Source: Alphaproteobacteria bacterium
GTDB lineage: Bacteria; Pseudomonadota; Alphaproteobacteria; UBA6615
DNA length: 64,000 nucleotides
Assembly: GCA_009691025.1 (NCBI GenBank)
Contig: SHWB01000002.1
Location: 8,300-72,299, forward strand
Reading direction: 5' to 3'
Part shown: one piece after another, positions 1-64,000 of the stretch
Numbering within the stretch: the stretch's first letter is position 1
Layout: every line of letters begins with the position of its first letter
Made by a program: the position numbers and the translations under genes
Notes under the pieces: model-generated
What the model was told of the DNA's origin: nothing
The model's database searches: none
Seen by the model: the letters and a program-made list of their open reading frames with translations, nothing else

Positions 1-2
1 AG

Positions 3-320
3 GCCGGCCGCGGCGAGCCGGCCAAGCTGGGCGGCGCGCTGGCGGAGATATCCCGGCGCATCCCGAAGGACATCGACTGGGTGCTGCGGGTCGACGGCCA
101 TACCGATGTGCGCCCGATCGCCACCGCGCGCTTCCCGTCGAACTGGGAGCTGTCGACCGCGCGCGCCGTCTCGGTCGTCAAGTTCCTCATAGACCACGGC
201 GTCCCGCCCGGCCGCCTCGTCGCCGCCGGCTTCGGCGAATATCGCCCCATCGAGGCCACCGGCACCGAGGACGCCCTGACTCGCAACCGCCGCATCGAGT
301 TTAAGATGGATCAGCTGTAG
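3..320 (+). CDS. OmpA/MotB-family peptidoglycan-binding protein, C-terminal part (5' end outside window)
   Basis: The frame is open from the window edge. Translation ..DWVLRVDGHTDVRPI..FPSNWELSTARAVSVVKFL..GFGEYRP..RNRRIEFK carries the OmpA_C/MotB signature. TAG stop at 318-320. Confidence 0.75.
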   Translation, partial: AGRGEPAKLGGALAEISRRIPKDIDWVLRVDGHTDVRPIATARFPSNWELSTARAVSVVKFLIDHGVPPGRLVAAGFGEYRPIEATGTEDALTRNRRIEFKMDQL

Positions 321-395
321 GCGCCCCAGCGTCGCCGCCACGGGCCTCGCTCTTCGGAACGCCGCCCGTCGGTGAACACCCACTTCCCCGAGCGC

Positions 396-495
396 CTCAC
401 CCTGAGGAGCCCGCGCAAGCGGGCGTCTCGAAGGGCGAGGCGAGCCGGCGCGAGCGAGCGACGCCCTCATCCTTAGACAATCTCATGATGAGGGC
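396..495. repeat. Repeat family B copy (cctcaccctgag..gtctcgaagggcgag plus inverted arm ..cctcatccttagacaatctcatgatgagg)
   Basis: Shares both arms with the element at 21998-22106. Lies in a convergent gap between the OmpA-like stop (320) and the PIN gene stop (652). Confidence 0.5.
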
Positions 496-584
496 TACTG
501 GTAACGTACCGACGAGGGTGACCGGCAGCGTCTCCCTTCGCTGCGACCGGCGCCTCAGGCCAATAGTGCCAACGTTACCCGCCA

Positions 585-640
585 TCCTCACCCTGAGCCT
601 CCTCATCACGAGCCTGTCGAGGGACGAAGGGCGAGGATGG
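585..640. repeat. Repeat family B fragment (atcctcaccctgagcctcctcatcacgagcctgtcgagggacgaagggcgagg)
   Basis: Sequence is similar to 22078-22104 and, as reverse complement, to 41176-41225. Confidence 0.45.
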
Positions 641-651
641 CCGGTGCCGCC

Positions 652-1083
652 TCACGCCACCGCCACACCGCCGAGCCGTATACGGAATGCGGCCGGCGGC
701 AGGATTGGCACGGTGAAAGCGCCGGCGAGGTCCAGCATGTCGCGATCGCCGCTCAGCAACGCGTTGGCGCCGGCCGCCAGCGCCAGTTCGAGGAACGGCC
801 GGTTGAGGGGATCGCGGCAGTCGGGAACGGCGAGCCCGGCCGGCACCGCGACAACTTCGCACCAGGGCAGGAAATTGCCGAGCAGTTCGTCGCGCTCTGC
901 CGCGTCGAGACGTAATTTTGGGTAGGACAGGACGGCGATCAGCTCGGCCGCCGTATCCCGGCTCGTCAGTGACAGGATCGCGTCCACCTGCCGCGCACCG
1001 CGCAGCCAGCCGAGCGATCCCGTGCGGAACAGCAGGGCGGACAGCGCGACATTCGTGTCGGGCACGGTTCGCGGCCGGCTCAT
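652..1083 (-). CDS. PIN-domain toxin of a type II toxin-antitoxin pair
   Basis: 143-aa ORF. The pattern PDTNVALSALLF...CRDPLNRPFLELALAAGANALLSGDRDMLDL matches PIN-family toxins. Its ATG overlaps the upstream antitoxin stop (ATGA at 1080-1083). Confidence 0.8.
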   Translation of the reverse strand: MSRPRTVPDTNVALSALLFRTGSLGWLRGARQVDAILSLTSRDTAAELIAVLSYPKLRLDAAERDELLGNFLPWCEVVAVPAGLAVPDCRDPLNRPFLELALAAGANALLSGDRDMLDLAGAFTVPILPPAAFRIRLGGVAVA

Positions 1084-1343
1084 CCGGCCTTGCGCGCCCT
1101 CCCGCGCGCCGCCACGCCTGCCCCCGCGCGCGCCCAGCGCACCGCCGCCGTCGTGTCGGCTTCCGTGATGCCGAGTTCGGCCAGCTTGCCGCGCACGGCG
1201 TCGGCCCGGTTGACGCGCACCGGCGTCAGCACGATGCGCCCATTCTCGTCGCTCACCTCGAAATAGGCGATGCCATCATAGGGAGCCAGCACGGCCTTCG
1301 GCAGGGTGAGCTGGTTCTTGGAGGTTAATTTGGCGAGTATCAT
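1080..1343 (-). CDS. AbrB/MazE/SpoVT-family antitoxin
   Basis: 87-aa ORF. MILAKLTSKNQLTLPKAV... is a SpoVT-AbrB-like swapped-hairpin N-terminus. It has a 4-bp overlap with the PIN gene and an AT-rich putative promoter region at 1344-1400. Confidence 0.75.
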   Translation of the reverse strand: MILAKLTSKNQLTLPKAVLAPYDGIAYFEVSDENGRIVLTPVRVNRADAVRGKLAELGITEADTTAAVRWARAGAGVAARGRARKAG

Positions 1344-1412
1344 CCGACCTCATAAAAAGGAAATAGCAAAGTAAGAAAACAAGTAAAAAATAGTATCGCC
1401 CGCAGACTTTTC

Positions 1413-1455
1413 CACCCTCTCCGCTCCCCGCTGGGGAGGGGAGAGGCGAGGGTGC
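1413..1455. repeat. Repeat family C hairpin (ccctctccgctccccgctggggaggggagagg)
   Basis: Nested palindrome CCTCTCC/GGAGAGG and CTCCCC/GGGGAG, immediately 3' of the ABC transporter stop. Related to 29791-29907, 44264-44309, 44617-44668 and 49022-49048. Confidence 0.5.
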
Positions 1456-1462
1456 TGCCCGA

Positions 1463-3262
<1,800 letters not shown>

Positions 3263-3406
3263 CTCCCGCGGCCGGAATCCTGCCCGGGCCGCGCAAGGCG
3301 GTGTAACAGCGCCGGGCGGCGGCGCCAAGGGTGGCGGGCCGCCCGGGGGTTGCGAGGGCGGGGCCGGTCTGCTAGAAGCCGCCCTTCGCGCGCGAAGGAG
3401 CCGGTC

Positions 3407-3634
3407 GTGAAAAAGGACATTCATCCCGACTATCACGAGATCACCGTCATCATGACGGACGGGACGGAGTTCAAGACCCGCTCTACCATGGGCGCGTCTG
3501 GCGCGACGCTGCGCCTCGACATCGACCCCAAGACCCACCCTGCATGGACGGGCCAGCGCCGCCTGCTCGATACCGGTGGCCAGGTCGCCAAGTTCAACAA
3601 GCGCTACGCCAATCTCGGCCTGAAATCCGAGTAA
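3407..3634 (+). CDS. rpmE: 50S ribosomal protein L31
   Basis: GTG start at 3407 preceded by GAAGGAG. Translation [27 protein letters not shown]...[13 protein letters not shown]...FNKRY is an L31 sequence. TAA stop. Confidence 0.95.
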
Positions 3635-3652
3635 CCGGGCGCATCCCGGCCC

Positions 3653-3680
3653 CTTGAACCGGGGCCTGTCCTTCCTAAAT
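3653..3680 (+). promoter_or_regulatory. Candidate RpoH (sigma32)-type heat-shock promoter for the hsp20 gene
   Basis: CTTGAA at 3653-3658 and CCTAAAT at 3674-3680. This fits the alphaproteobacterial consensus CTTG-N17-CYTATNT with one -10 mismatch. Confidence 0.45.
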
Positions 3681-3687
3681 TGAGCTG

Positions 3688-3800
3688 TGTGCCGCCGGGT
3701 GCCTCGCGAGGGCCCGCGCACGGACATCCGCGTCTCGCCAGACCCCCGGGTTGGCCATGACGCGGACCACACGTTGCTCTGATGGAGGACTGTGACCATG
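3688..3800 (+). ncRNA. ROSE-like RNA thermometer (5' UTR of hsp20)
   Basis: About 110-nt leader. Its 3' end GUUGCUCUGAUGGAGGACUGUGACCAUG places the U(U/C)GCU motif opposite the GGAGGA Shine-Dalgarno sequence, as in ROSE elements that precede small HSP genes in Rhizobiales. Confidence 0.45.
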
Positions 3801-4256
3801 AGTACCTATGACCTCACCCCCCTGTTCCGCTCGACCGTCGGCTTCGACCATGTCAGCCGGCTGCTTGATGCCGCCTTCGCCGGCGCCGACGAGGGCACGT
3901 CCTACCCGCCCTACAACATCGAGAAGACGGGCGATAACGAATACCGCGTCACCATGGCGGTGGCCGGTTTTGGCGAGGACGACATCGAGATCACCCAGCA
4001 CCAGAACACGCTGAGCATCAAGGGCAAGGCGAAGCAGACCGATACGGAGGCTCGGACGCTCTATCGCGGCATCGCCGCGCGCGCCTTCGACCGCCGCTTC
4101 GAACTGGCCGACTATGTCCAGGTGACCGGCGCCACGCTTGTCAACGGCCTGCTGCAGGCCGAACTGGTGCGCGAGGTGCCCGAGGCGATGAAGCCCCGCA
4201 CCATCGCCGTCCAGCGCAGCTCCGAGGCGGCGAGGATCGAGCGCAAGGCCGCCTGA
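3798..4256 (+). CDS. Hsp20/alpha-crystallin family small heat-shock protein (IbpA-like)
   Basis: ATG at 3798, 8 nt after GGAGGA. MSTYDLTPLFRSTVGFD...YPPYNIEKTGDNEYRVTMAVAGF..DIEIT...LSIKG is typical of the IbpA/HspA family. Confidence 0.9.
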   Translation: MSTYDLTPLFRSTVGFDHVSRLLDAAFAGADEGTSYPPYNIEKTGDNEYRVTMAVAGFGEDDIEITQHQNTLSIKGKAKQTDTEARTLYRGIAARAFDRRFELADYVQVTGATLVNGLLQAELVREVPEAMKPRTIAVQRSSEAARIERKAA

Positions 4257-4286
4257 TCTCCGTCGCTTCAGGCGTCACGAACAGAG

Positions 4287-4323
4287 GGCCCGCCGGGAAA
4301 ACCCGGCGGGCCTTTTTGCTTTT
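4287..4323. terminator. Rho-independent terminator between the convergent hsp20 and ctaA genes
   Basis: GGCCCGCCGGG-aaaa-CCCGGCGGGCC is a perfect 11-bp stem, followed by TTTTTGCTTTT on the + strand. Confidence 0.7.
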
Positions 4324-4353
4324 GGCAGAGGTGGGCCAGTAAGGTGCCGGAGG

Positions 4354-5475
4354 TCACGCGACCCGCGCCGGCCCGCGCAACTCGTGCAGCAGCCAGACGA
4401 GCAGGGTGAGCAGGACCACCGCGCCGGCCTGGTGCAGCACTCCCAGCGGCAGCGGCACGGCGAGCAGCAGCGTCGCGATGCCCAGAGCGATCTGCGCGAC
4501 CACGCCGACAGCCACCGCATTGGCGACGTGGCGCGCGCGCGGCGACAGGGCCAGCCAGCGGCTCTGCCACCATGTTGCCAGCACCAGCACCAGCGTGGCG
4601 ACGGCGAGCAGGCGGTGGTTGAACTGGATCGTCTCGATAGATTCGAACGGCGCCCGCCACCACGGCGCCGCATAAAGCCCGTCCGGCACCAGCGCGCCGT
4701 CCATCAGCGGGAAGGTGTTGTAGGTGAGGCCGGCATGGGTGCCTGCCATGAAGGCGCCCGCCAGCACCGTCAGCGCCGTCACGGCGAGCGCGGCGGCGAG
4801 CAGCCGGCGCACGCGGTCGAGGCGCTCGTCGGCGACAGGTTCGGCGGGCGGGACGAGGCGCCGCAGCGCCGCCAACAGCAGCGCGACGAAGAGCGCGAAG
4901 GCCAGCGCCAGATGCGCGGCCAGCCGGTATTGCGAGACGCGCGGCTCGTCGACCAGGCCGCTCGCCACCATGTACCAGCCGAGCGCGCCCTGCGCGCCGC
5001 CCAGCGCGAATAGCAGGGCGAAGCCGCCCGCCTCGGCGCGCCGGATGCGGCCGGCCAGCGCGAAGCCGATCAGCGGCAGCAGGAAGACGAGGCCGAGCAG
5101 GCGGCCCCAGAAGCGGTGCAGCCACTCCCACCAGAAGATAGCCTCGAATTGCCCGAGCGTCATGCCAGCATTGACGTCGCGATACTGCGGCGTGTCGCGA
5201 TAGAGGGCGAAGACGCGCTCCCATTCCGCCTGGCTCAGCGGCGGCAGGATGCCGGCGAGAGGCGCCCATTCGGCGAGGGACAGCCCGCTGCCCGACAGCC
5301 GCGTGATGCCGCCGATCGTCACCATGGCGAAGACCATGGCGGCGCAGGTGGCGAGCCACCAGCCGACGGCGCGGTCGGCTGCGGGCGCGCGTAGAACGGT
5401 CGCTGACAAGGGCGGCGCGCTCGGTTGCTTCTGGCGCATGGTCGCGAGTCTGGGCCGCGGCCCGGCGAGCGACAA
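4354..5475 (-). CDS. ctaA: Heme A synthase (COX15/CtaA)
   Basis: Polytopic membrane protein. ..GGITRLSGSGLSLAEW..LPPLS.AEWE..F..Y...PQY........GMTL..FK.IFWWEW.HR.. is the COX15/CtaA signature. The start may instead be ATG 5439 (MRQKQ). Confidence 0.85.
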   Translation of the reverse strand: MSLAGPRPRLATMRQKQPSAPPLSATVLRAPAADRAVGWWLATCAAMVFAMVTIGGITRLSGSGLSLAEWAPLAGILPPLSQAEWERVFALYRDTPQYRDVNAGMTLGQFEAIFWWEWLHRFWGRLLGLVFLLPLIGFALAGRIRRAEAGGFALLFALGGAQGALGWYMVASGLVDEPRVSQYRLAAHLALAFALFVALLLAALRRLVPPAEPVADERLDRVRRLLAAALAVTALTVLAGAFMAGTHAGLTYNTFPLMDGALVPDGLYAAPWWRAPFESIETIQFNHRLLAVATLVLVLATWWQSRWLALSPRARHVANAVAVGVVAQIALGIATLLLAVPLPLGVLHQAGAVVLLTLLVWLLHELRGPARVA

Positions 5476-5523
5476 CCCGGCGCGCGATTTGGTCGCAGGG
5501 CGAAGACGGCCCGGCAGGCGGCC

Positions 5524-6558
5524 CTACGCCACCGTCCAGGTGTGGCCGCGCTTCAGCAGCTTGGCGAGGTCGGGATCGCCGTTCTTCTTCTTCGCCGTCT
5601 CGGCCTGGGCCCAGACCAGCGCGTCGTAGGAGGGCGCCGGGTCGCAATAGAGCACGCCCATCGCCACCGGGAAGGAAGGCGGCTGCATCTGGGCGAGCAG
5701 GAAGGCCAGCGTGCGGTTCTTCTCGTCGTGGACGACGATCTCTTCCTTCGCCACGCCGCCTTCGCCAACCTTTGCCACCTCCAGCGCCAGGCCGTCGGCA
5801 GAGAGGCGCAGGCCCTTGTCGGCGTTGGCGCCGAAGATCAGCGGTTTGCCGTGCTCGACATGCACCTGCATGTCGGCCTGCACGCCCTTGTCAGTGAAGT
5901 GGCTGAACGCGCCGTCGTTGTAGACGATGCAGTTCTGCAGGATCTCGACCAGCGAGGCGCCACGATGGGCATGCGCGCGCTTCAGCACTTCCGGCAGGTG
6001 CTTCTGCAGGATGTCGGAGGAGCGGGCGACGAAGCGGCCGCCGGCGCCCAGCGCAAACTGCGCGGCGTTGATCGGGCTCTCGACCGAGCCGTAGGGCGTC
6101 GACGGCGAGAGCGTGCCGGGACGCGAGGTCGGAGAGTACTGGCCCTTGGTCAGGCCGTAAATCTCGTTGTTGAACAGCAGCAACTGCACGTCGACGTTGC
6201 GGCGCAGCAGGTGCAGCGTGTGGTTTCCGCCGATCGACAGCGTGTCGCCGTCGCCGCCGACCACCCACACATCGAGCTCGGGATTGGCCAGCTTGACGCC
6301 GGTGGCGATGGCCGAGGCGCGGCCGTGGATTGTGTGGAAACCGTAGGTTTCCATGTAGTAGGGAAATCGCGCGGCGCAGCCGATGCCGGAGACGAACACC
6401 GTCTTCTCGCGCGGCACCTGCAGCTCGGCCAGCGTGCGCTGCACGGCCTTGAGAATGGCGTAGTCGCCACAGCCGGGGCACCAGCGAACCTCCTGGTCGG
6501 TCGCGTAGTCCTTGGCCTGCAGCTTCACCGGTGGGGTCTGGACGTTCATCTGGTTCAC
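5524..6558 (-). CDS. korB: 2-oxoglutarate/2-oxoacid:ferredoxin oxidoreductase, beta subunit
   Basis: 344 aa. It has ..RWCPGCGDYAIL.. and the TPP-binding GGDGD..SIGGNH motif. The start overlaps the korA stop. Confidence 0.9.
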   Translation of the reverse strand: MNQMNVQTPPVKLQAKDYATDQEVRWCPGCGDYAILKAVQRTLAELQVPREKTVFVSGIGCAARFPYYMETYGFHTIHGRASAIATGVKLANPELDVWVVGGDGDTLSIGGNHTLHLLRRNVDVQLLLFNNEIYGLTKGQYSPTSRPGTLSPSTPYGSVESPINAAQFALGAGGRFVARSSDILQKHLPEVLKRAHAHRGASLVEILQNCIVYNDGAFSHFTDKGVQADMQVHVEHGKPLIFGANADKGLRLSADGLALEVAKVGEGGVAKEEIVVHDEKNRTLAFLLAQMQPPSFPVAMGVLYCDPAPSYDALVWAQAETAKKKNGDPDLAKLLKRGHTWTVA

Positions 6559-8429
6559 TCCCCGAGCAGGCGGGTGATGGCCGCCTCGATCTCGGCGATC
6601 AGAAAGGGTTTGCCGGTGACCTTGTTGAGGCCCTCGGCGGGCAGCAGGAATTCGGAGCGCAGCACGGTGAGGAGCTGGCCCTTGTTCATCTCGGGCACCA
6701 GCACCTTGGCGTAGCTGCCGAGCAGCGCGCCGAGATTGCGCGCCAGCGGCCAGATATGCCGCAGATGGATGTGCGAGACGTCCTTGCCGGCGAGCCGCAG
6801 GTTGTCAACCGCGCGGCTGATCGGCCCGTAGGTCGAGCCCCAGCCGACCACCGCCAGCCGGCCGCCCGCCGCGCCGTTGTCGACGGCCTGCTCGGGGATG
6901 TCGTTGGCGATGCCGAGAACCTTGTTGATGCGCGCATCGGTCATGCGCTGGTGGTTGGCCGGCATGTAGGAGATGTGGCCGGTGTCGTAGGATTTCTCCA
7001 GGCCGCCGATGCGGTGGATCAGATCCGGCGTGCCCGGCTTGACCCAGGGCCGCGCCAGCGTCGCCTGGTCGCGCAGGAAGGGATGGAAGCCCTCGGCCTC
7101 GGTGCGGAAGGCGACGTCGATCGGCTTGAGCTTGGCCGCGTCGGGCAGGCGCCACGGCTCGGCCGCGTTCACCAGATAGCCGTCGGTCAGCACGATCACC
7201 GGCGTCATGTACTTGGTGGCGATGCGCACGGCCTCCATGCCAACCTCGAAGCTGTCCGACGGCGAGGAGACGGCGAGCACGCAGACCGGCGCGTCGCCGT
7301 TGCGGCCGTAGACGGCCTGGTACAAATCGGACTGCTCGGTCTTGGTTGGCATGCCGGTCGACGGTCCGGCGCGCTGGGCGTTGACGACGATCAGCGGCAA
7401 CTCGACGGCGATGGCAAGGCCGATCGCCTCGCCCTTTAGCGCCACGCCCGGGCCGGAGGAGGAGGTGATGCCGAGCGAGCCAGCATAGGAGGCGCCGATG
7501 GCGGCAGCCACGGCGGCGATCTCGTCCTCGGCCTGGAAGGTGAGGACGTCGTACTCTTTCAGCGGCGCCAGCGCGTGCAGCAGCGAGGAGGCCGGCGTGA
7601 TCGGGTAGGAGCAGAAGCACATGCGCAGGCCGGCCAGCCGCGTGCCGGCGACGAGGCCGAGCGCCATCGCGTCGGTGCCGGTGACGGTGCGGTAGAGGCC
7701 GGGCGGGATCGGTGCCGCCGGCACCGTGAAGGCCGCCATCTCGGCCGGCATCTCGGCGGTCTCGCCGAAGGCATGGCCCGCGTTGAGCGCCGCGACGTTG
7801 GCGCCGAGTATGCCGTCCTTGCCCCTGAAGCGGCTCTCGAGCCATTTCACGGTGGCCTGGCGGTCGCGGCCGTACATCCAGTAGACGAGGCCGAGCGCCC
7901 ACATGTTCTTGGAGCGCAGCGCCTCCTTCTGCGACAGGCCGAAGGGCTTCACCGCCTCCAGTGTCAGCCGCGACATGTCGATCTTCACCAGCCGCATGTT
8001 GTCGGCGAGGCTGCCGTCTTCCAGCGGATTGGTCTTGTAGCCGGCCTTGACGAGGTTGCGCTCGTTGAAGGCACCGGCATCGACGATGCAGATGCCACCC
8101 GGCTTGAGGTCGGCGACGTTGGTGATCAGCGCCGCCGGATTCATCGCCACCAGCACGTCGAGCAGATCGCCCGAGGTCTTGATGGTGCGGGCGCCGAAAT
8201 TGATCTGAAAGGCCGAGACGCCGAAGGTGGTGCCGACCGGCGCGCGGATCTCGGCCGGGAAGTCCGGAAATGTGGCGAGGTCGTTGCCCGCCAGCGCCGC
8301 GGTCAGCGTGAACTGGCTGCCCGTGAGCTGCATGCCGTCGCCGGAATCGCCGGCGAAGCGTACCACTGCGGAGTCGAGCTCCTGCCGCGCCTGGGCACTG
8401 TGCTCGTCCACCGCCGCACTGTCTGCCAT
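6555..8429 (-). CDS. korA: 2-oxoglutarate/2-oxoacid:ferredoxin oxidoreductase, alpha subunit
   Basis: 624 aa. The N-terminus ..VVRFAGDSGDGMQLTG.QF....A..GNDLATFPDFPAEIRAP.GT is typical of KorA-type two-subunit OFORs. Confidence 0.9.
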   Translation of the reverse strand: MADSAAVDEHSAQARQELDSAVVRFAGDSGDGMQLTGSQFTLTAALAGNDLATFPDFPAEIRAPVGTTFGVSAFQINFGARTIKTSGDLLDVLVAMNPAALITNVADLKPGGICIVDAGAFNERNLVKAGYKTNPLEDGSLADNMRLVKIDMSRLTLEAVKPFGLSQKEALRSKNMWALGLVYWMYGRDRQATVKWLESRFRGKDGILGANVAALNAGHAFGETAEMPAEMAAFTVPAAPIPPGLYRTVTGTDAMALGLVAGTRLAGLRMCFCSYPITPASSLLHALAPLKEYDVLTFQAEDEIAAVAAAIGASYAGSLGITSSSGPGVALKGEAIGLAIAVELPLIVVNAQRAGPSTGMPTKTEQSDLYQAVYGRNGDAPVCVLAVSSPSDSFEVGMEAVRIATKYMTPVIVLTDGYLVNAAEPWRLPDAAKLKPIDVAFRTEAEGFHPFLRDQATLARPWVKPGTPDLIHRIGGLEKSYDTGHISYMPANHQRMTDARINKVLGIANDIPEQAVDNGAAGGRLAVVGWGSTYGPISRAVDNLRLAGKDVSHIHLRHIWPLARNLGALLGSYAKVLVPEMNKGQLLTVLRSEFLLPAEGLNKVTGKPFLIAEIEAAITRLLGE

Positions 8430-8644
8430 CTGTGCCGTCCTCCGTGCCCGCCCGGGCCGTGCCGATGCCAGGCGAGGCCTACCTACCGTGCCGCTGTCGG
8501 ATTGGTTCGCCGCAAAGAGCCCGCCGATGCCGATGCCGGCGGCCCTGCCACGGCTCGCCCCCGGTCGCCCGCAGCGTCAGGTGATTACTCCGTCCCCGCC
8601 GTCGCGAAAAGTGTCCTTCTGCGCCGCCAAGTCAAGGTTCCTGT

Positions 8645-9961
8645 CTATTCCGCGCCCGTCTGGCCCAGCGCCAGCATGTTGGCGACCCGAACGAACTTGC
8701 GCCGTGGCGCACCGGGCCGGGCCGCCGCCATTTCGGCCGCATCGATGCGCTGCCAGGCAGGGTAGTCGACCCATTTGACGCCGCGCACGACCAGCAGTTT
8801 TTCCAGCGCCGCCCGTCCTGGCCTGGCCCCACGGGGGCTGTCCTCGAGTACCTGGGCGGCGGCCTGGTTGCCATCCGGCTTGTTGGAGCCGATGACGCCG
8901 GACGGGCCGCGCTTGATCCAGCCGACGGCATAGAGGCCGGGAGCGATGCGGCCGTCCCGGTGGACGACAATGCCCCCCGCCATGTCGAACGGCACGCCGT
9001 CGATCGGGTCGGAGCGGTAGCCGATGGCGGCGACGAGCAGGCCGCAGGGAATGTCGAAGAACGCGCCGGTGCCGACCGATCGCCCGGCGGCGTCGACCTT
9101 CGTGCGCTCGCAGTGCAGCCCCTCGACACGCGCGCCTCCCAGCACCTCGACGGGTCGGGTGTAGAAAGCGAAATGCACGCGCTTGGGCTTGCCCGCCGCA
9201 TCCTGCGCGGTGAACTCGCGCAAGGTGGTGAGGTTGCGTTCCTTGAGGCGCTTGTCGCGGTCCGACATGTTGCCCTCGACGGTCACCGGCAATTGCGCCG
9301 GGTCGACGATGGCAGAGGCCTCTTCGAGCTTGCCCATCTCGCGCAGCTCGACATTGGTGAACTTGGCCTCGACGGGGCCGCGCCGGCCAATCATCCAGAC
9401 GTCGGTCAGCGGCGCCGCGCGGATCGCCTTGGCGGCATGGTCGGCGATGTCGGTGTCGGCCATCTCGGCGTCGGTCTTGACCAGCACGCGGGCGATGTCG
9501 ATCGCCACATTGCCGTTGCCCACGACGACGACGTTATTCGTGTTCAGGTCGGGCGCGAGGTCGGTGAAATCGGGATGACCGTTGTACCAGCCGACGAAAT
9601 CGGCCGAGCCGTAGACACCCTGCCTGTCGTCGCCCGGAACGCCGAGCGGCCGGTCGCGCGGCGAGCCGATGGCCAGCACCACGGCGTCGTACATCGCGCG
9701 CAGCTCGTCGAGCGAGAGATCGCGGCCGATCTCGACATTGCCCCAGAACCGCACCGGACCAGACAGCGCCGTCTTCTCGTAGGCGCGTGACACCTTCTTT
9801 GTGGTCTGGTGATCGGGGGCGACGCCGCCTCGGATCAGGCCGAAAGGCGTGGGCAGGCGCTCGATGAAGTCTATCTCGACATCGTCGCTGCGCTCCATCA
9901 GGGCGGCAGCGGTGTAGAACCCGCTCGGCCCCGAACCTACAATCGCCACTTTTACCGGCAT
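8645..9961 (-). CDS. FprA/adrenodoxin-reductase-type NADPH:ferredoxin oxidoreductase (FAD-dependent)
   Basis: I start it at ATG 9961 (MPVKVAIVGSGPSGFYTA..) after GGGAGGA. It has two Rossmann GxGxxG motifs (GSGPSG and VVVGNGNVAID) and ..GLIRGGVAPDH... Confidence 0.85.
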   Translation of the reverse strand: MPVKVAIVGSGPSGFYTAAALMERSDDVEIDFIERLPTPFGLIRGGVAPDHQTTKKVSRAYEKTALSGPVRFWGNVEIGRDLSLDELRAMYDAVVLAIGSPRDRPLGVPGDDRQGVYGSADFVGWYNGHPDFTDLAPDLNTNNVVVVGNGNVAIDIARVLVKTDAEMADTDIADHAAKAIRAAPLTDVWMIGRRGPVEAKFTNVELREMGKLEEASAIVDPAQLPVTVEGNMSDRDKRLKERNLTTLREFTAQDAAGKPKRVHFAFYTRPVEVLGGARVEGLHCERTKVDAAGRSVGTGAFFDIPCGLLVAAIGYRSDPIDGVPFDMAGGIVVHRDGRIAPGLYAVGWIKRGPSGVIGSNKPDGNQAAAQVLEDSPRGARPGRAALEKLLVVRGVKWVDYPAWQRIDAAEMAAARPGAPRRKFVRVANMLALGQTGAE

Positions 9962-10113
9962 TTTTCCTCCCGAACGGCGCGGACTATAGCGAAGCCGCCG
10001 CGCGCCTGTCATCCCACGGGCGTGGGCAAAAGGGCGAATTCCCGCCTTTTGCGGCGATACCATCGGGCTACAATGCGCCGCCCGCATATCCGGCCGGAGT
10101 ACGGGGAGGTCAT

Positions 10114-10481
10114 ATGGAGGTTTTCGTGGCCCGCGCTGCCGATCTTGCCTAGGGCGGCCGGGGCGTGATCGCCGCCGAGGGGGTCGAAATCGGTGTTTTC
10201 CGCGTCGTAGGAGAATTGTTTGCCTGGCATAACGAATGTCCCCATCAGGGCGGCCCGGTCTGCCAGGGCCGGCTTATGAAAGGCGTCGAGGAGAGACTCG
10301 ACGCGGATCGCCGCAGCCTCGGCATCCACTACGCCGAGGGCCGCCTCAACCTCGCCTGCCCGTGGCACGGCTGGGAATTCGACCTGCGCAGCGGCCGCCA
10401 TGCCGGCCTCGCCTCGGGCGCCTCGCAGGCGTGGCCGTGCGCGAGCGCGACGGAGGCATCTATGTCGACGCCGGACGCTGA
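10114..10481 (+). pseudogene. Rieske [2Fe-2S] ferredoxin gene with an in-frame TAG and a frameshift
   Basis: ATG 10114 follows GGGGAGG. MEVFVARAADLA is followed by TAG (10150-10152), then GGRGVIAAEG..CPHQGGPV..CPWHGWEFDLRSG (Rieske CxH/CxxH motifs). The family-typical end ..VAVRERDGGIYVD is in another frame (frame 0), so a 1-nt indel lies near 10395-10420. Confidence 0.7.
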
Positions 10482-10703
10482 CGCCGCCCGCCTCGCGGCG
10501 GCGGCCGGCGAGGCGCTGGCGGCCGCCTGTTCGACCGCAAGGCGGAAGCGGAAAGGCGCTACTTTCCGCCCCTGACCGGCCACGACGCGGCGACGGCGAC
10601 CGATGTGGCCGTGCTGGCGACCGAAATGCTGCGGGCCGTGAACCTCAACCTGTTCGACCTGTCTATGTGGGCCGATCGCCCGCGCGGCGGCGTCGACGAC
10701 TGA
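10462..10703 (+). pseudogene. Small hypothetical ORF, apparently frameshifted
   Basis: The ATG overlaps the Rieske 3' end. MSTPDADAARLAAAAGEALAAA (frame 1) continues plausibly as LFDRKAEAERRYFPPLTGHDAATATDVAVLATEMLRAVNLNLFDLSMWADRP (frame 0). No family recognised. Confidence 0.25.
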
Positions 10704-10718
10704 CGCGGGAGCGCCGCG

Positions 10719-11951
10719 ATGGCGACCGACCGCAGGCCCGTCCACCTCGCCGAGATCGGCGAGCGCAGCGACTCCGCCGATTTCCTCGCGCACGCCCGGC
10801 GCTAGGCGGTCGAGCGGGATTTCGCGTCGCGCTTCATCGTCGATGTCGACTCGCATATAGGCGACGGCGGCGCCTGGCCGGAGGTGCTGAAATACATCGA
10901 TAACGACGCCGTGCGCGTCGCCGCCTTCACCTTCGGCGACGGCACCGGCCGCGGCGCCTTCCTCAACGACACGCCGGGCCTGCAATGGCAGAACGCCTGG
11001 GGGCGTATCTCGCATGCGCAGGGCCTGAAAGAGCCGGTGACGGACAATTCCGCGCCGCGCGAGGTCATCCTGTCGCGCAAGTTGATGGACGACGTCGGCC
11101 TCGACTACCAGGTGTTCTTCCCCAACGCGCTATTGTTCCTCGGCATGCACCAGGTGAGCGAAATGGAGGTCGAACTGGCGACGGCCTACAACCGCTGGCT
11201 CGTCAAGCAGGTGCTGCCGCACGAGACGCTCATGAAGGCGCTGCTCTATCTGCCGTTCAACACGTCGGCTGCGGCGTAGAAGACGGTGGAGCGCTTCCTC
11301 GGCGCGCCCGGCGTGGTCGGCTTTCTCGTCACCAGCACGCGCTATCAGACGGTTCACGACAACGAGTACATGCGTCTCTACGCGATGCTGGAGGAAGCGC
11401 GGATGCCGATCGGCTTCCACGCCCATCACAACTGGCACAACGAGTATACGCGCCAGCTCAACCGCTTCATCTCGATGCACGAGCTGTCCTTCGTGCTGTC
11501 GAACATGGTCCATATGACCAACTGGATCATCAACGGCCTGCCCGAACGCTTCCCGAAGCTGAAACTCATGTGGATCGAGAGCGGGCTCGCCTGGCTGGTG
11601 TTCCTGATGCAGCGCCTCGACAACGAGTATTTGATGTGCTCCTCCGAGGCGCCGCTGCTCAAATGCCTGCCGAGCGACTACATGCGCGAGATGTACTACA
11701 CGATGCAGCCGCTGGAGACGTCAAACCTCAAGCTGCTGGAAGAGACCTTAGAGGCCATCGCCGCGCCGACTCAGCCCCTCTACGCTTCCGACTGGCCGCA
11801 CTGGGATTTCGACGTTCCGGCCCGTCTCTACGACCTGCCGTTCCTCGACGAGAAGGTGCGCGCCGACATCCTCAGCTACAACGCCGCCCGCCTGTTCGCC
11901 ATCGACGTTCCGGCGCGCTACCGCCAGCCCGACCGCGACGCGGCGGAATAG
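10719..11951 (+). pseudogene. Amidohydrolase-2 (ACMSD/metal-dependent hydrolase-like) gene with two in-frame TAG codons
   Basis: One continuous frame runs from ATG 10719 to TAG 11949-11951, interrupted by TAG at 10803-10805 and 11277-11279. The ORF-track pieces 10884..11279 and 11286..11951 are in the same frame. Motifs ..FIVDVDSHI.., ..GFHAHH.. and ..YASDWPHWDFD.. are present. Confidence 0.75.
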
Positions 11952-12020
11952 GGCGCCGTTGCACCATCCCCCGCGGCCCTGCTAAGGGGCACGGCCCTTC
12001 CGGCGCGAGACCGTCCCGGC

Positions 12021-12602
12021 ATGCTGCAATCCCTGTACCTGTGGACCATGCGCGTCGGCGCCTCGCGCCATTCCGTGTGGGTGCTGCTGCTGGCGGCGTT
12101 CGCCGAAAGCTCGATTTTCCCCGTGCCGGTCGACGTGCTGCTGTTCCCGATGGTGCTGGCGGCGCGCGAGAAGGCCTGGCGGCTGGCGGCGCTGGCCACG
12201 CTGGCCTCGGTCGCCGGCGGCTTCGCCGGCTATGCCATCGGCTGGGGCCTCTACGAATCGGTCGGCCGCTGGATCGTCGAGCTGTACGGGCTGGGCGACA
12301 AGTTCGCGTATTTCGAGGAGCAGTACGAGGAATGGGGCGCCTGGGTGGTGATGCTGTTCGGCATCTCGCCGCTACCCTACAAATTCGTCACCATCGCCTC
12401 GGGCGTGTTCACCCTCGATCTGTGGGTGTTCGGCCTCGCCTCGCTGGCGGCGCGCGGCATCAGGTTCTTCGCCGTCTGTGCGCTGCTGTGGCTGTTCGGT
12501 CCGGCCATCCGCCGCATCTTCGAGCGCTGGATGTGGCCGGTGACGATCATCTTCCTCGCCCTGCTCGTCGGCGGCTTCGTCGCGGCGGCCCATGCCTTGT
12601 AG
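12021..12602 (+). CDS. YqaA/DedA-type membrane protein
   Basis: 193 aa. ..LLLAAFAESSIFPVPVDVLL.. together with multiple TM helices is typical of the YqaA (SNARE-associated/DedA-like) family. Confidence 0.8.
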   Translation: MLQSLYLWTMRVGASRHSVWVLLLAAFAESSIFPVPVDVLLFPMVLAAREKAWRLAALATLASVAGGFAGYAIGWGLYESVGRWIVELYGLGDKFAYFEEQYEEWGAWVVMLFGISPLPYKFVTIASGVFTLDLWVFGLASLAARGIRFFAVCALLWLFGPAIRRIFERWMWPVTIIFLALLVGGFVAAAHAL

Positions 12603-12631
12603 GCAGCGGCCTGCGCGCGCCATATAGGGGC

Positions 12632-13192
12632 ATGGCCAGCCTGTCCCCCCCGTCTTCGCCGCGCGGCCCGTTTGCCTGGGTCGCGGACCACCCGTGGCGG
12701 CTGCCGGCGGCGGTCCTCGCCGCTTCGCTGGCGATGCTCTGCGGCGCCTGGTTCTTCGAATACGTCGTTGGCCTGGATCCTTGCGCGCTGTGCCTCGAAC
12801 AGCGGCTGCCCTACAAGTTCGCGGCCGGGCTGGCGGCCGTTGCGCTGGTCGCCACCCTGTCAGGGCGCCTGCCGCTGGCGGCGCCGGCGCTAGCCTTCGT
12901 CGCCGCCGGGCTGTTTGCCTGGGGCGCCTGGCTCGCCGGCTTCCATGTCGGGGTCGAGCAGGGCTGGTGGCCCGGCACGCCGGCCTGCGGCGGCGCCGTC
13001 GCCATCGATCCCAAAGCCAGCATCGACGCCGTACGCGAACAGTTGTTCAATACGCCGGTGGTGCGCTGCGACGTCGTGCCGTGGTCCTTCGCCGGCCTGT
13101 CGCTGGCCGGCTGGAATCTCCTCGCCTCGCTGCTGTTCGTCGCCGGCGGCCTCGGCGCGGCCTGGCGGTTCCATCGGAAGGACAGGCCATGA
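12632..13192 (+). CDS. dsbB: Disulfide bond formation protein B family
   Basis: ATG 12632. Four TM segments with paired cysteines (..LDPCALCLEQR.. and ..C..VVRCD..). The stop overlaps the coq7 start (ATGA). Confidence 0.8.
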   Translation: MASLSPPSSPRGPFAWVADHPWRLPAAVLAASLAMLCGAWFFEYVVGLDPCALCLEQRLPYKFAAGLAAVALVATLSGRLPLAAPALAFVAAGLFAWGAWLAGFHVGVEQGWWPGTPACGGAVAIDPKASIDAVREQLFNTPVVRCDVVPWSFAGLSLAGWNLLASLLFVAGGLGAAWRFHRKDRP

Positions 13193-13773
13193 GACGCAAG
13201 CCCGGCGCACCCGCAGGCAAGCGCCACCCGGCGCCCGGCGGAAGGCTGCCCGGCGACCCGGCCCCATGCGCCGCGGTCGCTCGCATGATCCGCGTCGACC
13301 AGGCCGGCGAGTACGGCGCCGCGCGCATCTATGACGGCCATCTTGCCGTGCTCGGCCGCCGCCCGGTCGGCGAGACCATTCGCGAGATGCGGGCGCAGGA
13401 GGCTCGCCACCTCGAGACCTTCGACCGGCTCGTCGCCGACCGCCGCGTGCGGCCGACCGCGCTGGCGCCGCTCTGGCACGTCGCCGGCTTCGCGCTCGGC
13501 GCCGCGACGGCGCTGCTCGGCGAGCGTGCGGCGATGGCCTGCACCGTCGCCGTAGAGGAGGCGATCGATGCGCACTACGCCCGCCAGGCCGGGTCGCTGG
13601 GCGCCGACGAGGCGCCGCTGCGCCGGACGATCGAGGCGTTCCGCGCCGATGAAAGGGCTCATCGCGACACCGGCCTCGCCCACGGCGCCGAGGGGGCACC
13701 TGGCTACCGCGCCATGCATGCCGTCGTCGGATCGGCGACGCGGCTGGCTATCCGGCTGTCGGAACGGTATTGA
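13189..13773 (+). CDS. coq7: Demethoxyubiquinone hydroxylase (COQ7 family di-iron protein)
   Basis: ..MIRVDQAGEYGAARIY.GHL........I.EM...E..HL..F........RPT.L.PLW...GF.LGA..AL.. with EXXH di-iron motifs. Confidence 0.85.
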   Translation: MRRKPGAPAGKRHPAPGGRLPGDPAPCAAVARMIRVDQAGEYGAARIYDGHLAVLGRRPVGETIREMRAQEARHLETFDRLVADRRVRPTALAPLWHVAGFALGAATALLGERAAMACTVAVEEAIDAHYARQAGSLGADEAPLRRTIEAFRADERAHRDTGLAHGAEGAPGYRAMHAVVGSATRLAIRLSERY

Positions 13774-13858
13774 AGGCCGTGAAATTTTCGGTCGCCAAGC
13801 GGCACGGACGCCACTAGGCTTCTGTTTCGGCGGGACGATTACGCCTGGGGGAGGAACG

Positions 13859-14362
13859 ATGTCCCGCCGGCCCGGTGCCTTCCGCGTCCGATCGCTGTGC
13901 GTAGCGCTTGGCCTGCTGGCGGCGGCATCGCTGATCGGCGCCGGCCTGGCGGATCCGGCGCGGGCGGACGAGAAGCTGCGGCCGCAGGAGCGCGCCGCGT
14001 TCCAGATGCGCGTCCTACAAAGCGACATGATGGTGGTGGCGCTGCTCTGCGGCCTGAACCAGCAATACGACGACGCGGTCCGCCGCTTTCGCCCGGAAAT
14101 GGTGGCCAATGCGCGACATTTGCGCAGTTACTTCGATCGTACCTACGGGCGCCGGGGCCAGGTCGAACTCGACCGCTTCGTCACCGTGCTGGCCAACCGC
14201 GCCGCGACGCGAGCCACGACGCTGGGCGGGCTTTTCTGCGCCGAGGCGATCGGCCTGATGAATGCCGTGCTGGCCTTGCCAGAGAATGGCCTTGGCATGT
14301 TCAGCCAGAACACCATGGGCACGCCCGATCTGTCGGTCACGACGACGGCCTCGGCCCGCTGA
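13859..14362 (+). CDS. Hypothetical secreted protein
   Basis: ATG 13859 follows GGGAGGA. It has an N-terminal signal-like segment LCVALGLLAAASLIGAGLADPARA. No family recognised. Confidence 0.5.
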   Translation: MSRRPGAFRVRSLCVALGLLAAASLIGAGLADPARADEKLRPQERAAFQMRVLQSDMMVVALLCGLNQQYDDAVRRFRPEMVANARHLRSYFDRTYGRRGQVELDRFVTVLANRAATRATTLGGLFCAEAIGLMNAVLALPENGLGMFSQNTMGTPDLSVTTTASAR

Positions 14363-14410
14363 CACCAACGGCTGTATCCTGACCGTTCCAGCGTCCCCGT
14401 CATATTCGAT

Positions 14411-14538
14411 CGTCGTCCCGGGCGGAGCGCAGAGCGCGCAGACCCGGGACCCATGAACACCGGACGGTGCAGGGCTTTGCGTGGCCCGTGTTCATGGCCC
14501 CCGGCTCGCGCTGCTGCGCCGCTTGGCCGGGGCGACAC
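14411..14538 (+). repeat. Repeat family A, copy 1 (about 125-bp MITE/REP-like palindromic element)
   Basis: gtcgtcccgggcg..agacccggga..atgaacaccgg..cccgtgttcat..ccccggc..gccggggcgac. Terminal inverted repeats plus a central hairpin. Other copies at 33885-34009, 48826-48947 and 55663-55790. Confidence 0.8.
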
Positions 14539-14641
14539 TGCCTTTGGTGGTCAAGAATTGCGTCCGTCGGTATGACACGAAATCCCGCCCGCCCTGCCCG
14601 CTACGCTCGGGTGGAGGCAGGACGGACGGGTTCCATCCGAA

Positions 14642-15451
14642 TTAATTGAGGACGATCCGCACGCGGCGGTTCTGCGGCTCGCGTACGCCGTCATCCGTCG
14701 GCACCAGCGGCTCGGCCCGCTGGCGCGACAGGTTGAGATTTTAAGCGTCCGGTCCCGAGCGGTCGGCGTGGCCGGTGGCGACGACGGTGACGCTTTCGAT
14801 CTGGCCGACATTGCGCGCCGCGGTGACGATTACCGAGCGCGCGCCCTCGGTCAGCTTCGCACTGTTCCAGTCGAAGAAGACGAGAAAGGCGCGTACCGGG
14901 CTCGTCGCCGGCGCCGGGGCGGCGGCGCGCGGCGCCGGTTCATCCGGGCGCAGGGCGGTGTCGAGTTCAGTCATCGCCGCCTTGAAATCGCGCCGGCAGG
15001 CGGCGATGTCGTTGAACTGGAAATTCTCTTCCTGCTCCTGCAGCCAGCAATCGAATGCGACTTGCGCGCGTGCTGCCTCGGACGTCGCCCGGCTGCGGCC
15101 ATCGGGCAGCGCCGTCATCAGCCGCGCGCGCGCCGCTTCGATGCTCGCCGCGGTGTCGGCCGGCATCGGCGGCCAGGAGGATTGCGGCGGCAGGCGCTCG
15201 GCCACCGGCTGCGGATCGATCGTCTCGCCGTTTCCGGCGCGCCGCGCCAGCAGGGCGAAATGATCGGAATTCTTGTAGTCTCCCTCGGAGCACTCGTTGC
15301 GGTCGAGGCGCATGTAGCCGCCGTGGAGTCCATGGGTATAGGCCGTGCCGCCGGCGGCGGCGGTCGGCGTGCGTTCGAGCTGCTGGCCGGCTCAGGCGGC
15401 GAGCGTGCTCGCGCAGAGGCCAGCGATCGCGATGTTTGTGAAGATTTTCAT
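14642..15451 (-). pseudogene. OmpA-family lipoprotein paralog 1, inactivated (TGA, TAA, internal deletion)
   Basis: From ATG 15451, MKIFTNIAIAGLCASTLAA is followed by TGA (15392-15394) where the lipobox Cys is expected (paralog 2 has LAFAGCAGQ). ..GHADRSGPDA is followed by TAA (14741-14743) where paralog 2 has Tyr. The frame then continues NLNLSRQRAE-PLVPTDDGVREPQNRRVRIVLN, lacking about 25 codons present in paralog 2. Confidence 0.75.
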
Positions 15452-15735
15452 GGCAGACCTCGCTGGCCGTCGCGCCCGACGGCGCGACCGCATCGGGAGA
15501 TGCCCGTCAGGGCCGGGTGAAGGTGCCGATTTCGCACGCGCGAAAGGCGGTCATGCGGCCTAAACGTGGCGGTCCGGCGACCGGCCCCCTTTTTTCGCAT
15601 TGCCGCTTGTGAAGATTGCGGCCCTGCGCCGTGTCCTGCATCGGTGCCGCCAAAGCAATGACGCCGGCCTCTTGCGAGGCCGGCGCCTTGTCGTTCGCCC
15701 GGCGGCGCCAGGCGCCGCCGGGGGGCTGTTCGCGA

Positions 15736-16617
15736 TCAGTTCAGGACGATCTGCACGGCGCGATTCTGCGGCTCGCGCACATCGTTGCCGGTGGCCACCA
15801 GCGGATCGGTTTAGCCGCGCGCGGCGACGCCGATCTCGCGGGTCGGGATGCCGAGGCGCATCAGTTCCGCCTTCACCTCATCGGCACTATGGCCCGACAG
15901 GCCGAGGTTATAGTCGTCGGAACCCGAGCGATCGGCGTGCCCGGTGGCGGTCATGGTCACCTGGCTGGACTGGCGGGAGGCGCTTGCGGCGATGGCGATG
16001 ACCGATTTCGCGCCATCCGTCAGGACATTGCTGTCCCAGTCGAAGAAGACCAGGAAGGTGCGCTCGGCCGGCGTCGTCATGGTCGGTACGGCGGCACGCG
16101 GCGCGACCGCGGGACGCAGCGCTGTGTCGAGTTCGGCCATCGCCGTGTCGTAGGAGTCGCGGCAGGCGGCGATGTGCGCGGGCTGGAAATTCTCCTCCTG
16201 CTTGCCGAGCCAGCAATCGAAGCCGACCTGGGCCCGCGCCGCGGCGGCGGGAGCGATGGTGCGGCCCTCGGGCATCGCCGTCATCAGCCGGCAACGCGCG
16301 CCGGTCAGCTAGGACACTATTTCGGGCGACAGCTCCGTCCATGCCGAATTATCTAGGCGGTCGCTGACCAGCTGTGGGTCGAAGCTTTCGTCGCGCCCGG
16401 CGCGCTGCGCCCGCAACGCTAAGAAGTCGGAGTCCTTATAGTCGCCTTGGGTATACTCGCTCTTGGCGATGCCAAGATATCCGGTGTGGAGGCCCGTCGT
16501 GAACGTATTGGCGTTCGATGGGGCGGCAGCGGTGTAGCCGACTTCCTGGCCGGCGCAACCGGCAAAGGCAAGGGCGCACAGGTTGGCGACGGAGATGGAT
16601 GTGTAGGTTCTGGTCAT
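15736..16617 (-). pseudogene. OmpA-family lipoprotein paralog 2, inactivated (TAG and TAA)
   Basis: One frame from ATG 16617 (MTRTYTSISVANLCALAFAGCAGQ, lipobox) to TGA 15736-15738. It is interrupted by TAG 16309-16311 and TAA 15811-15813 (..GVAARG*TDPLVATGNDVREPQNRAVQIVLN). ORF-track pieces 16309..16677 and 15811..16284 share the frame. Confidence 0.75.
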
Positions 16618-16836
16618 GCGAATTTTCCCCGCTGGATAGGAATGTCTGATGTCTCTACAGGCAGGGTCACAAAACACGCCAAATGATAGAATGGACTCGC
16701 TAGGCGCATTTGGCGTAGAAAATTCCGTCCTGGCACAATATATTTCATAGAATTTCTGCGGCTAATCTAGGTCAGACATAACGAGATTTATTGATCTTCC
16801 GAGAAAATCTTAGGGGAACGTCGTGAATCCAGTTTT

Positions 16837-17574
16837 TCATATATGGGGTATCGCGAGATTCAAGTAGACATTGGCGTAGACGGACAGTTCCCGCAGGCCG
16901 TCCAGATCGTGGATTATGACCTAGTGGTCCTTGACCGTGATCAACTCCCGCTCGCGCAACTGGCGCAGGACACGGTTGGCGTGGATAGCGGTGAGGCCGA
17001 GCGCCTCGGCGAGGACATACTGGTTGAGCGGACAGGCAAAACTGGTCGACGAGACGAGGTCGACCATCTTCAGGCGCTGTCCGATCTCGATGAACAGGTG
17101 GGCCAGCCGCTCGATGGCGGTACGCCGGCCGATATTCACCAGATGCTCGACCACCATGGCTTCGTCGCGCGAGACCGCCCACAGGATGGCGGTCGCCAGC
17201 CGCGGGAAGCGGTGGAACAGCTCGATCATCCGCGGCGGCGAGACTTCGCTGACGACGGCGTCGGTCATGCATGCGAAGGAATGATCGGAGGTGCGCAGCA
17301 AGACACTGCGCAGACCCATGAAATTGCCCGGCAGCGGAAAACCGATGATCTGGCGGCCGCCGTTCGGAACCATCTTGTAGGAGATGGCCCACCCGGTCTG
17401 CAGGATGAAGGCGTGATGACCGGTCTGGCCTTCATGCACGAGGTCGGTGAGGGCGGAAACGGCTCGGCGGCGCGATTGCATCTCGTCGAGGCAGGCCAGT
17501 TCTTCGGGCCCCAGCGGCAGGAAGCCGGTGAGCTTCTTCGCGAGCGGCGATTCGGTGCGCGAAGTTGGCGGCAC
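16837..17574 (-). pseudogene. Crp/Fnr-family transcriptional regulator with an in-frame TAG 27 codons before the family-typical C-terminus
   Basis: The ORF track ends at TAG 16921-16923 (..LRQLRERELITVKDH*). The same frame continues VIIHDLDGLRELSVYANVYLNLAIPHI to TGA 16837-16839. That tail matches the usual Crp/Fnr ending (..I.I.D...L..LA.....YL). cNMP-binding and HTH regions are intact. Confidence 0.65.
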
Positions 17575-18191
17575 TACGGCATCATGGGAAGCGCTGCGGC
17601 GGCGCCGGCCTGTTGGACGGCACGCCGGAGACAGTCGAAGGAAGTGCGGAACCGGAGGCGTGACAGTGACGTCGCTCGATCATGGACGACTGCGGGAGAC
17701 TATCACACATTAGCATCGTCCCGGCGGCGTCCGTGTAACCTCGCGTACTCGGTCGCCCCGCGCCCGACACACCGCCCGACACACCGTCGCGCGGGGACAG
17801 CAGCTCAGCACGGGATGCAAATGAACACCGACCTGCCGCCGCCGGCCTCGCCGCACTGCCGATTTGCGAGTCGCTGTTGTTGTCCCTGTCGGACAACGAG
17901 CTTCTCGACAATGCGGAGGTCGTATCCATCCTCGCCGACGCAGCTATCGCGCACCGGGGGCCATGGCCAGCGCCATCGATCCGAAGAAACACGGGGCCGC
18001 CGCCGAGATGATAGACCGCATCATCAAGGGCAAGAATTCGGTGGGGCACGACTGAGCGATGCGAACTCGCGCAAGCGGGGCGCGGAGCCTGTCTTGCTCC
18101 ACGCCCCGCGTCAGCGCAGTCGCGCGTCCAGTCGTCCGGAACGCTCGGCCGACGGAAGCCCTCCGACGAAGGCGGAGGCGTCCGCCGCGCG

Positions 18192-18506
18192 CTACTTGAC
18201 CACGAGGTCGTTGCGCACCTGCGACACGCCGGTGACGCCCGAGGCGACGGTGCCGGCGCGGGTCTTCGCCTCGGCGGTGTTCACGAAGCCGCTCAACGGG
18301 ACGATGCCCTTGTAGGTCGCGATATCGATCTGGAAGAGGTTGATATCCTTGTCTCCGATGAGCTGGGCGCGGACCTTGTTGCTGATGACGGAATCGTCGA
18401 TGTATTCGCCAGTGCTCTGGCTGGTCCGCGATCTGGTGCAGGCCGTCGTGGCACCCGCGAGCAGGGCGACGACGACAAGGGCGCGCGCGAAACGGGGCGT
18501 GTTCAT
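18192..18506 (-). CDS. BON-domain lipoprotein (OsmY-like)
   Basis: Signal peptide plus lipobox LLAGATTAC. ..DDSVISNKVRAQL..D..I....I.I.TYKG.V.LSGFV....AK..A...A..V.GV..V.N.L.V is a BON domain. Confidence 0.8.
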   Translation of the reverse strand: MNTPRFARALVVVALLAGATTACTRSRTSQSTGEYIDDSVISNKVRAQLIGDKDINLFQIDIATYKGIVPLSGFVNTAEAKTRAGTVASGVTGVSQVRNDLVVK

Positions 18507-18590
18507 GGGTTGTATGCCTCCAGGGCGGAATTCGGGTAAGTCGGACGCGGGCGCGGCGTTGCGCCCGCGCGATCGGCGGCTCGCGACCGG

Positions 18591-18782
18591 CTAGCGGCCG
18601 ACGCGGATGGTGTCCATCGCGCCGAGCACGCCGAAGGCCTGCAGCAGCCAGAGTACGACGGCGATCACCACGACGACGTTCAGGATGAATTTGATCTTCC
18701 GGTCCATCGGAATGTAGGTATTGACCGCCCATAACAAAACGCCGACGACGATCAGAACAATAACCAGATTGATAATTGACAT
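18591..18782 (-). CDS. Small two-TM membrane protein (Thivi_2564-like family)
   Basis: I start it at ATG 18782. MSIINLVIVLIVVGVLLWAVNTYIPMDRKIKFILNVVVVIAVVLWLLQAFG. Confidence 0.6.
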   Translation of the reverse strand: MSIINLVIVLIVVGVLLWAVNTYIPMDRKIKFILNVVVVIAVVLWLLQAFGVLGAMDTIRVGR

Positions 18783-18992
18783 GCCTTGATCATCGAATAC
18801 TATGCGTCGCGGCGCAGAGCCATGCTGCCGCAAGTTATTCCAATGCGCAGAACGAGGACTAATCTAAATCCGTACGTTCACGAAATTTCCGGGCCTTGGC
18901 CGGTTGCGCACGACGCCGGTGCGATCGCCGACGCCGTACGCGAACGGGGCGCGCCGTGGCGCAGAAGCGCCATGCATCCGCTCCCGGAAGGG

Positions 18993-19580
18993 TCAGCCTT
19001 CCAGTTCGACGTCCCAGTACAGGTAGTCGTTCCAGCTCTGGTGCAGGTAATTGGGTGGGAAGGCGCGGCCGTTATCCTGCAATTCCCAATTGGTCGGCAC
19101 GCGCGGCCGGCGGCGCAGGCGCAGGCCGCCCTCCTGCGGCGTGCGGCTGCCCTTCTGCATGTTGTGGATGCTGCAGGCGGTGACGACATTATCCCACGTC
19201 GTGCGCCCGCCGCGCGAACGCGGCACGACATGGTCGAAGGTCAGGTCGTTGGCGGCGAACCGGTGGTCGCAGTACTGGCAGGAGAAGCGGTCGCGCAGGA
19301 ACACGTTGAACCGTGTGAAGGCCGGGCGCGCGGCCGGGCGGACATATTCCTTGAGCGAGATGACCGAAGGCAGCGCGATGCGCGTCGTCGGCGATCTAAC
19401 CACGCGGTCGTAGACGGCCACGGTGTTGACCCGGCCGAGCAGCGCGGCCTTGACCGCTTCGTGCCACGGCCACACCGACAAGGGAAAGTAACTGAGCGGC
19501 CGGAAATCGGCGTTCAGGACCAGTGCCGGATATTCACGCAGTCCGACGTGCACAACACGCTGCTCCCGCAACAGGACCAA
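18993..19580 (-). CDS. HNH endonuclease family protein
   Basis: 195 aa. ..CQYCDHRF....LTFDHVVPRSRGGRTTWDNVVTAC..HN..K is the HNH motif. Confidence 0.8.
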   Translation of the reverse strand: MVLLREQRVVHVGLREYPALVLNADFRPLSYFPLSVWPWHEAVKAALLGRVNTVAVYDRVVRSPTTRIALPSVISLKEYVRPAARPAFTRFNVFLRDRFSCQYCDHRFAANDLTFDHVVPRSRGGRTTWDNVVTACSIHNMQKGSRTPQEGGLRLRRRPRVPTNWELQDNGRAFPPNYLHQSWNDYLYWDVELEG

Positions 19581-19698
19581 CCCGATACGCGCCGGAGCCT
19601 AGAAGATGATGTGCGCCAGCGCAAAGAACTTCCTTTTTGGTACAGCATGTTGTAACCCATTGGTCACGGCCTGCCACCGCAGCAAAACGTGCGACGCG

Positions 19699-20361
19699 TC
19701 AGACGTGCCGACCGAGCGTGCGGGCCAGCAGTTCCGCGCCCAGCCGCACGCCCTCCTCGTCGATCGAATGCGGCAGGCCGGGGCGCAGATGCGCGTCGAC
19801 CGGCACGCCCGCCGCCCGCAGGGCGGCCTCGGCGAAGTCGAGTGCGCTCGACGGCAGGATCGGATCGGCGTCGCCATGCACCAGCAGCACCGGCGGCCGC
19901 GTCGCGATCTCATCGGGCAGTTTGTTGCCGGCCACGAGCGAGCCGGAATAGCCGACGATCGCCGCCGGGCCGATTTTTCGCCGCAGCCCGACATGCAGCG
20001 ACATCATCGTGCCCTGGCTGAAGCCGACCAGCGCCAGACGCTCGCCGCCGAGACCATGCTGCGCCAGCAGCGCGTCGAGGAAGGCGTCGAGGATTGGCGC
20101 GGCGGCGCGCACGCCGGCCTCGATCGTCGCCGGGCGGCGGTCCTGCAGGCTGAACCACTGGCGCCCGTAAGGCGCCATGTCGCAGGCCTCGGGCGCGTCG
20201 GGCGAGACGAACAGCGCATGCGGCAGCGCCCGCGCCAGGGCCGGCGCGAGGCCGATCAGATCGTTGCCGTCGGCACCCAGCCCGTGCAGCAGAACGACCA
20301 GCGAATAGGGGGGGCCGCCGGCGGCTGGACCGAAGGAAGGACCGTCGAGAGGCTGCGCCAT
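19699..20361 (-). CDS. Alpha/beta hydrolase (phospholipase/carboxylesterase family)
   Basis: 220 aa. ..LVVLLHGLGADGNDLI.., the nucleophile elbow GFSQGTM and ..LLVHGDADPILP.. are present. Confidence 0.8.
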   Translation of the reverse strand: MAQPLDGPSFGPAAGGPPYSLVVLLHGLGADGNDLIGLAPALARALPHALFVSPDAPEACDMAPYGRQWFSLQDRRPATIEAGVRAAAPILDAFLDALLAQHGLGGERLALVGFSQGTMMSLHVGLRRKIGPAAIVGYSGSLVAGNKLPDEIATRPPVLLVHGDADPILPSSALDFAEAALRAAGVPVDAHLRPGLPHSIDEEGVRLGAELLARTLGRHV

Positions 20362-20397
20362 GGATCGTGACTTTCCGGTTCGGGTTGCGCGCGCAGT

Positions 20398-21012
20398 CTA
20401 TACGGCATCGATGCTGTAGGCATGCCAGAGCAGCCGCGCCGCGGCGCTGCGCCACGGCCGCCAGACCACCGCCGCATGGCGCAGAACGGCCGGCTTCAGG
20501 CGCGCGCCGCCCTCGAACAGGCGGCCGGCGGCAACGGCGATGGCGAGGTCGTCGGCCGGCATGATGTCCGGCCGGCCGAGCGCGAACAGCAGGTAGCATT
20601 CGGCGCTCCAGAGGCCGAGGCCACGCTGCGCCGAGATGGCGGCGATGGCCTCCTCGTCCGCCATGCGGTGGACGCGGGCAAGGTCGAGTGCGCGCGCGGC
20701 GATGGCGCGGGCGAGAGACTGGCCGTAGCCGACCTTCGCGCGCGACAGGCCGAGGGCGCGCAGCGTGTCGTCGTCATGGTCGAGGAAAGCGGCAGGCTCG
20801 CCGGTCACGCCAGCCGCTTCCATGCGGGCCCAGATCGAGGCGGCGGCGCGCGCCGACAATTGCTGGCCGACGACGATGCGCAGCAAGGTCGAAAAGCCGG
20901 GCTTGAGCGCGCGCGGCTGCGGCGTGCCCGCGCGCTCCCACAGCGCGGCCATGCGCGGGTCGAGCAGCGCCAGTTCGCCGAGCGCGGCTTCGAGGCGTTT
21001 GCGTGTCTTCAT
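20398..21012 (-). CDS. DNA-3-methyladenine glycosylase II / HhH-GPD base-excision repair protein (AlkA-like)
   Basis: I start it at ATG 21012 (MKTRKRLE..). ..LLRIVVGQQLS..AA..I..R........ then LR..GLSR.K..Y...LA.A. and ..L...GLG.WSAE.YLLFALGR.D..PADDLA... Confidence 0.75.
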   Translation of the reverse strand: MKTRKRLEAALGELALLDPRMAALWERAGTPQPRALKPGFSTLLRIVVGQQLSARAAASIWARMEAAGVTGEPAAFLDHDDDTLRALGLSRAKVGYGQSLARAIAARALDLARVHRMADEEAIAAISAQRGLGLWSAECYLLFALGRPDIMPADDLAIAVAAGRLFEGGARLKPAVLRHAAVVWRPWRSAAARLLWHAYSIDAV

Positions 21013-21094
21013 GGTGCGGGCGACAATCCCCCGTCGATGGCGCGCCGGCCACCCGAAAGCGGATGCGCGCGACGCCGGAGGATAGCCCGCAGCC

Positions 21095-21982
21095 GTGATG
21101 TCCGCGACCGTCACCCGCTTCGCCCCGTCGCCGACCGGCGCGCTGCATCTCGGCCATGCCTACGCCGCGCTGTTCGCCTGGCGGGCGGCGCGGCATGCCG
21201 GCGGCCGCTTCGTGCTGCGCATCGAGGATCTCGATACATGCCGCGCGCGGGCCGGGCACGAGCAGGCGTTATTCGACGATCTGCGCTGGCTCGGCCTTGT
21301 CTGGGGCGAGCCGCCGCTGCACCAGTCGACGCGTGGCGCGGCCTACGCCGCCGCCCTCGACCGGCTCGACGCGCAGGGTCTGCTCTACCCCTGCTTCTGC
21401 ACGCGCAAGGAGATCCAGGACGAGATCGCGCGCGCCGCCAGCGCGCCGCACCTCGTCCACCACGGGCCGGACGGGCCGCTCTATCCCGGCACCTGCCGCG
21501 CGCTGCCGGTCGGCGAGCGCCGCAACAGGGTGGCGGCCGGCGAGGCGCATGCCCTGCGTCTCGACGTCGCCCACGCTGAATCCGTAGCTGGGCCGCTCGA
21601 CTGGATAGACCGGGGCAGGGGCCGCCAGCGGGCGACGCCCGAGCTGTTCGGCGATGCGGTGCTGGCGCGCAAGGATGTCGGCGCCGCCTACCACCTCGCC
21701 GTCGTCGTCGACGACGCGCATCAGGGGATCACTCTGGTCACGCGCGGCGAGGATTTGTTCGCCGCCTCGCATTTGCACCGCCTGCTGCAGGCGCTGCTTG
21801 GCCTGCCGGTGCCGGAATGGCACCATCACGGCCTCGTCGTCGACGCGAAGGGCCGGCGGATGGCCAAGCGCGACAATGCCGCCGCGCTCGCCGCGCTGCG
21901 CGCGCGTGGCGTTTCGCCGGACCGGGTCTGGTTGCTGGCCGAGGCACGGCTCGGCGGTGGTGTGTCGGTGGAGGGTCTGTAG
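21095..21982 (+). CDS. gluQ: tRNA glutamyl-Q(34) synthetase (GluQRS)
   Basis: ..TRFAPSPTGALHLGHAYAAL.AW..AR...G.F.LRIEDLD..R... then LLYPCFCTRKEI. A truncated GluRS-like class I catalytic domain. ATG 21098 is an alternative start. Confidence 0.85.
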   Translation: MMSATVTRFAPSPTGALHLGHAYAALFAWRAARHAGGRFVLRIEDLDTCRARAGHEQALFDDLRWLGLVWGEPPLHQSTRGAAYAAALDRLDAQGLLYPCFCTRKEIQDEIARAASAPHLVHHGPDGPLYPGTCRALPVGERRNRVAAGEAHALRLDVAHAESVAGPLDWIDRGRGRQRATPELFGDAVLARKDVGAAYHLAVVVDDAHQGITLVTRGEDLFAASHLHRLLQALLGLPVPEWHHHGLVVDAKGRRMAKRDNAAALAALRARGVSPDRVWLLAEARLGGGVSVEGL

Positions 21983-21997
21983 GTTCGGCTGTGCGGC

Positions 21998-22106
21998 GTC
22001 CTCGTCCTTCGACAGGCTCAGTATGAGGACGCGTGGCAAGGGCGGTGCGGGCTCAGCAAAGGCATTACCAAGACCGCCTCACCCTGAGCCTGTCGAAGGG
22101 CGAGAC
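21998..22106. repeat. Repeat family B, most complete copy (inverted arms cgtccttcgacaggctcag / ctgagcctgtcgaagggcg about 45 nt apart)
   Basis: The two arms are exact reverse complements over 15 nt. It lies in the convergent gap between the gluQ stop and the NUDIX gene stop. Confidence 0.6.
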
Positions 22107-22127
22107 GGTCCGGCGCCGCGCGGCTCT

Positions 22128-22982
22128 CTACTCCAGCGGCCGGCGCAGGTCGCGGACCAGCGTCGCGTAGTCCGGCGTCTCGGGGTCGAGCAGGCCGTGG
22201 CGCAGGGCGAAGTCGATGATCACAAGGTTTACGTTGAACTTGAAGCGGTCGCTCGACGCGGCTACAGAGAGGGCCTCGCGCGCCGGCATGCGCACGAAGC
22301 GGGAGACCTCGCCGTCGCTGTTGGCGGGCGTGAAGTCGGGCGGCACGACGAGGTCCCAGACGAACAGCACGTCGCGGCGCAGCCCCTCGGGCACCGCCAT
22401 GACGTAGGAGACGATGCCTGCCGGCCGAGCGGTGCGGGCCATCGCCTCGGGCACGCCAGCCTCCTCCTCGGCTTCCTTGACGACGTTGTCGGCCAGCGAC
22501 AGGCCGGCCGGCTGGCCGCCGGCGATCATGTTGTCGAACTTGCCCGGCGCGACGTTGCGATCCGTCGCACGCTCGCCGATCCACAGCACGAGCTCGTCCT
22601 CGCCGGCGACGATGCCGTTCACATGCACGCCCCAGGCGATGGTGCCGAAGCACGGCACGACGCCACGGTCGAGTGTGGCCAGCGGAGGCAGGCCCCAGGC
22701 GCGCGCCACCGGATACATCTCGCCGCGCAGGCCGGGCACGTCGCCGGCATAGGCCAGACGCTCGGCGACCTCGCCCAACGCGGCGGTGCGCGCGGCGGCA
22801 CTGGCGAGATGCGCGCGCAGCCGCACGCCGTCCTGCGCCATCTCGAAGGTGTCGGCGAACTCGGCGAGGCGGCGGGCGAAGGCCGGTTTCACGCGGCCGA
22901 TCGCCTGGCCGTCGATCCACAATGTCCAGTATTCGGCCGGGTCGTGCCGGTTGCAGGCGGCGATGTGGTCGGCCAGCGCCAT
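22128..22982 (-). CDS. NUDIX hydrolase (DUF4743-containing, thiamine-pyrophosphokinase-related type)
   Basis: 284 aa. The Nudix-box-like segment is GGQPAGLSLADNVVKEAEEEAGV. Confidence 0.7.
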   Translation of the reverse strand: MALADHIAACNRHDPAEYWTLWIDGQAIGRVKPAFARRLAEFADTFEMAQDGVRLRAHLASAAARTAALGEVAERLAYAGDVPGLRGEMYPVARAWGLPPLATLDRGVVPCFGTIAWGVHVNGIVAGEDELVLWIGERATDRNVAPGKFDNMIAGGQPAGLSLADNVVKEAEEEAGVPEAMARTARPAGIVSYVMAVPEGLRRDVLFVWDLVVPPDFTPANSDGEVSRFVRMPAREALSVAASSDRFKFNVNLVIIDFALRHGLLDPETPDYATLVRDLRRPLE

Positions 22983-22990
22983 CTTGCGCC

Positions 22991-23290
22991 TCAGCAGGCC
23001 GGCGCGGCGCGCTTCTCGTTCGCCATCACCAGCGTGACGCCCCAGACCTGCTGCATCTCGGCGATGAGGCGGACGGCTAGGTCGGGGTCGAGGCCGGCCA
23101 TTTCGAGGTCGACAGACAGCTCGTCGGCATGCCGGCCGCCGACGCTGGCGTGCAGGCGCGTCGGCATCAGGCCGCGCTTGCAGAACAGTTCGAGCAGGCG
23201 CGGCATCACGCCGACATCGACGGCAGCATGCACCGAAAAGCAGGCCGTGGACGGCTGATCAAGGGCGACGGTGCGTTCAGGGGAAGACAT
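22991..23290 (-). CDS. Hypothetical protein (small, ACT-like?)
   Basis: I start it at ATG 23290 (MSSPERTVALDQPSTACFSVHAAVDVGVMPRLLELFCKRGL..), 99 aa. No family securely recognised. Confidence 0.4.
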   Translation of the reverse strand: MSSPERTVALDQPSTACFSVHAAVDVGVMPRLLELFCKRGLMPTRLHASVGGRHADELSVDLEMAGLDPDLAVRLIAEMQQVWGVTLVMANEKRAAPAC

Positions 23291-23484
23291 GGCTCGCGGG
23301 CTCCGCATGAGAATTTCGGGTCGAAGGGGCAGGATTTCCCGGACGCGCGCGGAAAAAGCCGGCGCGCGCCGGGCTGCCAATTCGCCGAATGCGAAGCTGC
23401 GAGACCATGACCCCAACCTAGGCGCCGACCCGCCGCGGGTCAAGCGCGCTCGCCAAGGCGGGCGGCGCGGATTATATCTGCGCG

Positions 23485-23688
23485 ATGGCTACTGTCCTCG
23501 CAATTCTCGTCGGCTTCACCCTGCTCGCGGTCGTCGGCGTGCTGGCCGCGGGCGTGCTAGGCATGGCACGCGGCGGCGAATTCAACCGGCGCCACGGCAA
23601 CCGGCTGATGCGCTACCGCGTCGGCCTGCAGTTCCTCGCCGTGGTGCTGATCGTCGTGCTGGTACTGGTAGTACGCGGCGGCGGCTGA
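23485..23688 (+). CDS. Twin-transmembrane-helix small protein (HIG1-like)
   Basis: 67 aa with two TM helices flanking ..GMARGGEFNRRHGNRLMRYRV.. Confidence 0.7.
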   Translation: MATVLAILVGFTLLAVVGVLAAGVLGMARGGEFNRRHGNRLMRYRVGLQFLAVVLIVVLVLVVRGGG

Positions 23689-23690
23689 GA

Positions 23691-24257
23691 ATGGCCGTCC
23701 GCCTCACCCGCATCTACACGCGCGGCGGCGACAAGGGCGAAACCTCGCTCGCCGACGGCAGTCGCGTGCCCAAACACGATCTGCGCGTGGCGACCTACGG
23801 TACGGTCGACGAGGCCAACGCGACCATCGGCCTCGCCCGCCTGCATACGGCTGGCGTGGCCGACGCCATGCTGGCCCGCATCCAGAACGATCTGTTCGAC
23901 CTCGGCGCCGACCTGTCGACGCCGGAGGACGGCAGGCGCGGGCCCGGCGCGCTGCGCATCGTCGCGGCGCAGGTCGAACGGCTGGAGCGCGAGATCGACG
24001 CCATGAACGAGCGTCTCGCGCCCCTCGACTCCTTCGTCCTGCCGGGCGGCAGCGCCGCCGCCGCCTGGCTGCACCTCGCCCGCACGGTGACGCGGCGGGC
24101 CGAGCGGCTGGCGAGCGATCTGGCGGACGACGTGCCGGTCAATCCTGCCGCGCTGCAATACGTCAATCGACTGTCCGACCATCTGTTCGTACTGGCCCGT
24201 CACCTCAACTATGACGGCCGCTCCGACGTGCTCTGGGTGCCCGGCGCGAACCGGTGA
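23691..24257 (+). CDS. ATP:cob(I)alamin adenosyltransferase, PduO type
   Basis: MAVRLTRIYTRGGDKGETSL.DGSRV.K...RV..YG.VDE.N... then FVLPGG...AA.LH.AR.V.RRAER and ..YVNRLSD.LFVLAR. Confidence 0.85.
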   Translation: MAVRLTRIYTRGGDKGETSLADGSRVPKHDLRVATYGTVDEANATIGLARLHTAGVADAMLARIQNDLFDLGADLSTPEDGRRGPGALRIVAAQVERLEREIDAMNERLAPLDSFVLPGGSAAAAWLHLARTVTRRAERLASDLADDVPVNPAALQYVNRLSDHLFVLARHLNYDGRSDVLWVPGANR

Positions 24258-24407
24258 CCAGCCCGTGAAATCGCGGGTCCCCGCCTCGTTGACACTCCTG
24301 TGACGCTGCGGCATGTTGCACTGCGAAATAACTGAAACGAGCGCCTGTGCGGGGTCCATGCGGTCCGCCCGCGCCATTGGCGCCGCCACCTGCGGGATGT
24401 CAGCCGC

Positions 24408-25157
24408 ATGAAGATCCTTGTCCCCGTCAAGCGGGTCGTCGACTACAATGTCAAGATCCGCGTGAAGGCCGATCGCACCGGCGTCGAGACGGCCAACGTC
24501 AAGATGTCGATGAACCCCTTCGACGAGATCGCCGTCGAGGAGGCCGTGCGCCTCAAGGAGGCGGGCAAGGCCGAGGAGATCGTCGCCGTCTCCATCGGCC
24601 CGGCGCAGTGCCAGGAGACGATCCGCACCGCACTGGCGATGGGGGCCGACCGCGGCATCCATGTGCTGGCGGAGGGCGAGGTCGAGCCGCTCGCCGTGGC
24701 CAAGATGCTGAAGGCGCTGGTCGACAGGGAGCAACCCGGCCTCGTTGTGCTCGGCAAGCAGGCCATCGACGACGATTCCAACCAGACCGGCCAGATGCTC
24801 GCCGCGCTGCTCGGCTGGGGGCAGGCGACCTTCGCCTCGAAGGTCGAGCTGGGCGACGGCGAGGCGATCGTGACGCGCGAGGTCGATGGCGGCCTCGAGA
24901 CCATCAAGGTCCGGATGCCGGCCATCGTCACCACCGATCTGCGCCTCAACGAGCCGCGCTACGCCTCGCTGCCCAACATCATGAAGGCCAAGCGCAAGAC
25001 GATCGACCAGACGAAGCCGGCCGATCTCGGCGTCGACTCGGCGCCGCGCCTGCAGGTGCTGGAAGTCGTCGAGCCGGCGAAGCGCCAGGCGGGCGTTAAG
25101 GTTTCTTCGGTCGCGGAGCTGGTCGACAAGCTGCGCAACGAGGCGAAGGTGATCTGA
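24408..25157 (+). CDS. etfB: Electron transfer flavoprotein, beta subunit
   Basis: [23 protein letters not shown]......[19 protein letters not shown]. Confidence 0.92.
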
Positions 25158-26110
25158 TGGCTGTCCTCGTCGTCGCCGAACACGACAACCGGCATATCAG
25201 GCCCGCCACCCTCAACACCGTGACCGCGGCGGTCGCGCTGTCCGGCCACGGCGCCGGCGACATCGTCGTGCTGGTAGCCGGCAAGGATTGCGCCGGGGCG
25301 GCGAAGGAAGCCTCCGCGATCGCCGGCGTGGCGAAGGTGCTGGTCGTCGACGACGCGGCCTTCGCGCATCCGCTGGCCGAGCCGATGGCCGACCTCGTCG
25401 TCGGCCTCGCCAAAGGTTACAGCCATGTGCTGACGCCGGCGACGACCACCGGCAAGAACTTCCTGCCGCGCGTCGCGGCGCTGCTCGACGTGCAGCAGAT
25501 CTCCGAGATCTCGGCGGTGCAGTCCGCCGACACCTTCGTGCGCCCGATCTATGCCGGCAATGCGCTGGCGACGGTCAAATCGTCGGACGCCGTCAAGGCG
25601 ATCACGGTGCGCACCACCGGCTTCGACGCGGCGAAGACGGGCGCCGGCCCGGCGCCTGTCGAGAGCATCGGCGCGGTGCCGGATCGCGGCCTGTCGAGTT
25701 TCGTCAGTACCGCCGACAGCGGCCGCGACCGGCCGGAACTCACGGCCGCGCGCATCGTCATCTCCGGCGGCCGCGGCATCGGCTCGGCCGATAATTTCTC
25801 GCTGATCGAGCCGGTCGCCGACGCGCTGGGCGCGGCCATCGGTGCATCGCGCGCGGCGGTCGATGCCGGCTACGCGCCGAACGACTGGCAGGTCGGCCAG
25901 ACCGGCAAGGTGGTGGCGCCGCAGCTCTACATCGCGGTCGGCATTTCCGGCGCCATACAGCACCTCGCCGGCATGAAGGACTCGAAGGTCATCGTGGCCA
26001 TAAACAAGGATGAGGAAGCGCCGATTTTCCAGGTCGCCGATTACGGTCTGGTGGCCGATCTGTTCAAGGCGCTGCCGGAGCTTGCCGCGGCACTCGGCAA
26101 GCCCGCCTGA
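25157..26110 (+). CDS. etfA: Electron transfer flavoprotein, alpha subunit
   Basis: 1-nt overlap with the etfB stop. ..RPIYAGNA...V......K..TVR...F and ..VVSGGRG.GS..NF.L...[42 protein letters not shown]. Confidence 0.92.
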
Positions 26111-26129
26111 GGCGCACGAGAGGGAAACG

Positions 26130-27011
26130 ATGAGCTCAACCGTCAACCGCCTCGGCGTCGTCGGCGCCGGGCAAATGGGCAACGGCATCGCCCATGTCGC
26201 CGCCATTGCCGGCATGAGCGTCACCATCGTCGACGCGCAGCCGGCCGTGCTGGAGCGCGCCAAGGGCGTGATCGAGCAGAACATGGCCCGCCAGGTGAAG
26301 CGCGGCCTGCTCGACGAGGCCGACAAGGCCGGGGCCAAGAGCCGCATCGCGCTGGCCGGCGACCTCAAGGCCCTGTCCGACTGCGACGTGGTGATCGAGG
26401 CGGTCACCGAGGACGAGAAGGTCAAGGTGGCGATCTACAAGCAGCTATGTCCGCTGCTGAAGCCCGGGGCCATCGTCTGTTCCAACACCTCGTCGATCTC
26501 GATCACGCGTCTCGCCTCGGCCACCGACCGGCCGGCCCGGTTCATGGGCATGCACTTCATGAACCCCGTGCCGGTGATGAAGCTGGTCGAGCTGATCCGC
26601 GGCCTCGCCACCGACGACGCCACCTTCGCCACGGTCACCGAGCTGGCCAAGCGCATGGGCAAGATTGGCACGGTGTCGGAGGATTTCCCGGCCTTCATCG
26701 TCAACCGGGTGCTGCTGCCGATGATCAACGAGGCCGTCTACGTCCTCTACGAGGGCGTCGGCACGGTCGATTCGATAGATACCTCGATGAAGCTCGGGGC
26801 CAACCACCCGATGGGCCCGCTGGAACTGGCCGATTTCATCGGCCTCGATACCTGCTTGTCGATCATGCAGGTGCTTTACGACGGCCTCGCCGATTCGAAG
26901 TACCGGCCCTGCCCGCTGATGGTGAAGTACGTCGAGGCCGGCTGGCTCGGCCGCAAGGTCGGCCGCGGCTTCTACGATTACTCGGGCGAGACGCCGGTGC
27001 CGACGCGGTAG
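26130..27011 (+). CDS. hbd: 3-hydroxybutyryl-CoA (3-hydroxyacyl-CoA) dehydrogenase
   Basis: ATG 26130. ..LGVVGAGQMGNGIAHV.A..G..V...D ... FMGMHFMNPVPVMKLVELIRG..T ... FIVNR.L.PMINEA... Confidence 0.9.
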   Translation: MSSTVNRLGVVGAGQMGNGIAHVAAIAGMSVTIVDAQPAVLERAKGVIEQNMARQVKRGLLDEADKAGAKSRIALAGDLKALSDCDVVIEAVTEDEKVKVAIYKQLCPLLKPGAIVCSNTSSISITRLASATDRPARFMGMHFMNPVPVMKLVELIRGLATDDATFATVTELAKRMGKIGTVSEDFPAFIVNRVLLPMINEAVYVLYEGVGTVDSIDTSMKLGANHPMGPLELADFIGLDTCLSIMQVLYDGLADSKYRPCPLMVKYVEAGWLGRKVGRGFYDYSGETPVPTR

Positions 27012-27121
27012 GCGGCCTGCCGCGCCTCGTCCGATCGCCGGATTTTCCATCCGGCCAACGCCCATTGTTGCTAGACTGTGCGGATGATTGGCACCACGAC
27101 CGCCTGGGTCGGGGGAGAAAG

Positions 27122-27349
27122 ATGAAATTCATGCGCATCACGACCGATCCCGCGCAAATGGGTGGCGTCCTGTGCATACGCGGGCTGCGGATTCCGGTTG
27201 GCACGGTCGTGGCCATGATCGCCGACGGCATGACCGAGGCAGAGATTCTCGCCGATTATCCTGACCTCATGCAGGAGGATATCCTCGAGGCTCTGCGGTT
27301 TGCCGCGGAAGCGGTGAGGGAACGCGAGTTGCCGCTGACGGTTCCGTGA
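27122..27349 (+). CDS. DUF433-family antitoxin-like protein
   Basis: 75 aa. ..ITTDPAQMGGVLCIRGLRIPV..V......G.T..EIL.DYP.L...DI.EAL.FA. The stop overlaps the next gene's GTG (GTGA). Confidence 0.75.
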   Translation: MKFMRITTDPAQMGGVLCIRGLRIPVGTVVAMIADGMTEAEILADYPDLMQEDILEALRFAAEAVRERELPLTVP

Positions 27350-27723
27350 GGTTTCTCGTCGACAACGCTCTCTCGCCGGTTGTCGCCCGATCTTTGTGCG
27401 AGGGCGGACACGACGCCGTCCATGTCCGCGAACTGGGAATTCAGCACGCGACTGACGAAGTGATCTTCGCGCGCGCCTCTGCCGATGATCGAATCGTAGT
27501 TTCCTCTGACACCTATTTTGGTGGACTGGTGCTGCGGCAGGCATACCGACCACCGTCCGTCATATTGCTTCGCCGGGGAACAGACCTGCGTCCGCAACGA
27601 CAAGCCGCGTTGCTGACGGCTAATTTGCCCACCATCGAGGCCGACCTGCGAACGGGCTGCATCGTGGTCATTGAAGAAGGCCGCTTGCGGATTCGTCGCC
27701 TTGCCGAGGGCCGGGATTGCTAG
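27346..27723 (+). CDS. DUF5615 (PIN-like / Mut7-C-like) toxin-like protein
   Basis: 125 aa with a GTG start. MRFLVDNALSP.VA..L...GHDAVHVRELG...A.D..IF..A...DRI.VS.D. Confidence 0.7.
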   Translation: MRFLVDNALSPVVARSLCEGGHDAVHVRELGIQHATDEVIFARASADDRIVVSSDTYFGGLVLRQAYRPPSVILLRRGTDLRPQRQAALLTANLPTIEADLRTGCIVVIEEGRLRIRRLAEGRDC

Positions 27724-28262
27724 TTGCCGGCTGCAATGTACCGCCCGACCAGCGCCACCGCCTCTGGCGAGGCCCAGTCGGCGGGGCCGACGAGGCGGCC
27801 TATCTCGCGGCCCGCGGCGTCGACCAGCAGGGTGGTCGGCAGGTCGCCGACGCCGAGCGCCCGCGACAGCTTCAGCTTCTCGTCGACGAAGCGGTAGGGC
27901 AGCTTGATGCCGAGCTTTTCGAGGTAGGGCTCGGTGCGGGCGAGGCCGCGCGGGTCCTGGCTAACCAGCACCACACTGGCCTTCGCCTGGTTGAGCGCCG
28001 CCTGCAGCGCCTGCAGCGAGGGCAGTTCGGCGACGCAGGGGGCGCACCATGTGGCCCAGAAATTCACCACCAGCACCCGGCCGCGTAGATCGGCCAGGCG
28101 CGCGGTCTTGCCGGCCTCTCCGGGCGCCAGCACGGGGATGTCCGGCATTGGCGCCGGCGCGGGGGCGGGGTTAAAGTCGTCGATGCCGCCATCGCGCGCG
28201 GCGGCAGTGGCCGCCGTCGCCAGAAGCATGGCCATCATCGCCGCGAGCAGTCCTGCCCTCAT
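27720..28262 (-). CDS. TlpA-family thiol:disulfide oxidoreductase (periplasmic thioredoxin-like)
   Basis: I start it at ATG 28262 ([22 protein letters not shown] signal). Active site ..[19 protein letters not shown]... Confidence 0.8.
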
Positions 28263-28316
28263 GTCGTGTCCGCACCCGTTCCATCGTCGCCAGGCCCTCA
28301 CTTGGGGCCGCCGCGC

Positions 28317-29774
28317 ATGAGCCGCAAGACTAGCCGCAAGGCGCCGGGCGGCAAGCCCGTGCGTGCGGCCCCCGTGCGTGCGGCCAATGTGCAATGGGGC
28401 GGTCGCTTCGCCGGCGGGCCGGCCGAGGCGATGGAGCGCATCAACGCCTCGATCCGCTTCGACAAGCGCATGTGGGCGCAGGACATCGCCGGCAGCCTGG
28501 CGCATGCCGCGATGCTGGCCGCGCAGGGCATCGTCGCGAAGGCCGACGCCGCCGCCATCGCCGGCGGCCTCGATGCCATCGCGCGCGACATCGCGGCGGG
28601 GAATTTCGAGTTCAAGGTGGCGATGGAAGACATCCACATGAATGTCGAGGCGGCACTGGCCGAGCGCATTGGCGCGCCGGCCGGACGGCTGCACACCGCC
28701 CGCTCGCGCAACGACCAGGTGGCGACAGACATGCGCCTGTGGGTGCGCGATGCCATCGACGGGCTCGATGCGCGCCTCTCCGGGGTGCAGGCGGCACTGC
28801 TCGACCAGGCAGCGGCGCATGCCGCCACCGTGATGCCCGGATTCACGCATCTGCAGACGGCGCAGCCCGTCACCTTCGGCCACCACATGCTGGCCTATGT
28901 CGAGATGTTCGGGCGCGATCGCGGCCGTCTCGCCGATTGCCGCAAGCGGGGCAACGAGAGCCCGCTCGGCGCCGGCGCGCTGGCCGGCACGTCTTTTCCC
29001 ATCGATCGCGCGATGACGGCGAAGGCGCTCGGCTTCGACCGGCCGATGGCCAATTCGCTCGATGCCGTGTCGGATCGTGACTTTGCGCTGGAGTTCCTTG
29101 CCGCCGCCGCCATCCTCGCCGTGCATTGCTCCCGGCTGGCGGAGGAGCTGGTGATCTGGTCGTCGCAGCCCTTCGCCTTCGTGCGCCTGTCGGACGCCTT
29201 CACCACCGGCTCCTCGATGATGCCGCAGAAGCGCAACCCCGACGCCGCCGAGCTGGCCAGGGGCAAGGCCGGGCGCGTGCTCGGCGCCTTCACCGCGCTG
29301 GCCGTCGTCCTCAAGGGCCTGCCGCTGGCCTATGGCAAGGACATGCAGGAGGACAAGGAGCCGGTCTTCGACGCCGCCGATACGCTCGACCTCGTGCTGG
29401 CGGCGATGGCCGGCATGATCGCCGATCTGACGGTAGACGCGGTGGCGATGCGGCGGGTGGCCGAGCAGGGCTTCCCGACGGCGACCGACCTCGCCGACTG
29501 GCTGGTGCAGGCGTTGGGCATACCTTTTCGCGAGGCGCACCACATCACCGGCCGCATCGTGCGCCGCGCCGAGGAACGGGGCGTGTCGCTGGCGGAATTG
29601 CCGCTCGCCGAGATGCAGGCGATCGACCAGCGCATCGACGAGCGCGTCCATGCCGTCCTCACCGTCGAGGCGGCTCTGGCCAGCCGCACCAGCCTCGGCG
29701 GCACCGCGCCGAAGCGGGTGAAGGCCGCAATCGCCGCCGCCCGCCGTCGCTGGCTGGGGAAGACGAAGCGATGA
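28317..29774 (+). CDS. argH: Argininosuccinate lyase
   Basis: ..WGGRF.....A.ME.INASI.FD.R....DI.GS.AHA.ML... and [12 protein letters not shown]. The start is uncertain: ATG 28317, with in-frame GTG alternatives at 28374 and 28389. Confidence 0.93.
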
Positions 29775-29790
29775 TCAGGCGTACCGGGCT

Positions 29791-29907
29791 CGCGGGTAAC
29801 AGCCCCCACCTCACCCTGCCCTCTCTGCCCCAGAGGGCGGAGGGGGTGATCGAACGCCATTACGATTTCTCCCTATCCGCCCCGGGGGGCGGAGAGGGTC
29901 GGGGTGA
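29791..29907. repeat. Repeat family C, full-length copy (about 117 bp, 15-nt terminal inverted repeats)
   Basis: agcccccacctcacc at 29791-29805 is the reverse complement of ggtgaggtgggggct at 29893-29907. There are two internal hairpins (ccctctctgccccagagggcggaggg and ccctatccgccccggggggcggagaggg). Lies between argH and a small lipoprotein gene. Confidence 0.65.
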
Positions 29908-29932
29908 GGTGGGGGCTCTACCGACACGGCGA

Positions 29933-30076
29933 TTGCGGTGCATTCTGTTCGCGGTGCTGGCCGCCTTCCTCGTCGCCGCCGTGCTGCCAGCCTGCGGCAA
30001 GAAGGGGCCGCCGGATGCGCCGGGCGAGGAGAAGCCGGTCTATCCGCGCCCCTATCCGGCACCCGGCCGCTGGTAG
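29933..30076 (+). CDS. Small lipoprotein (LptM/YifL-like position between argH and lysA)
   Basis: Putative TTG start at 29933. (M)RCILFAVLAAFLVAAVLPACGKKGPPDAP.. has lipobox LPAC|G. The longer ORF reaching back to 29771 would translate repeat family C. Confidence 0.5.
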   Translation: MRCILFAVLAAFLVAAVLPACGKKGPPDAPGEEKPVYPRPYPAPGRW

Positions 30077-30086
30077 GAAGCGTACC

Positions 30087-31388
30087 GTGACCGATCCATT
30101 CACGTATCGCGGCGGCGCGCTGCACGCCGAGGACGTGCCGGTCGCCGACATCGTCGCGGCGGTTGGGACGCCAGTTTGGATATATTCGGCCGGCGCCATC
30201 GCCGGCGAGTACCGTACCTATCGCGCCGCGCTAGCCGCCGCGCTGCCGGGATGCGAGATCGGCATCTGCTTCGCCATGAAGGCCAATGCCAGCCTCGCCG
30301 TGCTCGGCCTGCTGGGGCGGCTGGGGGCCGGCGCCGACGTCGTCTCGGGCGGAGAGCTGGCGATCGCGCTGGCCGCGGGCATGCCTCCGGAACGCGTCGT
30401 GTTCTCGGGCGTTGCCAAGACGGCGGCGGAAATCGATGCCGCGCTGGAGGCCGGCATTCACCAGTTCAACGTCGAGAGCGAGCCGGAGCTGGAGGCCATC
30501 GCCGCGCGCGCAACGGCTCTGGGCCGGCGCGCGCGCGTGGCGCTGCGCGTCAATCCCGATGTCGATGCCCACACCCACGCTAAGATCGCCACCGGACGCA
30601 AGCAGGACAAGTTCGGCATCGATATCGCGCGCGCGCCCGCCGTCTGGCGGCGCGCCGTGGCGCTCGGCGGGGTCGAGCCGGTCGGCCTCGCCGTCCATAT
30701 TGGCAGCATGCTGACCGATGTCGCGCCCTATCGCGCGGCCTTCGTCGCGCTGGCCGAACTCGTGCGCGCATTGCGTGCCGAGGGGCACAGTGTCGGCCGC
30801 CTCGATCTTGGCGGCGGCCTCGCCATCGCCTATCGCGGTGAGGCGCCACCGGCGGTCGCCGACTACGCCGCGGTGGTAGCGGAGACAGCGGGCGATCTTG
30901 GCTGCGCTCTGCTGTTCGAGCCAGGCCGGCGACTGGTTGGAAATGCCGGCTTGCTGGCGACGCGAATCGTCTACGTCAAGGACGGGACCGACGGCCCCAT
31001 CGTCATCGTCGATGCCGGCATGAACGAGCTGCTGCGGCCGGCCCTCTACGACGCCTGGCACGAGGTGCTACCGCTGCGCGAGCCCGCCGCCGCGACACCG
31101 CGCCTGCCCTCCGACGTCGTCGGCCCGGTCTGCGAGAGCGCCGACACCTTCATGCGCGGCCGGCCCTTGCCGCCGCTCGCTCCCGCGGATGTGATCGCCT
31201 TCGCCAGCGCGGGTGCCTATGGCGCCGTGATGTCGTCGACGTACAATGGTCGGCCGTTGGCGCCCGAGGTGCTGGTGGCCGGCGCGCGGTTTGCGGTGGT
31301 GCGGCCTCGCCAGACGATCGAGGATCTCGTGGCCCGCGAGCGCGTGCCCGATTGGCTCGCCGACGCGGCCGGACAGGAAACCGGGTGA
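30087..31388 (+). CDS. lysA: Diaminopimelate decarboxylase
   Basis: GTG 30087. ..GTPVWIYS...I...Y......A......I.FAMKAN.......L...G.GADVVSGGEL and ..GG.L.FEPGR..V..AG.... Confidence 0.93.
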   Translation: MTDPFTYRGGALHAEDVPVADIVAAVGTPVWIYSAGAIAGEYRTYRAALAAALPGCEIGICFAMKANASLAVLGLLGRLGAGADVVSGGELAIALAAGMPPERVVFSGVAKTAAEIDAALEAGIHQFNVESEPELEAIAARATALGRRARVALRVNPDVDAHTHAKIATGRKQDKFGIDIARAPAVWRRAVALGGVEPVGLAVHIGSMLTDVAPYRAAFVALAELVRALRAEGHSVGRLDLGGGLAIAYRGEAPPAVADYAAVVAETAGDLGCALLFEPGRRLVGNAGLLATRIVYVKDGTDGPIVIVDAGMNELLRPALYDAWHEVLPLREPAAATPRLPSDVVGPVCESADTFMRGRPLPPLAPADVIAFASAGAYGAVMSSTYNGRPLAPEVLVAGARFAVVRPRQTIEDLVARERVPDWLADAAGQETG

Positions 31389-33847
31389 ACGCGACCGGAC
31401 AGACGCCGGAACCGACACATGACGGCCGCCTCGTCGGCCGCGTCGCCCGCTGGCGCGCCGCCGCAAGGGGGGTGCTGCTGTGGGAGCGGCTGTGGCCGGC
31501 GCTGTGGCCGGCAGTCGCCGTCGCCGGCCTTGCGATCTCGGCCATGCTGCTCGACCTGCCTCAGCGTATGCCTGGCTGGCTGCATGCCGGACTGTTCGGG
31601 TCTGCGCTCCTGCTCGTGGCCTTCCTGCTGGTGCGCGGCCTGCGCGGGATCGCCTGGCCGGACGATCGCGCCGCCAGCCGCCGCCTCGAACGCGACAGCG
31701 GCCTCGCCCATCGCCCGCTCTCGGTCCTCGTCGACCGGCCGGTCGGCGCCCAGGGCGGTCTCGGCCCGGCGCTGTGGCGCACGCATCTGGCACGCGCCGC
31801 CGCCGCCGTCGAGCGGCTGCGCCTCGGCGCGCCGGCGCCGGACCTTGCCCGGCGCGACCGGCGGGCGCTGCGCATGGCCGTCGGCCTCGCCCTCGTGGTC
31901 GGCCTCGCCGCCGCCGGCAGCGATATCGGTCCGCGGCTCGAACGCGGCTTCACCCCGTCTCTCGCCGGCTGGGCGGGTGGCCGGGTACCCAGTCTCGAAT
32001 TGTGGCTGACGCCGCCCGACCATACCGGCCTGCCGCCGGTGTTGCTGGCCGGCGGCAATGCGCCGGCGCCGGCCGACGCCGCCGTGCCGGTGCCCGCCGG
32101 TTCGGCCCTGCTGGCCCAGGTGCATGACGGCAGCGGTAAGCCGCGCCTGCGCCTCGGCGACAGCGAGCGCGACCTCGACACGGTCGATGCGCGCACCTGG
32201 CGCCTCGGCCTCGACGTGGCGGCCGAGGGCAACACGACGCGCCAACTGCCGCTCACCGTGACGCAGGGCAAGCGCGTCCTCGGCCAATGGATCATCGCCG
32301 TGGTGCCCGACCTACCGCCGAGCGTCGCCTTCGCGCGGTCGCCCGAGGCCGGGCGGCGCAACGCGCTGCGGCTCGACTACACGGCCGCCGACGATCACGC
32401 CGTCGTCGGCGTGGCCGCCCGCATCGCCCGTCCCGTCGCCGAGGCGACGGCGCGCGACGCGCCGCTGCTTCTCGACCTGCCGGTGCCGGCTCGCGGCGCC
32501 GGCAATGTCGCGCAATCGACCTGGCACGATCTGACGGCGCATCCCTGGGCAGGCTTTCCGGTCGAGGTTAAGCTGGAGGCGCGCGACGCCATAGACCAGG
32601 CCGGGCGCTCTGATGCGCTGGCCGTCGTGTTGCCGGAACGCAGCTTCTCCCACCCCGTCGCGCGCGCCATCGTCGAGCAGCGCAAGGCCCTCGTGCGGGC
32701 GCCCGACCGGCGCCTGCAGGTGGCGATGGCGCTGGCCTCCATCGCCGGCGCGCGCGCCGCCTACGACGCCGACATGGCGGTCTATCTCGGTCTCGCCGCG
32801 GCGCGCGGCCGGATGCTGCACGATCGCGCCGACACGGCCATCGACGCGGTCCAGGCGCTGCTGTGGGACATTGCGCTGCATGTCGAGGATGGCGGCGTGT
32901 CGCTCGCCGAGCGCGAGTTGCGCGACCTGCAGCGGCAATTGCAGGAAGCGCTGGAGCGTGGCGCCTCCGACGAGGAGATCAGCAAGCTGATGGCCGAGCT
33001 GCGCGAGGCGCTCGACCGCTTCATGCAGGCGCTGGCCGAGCAGGTGCAGCGGCGCATCGCCAATGGCGAACGGCCGCAGCCGCTCGATCCCGCCGCGCGC
33101 CCGATCGGCCGCGACGATCTGCAGCGCATGCTCGACCAGGCCGAGCGGCTGGCCCGTTCTGGTGCCCACGGCGCCGCGCGCCAGCTGCTCGAGGAGTTGC
33201 AGGCGATGCTGGAAAATATGCCGGCGGCGCCCTTCGCCATGCAGCAGCCCCAGCAGGGCGGCGGCGAGGGCGAACAGGTTATGCAGGAGATGCAGGACAT
33301 GATCCGCCGCCAGCAGCATATGCTCGACCGCTCGTTCCAGCAGCAGCAGCGCGGCGAGCGGCCCGGTGAGGGCGACGCTGCCGCGCAGGAGGCGCTGCGC
33401 CGCCAGCTTGGAGGCCTAATGCGGCGGCTGGGCGAGATGAACGGCGATATCCCAGGCCAGTTTGGTTTGGCCGAGCAGCAGATGCGCGACGCCCTTGACG
33501 CGCTCGGCCGCGGCCAGTCGGGCGAGGCTACCGGGCCGCAGGGACAGGCCCTCGACATGCTGCGCCAGGGCTCCCGCTCGGCCGCGCAGGCGATGGCGCG
33601 GCGCGGTCCTGGCTTCGGCCCGGCCGAAGGCTACGACGAATCGCAGCCCGGTCAGGAAGGGCGCGATCCGCTCGGCCGGCCGCTGCCCGGCACGGCGGGC
33701 TTCAACACCGGCACGGTGCGCATTCCAGAAGAGGCCGACCTGCAGCGCGCGCACGAGATTCTGATGGAACTGCGCGAACGCGCAGGCGACCGTGCCCGCC
33801 CGCAGGACGAGCGCGACTACATCGAACGGCTGCTCAGGCAGTTCTGA
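31385..33847 (+). CDS. TIGR02302/DUF4175-type large membrane-anchored low-complexity protein
   Basis: GTG 31385 overlaps the lysA stop. About 820 aa with N-terminal TM helices and a C-terminal Q/E/R-rich segment (..QQPQQGGGEGEQVMQEMQDMIRRQQHMLDRSFQQQQRGE..). This position after lysA is recurrent in alphaproteobacteria. Confidence 0.7.
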   Translation: MNATGQTPEPTHDGRLVGRVARWRAAARGVLLWERLWPALWPAVAVAGLAISAMLLDLPQRMPGWLHAGLFGSALLLVAFLLVRGLRGIAWPDDRAASRRLERDSGLAHRPLSVLVDRPVGAQGGLGPALWRTHLARAAAAVERLRLGAPAPDLARRDRRALRMAVGLALVVGLAAAGSDIGPRLERGFTPSLAGWAGGRVPSLELWLTPPDHTGLPPVLLAGGNAPAPADAAVPVPAGSALLAQVHDGSGKPRLRLGDSERDLDTVDARTWRLGLDVAAEGNTTRQLPLTVTQGKRVLGQWIIAVVPDLPPSVAFARSPEAGRRNALRLDYTAADDHAVVGVAARIARPVAEATARDAPLLLDLPVPARGAGNVAQSTWHDLTAHPWAGFPVEVKLEARDAIDQAGRSDALAVVLPERSFSHPVARAIVEQRKALVRAPDRRLQVAMALASIAGARAAYDADMAVYLGLAAARGRMLHDRADTAIDAVQALLWDIALHVEDGGVSLAERELRDLQRQLQEALERGASDEEISKLMAELREALDRFMQALAEQVQRRIANGERPQPLDPAARPIGRDDLQRMLDQAERLARSGAHGAARQLLEELQAMLENMPAAPFAMQQPQQGGGEGEQVMQEMQDMIRRQQHMLDRSFQQQQRGERPGEGDAAAQEALRRQLGGLMRRLGEMNGDIPGQFGLAEQQMRDALDALGRGQSGEATGPQGQALDMLRQGSRSAAQAMARRGPGFGPAEGYDESQPGQEGRDPLGRPLPGTAGFNTGTVRIPEEADLQRAHEILMELRERAGDRARPQDERDYIERLLRQF

Positions 33848-33884
33848 TATCGGGCGACGGAAGTCCTGCCCGATTTCCAGATGC

Positions 33885-34009
33885 GTCGCCCAGGCCAGGC
33901 GGCGCAGCCGCGCGAGCCGGAGCCCATGATCACAGGCCGCGCGAAACCTTGCGCCGTCCGGTGTTCATGGATCCCGGGTCTCCGCCCTTCGGGCTCCGCC
34001 CTGGACGAC
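33885..34009 (-). repeat. Repeat family A, copy 2 (inverted orientation)
   Basis: The reverse complement aligns along its full length with 14411-14538. Lies in the convergent gap between the 33847 stop and the cpdR stop. Confidence 0.8.
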
Positions 34010-34060
34010 AATCGAGTATGACGGGATGCCGGAACGGGTTGGGATTCAGTATCGCCGGTC

Positions 34061-34422
34061 TCAGTGCACCGCCTGCCGCGCCAGCACGTCGTCGACCGCG
34101 GCGCAGATCTGGCGCAGCGTGAAGGGCTTGGCGACGACACGGTGGATCAAATCGTCGAGGTTGTGCGCGCGCTGCCGCTCGGCGGCATAGCCGGTCATCA
34201 GCAGGATCGCCATGTCAGGCCGCTCGCGCGCGGCCTTCAGGGCCAGGGCTATGCCGCCCATGCCGGGCATGACGATGTTGGTGACCAGCAGGTCGAAGGG
34301 TCGCTTTCCCAGCGTATCGAGCGCGTCGATGACGGTAGCACCTCGTGGCCGCGATGCGCCAGCGCACGGCGCACGAATTCGCGCACCGCTGCGTCGTCCT
34401 CGGCTACCAGCACGCGTGCCAT
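34061..34422 (-). pseudogene. cpdR: Single-domain response regulator CpdR, carrying a 1-nt frameshift
   Basis: ATG 34422: MARVLVAEDDAAVREFVRRALAHRGHEV, then the frame is lost. The rest, ..TVIDALDTLGKRPFDLLVTNIVMPGMGGIALALKA..PDMAILLMTGYAA.., is in the -1-shifted ORF 34061..34462. The 362-nt span is one nt short of 121 codons, and GAGGTG-CTACC suggests a missing G near 34338-34341. Confidence 0.7.
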
Positions 34423-34565
34423 CGTGGCGGACGGTCCCCGTCGTCTCGGGGCTGCGGCGCACCAGGCGGGCACTTCCCCGCAGACACCGGCAATCGCACG
34501 AATGTGGTTAACGACATCCTAACGAAATTCAACGCACCTACCGCCCCGGTGGTTCCGCCGACGCC

Positions 34566-35297
34566 TCAGGGCGCCGCCGCGAAGGTGAAATTCACCTGCG
34601 CCGCCTCGCGGTGAGGGTTGGCGATGCGGGTGACGAAGGCGGCCGCCTCGCCGTGATCTAGGCTGGCGGCGTCGATCGATAAGGTGACGCGCTGCAGCTC
34701 TTTGCCGGCCTTGTCGATCAGCACCGCGACGACCGGCGGCACGTCATGCGCCTCGCTGTCGACATTGGCGATTTCGCCGCGGATCGCCAGGTTGACCATG
34801 CCGTCGATGCCTTCGCGCAGGAAGGTGGTGTTGCGCACCGCGAGGCCGGCGCCCGGCGCGGGCGGGCCGGCTTCGAGGCCGATGGCGGCGTAGATGCGGC
34901 CGGCCGGCGTCCAGGCGGCCACCAGATCGGCCCGCAGGAACCACAATACGCCGCCCAGCAGGACCAGCGCCGCGACCAGCGCCAGCACGGCCAGCCGCAG
35001 CCGGGCCGGCGATGGCTTCGGGGCGGGGCTCGGGGGCGGCGCCGCCCGCTGGCGGGAGACGATGCCCGGCGGCATCGGCGGCTGTGCCGGCTCGACAGAG
35101 ACGGTCATGGCGGGCAGCGTGGCCGGGCTTTCGCGCAGGGCCGGGCGCGGCCGGAGGGGTGGCGGCGGCCCGGCTGCCGCTGCCATGGCATGCCAGCGAT
35201 GGGCGCAGCGGCTGCACTTTACCTCGCGCCCGGCGGTGCCGATGGCGGCATCGGGGACGTTGAAGCGGGTCTCGCAGGAGAGGCAGGTGAGAATCAC
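34566..35297 (-). CDS. MJ0042-type zinc-ribbon / DUF3426 membrane protein (ZitP-like architecture)
   Basis: MILTCLSCETRFNVPDAAIG..GREVKCSRCAHRW (CxxC..CxxC), a Pro-rich linker, one TM helix and a C-terminal DUF3426-like domain. Confidence 0.75.
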   Translation of the reverse strand: MILTCLSCETRFNVPDAAIGTAGREVKCSRCAHRWHAMAAAAGPPPPLRPRPALRESPATLPAMTVSVEPAQPPMPPGIVSRQRAAPPPSPAPKPSPARLRLAVLALVAALVLLGGVLWFLRADLVAAWTPAGRIYAAIGLEAGPPAPGAGLAVRNTTFLREGIDGMVNLAIRGEIANVDSEAHDVPPVVAVLIDKAGKELQRVTLSIDAASLDHGEAAAFVTRIANPHREAAQVNFTFAAAP

Positions 35298-35472
35298 GGG
35301 GAACCGCGCCGCCTTTCCGCGCCCGGTCGGCGGCCGACACCAGCCCGCCCCGGTATCCCAGCCTTATAGGAGCGGCCGCGTGGCCAAGTCAAAGCACCGG
35401 CGGCGGCGCGCCTTGTCGACTCCCGCGGTCACATGCCAGTGTCGGTCGGAATCCTTGCAGACCAGAGCGACG

Positions 35473-36207
35473 ATGCCCGCCCCCACCGCCCCTGCCTTGT
35501 CCGTCGGCGATGGCGCCCACAGCGTACTGCGATTCGAGAATGTCGGCATGCGCTACGGCACCGGGCCGGAGGTGCTGCGCGACGTCTCCTTCGCATTGAC
35601 GCCGGGGTCGTTCCATTTCATCACCGGCGCCTCGGGCGCCGGCAAGTCGACCCTGCTGCGCTTGATGTACCTTGCCCAGCGGCCAACGCGCGGCCTCGTC
35701 CATCTGTTCGGCCACGATGTTGCCCTGACGCCGCGCCGCCGCCTGCCGGCCCTGCGCCGCATGATCGGCGTCGTCTTCCAGGATTTTCGCCTGATCGACC
35801 ACCTCAGTACGCTCGACAATGTGGCCCTGCCGCTGCGCCTGTCCGGCGGCCGGCCCGACGAGATCGACCGTCATGTGCGCGAACTGCTAGCCTGGGTCGG
35901 CCTCGGTGACCATCTGAACGCCCGGCCGGAGACGCTGTCGGGCGGCCAGCAGCAGCGCGTGGCGATCGCCCGCGCCGTCATCGCGCGGCCCAATCTGCTG
36001 CTGGCCGACGAGCCGACGGGCAATGTCGACGACCGCATGGCGATGCGGCTGATGCATCTGTTTGTCGAGCTGAACCGGATGGGCACGACTGTCGTCATCG
36101 CCAGCCACAACGAGCCGCTGATCCGCCGCTTCGGCTTTCCCGTCCTGCATCTCGCGCACGGCCAGATCGTCGCCGCGCCGCCGCCGGTCGACGGGGATGC
36201 GTCGTGA
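35473..36207 (+). CDS. ftsE: Cell division ATP-binding protein FtsE
   Basis: ..[37 protein letters not shown].., [14 protein letters not shown] and [11 protein letters not shown]. Confidence 0.88.
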
Positions 36208-37076
36208 GGCGCCGCCCCGACATCCATTTCGAGGACGATCTCTCGTCGCGCTTCCTGCCGGCGATCGTCGCCCTGATGGTCTTCCTCGGCCTGCTGGGCG
36301 GCGCCGCGGCGCTGGCCGTCGGCGGCATCGTCGCGACCTGGGATACCGACCTCGTCGGCCGCCTTACCGTGCAGGTGCCCGACGACGGCGCCGTTACCGC
36401 GCAGCGCCTGCAGCGCGTCGAGCAGATTCTGCGCGCGACGCCTGGCGTCGCCGCCGTGCGCACGCTGACACCTGCTGATACCCAGGCGCTGGTTGAACCG
36501 TGGCTCGGCAAGATCTCGCCCGAGGCCGGCCTGCCGCTGCCGCGTGTCGTCGATGTCGAGCTGGCACCCGGCGCGGCGATCGATCCCGGCGCGCTCGCCG
36601 CGCGCCTCGCCGGCGATGCGCCTGGCGTCGTCGTCGACGATCACCACGACTGGCTCGGCCGGCTGGTGGCGCTGGCGCGCACGATCGAGGCCGTGGCCGT
36701 CATCGTGCTGGCGCTGATCGCCTCGACGGCGGTCGCCACCGTCGTCTTCGCCACGCGCAGCGGGCTAGCCGTGCATGCGCCGACGGTCGAGCTGCTGCAT
36801 CTGATGGGCGCGACCGACGGCTACGTCGCCGGCCAGTTCCAGCGCCATGCCATGCGGTCGGGCGCCATCGGAGCGGCGATCGGCACGCTGCTGTCACTGC
36901 TGGCACTGGCCGCTCTCGTGGCGGCGGCGTGGCGGCTGGAAGCGGCCTTTCTGCCGCTGCCCGGTATCGGCCTGCGCGCGGCGGTTCTGCTGGCCGCCGT
37001 GCCCGTCGTCGCCGTGCTGATCGTCATGGTGACGGCGCGGGCGACCGCTCTGCGTGCGCTGGCGCATCTGCCATGA
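36204..37076 (+). CDS. ftsX: Cell division permease FtsX-like protein
   Basis: GTG start overlaps the ftsE stop. 290 aa with TM1, a periplasmic domain and three C-terminal TM helices. Confidence 0.8.
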
Positions 37077-37702
37077 CCGCCCGGAGCCGGCACGCCTGGC
37101 GCATCGCCGCGGTCGCGGTGCTGGCCGTGGCATTCGCCTTCGTCGCCGGCTTCGCCACCTTCGTCTCGGCTATTCAGAAGGCCGACGTGTCGCTCACGGC
37201 GGCCGGCGCAGACGCCGTGGTCGTGCTCACGGGCGGCGCCGGTAGGGTCGTCGAGGGCATCGATCTGCTGGCGGCGGGACGGGCGAAGAAGCTGTTCGTC
37301 TCGGGCGTCGACCGCGGAGTCGATGTCGCGGCGCTGCTGGCCGCCGCGCGGCGCGGCCCGGCAGGCATAGAATGCTGCATCGCGCTCGGCTACGGCGCCG
37401 ACGACACCGCCGGCAACGCGGCCGAGACGGCGCGCTGGATGGATGCCGAGGGCTTCGCCTCGCTGCTGCTGGTGACGACCGACTGGCACATGCCGCGCAG
37501 CCTGATCGAATTCCGCCGCGCCATGCCGAAGGCGACGATCGTGCCGCGCCCAGTGCCGTCGCCTACCGTACATGTCGACGACTTGTGGCGCTGGCCAGGC
37601 TCGACGCAGTTGCTCGCGGGCGAATACATCAAGGTGCTCGCGGCGCTGTCGCGGGTACGGCTGGCACCGCTGCCCGCCGCCGCGCCCGGCGAACGGTCGT
37701 GA
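37073..37702 (+). CDS. YdcF family protein (DUF218)
   Basis: ATG 37073 overlaps the ftsX stop. ..DAVVVLTGG.GR...G..LL..G.A..L.VSG and ..A.NA.ET..W......S..LVT...HM.RS.. Confidence 0.75.
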   Translation: MTARSRHAWRIAAVAVLAVAFAFVAGFATFVSAIQKADVSLTAAGADAVVVLTGGAGRVVEGIDLLAAGRAKKLFVSGVDRGVDVAALLAAARRGPAGIECCIALGYGADDTAGNAAETARWMDAEGFASLLLVTTDWHMPRSLIEFRRAMPKATIVPRPVPSPTVHVDDLWRWPGSTQLLAGEYIKVLAALSRVRLAPLPAAAPGERS

Positions 37703-38451
37703 AGCGGCTGCGGGCGCTGGCCTTCACCGGAGCCTTCTATGTCGTGACCACATTGTTTGCTCTGCCGACAGTGTTCCTGCTTGCCCTGCCGCGCCGTTCA
37801 ACGGTCGGCTATGCCCGGCTGTGGGTCGCGGCAATCCTGTGGCTGCTGGCGCGCATCGTCGGGTTGCGCCATGTCGTGCGCGGCATGGACACGGTGCCGG
37901 CCGGACCGGCGATCATCGCCGCCAAGCACCAGTCGGCCTGGGACACGCTGGCGCTGTTCGCGCTGTTCGGCGACCCGGCCATCGTAGTCAAGCGCGAGCT
38001 GACCTGGATTCCACTGTTTGGCTGGTGCCTGCTGCGCGCCGGCATGGTGCCGGTCGACCGCGCCGGCGGGGCCACGGCGCTACGCAGGCTCGTCGCTACG
38101 GCCGGGCGGCTCGCTGTCGCCGGACGGCCGATTCTCATCTTCCCGCAGGGCACGCGCACCCCGCCTGGCGCGGCGCGTCCCTACCAGCCTGGCATCGCCG
38201 CCCTGTACGCCGCGCTCGACCTGCCGGCGGTGCCGGTGGCCCTCGATTCGGGCCTGTTCTGGCCGCGCCGCTCGATCCTGCTGGAGCCGGGGACCATCGA
38301 GGTCGAAATCCTGCCGGCCATCCCGCCCGGCCTCGACCGGCGCGCTTTCATGGCGCGCCTCGAAGGGGCGATCGAGCCGGCTACGGCGCGGCTGGAAGCC
38401 TGTGCCCTCGCCTCGCGTCGTAAAGGGGCGGCCGTCGTGTCTGGCCGCTGA
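37699..38451 (+). CDS. plsC: 1-acyl-sn-glycerol-3-phosphate acyltransferase family protein
   Basis: GTG 37699 overlaps the previous stop. The acyltransferase H-box variant AAKHQSAWDT and the ..IFPQGTR.. motif are present. Confidence 0.85.
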   Translation: MKRLRALAFTGAFYVVTTLFALPTVFLLALPRRSTVGYARLWVAAILWLLARIVGLRHVVRGMDTVPAGPAIIAAKHQSAWDTLALFALFGDPAIVVKRELTWIPLFGWCLLRAGMVPVDRAGGATALRRLVATAGRLAVAGRPILIFPQGTRTPPGAARPYQPGIAALYAALDLPAVPVALDSGLFWPRRSILLEPGTIEVEILPAIPPGLDRRAFMARLEGAIEPATARLEACALASRRKGAAVVSGR

Positions 38452-38470
38452 GCCACGCCGGGCCTATCGT

Positions 38471-40880
38471 ATGGCCCGGCAGGAGGCAGGTCTGGCACAG
38501 CTCGTCCCCATCGCCCATCGTATCTGGGACATGAAGTACCGGCTGCGCGACGCCGCCGGGGCGCCCGGTCGACGGCTCTGTCGCCGATACCTGGCGGCGC
38601 GTCGCCCGCGCGCTCGCCGCCGCCGAACTCGACCCGGCCGCGTGGGAAGCGCCGTTCTACGCCGCGCTCGACGGCTTCGGCTTCATCCCGGCCGGCCGCA
38701 TCCTCGTCGGCGCCGGCACCGGCCGCGACGTCACCCTGTTCAACTGCTTCGTCATGGGCACGATCCCGGACGACATGGGCGGCATCTTCGCCCATCTGCG
38801 CGAGGCGGCGCTGACGCTGCAGCAGGGCGGCGGCATCGGCTACGATTTCTCGACGCTGCGGCCGCGCGGCTCGCTGGTGAAGGGCGTCGGCGCCGACGCC
38901 TCGGGCCCGCTGTCCTTCATGGACGTCTGGGACGCGATGTGCCGCACTGTGATGAGCGCCGGCTATCGCCGCGGCGCGATGATGGCGACGCTCGCCTGCG
39001 ACCATCCCGACATCGAGGCCTTCATCGACGCCAAGCGCACGCCCGGGCGCCTAACCATGTTCAACCTGTCGGTTCTAGTCACATACGCCTTCATGGCGGC
39101 GGTCTAGGCCGATGCGCCGTGGGATATGGTGTTTGGTGGCACGGTGGCGAAGACGCTACGCGCGCACGAACTATGGGACCGCATCATGGCGGCGACATAC
39201 GCCAATGCCGAGCCCGGCGTCGTCTTCATCGACCGCATCAATGCCGAGAACAATCTCGGCTGGCTTGAGACGATCCGCGCCACCAACCCCTGCGGCGAGC
39301 AACCGCTGCCGCCCTACGGCGCCTGCCTGCTCGGCTAGCTCGATCTCGCGCGGCTCGTCGAGGCGCCGTTCACCGCCGACGCGCACATTCCCGGCGCGGC
39401 CTTCGCCCGCCTAGTGCCGGTGGCCGTGCGCATGCTCGACAACGCCATCGACGTCTCGCGCTTCCCGCTGCCGGCGCAGCGCGCCGAGGCGCTGGCCAAG
39501 CGCCGCATCGGCCTCGGCGTCACCGGCCTAGCCGACGCTTTGGCGCTGTGCGGTGCCCGCTATGGGGCGCGCGAGGCGGTGGTGCTGACCGAATGCTAGC
39601 TCGCCGCCATCGCGCGGCACGCCTACCTCGCCTCGGCCGCGCTTGCCGCCGAGAAGGGCCCGGTCCAGCTCTACGACAGCGCACGCTTCCTCGCCGCGCC
39701 CTTCGTGCGGCGTCTGCCGCAGGAGGTGCGCGACGCCATCGCGCGCCATGGCATCCGCAACGGCCTGCTCACCTCGATCGCGCCGACCAGCACGATCTCG
39801 CTGCTGGCCGGCAATCTGTCCTCGGGCATCGAGCCGATCTTCGCCCATGAGTACGAGCGCGCCGTGCTGATGCTCGATGGCGAACTCCGCCACGAGCGCG
39901 TCGAGGACTGGGCCGTGCGCCTGTGGCGCGAGACCAGTGGCGCCGACGCGCCGCTGCCGCCTGCCTTCGTCGACGCCCAGTCGCTGGCGCCGGGCGACCA
40001 TCTGGTGATGCAGGTGGCGGCGTAGAAATGGGTCGACAGCTCAATCTCCATGACCGTCAACGTGACGGAGACCATCGCTTTCGACGCCTTCAAGGACATC
40101 TACCTGCAGGCCTGGCGGCTCGGCTGCAAGGGCTGCACCACATACCTACCGAACGACGTCACCGGCTCGGTGCTGGCGACGACGCCCGCCGCGCAGCCGG
40201 AAGCCGCTCCGGCCGAGACGCCGCACAGGGGATTCGGCGACGTCTACGAGGCCGGCGGCGTGGTGTGGATGACGAAGCCGCTCGACCGGCCCGAGGCACT
40301 GCCCGGACGCACCTACAAGATCCGCTGGCCGGACAGCGACCACGCCATCTACATCACGCTGAACGACATCGTGCGCGACTGCCGCCGCGCACCCTTCGAG
40401 GTGTTCATCAATTCCAAGAACATGGAGCACTACGCCGGGACGGTGGCGCTGACGCGCATGATCTCGGCGATGTTCCGGCGCTGCGGCGACGTCTCCTTCG
40501 TGGCCGAGGAGATGAAGGCGGTGTTCGACCCGCGCGGCGGCCAGTGGCTGGAGGGCCGCTACGTGCCCTCTCTGCTCGCCGCCATCGGCGAGGTCATCGA
40601 ACGTCACATGATCGATATCGGTTTCCTTCCGGCGCGCGAGGCCGGCGCCGTGGGCCGCGCCGCGCATGCCGCGGCGGCCGCCGGTGGCAGCGGGACCGGC
40701 GGGGCCAAGCCTGCGCCCCTCACGGTGGCGGCGGCGGGACTTCGGCAATGCCCGCGCTGCGCCGCCGCCGGGCTGGTGCGGCAGGAAAACTGCGACGTCT
40801 GCCTAGATTGCCGGCACTCGAAATGCGCCTGCGCTATCGCGGCGGCAGGCCGGCCGCGTCTGATATACTGCCGGCCCTGA
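38471..40880 (+). pseudogene. nrdJ: Adenosylcobalamin-dependent (class II) ribonucleotide reductase, heavily disrupted
   Basis: The N-terminus (ATG 38471, ..PIAHRIWDMKYRL..) is in frame 2. From about 38568 the protein continues in frame 0 (VDGSVADTWRRVA..GRILVGAGTGRDVTLFNCFVMGTIPDDM..GGGIGYDFSTLRP..RRGAMMATL.CDHPDIE.FI.AK). In-frame TAG codons lie at 39105-39107, 39336-39338 (within [17 protein letters not shown]), 39597-39599 and 40023-40025. The five ORF-track pieces from 38754 to 40880 share one frame. The C-terminal CxxC..CxxC ribbon is retained. Confidence 0.85.
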
Positions 40881-40900
40881 TCGACGCACGGTGCGAGGGC

Positions 40901-41119
40901 ATGGACGGAACCGGCGGCATGGAAGACCGCGAGGCGCTCGAAATTCTGCTGTCCGACCTGCGCAGCGAGCATCGCGACCTCGACGACGTCATCGAGCGGC
41001 TGGCCGAAGCGTTGCCGTTCGACCAGCTGCGCCTGCAGCGGCTGAAGAAGCGCAAGCTGCAGCTGCGCGACCGCATCCAGCAGGCCGAGAGTTCGCTCTA
41101 TCCGGATATCATCGCGTAG
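40901..41119 (+). CDS. DUF465 (YdcH-like) small protein
   Basis: ..LLSDLRSEHRDLDDVIERL......DQLRLQRLKKRKLQLRDRI. ATG 40919 is an alternative start. Confidence 0.7.
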   Translation: MDGTGGMEDREALEILLSDLRSEHRDLDDVIERLAEALPFDQLRLQRLKKRKLQLRDRIQQAESSLYPDIIA

Positions 41120-41175
41120 GCGTGTGGCCGAGCGGGAATGCCAGTGCGGTCCCCATCCTTCGCCCTTAGATACGC

Positions 41176-41225
41176 CGCCTGATGGCGGCTACTCAGGGTG
41201 AGGAGGCTCAGGATGAGGACCCGGA
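41176..41225. repeat. Repeat family B fragment
   Basis: ctcagggtgaggaggctcaggatgagga is the reverse complement of the tcctca(c/t)cctgagcctcctca motif seen at 585-612. Lies in a convergent gap. Confidence 0.4.
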
Positions 41226-41240
41226 ACGATCCCGCAAACC

Positions 41241-44063
41241 TCACCCGGACGGCGCCGCGAAGAACCACCGCACCAGCCCGACCGCCTCGGCCAGCCCGAC
41301 ACGCTCGATCTCGACGCCGGCGGGGAAGGCTGTGGCGAGGCGCGTCGGCAGGGCCGCGTCGAGCAGCACAAAGATGCCGCGGTCGCCGGCGCGGCGCACC
41401 AGCCGTCCATAGGCCTGGGCGAGGCGCAGGCGCGCCATCGCATCGTCGACGGCGCGGCCGCCGAACTCCGCCCGCCGGGCCTTGTGCAGGATGGTCGGGC
41501 GCGGCCACGGCACGCGGTCGAAGACGATGAGGCGCAGCGAGCGTCCCGGCACGTCGACGCCGTCGCGCACGGTGTCGGTGCCGAGCAGGCAGGAATCCTC
41601 CTCGGCGCGGAAGATGTCGAGCAAGGTCGAGACGTTCATCGCGTCGACATGCTGGGCGTAGAGCGGCACGCCGGCATCGGCGAGCGGGCCGACGATGCGC
41701 GCATGCACCGCGCGCAGCCGTTCGATAGCCGTGAACAGGCCGAGCGCGCCGCCGCCCGAGGCGAGGAACAGTTCGCGGAAGGCCGCCGCCACCTGGTCGG
41801 CGGCGCCGCGCCGCACGTCGCGCACCACGAGGATGCGCGTCGCTTCCTTGTAGTCGAAGGGCGAGGGCACGCGCGCGCGCAGCGCTGGACGGGCGAGGTG
41901 AAGCGCGCCGGTGCGCGCCTCGGCGGCGTGCCAGTCGGCCTCGGTGTCGCCGGTGGCGTCGGTCAGAGTCGCCGAGGTGACGACCCAGCCATGGGCGTGG
42001 CGCATCAGCACGGCGGCGAGCGGCATGGTCGGGTCGAGATGATGGCGGTACATGCCGACATCGGCCTCGCGCCCGTCGTTGCGCTCGATGGCGAACCAGT
42101 CGACGAGGCCGGGCGGCGTGCCGCCGGCGAGGTTGGCGAGCATCGCGCGCCAGCCGGCCAGCGTGTCGGTGGTGCGCCTCTCGATGGCGCGTGCGACGCT
42201 GTCGAGCCGCCCGCGCGTCGCGCTGTCCAGATCCCCGGCCTCGTCGTCTAGGCGGGCGCGCAGGCGTTCGGCCAACGCCGTCAGCGGGCGGGCGAGGTCG
42301 CCCAGCGCGGCCCCGGCCGACAATGCCGCCGCTCGCACCGAATCCTCGACGGGCTCGGTCTCGCACTCGCTGCCGTAACTGTCCCCGCCATTGGGTGCGC
42401 GGGCGCGCACCTGGGCGCGCACCGCCATGAGGAAGGCCTCCAGCGGCCCCTGCGGGCGGCCGTCGAGGATGCGCGCGCCCCAGCCCGGGCCCGGCAGCGC
42501 CCGCGCCGCCGCCAGAGCACCGTCGAGGGCGGCGGTAGCCGCTACATCGCCGCCGGAGAGGTCGCCGGCCCGCAGTGCGAGGCCGCGCGCCCGGCCACGC
42601 CGCCCGCCCTCGGCGCCGACGATCCAGCGCCGCAGCTCCGCCGCCTCGCGCGCCGTCAGATGCGTCGAGAAGGTCGAGTCGGCGGCGTCGAACAGATGAT
42701 GGCCCTCGTCGAAGACGTAGCGTACCGGCAGGCGGTCGTCGTCGCCGGCGCGCGCCGCCGTCAGCATCGCCAGCGCGTGGTTGGTGACGACGATCTTCGC
42801 GTGCGGCGCGCGGCGTATCGAGCGCTCGACGAAGCAGTGGCCGTAATGGGGGCAGGCGGCGTAGATGCACTCGCCGCGACGGTCGGCGAGCCCCAGAGTC
42901 GGGCCTCCGCCGACGAGTTCGGTTAGCCAGGAGGGAAAGTCGCCGCCGAAATCGCCGTCGCGCGTCGCCGCCGCCCAGCGCAGCACGAGGCCGATGCCGA
43001 CCGCTTCCGGCGTGTGCAGCGTGCCCATACGCCCCACCGTATCCTCGAGATTCAGCAGGCACAGATAGTTCTCGCGCCCCTTGCGGATGACTACCGCCTC
43101 GGCGCGTTCCTTAGGATCGGGCCACAGCCGCGCCAGCTCGGTGTCGAGCTGCTGCTGCAGCGCGCGGGTATAGGTCGAGGCCCAGACCGGCGCGCCGTTC
43201 TTCTCGGCCCAGAGCGAGGCGGCGGCGAGGTAGCCGGCGGTCTTGCCGGTGCCGGTGCCGGCTTCGGCGAGCACCACGGACGGCTCGCCAGGAGCCACGC
43301 GCGGTGCGAATGCGGCGGTCACGGCCGAGGCGTAGTCGGACTGGCTCGGCCGTTCCTCGGCGCCGCCGCCGAGCATGCGGGCGAGTTGCGCGCGCGCTTC
43401 GGCCGGCTCGACAGGATGGCTGCCGGGCGGATCGGGCGGCGCCATGTCCTGCCAAGCCGGCAGGTTGCGCCAGACGGCGAGCGCCGGTTCGTTCCAGGCC
43501 TTGCCGGTCGCCGCCGGCCCCCAGGCCCAGCCGGCGGCGGCGAGCGCGCGGGCGATGGCGATGGCGGAGGGATTGGCCGCCTCGCCGGCGAGTCCGTCGA
43601 GCAGGCGGACGGCGATTTTCGGCAGGGCGGCGACGGTGGCCTCGGGACCGGCCGGCGCCGAAAGTCCCAGCGCACGGGCAAGCCCGCCGACCGTGGGTAC
43701 TACGGGCCGCGCCGGCCGCGCGAAGGCCCATAGTTCCAGCAAGTCGAAGGCGGCCAGCCGGTCAATGCCGAGGCGCCGCGCCGTCGCCGGCGCATGGCAG
43801 ACTAGGACGGGCGTGGTCGCGGCGCGCGCCGCCGCGAGCGGTAAGGGGACATGCTCGACCACGCCGTCGGCGTCGAGCCACACGGCATTGCGCGCCAGCG
43901 CCACGATGGCGGGCGGCGGCGCGGCGGCGGCTTCGCCGTGGTTGGAGGTGCTCAAATCTTCTGTCCGGTCGCTAAAATTAGCGGCAAGCTTAGCGAAAAG
44001 CGGACTCGATGGTGGCTGACATGTGCCGGAAATTTCCAGATAAATCCCGCCAGCCACTGCCAC
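41241..44063 (-). CDS. DinG/XPD-like ATP-dependent DNA helicase with a long N-terminal extension
   Basis: Uninterrupted 940-codon ORF. Walker A AEAGTGTGKT, the Fe-S cysteine cluster NYLC...GECIYAACPHYGHC, DEGH (DEAH-type) at FDEGHHL, and C-terminal helicase motifs. The true start is possibly TTG 43955. Confidence 0.8.
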   Translation of the reverse strand: MAVAGGIYLEISGTCQPPSSPLFAKLAANFSDRTEDLSTSNHGEAAAAPPPAIVALARNAVWLDADGVVEHVPLPLAAARAATTPVLVCHAPATARRLGIDRLAAFDLLELWAFARPARPVVPTVGGLARALGLSAPAGPEATVAALPKIAVRLLDGLAGEAANPSAIAIARALAAAGWAWGPAATGKAWNEPALAVWRNLPAWQDMAPPDPPGSHPVEPAEARAQLARMLGGGAEERPSQSDYASAVTAAFAPRVAPGEPSVVLAEAGTGTGKTAGYLAAASLWAEKNGAPVWASTYTRALQQQLDTELARLWPDPKERAEAVVIRKGRENYLCLLNLEDTVGRMGTLHTPEAVGIGLVLRWAAATRDGDFGGDFPSWLTELVGGGPTLGLADRRGECIYAACPHYGHCFVERSIRRAPHAKIVVTNHALAMLTAARAGDDDRLPVRYVFDEGHHLFDAADSTFSTHLTAREAAELRRWIVGAEGGRRGRARGLALRAGDLSGGDVAATAALDGALAAARALPGPGWGARILDGRPQGPLEAFLMAVRAQVRARAPNGGDSYGSECETEPVEDSVRAAALSAGAALGDLARPLTALAERLRARLDDEAGDLDSATRGRLDSVARAIERRTTDTLAGWRAMLANLAGGTPPGLVDWFAIERNDGREADVGMYRHHLDPTMPLAAVLMRHAHGWVVTSATLTDATGDTEADWHAAEARTGALHLARPALRARVPSPFDYKEATRILVVRDVRRGAADQVAAAFRELFLASGGGALGLFTAIERLRAVHARIVGPLADAGVPLYAQHVDAMNVSTLLDIFRAEEDSCLLGTDTVRDGVDVPGRSLRLIVFDRVPWPRPTILHKARRAEFGGRAVDDAMARLRLAQAYGRLVRRAGDRGIFVLLDAALPTRLATAFPAGVEIERVGLAEAVGLVRWFFAAPSG

Positions 44064-44077
44064 GGGAGACCATCGCC

Positions 44078-44260
44078 ATGGACATCAATGTCATCCGCTC
44101 CGTATCGACGCTCGCGCCGGCGTCGCAGAGCGTCATTTCCGACAAGGCCCTGCCGGCCTCGGTCAAGCGGGAAGAGGTGGAGGGGGTGAAGCGACTGACG
44201 CCGGACGCCGCGCCGCCGTCGGACGGGCAGCGCGGCACCTTCGTCGACATCGCCGCATGA
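44078..44260 (+). CDS. Hypothetical small protein
   Basis: MDINVIRSVSTLAPASQSVISDKALPASVKREEVEGVKRLTPDAAPPSDGQRGTFVDIAA. No family recognised. Coding status uncertain. Confidence 0.3.
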   Translation: MDINVIRSVSTLAPASQSVISDKALPASVKREEVEGVKRLTPDAAPPSDGQRGTFVDIAA

Positions 44261-44263
44261 TTT

Positions 44264-44309
44264 TCCCTCTCCGCCCCCGGGGGAGGAGAGGGGTGGGGTG
44301 AAGTGGGTG
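44264..44309. repeat. Repeat family C, right-half copy
   Basis: tccctctccgcccccgggggaggagaggggtggggtgaagtgggtg aligns with 29859-29905. Confidence 0.55.
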
Positions 44310-44616
44310 TAGCGCGGCACATGAATTGGGAGTCTCTGCCACTTGAAGAGGGATCACACGGTTTCTCCTCCATGGGCGGCAGTGTAGGCTGCTCTCGCAA
44401 GGTGGTGGAACCATTCACGGCAACCGCCGCTGCCCGTCTGGCGCCGGCACCCTGAGGGCCAGCGTCGGCCAGGCCGGTCCTGGTCGCGGTCCCCGGCTTC
44501 ATCTCCCCGATCGGCCGGGGACCGCAACGGCCTCGGGAAGGGCCGTAACGATCGAAGATAACCCACATGGTGGAGGCTCCGGCGGCGCGGCTGGTTTCAG
44601 CGAATTGGTCGGTAGC

Positions 44617-44668
44617 GCCCCCACCTCACCCTCACCCTACCCTCTCCGCCCTCAAGGGCGGAGAGGGT
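44617..44668. repeat. Repeat family C, left-half copy
   Basis: gcccccacctcaccctcaccctaccctctccgccctcaagggcggagagggt aligns with 29792-29836. Confidence 0.55.
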
Positions 44669-44754
44669 TCCCGGCCGCGCCCTCCTGTTGACCCGGAGCG
44701 CCGCCGCCCATAGGGTCCGCCCCGCGTTCTTTTCGAAGGCTGGAACGGACACTC

Positions 44755-46344
44755 ATGGCGGCGGCGCGCGACCTGGCGATGGCGGCGAAGGCATGGCCGT
44801 TCGAGGAGGCAAGGAAGCTACTCGAACGCATCGGTGGCAGCGCGCCGGCCAGGGGCCATGTGCTGTTCGAGACGGGCTACGGCCCCTCGGGCCTGCCGCA
44901 TATTGGCACCTTCGGCGAGGTCGCGCGCACGACGATGGTGCGCCGCGCCTTTGCCGAACTGTCGGATGTGCCGACCCGCCTCCTCGCCTTCTCAGACGAC
45001 ATGGACGGGCTGCGCAAGGTGCCCGACAACGTGCCGAACCGCGAGATGCTGGCCGGCCATCTCGGCAGGCCGCTGACCGCGGTGCCCGATCCGTTCGGCA
45101 CGCATGACAGCTTCGGCGCCCACAACAACGCCCGCCTGTGCGCCTTCCTCGACCGCTTCGGCTTCGCCTACGAATTCGCCAGCGCCACCGAGTATTATCG
45201 CGCCGGCCGCTTCGACGCGACGCTGCTGCGCCTGCTCGAACGCTACGACGAGACGATCGCCGTCATCCTGCCGACCCTGGGGCCCGAGCGGCGCGAGACC
45301 TATTCGCCCTTCCTGCCGGTCTGCCCGACCACCGGGATCGTCCTGCAGGTGCCGCTCGTCGAGCGCCGTCCGCAGAGCGGAACGATCGTCTACCGCGACC
45401 CGCGCTCCGGCGCGCTGGTCGAGGTGCCGGTGACGGGCGGGCATTGCAAGCTGCAATGGAAGGCCGACTGGGCGATGCGCTGGGTAGCCCTCGACGTCGA
45501 CTACGAGATGTCGGGCAAGGACCTGATCGATTCGGTGCGCCTGTCGTCGCGCATCTGCCGCATCCTCGGCGGTACGCCGCCCGAGGGTTTCACCTACGAG
45601 CTGTTCCTCGACCAGAACGGCGAGAAGATCTCGAAGTCGCGGGGCAACGGCCTGACCATCGACGAATGTCTGGGATACGGCCCGGCCGAGAGCCTCGGCT
45701 GGTTCATGTACGGCAAGCCGAAGGCGGCCAAGCGCCTGCATTTCGACGTCATCCCGCGCAATGTCGACGAATGGCTGGGCGGCCTCGCGCGCTTCGCCGG
45801 CGAGGATGCGGCGGCGCAACTCGAGAATCCCGCCTGGCATGTGCATGCCGGCAATCCGCCGGCGGCCGAGGCCGGGCCGTCCTTCGGCGTGCTGCTCAAC
45901 CTCGCCTCGGTGTGCAACACGGAGGATGCGGCGGTGCTGTGGGCGTTCGTCGCCCGCTACATGCCCGACGCCTCGCCGGCGACGCATCCGATCCTCGACG
46001 CCCTCGTAGGCCATGCCATCGCCTGCTACCGAGATCTCGTGAAGCCGGCCAAGCGCTACCGCGCGCCGACGCCGGCCGAGCGCGCGGCGCTGGCCGATAT
46101 CGCCGACAGCATCGCCGCCATGCCGCAGGGCACCGACGGCGAGGCGGTGCAGACCGAAGTCTACGCAATCGGCAAGGCGCACGGATTCGAGCCGCTGCGC
46201 GACTGGTTCCGCTGCCTCTACGAGGTGCTGCTGGGGCAGAGCGAGGGGCCGCGCTTCGGCTCCTTCGCGGCGATATACGGTATCGCCGAGACCGTGACCC
46301 TGATCCGCCGCGCGCTCGCTGGCGAAGATCTGTCGGCGTCCTGA
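44755..46344 (+). CDS. lysK: Lysine--tRNA ligase, class I
   Basis: 529 aa. ..[10 protein letters not shown]........[26 protein letters not shown] and KISKSRGNG (KMSKS-like). This is the class I LysRS typical of alphaproteobacteria. Confidence 0.92.
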
Positions 46345-46349
46345 GGGAG

Positions 46350-47249
46350 ATGGCGATGGCCAGCACGATGCGCAGCGCCGCAACGCGGACCCGCGGCAAG
46401 CCGGCGGCGGTGGAGCGTGGCGTGCCCGTCCCGTTGGCGCCCGCCGCGCCGCTTCTGGTCCCGGCCGGGGATGAGGACGAGAGCCAGCCGAAATACGCCA
46501 ACCGCTCGGTCGACCGCGCGCTCGACATCCTCGTCTTCCTGCACGAGTACCGGATGCCGGCGCGCATCACCGACATCTGCAAGGGCACCGGCCTGTCGCC
46601 GGGCACGGCGCATCGCCTGCTGGCGGTGCTGGTCGCCCGTCGCTTCGCCTACAAGAACACGATCACGCGGCGTTACTCTCTGGGTTTCGAGACCTTCTAC
46701 ATCGGCGCCACCAGACGGGCGATGCGCATGACCAGCGGACGCGCGCACCCGTTGCTGGTGCAGCTCGCGCGCGATGTTGGCGCCTCTGTGTTCTTCGGCG
46801 CGCTGGCCGGCAGCCAGGTGGTGCTGCTAGACCGCGTGCTCGGCTGCGAGGAGACGGGTCGCGTGGCGGCCCGCATCGGCACCTATGTCGACGCGCACGC
46901 CACCGCCATCGGCAAGGTGCTGCTGGCGTGGCAGCGCGAAAGCGAGACGCGCGAGGTGTTCCGCGAGCGCGGGCTCGAGGCGCACACGCTCAGGACCATC
47001 ACCACCGTGCCGACACTGATCGCCGATCTGCGCCGCATCCGGGCGCGGGGCTGGGCCCTCGACGACGGCGAGTTCCGTCCCGGCATGTTCGGCATCGCCG
47101 TGCCGATGGTCAGCATGCGCGAGGAGGTCAACCTCGCCATCTGGATGGTCTATGCCGGCGGGGTCGCCGACGAGGCCGAGATCGTTGACCGCGTGCGCCG
47201 CGCGGAAGCCGTCGCCAGGGCCATCTCGGACTACCGCCCGGTGGCCTGA
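46350..47249 (+). CDS. IclR-family transcriptional regulator
   Basis: ..SVDRALDIL.FL........I.DI...TGLS.GTAHRLL..L....F with a C-terminal IclR effector domain (..GW.LDDGE...G...IAVP..). Confidence 0.85.
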   Translation: MAMASTMRSAATRTRGKPAAVERGVPVPLAPAAPLLVPAGDEDESQPKYANRSVDRALDILVFLHEYRMPARITDICKGTGLSPGTAHRLLAVLVARRFAYKNTITRRYSLGFETFYIGATRRAMRMTSGRAHPLLVQLARDVGASVFFGALAGSQVVLLDRVLGCEETGRVAARIGTYVDAHATAIGKVLLAWQRESETREVFRERGLEAHTLRTITTVPTLIADLRRIRARGWALDDGEFRPGMFGIAVPMVSMREEVNLAIWMVYAGGVADEAEIVDRVRRAEAVARAISDYRPVA

Positions 47250-47380
47250 GGCGTTTCGCTTTTTCCGTACCTCAAAAAATCTCGCGGTACCGGCGTTGCC
47301 GCCGCCAGCCGGCGGACGCTAGTGTCCCGCATACAACAAGGCTAGGGCAGGACGCCCGCCGACGCGAGAAGAGGAACGTC

Positions 47381-48616
47381 ATGGCGCTGCCAAAGATCAT
47401 CGTCCAGCTCTACCCGGTGATGCCGGCCGAGAACGAGGCCGACCGCATGGCCAAGCGCCCGCTCGGCGCCAATGTCGAGCTGTACCAGCGCGTCGTCCAC
47501 GAATGGACCGACATCATCAAGGAATGCGACAAGATGGGCGTGTGGGGCGCCTCGACGATCGAGCACCATTTGCATTCCGAGGGCTACGAGGTCGGGCCGA
47601 ACCCGGGCGTACTAAACGCCTACTGGGCCAACCACCTCACCAACATGCGCGTCGGCGCGCTCGGCTACGTGATGTCGACGCAGGATCCGATCCGCGTCGC
47701 CGAGGAGACGGCGATCGTCGACCATCTGACGAAGGGCAAGTACTTCGTCGGCTTCGCGCGCGGCTACCAGGCGCGCTGGACCAACATCCTCGGCCAGGCC
47801 TCCGGCGCCTCGGCCACCTCCTCCGATGGCGGCGATGCCGACCGCAAGAACCGCGAGGTGTTTGAGGAGCGGGTGCAGATGGTGCTCGACTGCTGGACCA
47901 AGGAAACGGTCGAGCTGCGCGGTACCTCCTACCAGGCGCCGTACCCGATCGAGACAGGCGTCGTCGGCTATCCCGGCACGGACATCGCGCGCAAGGCCGG
48001 CGGGCGCGGCGAGATCGACGACAACGACGCGGTGCGCCGCATATGCGTCGTGCCGAAGCCGCTGCAGTCGCCCTATCCGCCGGTCTTCGTCGGCGTGCAC
48101 AAGAGCCCGCCGACCATCGATTTCTGCGCCCGACACGGCTTCCGCCCGTGCTACTTCAACCCGAGCGACGTGGTCGTCGACCTAGCGAAGATGTATCTCG
48201 ATCTGTCGACTAAATACGGCCACAACTTCAAGTTAGGCGAGCGCCAGAACATCGTGCGCCAGACGCGCCTGGCGAAGAACCGCGCCGATCTCGAGAAGCG
48301 CGTGATGAAGTACGACATCGACATCTTTAAGAATTTCTACAGCGTCTTCGCCAACCACAGCGTCGCCCGCGCCGATCCCAGCGACGCCGAGGCCTTCAAG
48401 GCGATGGATGGCACCAGCTTCCTCGCCGGCGGCACGGTGGACGAGGCGATCGCCTATTACCGCGCGATCTTCGCCAAGTGCCCCTTCGAGTACATCACGC
48501 TGATCTGGCATTTCGCCCAGCAGCCGAAGGACAGCGTGCTCGAGGAGATTCGCCTGTTCATGGAAAAGGTGCGCCCGGAACTCGAAGTGCCCGAGTTTGC
48601 GGTGGCCGCCGAGTAG
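47381..48616 (+). CDS. LLM-class (luciferase-like) flavin-dependent oxidoreductase
   Basis: 411 aa. ..IVQLYPVMPA.NE.DR...RP.G.N...Y......W......CD..G.WG.ST.EHH.HSEGYEV.PNPG... The function is assigned by family resemblance only. Confidence 0.75.
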   Translation: MALPKIIVQLYPVMPAENEADRMAKRPLGANVELYQRVVHEWTDIIKECDKMGVWGASTIEHHLHSEGYEVGPNPGVLNAYWANHLTNMRVGALGYVMSTQDPIRVAEETAIVDHLTKGKYFVGFARGYQARWTNILGQASGASATSSDGGDADRKNREVFEERVQMVLDCWTKETVELRGTSYQAPYPIETGVVGYPGTDIARKAGGRGEIDDNDAVRRICVVPKPLQSPYPPVFVGVHKSPPTIDFCARHGFRPCYFNPSDVVVDLAKMYLDLSTKYGHNFKLGERQNIVRQTRLAKNRADLEKRVMKYDIDIFKNFYSVFANHSVARADPSDAEAFKAMDGTSFLAGGTVDEAIAYYRAIFAKCPFEYITLIWHFAQQPKDSVLEEIRLFMEKVRPELEVPEFAVAAE

Positions 48617-48647
48617 GTTCCCGCCCAGGCAGGGCAGGATAGCGGCT

Positions 48648-48682
48648 GGCGGCGCATGATGTGCCGCCCGCCGTCTTCTTTT
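48648..48682 (+). terminator. Candidate rho-independent terminator after the LLM oxidoreductase gene
   Basis: GGCGGCGCA-tga-TGTGCCGCC stem followed by CGCCGTCTTCTTTT. Confidence 0.4.
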
Positions 48683-48825
48683 GCGTGACGCCGCTCGGTT
48701 CACCTGCTCCACCCCCCCCTTCGAGACGCCGCCTTGCGGCGGCTCCACAGGCTGGCCGGAAATGAATGTGGTGATTTCAACGCTCCGATCCCGACGGAAG
48801 AGCTTTCTGACCGCTCGATGGAAGT

Positions 48826-48947
48826 GTCGCCACGGCCAAGCGGCGAGAGCCGCGCGAGCCGGGGCCCATGAACACGGGCCACGCAAAGCCTTGCACCGTC
48901 CGGTGTTCATAGGTCCCGGGTCTACGCTGCGCTTCGCCCGGGACGAC
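48826..48947 (-). repeat. Repeat family A, copy 3 (inverted orientation)
   Basis: The reverse complement aligns along its full length with 14411-14538. Lies in a convergent gap. Confidence 0.8.
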
Positions 48948-49021
48948 TATCGAGCATGAAGCCACCGAAGCAACCTTTCGGCAGCACACCGATTTCCAAC
49001 GAATTCATTTCCGACCGGCCT

Positions 49022-49048
49022 CTCAGGGTGAGGGGGCGGAGAGGGTGG
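49022..49048. repeat. Repeat family C fragment
   Basis: ctcagggtgagggggcggagagggtgg. Confidence 0.35.
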
Positions 49049-49079
49049 ATTGCCGAAGGCTGCCGGATGCGGGCCGCCG

Positions 49080-49891
49080 CTACCGCCGGATGTGCGCGAA
49101 GTCCCAGTAGAGTTCGCGCACCCGGCGGTAGACCGGGCCGGGCTGCAGGTCGCGGTCCTCGCAGCGGATGACCGGATGCACCTTGCCGAAATTGCCGGTG
49201 TTGAAGATTTCGTCGGCACGGCGCAACTCGTCGGGATGCACCGGGCGTTCCTCGACGGCGATGCCATCGGCGCGCAGCAGGACGGCGACGCTCTGGCGCG
49301 TGATGCCGTTGAGGAAGGTGCCGTTGGGCGAGGGCGTGATCGCCACACCGTCCTTCACCAGACAGACATTGGCGGTGGCGAATTTGGCGACCGTGCCCAT
49401 CGGATCGAGCATGACGCAATTGTTGAAGCCGAGATCGACCGCGTCGCGCAGCGCGCGCGCCGATTGCGGGTAGAGGCAGGCGGTCTTGGCCTCGGTCGGC
49501 GCGGTGTCGGGCGTGGGCCGGCGCCACGGCGACATGCAGGCGGTGAAGCCCGTGCCCTGCGGCATCGGCGATTCGACGAAGACCATGGCGAAGCGCGTGG
49601 TCTCCGGATCGGGCAGGATCATCGGCAGGCCCTGTTCGCAGAAGAACAGCGGCCGGATGTAGAGGGCGGTGCCGGAGGGGAAGCGCGCCGCGCCGTCGCG
49701 CGCGATCTCCCCGATCTCGCCGTCCGACAGCATCGGCCGAGGCCGAGCGTCTGGGCCGAGCGCACGACACGCGCGCAATGGCGGTCGAGGTCGAGGGCGA
49801 CCGAGCCCATCCACGACGAGTGCGACAGCGAGCCGATCAACGGCACGTTGCCCTTGCGCCACTAGCCGTCGACCCGGATCAGTGCAGCCAT
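49080..49891 (-). pseudogene. Class IV (branched-chain/D-amino-acid type) aminotransferase with an in-frame TAG and a frameshift
   Basis: ATG 49891: MAALIRVDG then TAG (49862-49864), then WRKGNVPLIGSLSHSSWMGSVALDLDRHCARVVRSAQTLGLG (ORF 49619..49846). The rest, ..PMLSDGEIGEIARDG...GTALYIRPLFF...NGITRQSV...ADEIFNTGNFGKV.PV.., is in the frame of ORF 49080..49940. The switch is near 49729-49748. Confidence 0.75.
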
Positions 49892-50030
49892 CGCCGGAGC
49901 GCCGTCGCCACCGGGGTCTCGCGCCCCTCCCGTCGAGCATAGCCTCGCCCTCGCGCGGGCGTCACGCGTTGCGGGCTGGGCGCCGGCCGCAATTGCCGGG
50001 CGCCGCGCGCCGGCCCATATTGCCGCCATC

Positions 50031-50600
50031 ATGCCCATCCTAAAGATCGCCCGCATGGGACACCCGATCCTACGCCGCATCGCCGAGCCGGTCGCCGATC
50101 CGACCGACCAGGCCGTGCGCCGGCTGGCGGAGGCCATGATCGAGACGATGATCGACGCCGACGGTGCCGGCCTCGCCGCGCCGCAGGTGCACATGCCGTG
50201 GCGCATGGTCGTCGTGCAGGTGCCGGCCGAGCGGCTGGCGCGCGAGGGCGAAACGGACGAGGCCGGCGTGCCGCCGACGGTGATGATAAATCCGCTGATC
50301 GAGCCGCTGGGGCCGGAGAAGGAGACGGCCTTCGAGGCCTGCCTGTCGGTGCCCGGCCTCGCCGGCCCGGTGCCGCGCTTCCGCCGCATACACTACCGTT
50401 ACCAGACGCTCTGCGGCGCGACGGTGGAGCGCGTCGTCGAGGGCTTCCATGCGCGCGTCATCCAGCACGAATGCGACCATCTCGACGGCATCCTCTATCC
50501 CATGCGCGTCGAGGATTTCTCGCAGTTCGGCTTCGTCGAGGAGCTGCGCCGCGCCGGCTCGGCGCAGGGCGACGAGGACGGCGAGGATGACGAGGACTAG
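50031..50600 (+). CDS. def: Peptide deformylase
   Basis: GAGLAAPQV, EACLSVPG (a variant of EGCLS) and HECDHLDG motifs, with an unusual acidic tail ..GDEDGEDDED. After the TAG stop the frame stays open and remains acidic for 16 more codons (see findings). Confidence 0.88.
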   Translation: MPILKIARMGHPILRRIAEPVADPTDQAVRRLAEAMIETMIDADGAGLAAPQVHMPWRMVVVQVPAERLAREGETDEAGVPPTVMINPLIEPLGPEKETAFEACLSVPGLAGPVPRFRRIHYRYQTLCGATVERVVEGFHARVIQHECDHLDGILYPMRVEDFSQFGFVEELRRAGSAQGDEDGEDDED

Positions 50601-50601
50601 G

Positions 50602-51330
50602 ATGGCGAAGACTGGGAGGAGCTGGCGCAGGAGGCAGGCGTCCGTGACTGAGCGCTACCCGCAGGCGGCGGCCGCGGCGCGCCTAGCCGGCGCGCGCCGG
50701 ACCATCCTCGCCGCTTCGCTGGCGCATGTGCCCTTCGACGGCTGGAGCGCGGCGGCGTTGCGTCACGGCGCGCGCGATGCCGGCATCGACCGGGTGACGC
50801 TGGCCCGCGCCTTCCCGCGCGGCTCCGGCGAGGCGCTGGCGCAATGGAGCGCCGACGGCGATGCCGCCATGGCGGCGGCGATCGAGACGGCGCGCGCGGG
50901 CGGCGGCGGCACGACCGCGCGCATCCGCGCCGCGCTCGGGGCACGCATCGACTGGCTGGCGCCGCAAAGCGAGGCGCTGCGTCGCGCGCTGGCGTATCTC
51001 GCGCTGCCCGGCCACGGCGCGCTGGCCGCCCGCCTGCTGGCCCACACCGTCGACGAGATCTGGTGGCAAGCGGGCGACCGGTCGAGCGATTTTTCCTGGT
51101 ACACTAGGCGCGCGACGCTCGCCGCCGTCTGGTTGGCCACGCTGCTGGTCCTCGCCGGCGACCGCAGCGAGGGCCGCGCCGTCACGCGCGCCTTCCTCGC
51201 CCGCCGCCTCGCCGATGTCGGGCGCATCCAGAAGCTGCGCGCCCGCCTCGGCGGCCTCGCCGGCGCCGCCCGCCCGGCCGCGCGGCTGGCGCGGACCCTC
51301 GCCGTCTTCGCCCGCCGCCGCGCGGCGTAG
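50602..51330 (+). CDS. COQ9-family (RpsU-divergently-transcribed-like) protein
   Basis: ..R..IL.A.L.HVPFDGWS..AL..GA...G and ..R.......R.RI.....P......AL..LA.P.......L...VD.IW..AGD.S.DF.WYT.R..L. The start is ATG 50602 or GTG 50644. Confidence 0.7.
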   Translation: MAKTGRSWRRRQASVTERYPQAAAAARLAGARRTILAASLAHVPFDGWSAAALRHGARDAGIDRVTLARAFPRGSGEALAQWSADGDAAMAAAIETARAGGGGTTARIRAALGARIDWLAPQSEALRRALAYLALPGHGALAARLLAHTVDEIWWQAGDRSSDFSWYTRRATLAAVWLATLLVLAGDRSEGRAVTRAFLARRLADVGRIQKLRARLGGLAGAARPAARLARTLAVFARRRAA

Positions 51331-51385
51331 GGTCAGCGCGCGGATCGCATGGGGACAACGTCACGGCGACGGGCGATCGGCGCCG

Positions 51386-52249
51386 CTACCGCTGCCTGAA
51401 AGAGTGCGCCTTGTACACGCCCAGCGTGCGCATACGCGTCGAGAAATAATCGAGTTCCTCGAGCGCGCGGGCGACCGGCAGATCGGCCGGATGGCCCTCG
51501 ATCTCGGCATAGAACAGCGCCACGCCAAAATGCTCGCCGGACAGGCAACTTTCCAGCTTGGTGATGTTGACGCCGTTGGTGGCGAAGCCGCCGAGCGCCT
51601 TGTAGAGCGCCGCCGGCACCGAACGGACCTGGAAGATGAACGAGGTCATGCACGGCCCGTCGCCGGGCTCGGGATCCTTGCGCGCGCGCGACATGACGAT
51701 GAAGCGCGTGGTGTTGCCGATGCGGTCCTCGAAGCGGTTGCGCAGCACGTCGAGGCCGTAGAGATCGGCGGCGAGGCCGGGGCAGACGGCGGCGATGGAT
51801 GTGTCGCCCATCTCGGCGACTTCGAGCGCCGCGCCCGCCGTGTCGGCGCGCACCACCGGCCTGAGGCCGAGATCGCGAATCTGCTCGCGGCACTGGGCCA
51901 GCGCCTGGACATGGCTCCACACCTCCCTGAGCCCTTCCAGCGTCGCGCCCTTCGGCGCGGCGAGCTTGTACTGGATTGGCAGGAAGTGCTCGGCGACGAT
52001 GTAGAGCGAGGAGTTTGGCAGCAGATGGTGGATGTCGGCGACGCGACCGCCGAGCGAGTTCTCGATGGGGATCATCGCCAGCGCCGCCGTGCGCTCCGTC
52101 TCCACCGCGGCGAAGGCGTCCTCGAAGGTGCCGCAGGGCAGCGGCGTCATGGCGGGGAAGGCCTCGCGGCAGGAGATATGCGAATTGGCGCCGAGCACGC
52201 CCTGGAAGGCGATCGAGCGGGCCGGGTCGTCGGCGGCTGTATCGGACAT
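51386..52249 (-). CDS. pheA: Prephenate dehydratase
   Basis: ..IAFQG..GA.SH.......P.....PC..FEDAF.AVE......AM.PIENS..G.V, the TRF motif (..NTTRFIVMS..) and a C-terminal ACT domain. Confidence 0.9.
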   Translation of the reverse strand: MSDTAADDPARSIAFQGVLGANSHISCREAFPAMTPLPCGTFEDAFAAVETERTAALAMIPIENSLGGRVADIHHLLPNSSLYIVAEHFLPIQYKLAAPKGATLEGLREVWSHVQALAQCREQIRDLGLRPVVRADTAGAALEVAEMGDTSIAAVCPGLAADLYGLDVLRNRFEDRIGNTTRFIVMSRARKDPEPGDGPCMTSFIFQVRSVPAALYKALGGFATNGVNITKLESCLSGEHFGVALFYAEIEGHPADLPVARALEELDYFSTRMRTLGVYKAHSFRQR

Positions 52250-52267
52250 CGTTGTGGCCGTATTTTT

Positions 52268-52296
52268 AGTTAATTTCCAGATACTTGAGTGAGCAA
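52268..52296 (-). promoter_or_regulatory. Candidate sigma70-type promoter for pheA embedded in the last codons of kdsB
   Basis: The minus strand reads TTGCTC-N17-TTAACT, ending about 19 nt upstream of the pheA ATG (52249). It coincides with a local AT-rich patch and atypical codons at the kdsB 3' end. Confidence 0.3.
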
Positions 52297-53025
52297 CTTC
52301 CGGGCTCGTTCGAGGTCGGCCGGAGTATCGACACCGAGCGGGACGGTGTCAACGAGGCCGACGGCGATGCTCATGCCCGCTTCCAGCGCCCGCAACTGCT
52401 CCAGCCGCTCGCGCCGTTCGAGCGGACTGGTCGGCAGCGCAACGAAGCGCGCCAGAGCCTCGCGGCGGAACACGTAGAGGCCGATATGGTGGTAGAGTGG
52501 CCCGTCGCCTGCGGGCACGGTGGCGCGGCTGAAATAGAGCGCGCGGCCGACCGTGGCGCCCGCCGCCAGCGCCACCACTGCCTTCACGACGTTGGGATCG
52601 GTGCGCTCCTCGGCGCGCAGGATGGGGGCGGCGAGGGTGGCGATATCGGCGCCGGTCTCGGCCAGCGCGGCCACGGCGGCGCGCACCAGTGCCGGGTCGA
52701 GGGTCGGGAGGTCGCCCTGCAGGTTCACCACGGCGTCGTGCCGGCCGGTGGGATCGACCTTGCCGAGGGCCTCGAAGATGCGGTCGGAGCCCGAGGGATG
52801 CGCCGGATTGGTCAGCACGGCGCGGCCGCCGGCGGCCTCGACCGCCGAGACGATCTCGCCCTCGGCGGCGGCGACGACGACCGGCCCGACGCCGGCCTCG
52901 GCGGCGCGGCGCCAGCACTGTACGATCATTGGCGCGCCGGCGATGTCGGCCAGCGGCTTGCCCGGCAGGCGGGTCGAGGCCATACGCGCCGGGATGAGGA
53001 CGATGGGAGTGAGGAAAACCGACAT
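52270..53025 (-). CDS. kdsB: 3-deoxy-manno-octulosonate cytidylyltransferase (CMP-KDO synthetase)
   Basis: I start it at ATG 53025. [32 protein letters not shown]... then GSDRI.EAL and ..VNLQGD.P. TAA stop. Confidence 0.9.
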
Positions 53026-53190
53026 GTTGCCCCGTTTCTGCGACGTAATGCCGCGCGCTGGCGGGCCGGCTAGGCCGCCCCGCGGCAGCGACGGTATAGA
53101 ATGATCACCCGCTGCGACCAGCCAGCTCGGGGCTGGCAGGTTCCGTGGTACGGGACCGGCGGCAAGCGCGCGTGAAGGGATCGATCGCCC

Positions 53191-53745
53191 ATGTCCAGTG
53201 CGGACCTCAACAAGGTCTTCGGTGCGGGCCTCATCGCCCTGCTGTTTGCCGTGACGATCGGCATCTTCATCAACAAGATGTGGGATGGCGGCCATCACGG
53301 ACCCGTCGAGCGCCATTATGCCTATCCGGTGGAGGTAGAGGGCGCCGGCCAGGCGACCACCGCCGCCGCCGAGCCCGCGCAGCTCAAGCTGGTTGGCTCG
53401 CTGCTCGCCGCCGCCGACGTCGCCAGCGGCAAGAAACTGTCGGGCCGCTGCGCGGCCTGCCACACCTTCGAAAAGGGTGGCGCCGCCCGCGTCGGTCCCA
53501 ATCTGTGGGGCGTGATCGGCGGCAAGACGGCGCACGCGGAGGGTTTCTCCTATTCCTCGGCGATGACCGGCATGAGCAGCACTTGGGACTTCGAGACGCT
53601 GAACGCCTTCCTCGCCAATCCCAAGGGCGTGGTGCCGGGCACGAAGATGACCTTCGCCGGCCTTGCCAAGGCCGAGGATCGGGCCGCGCTGATAGCCTGG
53701 CTCAACCAGCAGTCGGACAGCCCGCTGCCGCTGCCGGCCAACTGA
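53191..53745 (+). CDS. cycM: Membrane-anchored c-type cytochrome (CycM-like)
   Basis: N-terminal TM anchor, heme-binding CAACH, and ..GPNLWGV.G......EGF.YS.AM........W.....L..FL..PK..VPGTKM.F.GL. Confidence 0.8.
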
Positions 53746-53788
53746 CGGGACGGCGCGTGGCCGCCGGCCAGCGTGGCAGGATCGCACC

Positions 53789-54586
53789 GTGACCGATACC
53801 GACGACGACACCCTCCTCGACCTGGCGCGCGACCTCGCGGCGGCCGCGCGCGCCGTGACGCTGCGCCATTTCCGCCAGCCCTTTACCGTCGACGCCAAGG
53901 GCGATGCGAGCCCGGTGACGATCGCCGACCGCGACGCCGAGACGGCCATGCGCCGTCTGCTGGCGGCCCGCGTGCCAGCGCATGGCATCCTAGGCGAGGA
54001 ACATGGTGCCGAGCGCACGGGCGCCGACCAGGTCTGGGTGCTCGACCCGATCGACGGCACGCGCGCCTTCATCACCGGCGTGCCGGTCTGGGGCACGCTC
54101 ATCGCGCTCGTGCGGGCCGGAAAGCCCGTGATCGGCATCATCGACCATCCGGCGCTGGGCGAGTGCTGGATCGGTGTCGCCGGCCGGCCGACACTGCATC
54201 GGCGCGACGGTGCAGCGCCGGTGCCCGTCCGTACCCGGGCCTGCCCGACGCTCGCCGCCGCGAGCCTGTTCGCCACCGCGCCGGAGATGTTCGCCGCGCC
54301 GGCCGATTTTGCCGCCTTCCGCCGCGTCGCCGACCGCGCGCGCTACACCCGCTACGGCACGGATTGCCTCGCCTACGGCCTGATTGCCGCCGGCCATGCC
54401 GATCTGGCCGTCGAGGGTGGCATGAAGCCCTATGATTACTGCTCGCACGTACCCGTACTGGAGGGCGCCGGCGGCGTCATCAGCGACTGGCAGGGGCAGC
54501 CGCTTGGGCTCGGCTCGGACGGGCGAGTCCTGGCTGCCGGCGACACCGCGCTGCACCGCGTCGCACTGGGCGTGCTCGCGCCCTGA
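53789..54586 (+). CDS. Inositol monophosphatase family protein (HisN-like histidinol-phosphatase candidate)
   Basis: GTG start. ..[11 protein letters not shown], ..ILGEE.G, ..[22 protein letters not shown] and ..YG.DC.AY.L.A.G..DL..E.. Confidence 0.75.
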
Positions 54587-54776
54587 GCGGCGCTGCACAG
54601 GAAATAATCTATCACGACCTTGATCAGCCGGGCGATCCGGTCCATGTATACGCTGGTCATTCTGTATGGACTGACGGCCCTCTCTACGCCTTCGGGCCTG
54701 CGGATCGCTGCCAATCCTCGACACAGTCTGATGCGTTGCCCATCGTGGGCGGCGCCGTACCTATTGGAGGACAGCG

Positions 54777-54986
54777 ATGCCCATCGGCACCGTTAAGTGG
54801 TTCAACAGCACCAAGGGCTATGGCTTCATTCAGCCGGAGTCCGGCGGCCCGGATGTATTCGTCCATATCTCCGCCGTCGAACGCGCCGGCATGCGCAGCC
54901 TGAACGAGGGCCAGAAGGTCTCGTTCGAGGAGCAGCGCGATCCGAAGCGCGGCAAGTCCTCGGCCGAGAACCTCAAGGCCGTCTGA
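54777..54986 (+). CDS. cspA: Cold-shock protein (CspA family)
   Basis: [36 protein letters not shown]...[10 protein letters not shown] long (about 190-nt) leader lies upstream. Confidence 0.93.
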
Positions 54987-55020
54987 TCCGCCGGCCCTTA
55001 GGGGCACCGGTTCGACAGGA

Positions 55021-55050
55021 GGGGCGCCGGGCAACTGGCGCCCCTTCGCG
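55021..55050 (+). terminator. Weak candidate terminator after cspA
   Basis: GGGGCGCC-gggcaact-GGCGCCCC stem followed by TTCGCG. The U-tract is poor. Confidence 0.3.
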
Positions 55051-55098
55051 TCCGTACCGCCGGGCAGCAGAGGCCGTTCGCAACCGGGAGTACAGACG

Positions 55099-55332
55099 AT
55101 GGCTTTCAAGCCGAATTACCGCCACCAGCGCGCCGAGCGTAACCGCTCCAAGGAGCAGAAGCGCGAGGAGAAGCTGCGCAAGCGCGAGGAGCGCAAGGCG
55201 GGGCTGCGCGAGGGCGAGCCGGTCGACGGCGCGGTCGTAACTACCGGGGACGCGACGAACACCGACGACGAGGCGGACACGGACACCGGCGGTCCGGTCG
55301 CGGCGGACGACGCAACCACCAAATCCGGCTGA
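55099..55332 (+). CDS. Hypothetical small basic/acidic protein
   Basis: MAFKPNYRHQRAERNRSKEQKREEKLRKREERK.. with an acidic tail. The codon pattern is typical of this genome. No family named. Confidence 0.5.
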   Translation: MAFKPNYRHQRAERNRSKEQKREEKLRKREERKAGLREGEPVDGAVVTTGDATNTDDEADTDTGGPVAADDATTKSG

Positions 55333-55371
55333 TACGGCGCGCAATCGGCGCTGCGGCACGAGGAGACAGCG

Positions 55372-55617
55372 ATGGGTCGCAGCAGCAAGAAGCCGCTCGT
55401 GGTTGGCAATTACTTCCTGTTCGATGTCGTTTACCAGGACGGCTCCCGCACCTCCAACCGCAAGGTGCCGACCGAACTGATCGGCGGGCTCGATGGCGAC
55501 GAGCCGGCCCGCGCCCATATCGAGGCGCAGGACCGCGAGATCGCCTCCCGCTCGGGCAATCCGCGTGGACCGATCAAGACCATGACCCGCACGCCGGCAC
55601 GCGCCGCCGCGAAGTGA
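55372..55617 (+). CDS. Hypothetical small protein
   Basis: MGRSSKKPLVVGNYFLFDVVYQDGSRTSNRKVPTELIGGLDGDEPARAHIEAQDREIA... The GC3-rich codon pattern supports coding. Confidence 0.5.
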   Translation: MGRSSKKPLVVGNYFLFDVVYQDGSRTSNRKVPTELIGGLDGDEPARAHIEAQDREIASRSGNPRGPIKTMTRTPARAAAK

Positions 55618-55662
55618 CGGCGGGCGGATGGATCGACCGGCCGAAGTCCAGACCATTCATTT

Positions 55663-55790
55663 TGTCATCCCGGGAGGAGCGCGGAGCGCGCAGACCCGGA
55701 ATCCATAAACACCGGACGTCGCAAGTCCTTGCGCCGCCCGTGTTCATGGTCCCCGGCCCGCGCGGCTGCGGCGCTTGGCCGGGGCAACAC
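55663..55790 (+). repeat. Repeat family A, copy 4
   Basis: Aligns along its full length with 14411-14538 (tgtcatcccgggagg...ccggggcaacac). Lies in a convergent gap. Confidence 0.8.
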
Positions 55791-55885
55791 GGAAGTTTAG
55801 CGATCGGGATCGCGACCGCGATATCGCCGTCACCGCGCCCGCAAACCTGACTTCCACGTTCGAAGACGATCCTGAGCGGCAACAT

Positions 55886-56866
55886 CTATTCGCCCGTCGT
55901 GTCGTCCTTGCGCTCGCCGTTTTCGCCATAGACGAAGCGGCCGGCCTGGCGCGCGGCAACGACGCCGCGGCGGATTTCCCGACCGCGGCGGAACAGCGCT
56001 TCAAGCGTGTCGGCCTCGGCCCAGCGGATGGCCCGCTGCAGGCGAATGAGATCCTCGGTGAAGCGGCCGAGCATTTCCAGCACCGCCTCGCGGTTGGTCA
56101 GGAACACGTCGCGCCACATCACCGGGTCGGAAGCGGCGATGCGCGTGAAATCTCGGAAGCCGCCGGCGGAGTATTTGATGACTTCGGCCGTCGTCACCTT
56201 CTGAGGGTCGGCCGAGGCGGCGAGAATCTGCAGCTGGTTTTCGAGGTCGGCGGCGGTGGCGACGATGGTGTAGGCGATGGCGTGCGGCAGGTGGCTGGTG
56301 ATGGCCAGCACGCGATCGTGATGCACCGGGTCCATCACCTCGACATCGCTGCCGACGGCGCGCCACAGCCGCGCCACGGTCTCGACGGCCGCGGCGTCGG
56401 TGCCTTCGGACGGTGCGAGGATACACCAGCGGTCGCGGAACAACTCGGCGAATCCGGCCTCGGGGCCGGAATGCTCGGTGCCGGCCACGGGGTGGCCCGG
56501 CACCAGATGCACGCCCGCCGGCAGATGCGGCGAGACCGCCTCGATCACGGCGCACTTGACCGAGCCGGTGTCGGTGACGATGGTGCCGGGCGCAAGGCCG
56601 GGCGCCATCGCCTGCACCAGGGACCCCATCGCGCGCACCGGCACGGCGAGCACGACGAGGTCGGCGCCGCGCACGGCGGCGACGGGATCGGTCTCTATGC
56701 TGTCGACGATGCCAAGATTCGGCGCCACCTCGCGAACGCGCGCGTCGGCATCGAGGCCAACTACCAGGCGCGCGAGGCCGCCGGCCTTGATGGCGAGTGC
56801 GAGCGAGGCGCCGATCAGGCCGATGCCGGCGATGACGACGCGCGCGAATGGGGGAGACGCGCTCAT
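55886..56866 (-). CDS. tyrC: Prephenate/arogenate (cyclohexadienyl) dehydrogenase
   Basis: I start it at ATG 56866. MSASPPFARVVIAGIGLIGASLALA.. (Rossmann fold), then ..GHPVAGTE.SGP..., ..HD...A..SHLPH. The start overlaps the hisC stop (ATGA). Confidence 0.88.
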   Translation of the reverse strand: MSASPPFARVVIAGIGLIGASLALAIKAGGLARLVVGLDADARVREVAPNLGIVDSIETDPVAAVRGADLVVLAVPVRAMGSLVQAMAPGLAPGTIVTDTGSVKCAVIEAVSPHLPAGVHLVPGHPVAGTEHSGPEAGFAELFRDRWCILAPSEGTDAAAVETVARLWRAVGSDVEVMDPVHHDRVLAITSHLPHAIAYTIVATAADLENQLQILAASADPQKVTTAEVIKYSAGGFRDFTRIAASDPVMWRDVFLTNREAVLEMLGRFTEDLIRLQRAIRWAEADTLEALFRRGREIRRGVVAARQAGRFVYGENGERKDDTTGE

Positions 56867-57951
56867 CGCGCGAGGAACTCCTCGATGGCGTCGCCGACGG
56901 CAGCCATCTCGGCCGGCGTGCCGATGGTGAAGCGCAGCCAGGCGGGCAGGCCGTAGCCGACGATGCGGCGCACGATGATGCGCCGTTCCTTCAGCCAGGC
57001 ATAGGCGGTGGCCGCGTCGCGGTCCTTGTCGTCGGGAAACCGCGCGATAACGAAATTGGCGACCGACGGATTGACCTCGAGGCCTAGCCCGGCGAGCTGC
57101 CGCGAGAACCAGGGCAACACTGTGTCGTTGTTGGCGCGCGAGCGGTCGGTGTGGGCGACGTCGGCTAGCGCCGCCTTGCCGGCCTCGATCGCCGCCTGAG
57201 AGATGTTGAAGGGCGGGCGTACGCGCTCTATCACCTGGGCGATGGCCGACGGAAAGTAGCCCCAGCCGAGGCGCAGCGAGGCGAGCGCATGGATCTTTGA
57301 GAAGGTCCGCGTCATCACCGTGTTGCCGCCGGCATCCACCAGTTCCATCCCCGGCGAGTAGTCGTTGCGGACGACATACTCCGAATAGGCGGCGTCGACC
57401 ACCAGCAGCACGTTCTCGGGCAGGCCGACGCGCAGCCGCCGCAGCTCGGCCAGCGGCAGGTAGGTGCCGGTTGGGTTGTTTGGATTGGCAAGGAAGACAA
57501 GGCGCGTGCGTGGCGTCACCGCGGCGAGGAAGGCGTCGACATTCGCCGTCAGCTTCGTCTCCGGCACCTTTACGGGCTTCGCCCCGGCCGCCAGTGCGAC
57601 GATCGGATACATCTGGAAGCCGTGGGCGTTGTACAACACCTCGTCGCCCTCGCCGGCATAGGAATGGCCGATCATCTCGAGCAGCTCGTCGGAGCCGGCC
57701 CCGCAGATGATGCGTGCCGGGTCGAGGCCGTAGTGGCGGCCGATCGCCTCGCGCAGCGAGCGGCCGTCGATCTCCGGATAGCGGTGCAGCTCGCGGGCCG
57801 CCCGGGAATAGGCACCCGCGGCGCGCGGGCTCGGCCCCAGCGCGCTCTCGTTGGACCCGATGTTGATGGCGTAGTCGACGCCGGGCCGTGCCTCGCTGGC
57901 CGCGTAGAGCGGGATGTCGAGGATGCCGGGGCGGGGGATAGGCAGGGCCAT
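56863..57951 (-). CDS. hisC: Histidinol-phosphate aminotransferase
   Basis: I start it at ATG 57951. ..NESALGPSP.A......A.....RYP..., ..NPNNPTG and ..RTFSKI.ALA.LR.GWG. Confidence 0.9.
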   Translation of the reverse strand: MALPIPRPGILDIPLYAASEARPGVDYAINIGSNESALGPSPRAAGAYSRAARELHRYPEIDGRSLREAIGRHYGLDPARIICGAGSDELLEMIGHSYAGEGDEVLYNAHGFQMYPIVALAAGAKPVKVPETKLTANVDAFLAAVTPRTRLVFLANPNNPTGTYLPLAELRRLRVGLPENVLLVVDAAYSEYVVRNDYSPGMELVDAGGNTVMTRTFSKIHALASLRLGWGYFPSAIAQVIERVRPPFNISQAAIEAGKAALADVAHTDRSRANNDTVLPWFSRQLAGLGLEVNPSVANFVIARFPDDKDRDAATAYAWLKERRIIVRRIVGYGLPAWLRFTIGTPAEMAAVGDAIEEFLAR

Positions 57952-57959
57952 GGCGGCGA

Positions 57960-58832
57960 TCAGTCGGTGCGCGCCATTGGCGTCGGGTAGCCGCCGAGCC
58001 GATGGATAGCCGTCGCGCCGATGCGTTCGCCGACCACCGCGAAGCGCGGGTCCGTGGCGACGATGAAGCCGGTGAGGTCGAGCATGTGCAGCCGCTCGTG
58101 CGCTCCCGGGCGGTCGAGCGAGATGTGCCCGGCGATAATGAATCCGGCATTGCGCAGCGCGCCCTGCATGCGCGCGCGGCTGGCGTCCTCGGCGCAGACG
58201 AGGACGATGAGGCTGTGGTCGTCGCCCGAGGCGTCGACATCGCCACGCGCGACGACGAAGGCGCCTTCGCTGCGCCCAGTAGTGCTGCCGAGGAAGGGCA
58301 GGCGCGCCACGATGCGTGGCGACTCTCCGCGCGTTGCGCCGAGGCCGCCGCCGATCAGCAGAGACGGCCACCACGGGTCCTGGTCGTCGTCCTGCGGCAG
58401 CGGCAGCAAGCCCACCGTGGCGCTGTCGCTGTCCTGGGCGACGGCGGTGATGACTTGGGCGGGAGAGCTGTGCGGCGTTACCGGCGTGACGGCGCCGAAA
58501 TGCTGGCGCACCATCTCGGCATCGACGCCATCCTCGCGGTCGCGCCAGACGGCGACCGTGAAATCGCCTTGCAGGCGCAGGGCGGCGGCCATCAGCTCGC
58601 GCCAGAAGAGCACGACGGTCGATGGCGGCAGCGGCCCGTGATGGCGGCCGACCAGCCGGCGCAGCAGCTGCGCCTCGCGGGCCGGCCGGTAGCTTGAGCC
58701 GCCGGCGCCGCCCTTGGCTTGGCCGATGCGGCGCACCACTTCGGCCCGCCGCATGACCAGGTCGTGCAGCGCGTCGTCGATGGTGTCGATCTCGCGCCGC
58801 AGCTCGTCGAGACTGCCGGAAACAATGGTCAT
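57960..58832 (-). CDS. Chorismate mutase family protein (CM_2 domain plus C-terminal ACT/PDT-like region)
   Basis: I start it at ATG 58832. MTIVSGSLDELRREIDTIDDALHDLVMRRAEVVRRIGQAK......RPAREAQLLRRL. Confidence 0.75.
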   Translation of the reverse strand: MTIVSGSLDELRREIDTIDDALHDLVMRRAEVVRRIGQAKGGAGGSSYRPAREAQLLRRLVGRHHGPLPPSTVVLFWRELMAAALRLQGDFTVAVWRDREDGVDAEMVRQHFGAVTPVTPHSSPAQVITAVAQDSDSATVGLLPLPQDDDQDPWWPSLLIGGGLGATRGESPRIVARLPFLGSTTGRSEGAFVVARGDVDASGDDHSLIVLVCAEDASRARMQGALRNAGFIIAGHISLDRPGAHERLHMLDLTGFIVATDPRFAVVGERIGATAIHRLGGYPTPMARTD

Positions 58833-59006
58833 ATGGGGATAGCCCGCGGGGGGGATTCTCGCGCGGCCTTGTAGCGCCGACACCGGCCGCTTGGCAAAGA
58901 AAACGTTGACACCATGGGGGGGTGACCATAGCTATGCGCGCTGCCACGGCGGGCGGTCGCCGGCGCCGGGCCGGACACGCCGCCGCACCGACGAGCGATT
59001 GCCGAT

Positions 59007-60215
59007 ATGTCCAGCGCAACTGGCGGAACCGTTCGCACGGGCGTGACCACGTCCGCCGCGCCGCTGACCGCGAATCCGCCCGGTCAGCGCACGGTCCTTG
59101 GCCGCGACGCCCCGTTGCGGCTGGCCTCCGGCGCGACGATAGGCCCGTTCAACGTCGCCTGGCAGACCTATGGTACGCTCGACGCGACGCGCTCCAACGC
59201 GATCCTCGTTTGCCACGCGCTCACCGGCGACCAGTTCGCCGCCGAGCCTCACCCCGTCACCGGCCGCCCGGGATGGTGGGATCTCGCCATCGGCCCCGGC
59301 CGGCCAATCGACACCGACCGCTACTTCGTTATCTGCGCCAATGTGCTGGGCGGCTGCATGGGCACGACCGGCCCGCGCGAGATCGACCCGGCCATCGGCG
59401 AGCCCTACGGGCTGACCTTTCCGGTAATTACCATCGGCGACATGGTGGCGGCGCAGAAGCTGCTGATCGACGCGCTGGGCATCGAGCGTCTGTTCTGCGT
59501 GCTCGGCGGCTCTATGGGTGCTATGCAGGTACTGGAATGGGCGGCGCGCTATCCCGAGCGCGTCTTCGCCGCCTGCGCCATCGCCGGCGCGGCGCGCCAC
59601 TCGGCACAGAACATCGCCTTCCACGAGGTCGGACGGCAGGCGATCATGGCCGATCCAGACTGGTGCGCTGGCGAGTATTTCCGCCACGGAAAGCGGCCTG
59701 CGCGCGGGCTGGCCGTTGCCCGCATGGCGGCCCACATCACCTATCTCTCGGACCGCGCGCTGCACCGCAAGTTTGGCCGCTCGCTGCAGGACCGGCAGGC
59801 CGTGACTTTCGGCTTCGACGCCGACTTCCAGGTCGAAAGCTACCTGCGCCACCAGGGCTCGACCTTCGTCGAGCGCTTCGACGCCAATTCCTACCTCTAC
59901 ATCACCCGCGCGATGGACTATTTCGACCTGGCGCAGGATCGCGGCGATGGCGTGCTGGCCAACGCCTTCAAAGCGTCACCGGTGCGCTTCTGCGTCGTCA
60001 GCTTCACCTCCGATTGGCTGTTCCCTACCGTCGAGTCGCGCACCATCGTGCACGCGCTGAACGCCGCTGCGGCGGCGGTCAGCTTCGTCGAGATCGAGAC
60101 AGACGCGGGCCACGACGCCTTCCTGCTCGACGAGCCGGAGTTCTTCCGCGTGCTGTCGGGCTTCCTTGGCGGCGCGGCAGAACTCGCCGGTATCGCGCGG
60201 CGGACGGTCGCATGA
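59007..60215 (+). CDS. metX: Homoserine O-acetyltransferase
   Basis: ..[12 protein letters not shown].......GWW....[23 protein letters not shown] and [17 protein letters not shown]. Confidence 0.92.
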
Positions 60216-60847
60216 TGAACCGCACGCCCACGCCACGCACCGGCACCATCCGTACCGACCTCCAGCTCATCGCCGACATGGTCGTGCCGAGCTCGCGCGT
60301 GCTCGATATAGGCTGCGGCGACGGCACGCTGCTGTCCTACCTAGTCCATTTCAAGGGCGTCGACGGGCGCGGCATCGAACTGTCGCCGGCCGGCGTCAGC
60401 GAAGCCGTCGCGCATGGCCTGGCGGTGATCCAGGGCGATGCTGAATCGGTCGTCGCCGACTATCCGTCGGATGCGTTCGACTACGTTATCCTGTCGCGGC
60501 TGCTGCCGGCGATCTTCGACGTCCGCCCGATGCTGGCCGAGCTGCTGCGCATCGGCCGTAACGCCGTCGTCAGCTTTCCCAACTTCGCCTACTGGCGCCT
60601 GCGCGCGCAGCTGCTGGTCAACGGGCGGGCGCCGCATTCGCACATTCTAGACTCTCCCTGGTACTCGACGCAGAACATCCGGCTCGTCACCATCGCCGAC
60701 TTCCTCGCGCTGGCCAGCGAACTCGGCGTGCATGTCGAGCGTGCGGTGCTGATCGGCCGCGACGGAAGGGTGCGACGGGTCGCGCGGCCCGGCTGGTTCG
60801 ACAATCTGCGCGCCGAGCAGGCGGTGTTCCTCATTTCGCGGGACTGA
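60212..60847 (+). CDS. metW: Methionine biosynthesis protein MetW
   Basis: The ATG overlaps the metX stop. ..DL.LIA..V...SRVLD.GCGDG.LL..L......GRGIE and ..[12 protein letters not shown]...GR.P. Confidence 0.85.
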
Positions 60848-61601
60848 CCGGTCCCTCGCGCCCGGCCGCGATGCTGGCGGGCAAATAGCGCCGGCGCGCG
60901 CGCTCGCCGGCACCGATCGGCGCGGCGGCATAGACCTGCTTGCCGGCTTCGACCATCAGCACCCCGCCGAGCGGATGGAACCAGCGCGCGCCCAGCCGTT
61001 CCCACGCATAGGCGCCAGACAGCACGAATCTCCGCCGCGTCGGCGGCACGAACAGCGCGCGCCGCGCCGTCAGCGGCGCGAACATGGCGGCGCGCAGCGT
61101 GCGGTTGAGCTGCTCGAGCGAGTAGGGATGGCCGTGGCCGAAGGGCGTGTGATCGCTGCGCGCCCAGATCGAGCGCCGGTTGGGCACGATCGCGAGCATC
61201 CTGCCGCCATCGGCCAACACACGCCACAACTCGCGCAACATGGCCTGCGGCTGCGCCGCGTGCTCCAGCGCGTGAACCATCAGGATACGGTCTACCGAAA
61301 GGTCGGGCAGCGGCAGTTCACTCTCATGCGCCAGAGCCACCACATTGGGCTCGCGCACGGCGCTGGCCGACGGTGCGGCGGGCCAGGCGATCACGCCCAT
61401 CGGCGCCGGCATGATCGCCAGAGTGCGCGCCGCCTCCTCGTGGAATGGCCGCAGATACGGCGTGGCGTAGCCGATGCCGGCGATCGACATACCCGCCGTC
61501 TCGGGCCAGATGTCGCGCACCGAATGGCGCACTATGCGGCACACGGTCTGGCCGAGGCTGGTAGCGTAGAAATCGCGCTGGTCGACGACGTCGGGCCACA
61601 T
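60831..61601 (-). CDS. Class I SAM-dependent methyltransferase
   Basis: 256 aa. ..FY.T..G.......R......WPE..G....G.GYA.PYL and ..S.DRIL.VH.LE......ML.E.WRVL..GGR.L..VPNR. Its 3' end overlaps metW by 17 nt (convergent). Confidence 0.75.
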   Translation of the reverse strand: MWPDVVDQRDFYATSLGQTVCRIVRHSVRDIWPETAGMSIAGIGYATPYLRPFHEEAARTLAIMPAPMGVIAWPAAPSASAVREPNVVALAHESELPLPDLSVDRILMVHALEHAAQPQAMLRELWRVLADGGRMLAIVPNRRSIWARSDHTPFGHGHPYSLEQLNRTLRAAMFAPLTARRALFVPPTRRRFVLSGAYAWERLGARWFHPLGGVLMVEAGKQVYAAAPIGAGERARRRYLPASIAAGREGPVSPAK

Positions 61602-61741
61602 GGTGGCACGCTACCACGGTGGCGGCTGCATATGCGCGGGCGGCACAGGCACCATACCGGCGCCCGGCTTGGTATGCCGGGCCGTGCCCGCTAGGCTCGC
61701 GGGCCAACGCACTGAATCGGAAACAGGATCGGAAGCCGGCC

Positions 61742-62344
61742 ATGAAACTCTACTTCTCCGCCGCCTCGCCCTACGCGCGAAAGGCACGCGTTGTCGCCAT
61801 CGAGGCCGGGCTCGCCGCGAAGGTCGAGATGGTCGAGATCAACCCCTGGACCGATCCGGCCGGTTACCGCGACCTCAACCCGGTCGGCAAGGTGCCGACG
61901 CTGGTGTCGGACGACGGCACGGTGCTGTTCGAATCCACCATCGTCTGCCAGTACCTCGCCACCCAGGCGCCAGCGTCGGGCCTGCTTCCGGACGGCGCGG
62001 CGCGCTGGCAGGCGCTGCGCCTCGACGCCATCGCCACCGGCATGCTCGACGCCTCGGTCAATGCCCGCGTCGAGACGCTGTTCCACGAGGGCGACAAGCT
62101 CTCCCAGAAATTCGTCGACCGCCAGGTATGGTCGGTCAACACCGCGCTCGACTTACTGGAGCGCGAGGCTTCGGCGCTCGACGGCAAGGTGACGCTGGGC
62201 CAGATTGGCGTCGGTTGTGCGCTGGCCTACCGCGATTTCCGCTTCGCTGCCGACGATTGGCGCAAGGGCAGGCCGAAGCTCGCGGCGTGGTTTGCCAAAT
62301 TCGCCGAGCGCCCGTCGATGCAGCAGACCAGACCGCCGGCATGA
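61742..62344 (+). CDS. Glutathione S-transferase family protein
   Basis: MKLYFSAASPYARKARV..IE.GL...VE.V......DP......NP.GKVPTL..DDG.VLFES..I..YL. Confidence 0.8.
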   Translation: MKLYFSAASPYARKARVVAIEAGLAAKVEMVEINPWTDPAGYRDLNPVGKVPTLVSDDGTVLFESTIVCQYLATQAPASGLLPDGAARWQALRLDAIATGMLDASVNARVETLFHEGDKLSQKFVDRQVWSVNTALDLLEREASALDGKVTLGQIGVGCALAYRDFRFAADDWRKGRPKLAAWFAKFAERPSMQQTRPPA

Positions 62345-62790
62345 GTTCGTCGGCGCCGGCCGCCATCCTAGACGCGGCGGGCGTCGTCCGCCTGCTCGGC
62401 CTCGCCCTGCATCCGGAAGGCGGGCATTATCACGAGATCTACCGCGAGGGCGACGGGTCGCGACGGGCCGCCGCCACCGCCATCTACTACCTGCTGGCCG
62501 CCGTTGAGCGCTCGGCCTGGCACCGGGTGCGCGACGCAGTCGAGATCTGGCACTGGTATGCCGGCGCGGCGCTGGCGCTGAGCGTTTGCGACGGCGTCGG
62601 GCCGGCCATCCTCCATCGCCGCGGCAACGGAATCGCGGCGGGCGAGCGGCCGCAGGCGGTGGTGCCGGTCGATGCCTGGCAGTCGGCCGTCAGCCTCGGC
62701 GCTTGGTCGCTGGTCGGCTGCACCGTGTCGCCGGGCTTCGAGTTCGCGTCCTTCGAAATGGCGCCTTCCGGTTGGTCGCCGCCCGGCTAG
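62341..62790 (+). CDS. Cupin-fold protein (DUF985)
   Basis: The ATG overlaps the GST stop. ..L.LHPEGGHY.E.YR......R...TAIYYLL.....S.WHRV..D.VEIWHWY.G..L.L and ..LVGCTV.PGF.F..FE. Confidence 0.75.
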   Translation: MSSSAPAAILDAAGVVRLLGLALHPEGGHYHEIYREGDGSRRAAATAIYYLLAAVERSAWHRVRDAVEIWHWYAGAALALSVCDGVGPAILHRRGNGIAAGERPQAVVPVDAWQSAVSLGAWSLVGCTVSPGFEFASFEMAPSGWSPPG

Positions 62791-62797
62791 GGCGCCT

Positions 62798-63442
62798 TCA
62801 CAGCATCAGCTGGGCGGTGATCAGCGCCCACGCGGCGAAGGCGGTGAGTATCGCCGCCGAAATGTAGCGCATCCAGCTACCGTTACCGCTGCCGCCGTCG
62901 ACCATCGGCCGTAACAAGTTGGCGCCGAGCGCGATGGCTAGCCACCAGACCAGCGAGCCTATGAACACCCCGCCGACCAGCGCCACGGCGCGGGCCTTCG
63001 TCTCGATCAGGTTGGTCAGGCCGAAGGTCGCCAGCAGCGAGGCGAAGGTTATCAACGTCACAGGGTTGGTGATGGTCAGCGCGAAGGCCGATGCGAAATC
63101 GCGGGCGAGGCTGCCCGTATGCACACGGCCGCGCACGATGGGCGCGGTCGTGTGCTGCCGGCCGAACACGGTACGCGCGGCGAGGGCGAGCAGAACAATG
63201 CTACCAAAGGCGCGCAGGCCGATTTTGTGCTCGTCGACCCAGATGGCCACGGCGCTGATGCCGAAGGCGGCGACGATGCCATAGATGGCGTCGCCGACCG
63301 CGGCTCCGAGTCCGGACAGCAGGCCGTGCAGCCGGCCTTCCGACAGGGTGCGCTGGATGCACAGGATGCCGACCGGGCCCGCCGGGGCGGCGAGGATGAG
63401 CCCGAACACCAGGCCGTTCAGGAAAATGCTGGCGGTCAGCAA
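62798..63442 (-). CDS. LysE-family amino-acid translocator
   Basis: 214 aa with a TTG start. ..FL.G...G...A.P.GP......RTL..GR..G...GLGAA.GD with six TM helices. Confidence 0.8.
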   Translation of the reverse strand: MLTASIFLNGLVFGLILAAPAGPVGILCIQRTLSEGRLHGLLSGLGAAVGDAIYGIVAAFGISAVAIWVDEHKIGLRAFGSIVLLALAARTVFGRQHTTAPIVRGRVHTGSLARDFASAFALTITNPVTLITFASLLATFGLTNLIETKARAVALVGGVFIGSLVWWLAIALGANLLRPMVDGGSGNGSWMRYISAAILTAFAAWALITAQLML

Positions 63443-63541
63443 GGGTCGGGCGACGGCTCTGTGGCGTTTCCTTTGGCACCGCGGCGCGGCGCCGAAAGTT
63501 CATATCAGAAAGGCCGCGCGGCGCAAAACGCCGCAGGTCGG

Positions 63542-64000
63542 TCAGGTGCGCAGGCCGCGGGCGGCGAAAGCGCGTGGCGGCCGCAGCAGGGCGTCCTGGG
63601 CGGCGACCAGCGCCAGTTCGCGCGCCCCGGCGGCATGGGTGGCGGCCAAGATGGCGAAGACCCGCGCGGCGGTGCTGGCCAGCGAGGTGCCCGGCGGCTC
63701 GGCCGGGTGCAGCAGGCGCTGGGCGAGGAACAGCGCCGACGTGAGGTCGCCGGCGCCGTTCGGCGGCCGCTCGAAGGCGAGGCGCGGCGTCACCACCAGC
63801 CAGGCGGCATCGGCCGTCACGGCCAGCATGGCGATCGAATCCGGTCGCATGCCGGCGGCGGCGATGCTGGTGACGACGGCGAGGCCAGGCCGCCCGCCCG
63901 CGCTACGGCCGAGCAGCCCGCGCGCGGCGCCAACGATGTCGGCCACGGGGGCGCCGGCCAGGCTGCCCTGGGCACGGCCGCCGAGCAATTCCAGCTCGAA
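63542..64000 (-). CDS. pdxY: Pyridoxal kinase (PdxY/PdxK family), C-terminal part (5' end outside window)
   Basis: The ORF runs off the right edge. ..PNGAGDLTSALFLAQRL.. is the ribokinase-superfamily GxGD anion-hole motif typical of PdxY. Confidence 0.7.
   Translation of the reverse strand, partial: FELELLGGRAQGSLAGAPVADIVGAARGLLGRSAGGRPGLAVVTSIAAAGMRPDSIAMLAVTADAAWLVVTPRLAFERPPNGAGDLTSALFLAQRLLHPAEPPGTSLASTAARVFAILAATHAAGARELALVAAQDALLRPPRAFAARGLRT

Follow-up and report, generated by a model that had tools for sequence, protein, structure and literature searches.

Pseudogenes are known to accumulate in bacteria that have shifted niche, such as Salmonella Typhi, Yersinia pestis, Shigella, Sodalis and Mycobacterium leprae (reviewed in PMC9336565), and this accumulation follows ecological shifts or bottlenecks (Pseudofinder, PMC9336565). 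In addition, many internal-stop "pseudogenes" in public assemblies stem from effects of assembler, platform and coverage (Cooley and Wright, PMC11017572). 8-Oxoguanine gives rise to G:C>T:A changes, which are prevented by MutY/MUTYH (PMC5478212, PMC2865507).

The window analysed here is a 64-kb stretch of DNA from an uncultured alphaproteobacterium and is part of a contig of 151.9 kb in a metagenome-assembled genome (MAG) from NCBI. Its DNA is 70% GC, and the coding frame is recognised by a GC3 of ~0.9. The window was compared with four related genome fragments: L081/L001 (GCA_050246875.1), L082 and the sister L163/L164, which shares 88-91% nucleotide identity with it. Frame switches were placed by aligning the window to intact orthologues. 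For the Hyphomicrobiales placement assumed in an earlier note on this DNA there is no firm basis; the record labels go no further than "Alphaproteobacteria bacterium", and protein identity to the closest named genera is ~55%.

Like the niche-shift systems (PMC9336565), the window has genes with several nonsense, frameshift and deletion lesions each whose counterparts in relatives are unbroken, whole operons or modules in decay, a relaxation of constraint limited to the broken genes and an expanded small repeat element. It differs from them in that its retained genes are not under weakened purifying selection and GC3 is ~0.9, and in that the organism is uncultured and known from metagenomes alone, here through a 64-kb sample. 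Since the closest relatives do not carry these lesions, it is highly probable that 10 of the ~71 genes are in genuine, recent decay on the lineage's own terminal branch. Pseudogenes of dispensable modules are ordinary biology; what is unusual is their density within this one 64-kb window. The accompanying shift in substitution spectrum is a new finding, and its mutator-like character is the most interesting part.

Affected genes and their intact relatives

All 14 in-frame stop codons listed in the earlier note were found, each in the frame with GC3 ~0.9, and alignment to orthologues bore out its four frame switches, in the Rieske, cpdR, nrdJ and aminotransferase genes; its count of 8-9 loci was too low. 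The window-specific lesions comprise 14 stops, five frameshifting indels, two in-frame deletions and one stop-loss (Table 1). Four of the seven indels span 10-79 nt and three are single bases. The 61 remaining genes of the window contain no internal stops, and the same-frame-run stops at 5524, 11949, 18192, 18591, 20398 and others are real gene ends. The lesions are concentrated by gene, as had been proposed: 10 of the ~71 genes hold the 19 disabling lesions, compared with a mean of 16 genes hit under uniform scatter (P=1.8e-4). Broken genes are also neighbours, forming five adjacent pairs where 1.3 are expected (P=0.0018).

Table 1. Affected genes of the window, their lesions and the corresponding state in relatives
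Feature	Position	Strand	Lesions	State in relatives
Rieske [2Fe-2S] protein pseudogene	10114..10481	+	TAG 10150-10152; 1-nt deletion at 10417	GAC/Asp at the TAG codon in both relatives; unbroken 122-aa PF00355 protein in L081 and L082
Pseudogene of 105-codon gene, function unassigned	10462..10703	+	79-nt frameshifting deletion ~10518	Whole in L081 (105 aa) and L082 (104 aa)
Amidohydrolase_2 (PF04909) pseudogene	10719..11951	+	TAG 10803; TAG 11277; true stop TAG 11949	CAG/Gln at 10803; GAG/Glu at 11277
OmpA-family lipoprotein 1 pseudogene	14642..15451	-	TGA 15392; TAA 14741; 75-nt in-frame deletion at 14715	Lipobox Cys (TGC) at 15392; Tyr (TAC) at 14741; 294-295 aa, unbroken in L081, L082 and L164
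OmpA-family lipoprotein 2 pseudogene	15736..16617	-	TAG 16309; TAA 15811	In L081, ACG/Thr at 16309 and GAG/Glu at 15811
Crp/Fnr regulator	16837..17574	-	TAG 16921; diverged tail with 1-nt deletion at 16847	CAG/Gln at 16921; orthologues of 248 and 293 aa
cpdR-like single-domain response regulator pseudogene	34061..34422	-	10-nt deletion ~34330, net -1 frame	Unbroken in L001
nrdJ pseudogene (class II, B12-dependent ribonucleotide reductase)	38531..40880	+	+1 insertion 38564; four TAGs (39105, 39336, 39597, 40023); stop-loss TGA>TGC at 40830-40832	Glu at 39105; Ser at 39336; Trp at 39597; Gln at 40023; whole in L163 (764 aa) and L001
Class IV aminotransferase pseudogene	49080..49893	-	TAG 49862; 1-nt deletion 49738; 33-nt in-frame deletion 49790	GAG/Glu at 49862; unbroken in L163, 281 aa
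Peptide deformylase (def)	50031..50651	+	Derived premature TAG 50598; conserved 17-residue acidic tail lost	Sister and outgroup extend 17 codons to TGA 50649-50651

Full-length orthologues of all ten genes are present in L081/L001, L082 and/or L163/L164. Wherever sister sequence exists, the sister and the outgroup share the same state at each lesion and the window differs from both; for the Rieske and amidohydrolase lesions polarity is given by the agreement of L081 and L082 against the window, and for cpdR by L001 alone. The broken genes thus combine homology to intact orthologues, disabling lesions and relaxed constraint. From sequence, nine of them are predicted to have lost their function on the terminal branch: the Rieske/105-aa/amidohydrolase operon, the two tandem OmpA genes with the adjoining Crp/Fnr gene, cpdR, nrdJ and the class IV aminotransferase. 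The tenth, def, appears to have lost its C-terminal tail only.

The 105-codon gene, situated between the Rieske and amidohydrolase genes, was missing from the earlier list. The amidohydrolase has 118 homologues, each of ~410 aa and none of them broken; at 201 columns with conservation of 97% or more, the window copy has 14 private changes and the relatives have none. In the sister, the Rieske-amidohydrolase-VTT block has been removed by a clean deletion, and this independent loss indicates that the block is dispensable in the clade.

In OmpA lipoprotein 1, the "gap of about 25 codons" noticed earlier corresponds to the 75-nt deletion when aligned to orthologues. For OmpA lipoprotein 2, 42 synonymous (S) changes, 45 nonsynonymous (N) changes and one stop were counted on the window branch, versus 15 S and 4 N in the sister. 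The TAG of the Crp/Fnr gene cuts off the final ~28 codons, and its N/S is 0.55 on the window branch versus 0.20. Between 15.7 and 19.5 kb the window's own branch is ~3x that of the sister, synonymous sites included, and a recombination tract there could have inflated the OmpA2 and Crp counts.

The frame switch in cpdR was read earlier as a 1-nt deletion; the switch itself stands, and its size is corrected by the orthologue alignment to the 10 nt given in Table 1. In nrdJ, the stop-loss, which adds a 16-codon extension, had been overlooked, as had the 33-nt deletion in the aminotransferase. At 390 conserved columns, NrdJ has 22 private changes in the window and one in L001. The aminotransferase shows 14 S, 20 N and one stop on the window branch versus 9 S and 0 N in the sister. 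The def stop, earlier listed as possible, is indeed premature, and the tail motif DW(D/E)ELAQEAG is kept in sister and outgroup. Because its catalytic domain is intact, def is probably still functional. Function may be retained in def, and possibly in Crp, each being shortened at the C terminus only.

Constraint relaxed in the broken genes only

The broken genes have an N/S of 0.73-0.83 on the window branch; their counterparts in the sister have 0.18-0.31. The counts are 74 S and 55 N+stop in the window versus 52 and 10 in the sister (Fisher 3e-4), and in a second region 105 S and 86 N+stop versus 54 and 17. The intact genes behave differently from the broken ones: pooled, they have 607 S and 252 N in the window (N/S 0.42) versus 474 S and 172 N in the sister (0.36). 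As a control on conserved columns, the intact helicase has three private changes at 223 columns, and the relatives have 0-1 across the tested genes.

These observations are consistent with a process in which the listed modules would have become dispensable. A first disabling mutation would have been tolerated, and later nonsense, missense and indel mutations would have piled up near-neutrally in the same gene or operon, while neighbouring genes would have remained under purifying selection as strong as that in the sister. A tolerated first hit, neutral accumulation and constrained neighbours would together yield the gene-by-gene, operon-by-operon pattern.

Alternative explanations

Of the two alternatives offered in the earlier note, real pseudogenisation is favoured, with intact orthologues, lineage-specific lesions and relaxed constraint in its support. 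Under classical reductive evolution, a small effective population, caused by host restriction or bottlenecks, would weaken selection genome-wide, with pseudogenes, mobile repeats and AT drift everywhere. About 13-14% of the window's genes are broken, in this single 64-kb sample, and such accumulation is tied by the Pseudofinder authors (PMC9336565) to bottlenecks or ecological shifts. Four copies of a ~150-nt MITE-like repeat are present in the window and none in ~108 kb of orthologous DNA of the relatives, nearly all window genes are AT-shifted versus the relatives, and the terminal branch is ~1.5x the sister's. However, intact-gene N/S by region (0.40 and 0.43) is essentially that of the sister (0.36 in both), the other 61 genes are free of stops, GC3 is still ~0.9, and the sister loses genes too, by clean deletion. 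This explanation is therefore unlikely, and the data give no support to "reductive evolution" understood as selection weakened across the genome. A population chimera, in which different loss alleles of co-existing strains, with loss being adaptive, were stitched into a multiply-broken consensus, is less probable still. It would fit the four nrdJ stops, where ~1 is expected from the missense load (P ~0.006-0.09 depending on assumptions), and an ENA contig break within nrdJ, at about window position 39527, agrees with strain heterogeneity. Against it, the broken genes hold many private missense changes and deletions, as in long neutral decay of one lineage, and the ENA gene calls match the window fragments.

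The same gene calls bear on sequencing or assembly artefacts, under which the stops and frameshifts would be consensus errors of a poor MAG and the genes really intact. Internal stops together with frameshifts of one base, in an assembly from a public database, are what the lesions share with the spurious pseudogenes described by Cooley and Wright (PMC11017572); three indels are single bases and the source is a MAG. Those artefacts differ from the present lesions, which are seen again in ENA, are grouped by gene, are in part deletions of 10-79 nt and go with relaxed selection. ENA assembly ERZ1305449 has identical truncated ORFs: 221+131-aa amidohydrolase, 217-aa Crp, 157-aa OmpA2 and a further 190-aa OmpA, 106+276-aa NrdJ, a 217-aa aminotransferase and a 69-aa Response_reg fragment of CpdR. 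Two of these fragments, of 221 aa and 217 aa, are additionally tagged with Logan as a source. The agreement of NCBI, ENA and Logan rules out assembler artefacts, though not systematic read errors, as these sources may share one sequencing run. The lesions are grouped in ten genes and in neighbouring genes, and divergence from the relatives is not higher in broken genes (nrdJ 0.110; flanking PlsC 0.192 and helicase 0.144). Conserved columns of the broken genes carry 14-22 private missense changes, and intact-gene substitutions are filtered by selection, with no stops in ~16,000 codons. Consensus indel errors, part of the second alternative in the earlier note, are likewise disfavoured, as the indel-broken cpdR and aminotransferase genes are fragmented alike in ENA and most of the indels exceed one base. 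The lesions are thus very probably not assembly errors, judging from these sequence comparisons, and it is very improbable that the genes are really intact. The least credible explanation, with almost nothing left to recommend it, is recoding, in which TAG would be read as an amino acid through a suppressor tRNA or a pyrrolysine-like system and programmed frame switches would keep the genes functional. TAG makes up 11 of the 14 in-frame stops, and nine of those 11 stand in a CTAG context. However, TAG is the terminator of 17 of the 50 genes presumed intact, at ends matching orthologue gene calls, and the residues opposite in-frame TAGs are of six kinds (D, Q, E, T, S and W); together this excludes recoding. 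The affected genes also contain TGA and TAA stops, deletions of 10-79 nt and a stop-loss, the shift sites are absent from orthologues, and no tRNA genes were found within the window. The TAG share fits neutral expectation: given the window's codon usage, 67% of one-step nonsense routes give TAG, so that 10 of 13 has P ~0.33, in line with the earlier view that the bias does not require recoding. Stop-codon reassignment and amber suppression were rejected on similar grounds, TAG being a common terminator with no single residue at its in-frame positions, and programmed ribosomal frameshifting was rejected as the orthologues are collinear in one frame and the window indels (1, 10 and 79 nt) are private.

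Shift towards G:C>T:A on the window branch

Along with the very probably genuine, recent decay of these genes, the substitution spectrum of the lineage has changed. G:C>T:A accounts for 19.8% of substitutions on the window branch and for 8.8-10.2% in four related lineages, with 364 such changes versus 114 in the sister (3.2-fold; chi-square P=2e-14). The excess replicates in two separate regions and is found in many sequence contexts, without strand asymmetry. In intact genes, the G:C>T:A changes comprise 92 S, 46 N and 0 stops, versus 5.9 stops expected if unfiltered (P=0.0024). They have therefore been filtered by selection, and are substitutions rather than errors.

An excess of G:C>T:A over related lineages is what the window lineage has in common with mutators deficient in the GO system (mutY/mutM), as described in E. 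coli (PMC2865507) and for MUTYH (PMC5478212), although in the window it is a long-term substitution pattern and not a measured mutation rate. Such a lineage-specific shift, the signature of unrepaired 8-oxoguanine, would have raised the supply of stops: on GC3-rich codons, G:C>T:A would convert GAG, TCG, TAC and TGC to stops, mostly TAG. Five of the eight polarised single-step stops are G:C>T:A changes. Possible causes of the shift include oxidative stress and the loss of mutY or mutM; the window itself contains none of mutY, mutM and mutT. In addition to G:C>T:A, G:C>A:T and A:T>T:A are also somewhat higher on the window branch.

Lesions and their intact counterparts in related genomes

The window has a GC content of approximately 70%, and GC3 in its coding frames is close to 0.9, which allows the coding frame to be traced without reference to stop codons. 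An earlier note had listed in-frame stops and frame switches from the sequence alone; all of these stops were found where it had placed them and within the coding frame, and the listed lesions were re-found when coding potential was tracked in six frames with a Viterbi path. Additional candidates from this tracking, such as those at 5524, 11949, 18192, 18591 and 20398, were identified by translation as normal ends of adjoining genes. All candidates of the frame-tracking HMM were accounted for by intact genes in their own right or by indels between genes: 18591 (BON/THIVI pair), 20398 (AlkA/esterase), 55330, 23685, 62326 and a gap of 2 nt at 53030, which lies upstream of kdsB.

Window proteins were matched in the NCBI MAG by exact sequence (MSO80271.1, MSO80308.1, MSO80310.1 and MSO80325.1), which puts the window on a contig of 151,868 nt. 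Three related genomes were compared: GCA_050246875.1 (fragments L001 and L081; ~85% nucleotide identity to the window), JGI 3300015615 (fragments L163 and L164; 88-91% identity) and JGI 3300020214 (fragment L082). By pairwise identities, JGI 3300015615 is the sister of the window and GCA_050246875.1 the outgroup. Gene order is conserved among these genomes in the fetched regions (window 1.4-21.5 kb and 31-57 kb), and the genes in 21.5-31 kb were judged intact from ENA gene calls only. A metagenome scan with the NrdJ C-terminus returned only relatives of ≤65% identity and no conspecific contigs, a literature search on the accessions gave nothing relevant, and a look-up of window 59007-60215 gave no record.

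Disabling lesions of the broken genes, and copies of the intergenic repeat, with positions in the window
Feature	In relatives	Stops (ancestral codon>stop)	Indels and positions
Rieske	122 aa	GAC>TAG	10417, -1 nt
105-aa gene, unnamed	105 / 104 aa		10518, -79 nt
Amidohydrolase	410 / 408 aa	CAG>TAG, GAG>TAG
OmpA1	two OmpA genes, 295 and 293 aa	TGC>TGA (lipobox Cys), TAC>TAA	14715, -75 nt
OmpA2	two OmpA genes, 295 and 293 aa	ACG>TAG, GAG>TAA
Crp	248 / 293 aa	CAG>TAG
CpdR	intact		~34330, -10 nt
NrdJ	764 aa	GAG, TCG, TGG and CAG, each >TAG	38564, +1 nt
Aminotransferase	281 aa	GAG>TAG	49738, -1 nt; 49790, -33 nt
Def	longer than in the window	TAG at 50598
Intergenic repeat	each copy at an insertion of the window relative to relatives		14372-14536, 33885-34049, 48820-48959, 55662-55790

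All broken genes are full length in every relative that keeps them. In addition to its internal stops, nrdJ has lost its stop codon (TGA>TGC at 40830-40832), and the def stop is derived and cuts off a tail conserved in the two relatives. At each lesion covered by sister sequence, the sister and the outgroup share a state that differs from the window's, so those lesions arose on the window's own terminal branch. The lesions of the Rieske, 105-aa and amidohydrolase genes were compared with L081 and L082 only, and that of cpdR with L001 only, so that the lesions of these four genes are not polarised to this branch. The sister fragment L164 carries a clean deletion of the whole Rieske/105-aa/amidohydrolase/VTT block (window 10046-12596), which is intact in the outgroup and, except for VTT, pseudogenised in the window. 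This block was lost either in parallel or through a loss begun in the common ancestor.

Two further sites differ between the window and L081. At ~17815-18057 (+), the gene calls of L081 and L164 include a possible 80-codon gene that lacks Pfam support. Aligned to L081, the window has lost 1 nt at each of two places in it. This may be one more pseudogene or no gene at all, and it was therefore left out of the count. An AhpC/TSA-Redoxin gene (L081 18903-19421) lies between the HNH and esterase genes of GCA_050246875.1 and has no counterpart at that site in the window (gap ~19673-19693), L082 or L164; the clade is thus polymorphic for an insertion or deletion here.

Assembly error, recoding and pseudogenisation

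Pseudogenes with internal stops are often assembly errors, as described by Cooley and Wright (PMC11017572), and the earlier note had left open the choice between real pseudogenisation and a mix of real nonsense mutations with consensus indel errors. Multiple lines of evidence argue against assembly or random error here. As that note had proposed, the lesions are not uniform noise: 19 disabling lesions are confined to 10 of ~71 genes (P=1.8e-4), and the broken genes adjoin one another beyond chance (P=0.0018). Their divergence from relatives is not raised. Their ratio of non-synonymous to synonymous changes (N/S) on the window branch is 0.73 (nrdJ and aminotransferase) and 0.83 (OmpA1, OmpA2 and Crp), compared with 0.18 and 0.31, respectively, for the same genes in the sister and 0.40-0.43 for intact window genes. 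At conserved columns of wide family alignments, private departures were counted at 14 of 201 columns in the window's amidohydrolase (relatives 0) and at 22 of 390 in its NrdJ (L001 1), the latter including the catalytically conserved motifs SKT>SMT and TYRPN>TYLPN; the intact helicase, used as a control, has 3 of 223 (L001 1). Deletions of 10-79 nt also speak against error, as does agreement with the gene calls of ENA ERZ1305449, although these sources may share one sequencing run. That assembly covers the window with two shorter contigs (inferred spans ~2156-35871 and 39527-51268) and has the same truncated calls: amidohydrolase 131+221 aa, OmpA 190 aa and 157 aa, Crp 217 aa, Response_reg 69 aa, NrdJ 106+276 aa and aminotransferase 217 aa. 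Logan is listed as a further source of the 221-aa and 217-aa fragments.

Recoding of TAG was also considered and rejected. Of 50 genes presumed intact, 17 end in TAG, the in-frame TAGs match six different amino acids in relatives, and the broken genes also hold stops other than TAG (TGA and TAA), together with deletions and a stop-loss. The earlier note's view that the TAG excess needs no recoding is borne out, since 67% of one-step nonsense routes lead to TAG with this codon usage (10 of 13 observed, P ~0.33). tRNA and Rfam scans of the window found no tRNA and no Rfam family, and no suppressor tRNA or riboswitch was seen there. Neither a new genetic code nor programmed recoding is at work here; these are simply pseudogenes, which as a finding is mostly a clean negative. 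As a worked example, the window shows that dense internal stops in a MAG can be distinguished from assembly error without reads, by means of sister/outgroup polarisation, constraint tests and agreement between gene-call sets.

Mutation spectrum of the window branch

The spectrum was compared with that of L163/L164 over window 1.4-20.7 kb and 34.5-54 kb. G:C>T:A makes up 23.3% and 16.7% of the polarised window-branch changes in the two regions, about twice its share on four related terminal branches (8.8-10.2%). Such changes total 364 on the window branch, 3.2 times the 114 of the sister (P=2e-14), compared with a ratio of ~1.5 for the length of the whole branch and 1.15 for G:C>C:G, used as an internal clock. 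The excess shows no strand asymmetry and is present in most sequence contexts except 5'-A. In intact genes, 92 G:C>T:A changes are synonymous, 46 non-synonymous and none creates a stop, where 64% non-synonymous changes and 5.9 stops (P=0.0024) would be expected unfiltered; this filtering by selection indicates real substitutions. In broken genes, the counts are close to unfiltered (25 synonymous, 28 non-synonymous, 5 stops), and 5 of 8 polarised single-step stops are G:C>T:A. Unrepaired 8-oxoguanine leaves this type of change as its signature, which MutY and MutM normally prevent (PMC5478212, PMC2865507). The AT-ward asymmetry per gene does not tell broken and intact genes apart and is a lineage-wide property.

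Within window ~15700-19550, the terminal branch is ~3x that of the sister even at synonymous sites (Crp 40 vs 15; HNH 21 vs 5) and GC falls to 0.63-0.65. Recombination with a more distantly related donor may have introduced this tract.

Course of the decay and lineage-specific repeats

The simplest reading is that dispensable modules were pseudogenised in the ordinary way, on a branch with a raised supply of stop-generating transversions. When the window served as the outgroup of L081 and L082, N/S looked raised in all window genes (0.55 vs 0.31-0.36); once the true sister L163/L164 is used, the intact genes are normal. In retained genes, purifying selection is as effective as in the sister, which speaks against a bottlenecked symbiont of the classical kind. 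Rough N/S estimates suggest that the genes did not fail all at once but at various times over the last ~15-55% of the terminal branch, so that the decay would be ongoing and not one burst. The four stops of nrdJ exceed the prediction from its missense load; a skewed spectrum, chance or a consensus of several loss-of-function alleles could each account for this.

A more far-reaching and rather doubtful possibility is a natural mutator lineage of an uncultured, high-GC alphaproteobacterium, in which part of the 8-oxoguanine (GO) repair system would have been lost, a flood of G:C>T:A would break every dispensable gene faster than deletion clears it, and a lineage-specific MITE-like repeat would be spreading, as an early, still selection-efficient erosion of a free-living-type genome. 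Pseudogene accumulation, neutral TAG bias and GO-type spectra are already known, and the present case adds an example from a lineage not yet characterised. Both the mutator-like spectrum and the pseudogene density (~13-14% of the window's genes) are worth following genome-wide; if the strong spectrum shift to G:C>T:A extends that far, an environmental bacterium would offer a natural example of gene inactivation driven by loss of GO repair or by chronic oxidative damage. The lost functions, namely the B12-dependent RNR, CpdR, two OmpA lipoproteins with their Crp/Fnr regulator and the Rieske/amidohydrolase operon (also lost by the sister), hint at a niche change in the clade.

An intergenic repeat of 127-165 nt with an internal palindrome (CCCATGAACAC...GTGTTCATGG) is present in four copies in both orientations. 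Orthologous DNA totalling ~108 kb, from four fragments of related genomes, contains no copy, and the repeat looks like a lineage-specific MITE/REP-like expansion. In addition, a window-specific insertion of 360-400 nt (44279-44680), upstream of the class I lysyl-tRNA synthetase gene, holds a second short repeat (CCTCACCC...GGGCGGAGAGGG), which is found again at 29871-29925 (within 29809-29925).

Follow-up and report, generated by a model that had tools for sequence, protein, structure and literature searches.

A B12-dependent ribonucleotide reductase gene in six pieces: a probable relic of a redundant enzyme in an alphaproteobacterial genome

The window, by which we mean the whole 64,000-nt stretch of DNA that was analysed (G000:C4:8300-72299), comes from an assembly of 1.67 Mb in 27 contigs with ~70% G+C and 61% completeness, and it is collinear with contig C3 of a congener (G001; 4.4 Mb, 98% complete). 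On its forward strand, positions 38471 to 40880 hold a relic of nrdJ, the gene for a class II (B12-dependent) ribonucleotide reductase (RNR) of the ~780-aa alphaproteobacterial type, which carries a TSCPD domain and ends in a cysteine-rich zinc finger. Read through its interruptions, the relic scores 512.9 bits against TIGR02504 NrdJ_Z (cut-off 399.95) and the individual pieces match the same family with E = 2e-14 to 6e-43, the TSCPD domain being located in the C-terminal piece. The relic is full length, free of large deletions and homologous to class II NrdJ throughout, and it retains NPCGE at the active site as well as all six cysteines of the C-terminus.

The surroundings of the relic are those of intact orthologues. 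A JGI metagenome contig (L112) shows the same gene order as the window (acyltransferase, nrdJ, DUF465, helicase) and carries an intact nrdJ with 91% nucleotide identity to the window copy, closer than the intact syntenic gene of the congener (88%). The closest protein to the nrdJ product is 91% identical, with none nearer among 5.8 billion clustered proteins, and carriers of similar NrdJ genes are mostly uncultured Rhodospirillales-like alphaproteobacteria. Downstream on the same strand lies the DUF465 gene (40823 to 41119; probable true start near 40901, as in the relative), followed on the reverse strand by a 2.8-kb gene for a DinG-like helicase (41241 to 44063), which has no lesion and serves as an intact control. 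A scan of the region around nrdJ (window positions 36000 to 42000) against Rfam gave no match to a riboswitch or to any other RNA family.

Translation and alignment to the intact relatives revealed six lesions in the relic (one insertion, four in-frame TAG codons and one stop loss), of which the insertion and the TAGs leave the gene in six pieces. The N-terminal piece, MARQEAGLAQLVPIAHRIWDMKYRLRDAAGAP, runs from 38471 to 38566 in the frame of the ATG at 38471 and stops at a 1-bp insertion, where a short C run (38564 to 38566) reads CCC against CC in both intact relatives (GCGCCCGG in the window, GCGCCGG in both relatives). The first TAG (39105 to 39107) stands for an ancestral GAG (Glu) and the second (39336 to 39338) for an ancestral TCG (Ser in 80/80 orthologues), through a G>T and a C>A transversion, respectively. 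The third (39597 to 39599; ancestral TGG, Trp in 80/80) and the fourth (40023 to 40025; ancestral CAG, Gln in 80/80) arose by G>A and C>T transitions, and both also occur in another assembly, ERZ1305449 of the ENA. All six lesions are private to the window lineage, with the congener and L112 intact or sense at every lesion site, and no single uninterrupted frame spans the full catalytic barrel, given the frameshift, the four TAGs and the lost stop. The initial annotation had described a multiply hit pseudogene in which one frame switch and four in-frame TAG codons separate six pieces, with one TAG directly after the catalytic-site block. The translation agrees in each respect, the TAG in question being that at 39336, and the pseudogene call holds up against the two syntenic relatives, which have the sense codons GAG, TCG, TGG and CAG at the four sites.

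The sixth lesion, absent from that description, lies at the 3' end of the gene, where the ancestral TGA at 40830 to 40832 has become TGC and the frame continues for another 16 codons to a TGA at 40878 to 40880. The cysteine-rich domain of NrdJ forms the very end of the chain (PMC5704485). Here its six cysteines are present, two glycines of the motif are replaced, and the 16-residue extension runs on past the six-cysteine motif, with the extended frame overlapping the 5' region of the DUF465 gene.

Beyond the interruptions, an alignment to 80 orthologues, in which 391 columns were at least 90% conserved, revealed an excess of conserved-site changes in the window copy. It departs from 35 of the 391 columns, compared with 13 for the congener and with a median of 7 and a maximum of 19 among 79 orthologues; the Ser, Trp and Gln sites that now read TAG are among these departures. 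When replacements were counted at sites where the other lineage agrees with the majority of eight outgroups, the window lineage had 31 and the congener 4 (binomial p = 3e-6). About 20 of the changes are private replacements of residues that are otherwise invariant, such that the family-invariant residues are not all retained even though NPCGEQ is. The four residues that the initial annotation had listed as conserved and replaced are indeed so: the original residue is kept in 79/80 orthologues for D>Y at 39084 and G>C at 40482, and in 80/80 for K>M at 40050 and W>G at 40437. Further replacements on the same strand are R>H at 39165, G>S in the APTGTIS loop at 39789, R>L at 40146 and a second G>C at 40380, all at invariant residues, together with P>L at 39873, where P is kept in all eight outgroups. 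Set against class II NrdJ as known (TIGR02504; PMC5704485), a copy in six pieces with its stop lost and ~20 invariant residues changed is a relic, and specifically an ordinary pseudogene of a well-known enzyme.

The age of this decay can be gauged from substitution counts. Overall dN/dS of nrdJ against the congener is 0.18, which lies within the range of most intact neighbours (0.07 to 0.28), and most of the divergence therefore accrued while the gene worked. Three-taxon counts with L112 as sister and G001 as outgroup gave 69 synonymous and 53 non-synonymous changes (the 4 stops included) on the window branch and 54 and 16 on the sister branch. With ~596 synonymous and ~1711 non-synonymous sites, these correspond to an omega of ~0.27 vs ~0.10, and the non-synonymous/synonymous ratio of the window branch is 2.6 times that of its sister. 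If a dead gene drifts at omega = 1, a neutral phase of ~15-20% of the branch would account for the excess. Under the spectrum of this lineage 2.5% of random substitutions yield a stop, which predicts 1-2 stops for such a phase; the 4 observed are somewhat above this number, and because they suggest a somewhat longer neutral phase we widened the estimate. These counts suggest that, of the branch separating the gene from its nearest intact relative, ~15-30% was neutral, and hence that the gene was probably killed fairly recently and is multiply hit but not old. Of the 'long-standing loss of constraint' proposed initially, the loss itself stands (31 vs 4 replacements; 35/391 columns), whereas its long standing does not (dN/dS 0.18; neutral for 15-30% of the branch).

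Since RNR function is essential, the initial annotation had reasoned that the genome must carry another RNR, and a genome search located one. Contig C18 of the same assembly encodes an intact class I NrdA (673 aa; 981 bits on NF006577, cut-off 620) that is 94% identical to that of the congener, with a dN/dS of 0.14 indicating purifying selection. Beside it lies an intact nrdB (PF00268, 248 bits, no stops). The AT-rich ORF between the two genes had no Pfam or PHROG match, and its PADLOC match was weak and at chance level. Across the 46 genomes of the family, three reductase types occur (~780-aa NrdJ, ~1240-aa NrdJ and class I), all of them present in the congener, and the short NrdJ is absent from many genera. 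The long ~1240-aa NrdJ was not found in this 61%-complete assembly, nor was any of the 25-kb region that surrounds it in the congener. Redundancy of RNRs in the family is therefore ancestral, and the short NrdJ has been dispensable repeatedly.

We also considered loss of B12 use as the cause, and rejected it. The PduO-type cob(I)alamin adenosyltransferase gene (23691 to 24257, forward strand) is as intact as the initial annotation had held, with 212 bits on PF01923 and a dN/dS of 0.10 that shows it to be constrained. Also intact are a gene for a 743-aa mutase-like protein with a B12-binding domain and, a cobalamin riboswitch, one in number, with cobU-, cobN- and cobO-like genes downstream of it. 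With this machinery in place, nrdJ was therefore probably lost as a redundant reductase and not together with the use of its cofactor.

Counts for 17 other window genes (503 synonymous and 333 non-synonymous changes on the window branch, 373 and 177 on the sister branch) show that the window branch evolves faster and less cleanly than its sister. Its spectrum is enriched in G:C>T:A changes, which make up 21% in the 17 other genes and 27% in nrdJ, compared with 11% on the sister branch; under another polarisation the counts were 22/83 vs 1/37 (p = 0.002). Among the nrdJ changes of this type are two of the four stops, D>Y, R>L and the two Gly>Cys replacements. The adenine glycosylase MutY prevents G:C>T:A changes, and a defect in it is a textbook cause of such a bias. 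In this genome mutY is disrupted. The start of contig C3 encodes its N-terminal part, in which a single base pair is deleted near C3:314 and the VDGNVERV motif carries an Asn>Asp change; homology ends at C3:141. The final ~70 residues of MutY are encoded where contig C2 ends, preceded by unrelated DNA that is richer in A+T and contains in-frame stops. The break thus falls at contig ends, where assemblies are least reliable. Another gene for the repair of oxidised guanine, fpg, is intact. Loss of mutY may be what causes the G:C>T:A-rich spectrum.

Taken together, we put a probability of about 0.85 on nrdJ being a true, non-functional class II RNR relic that became expendable through redundancy and then decayed in an eroding genome. 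An ancestor with redundant reductases would have passed into the window lineage a short NrdJ that became dispensable there and was knocked out, while the class I enzyme, intact and under purifying selection, would supply deoxyribonucleotides. The reason for this expendability may be redundancy under oxic conditions that favour class I. After the first knock-out, nrdJ would have drifted, taking up five further disabling lesions and ~20 replacements of invariant residues. So many hits in a short neutral period would fit a background with ~30% broken window genes, a faster, G:C>T:A-rich substitution process and a disrupted mutY.

The strongest alternative, which we nevertheless regard as improbable, is that nrdJ is intact in the organism and that errors in the consensus of a bin with low coverage or mixed strains produced its stops and its extra C. 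The genome is an incomplete bin in 27 contigs, the insertion sits in a short homopolymer, and G>T and C>A changes are a known oxidative artefact of library preparation that may leak into a low-coverage consensus. Errors, however, should scatter evenly, and the lesions instead cluster: 11 of the 38 orthologous window genes (~30%) carry disabling lesions (P = 0.004 for the clustering under uniform scatter), long neighbours such as the 2.8-kb helicase gene have none, and nrdJ has five internal lesions while 27 of the 38 have zero (P of at least five in nrdJ ~0.008, again under uniform scatter). Five of the six nrdJ lesions are substitutions rather than the indels typical of long-read error, and consensus error would also have to account for the ~20 private missense changes at invariant residues. 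An assembly that is broken differently offers a further comparison. An 11.7-kb contig of ERZ1305449 begins inside nrdJ, near window position 39527, and encodes identical 23-, 106- and 276-aa nrdJ pieces, so that the third and fourth TAGs and the stop loss are all reproduced. Such a break within the gene can signal strain mixture, and a small share of probability is kept for artefact because ERZ1305449 may derive from the same reads as the window assembly. Exact-product look-ups found the 106-aa, 276-aa and DUF465 products, all on one ENA contig, with the 117-aa and 70-aa nrdJ pieces not on record. Exact-pattern scans of genome and metagenome contigs, with N at the site of the second TAG to admit either allele, gave no match, and a literature search for ERZ1305449 found nothing.

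It is less probable still that the broken allele is real but unfixed, with intact alleles elsewhere in the population and the enzyme kept by the species. The broken allele occurs in only one other assembly, and the nearest intact allele found is 9% different at the nucleotide level, so that intact copies within the species itself may exist. Six independent lesions and many missense changes on one haplotype, however, imply a long time without selection, and the protein search, which stops at 91% identity, brought up no nearer copy. We infer that the nrdJ lesions are fixed in the population.

The TAG codons bear on whether the pieces could still make an enzyme. TAG is an ordinary stop codon in this genome: in 10 orthologue pairs of the window both genes end with it, and a CUA anticodon is missing from the 24 tRNAs identified in the partial genome. 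The residues lost at the four nrdJ TAGs all differ (E, S, W and Q) and three are invariant, which is not the pattern of a reassigned or suppressed codon. Single-step nonsense mutations in these GC-rich codons are expected to give TAG in 65% of cases, such that four out of four is unremarkable (p ~0.18). As for a split enzyme, the short NrdJ is encoded in a single frame in the closest relatives and in 13 of 14 further family genomes with this gene, the copy in G003 matching in two pieces. The six-piece arrangement of the window is conserved in no relative and comes with a raised non-synonymous/synonymous ratio. Pseudomonas aeruginosa NrdJa/NrdJb is a class II RNR made of two working subunits with one conserved split (PMC4520616), and the window enzyme resembles it in being spread over more than one open reading frame, but differs in having five random interruptions that no relative shares and damaged invariant residues. 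It is therefore very improbable that nrdJ still functions, whether TAG is read through or reassigned or the pieces act as subunits of a split enzyme. All four internal stops are TAG and the NPCGE motif and six cysteines remain, but the frameshift, the lost stop, the replacement of D, K, W, G, R and P at invariant positions and the 2.6-fold ratio all speak against function.

Returning to a relic of a redundant enzyme, a parallel is mycobacterial NrdZ, a dispensable and patchily distributed class II RNR beside an essential class I RNR (PMC4428469). As in that case, class I is present and intact here and the B12-dependent enzyme optional; unlike that case, the gene is not simply absent but survives at full length as a pseudogene, so that its loss is seen under way, and the ancestor also had a long NrdJ paralogue. 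For annotation, the locus should read nrdJ pseudogene, and models of the organism should take the oxygen-dependent class I reductase as its source of deoxyribonucleotides, at least as far as the assembled sequence goes. The loss of a B12-dependent enzyme need not entail loss of B12 metabolism.

On a wider scale, pseudogene-rich genomes in early reductive evolution are known from Mycobacterium leprae and Sodalis glossinidius, and mutY-deficient strains form mutator lineages with a G:C>T:A bias. This genome resembles such cases in its recently broken, recognisable genes (11/38), in a non-synonymous/synonymous ratio that is raised across genes on the window branch, and in its G:C>T:A enrichment together with a broken mutY. 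Unlike them, it is still ~70% G+C and keeps its B12 biosynthesis genes, and there is no evidence of a host-restricted lifestyle in it. The nrdJ lesions, the G:C>T:A share, the neutral period and the broken mutY support a whole genome eroding under a mutator-like regime. A more specific reading is tentative, and we consider it somewhat doubtful: that in an uncultured, apparently free-living, Rhodospirillales-like and still GC-rich bacterium loss of MutY set up a long-term G:C>T:A mutator under which the genome erodes fast and redundant functions go first. If so, this would be mutation-driven genome reduction caught early and outside any host, in which the reductase that needs B12 but no oxygen was shed, with B12 synthesis and the class I enzyme, which needs oxygen, retained. 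The nrdJ relic itself is a dated marker of gene decay, since so conserved an enzyme gives a clean read-out of lineage-specific mutation.

A special process creating CTAG or TA was also considered for nrdJ, which contains 7 CTAG and 8 CTA codons, and was rejected. Most of these are third-position changes of CTG and CTC to CTA and single-step nonsense mutations, as expected when a spectrum of G:C>A:T plus G:C>T:A acts on GC-rich codons.

Comparison with the congener G001, in which a lesion was counted as an in-frame stop or a frame switch relative to that genome, revealed that 11 of the 38 orthologues in the window are lesion-bearing, a set that may include a few shadow frames without a real gene. 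Besides nrdJ, genes with such a stop or switch lie at window positions 8648-10472, 10707-11948, 14645-15583, 16846-17658, 34064-34512, 49740-50567, 52273-53206, 53651-54580 and 60753-62329.

Outside the window, the mutY gene of the source assembly (A/G-specific adenine glycosylase; contig C3:141-862 on the minus strand plus contig C2:67223-67562) looks broken: one base pair is deleted near C3:314, and in the VDGNVERV motif N is replaced by D. Sequence homology with the congener ends at C3:141, and the final ~70 MutY residues are encoded at the end of contig C2, where they are preceded by DNA that is unrelated, richer in AT and interrupted by in-frame stops. Such damage would be in keeping with the G:C>T:A-rich spectrum seen in this lineage; fpg is intact in the same assembly.

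The sole other assembly with the broken nrdJ allele (ENA ERZ1305449) has a contig break inside the gene, at about window 39527, which could stem from strain variation at this locus. Another family member, G003, has its short nrdJ in two reading frames (contig C36:707-2348, L008), with a frameshift after about residue 433, and this copy may represent either another pseudogene of independent origin or an assembly error.

The sole intact reductase operon of the source genome, also outside the window, has its nrdA and nrdB genes separated by an insert of ~670 bp (contig C18:~26038-26710; L002:3144-3740) with a G+C content of ~40%. Pfam and PHROG searches with the 198-aa ORF inside it returned no match, and PADLOC gave only a match at chance level. 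The congener lacks the insert, and there the two genes nearly adjoin.

Across the whole source assembly, 32% of the long open frames with high GC3 end in TAG, although premature stops in decaying genes have probably raised this figure. The assembly also holds a tRNA-Sec gene with anticodon TCA.
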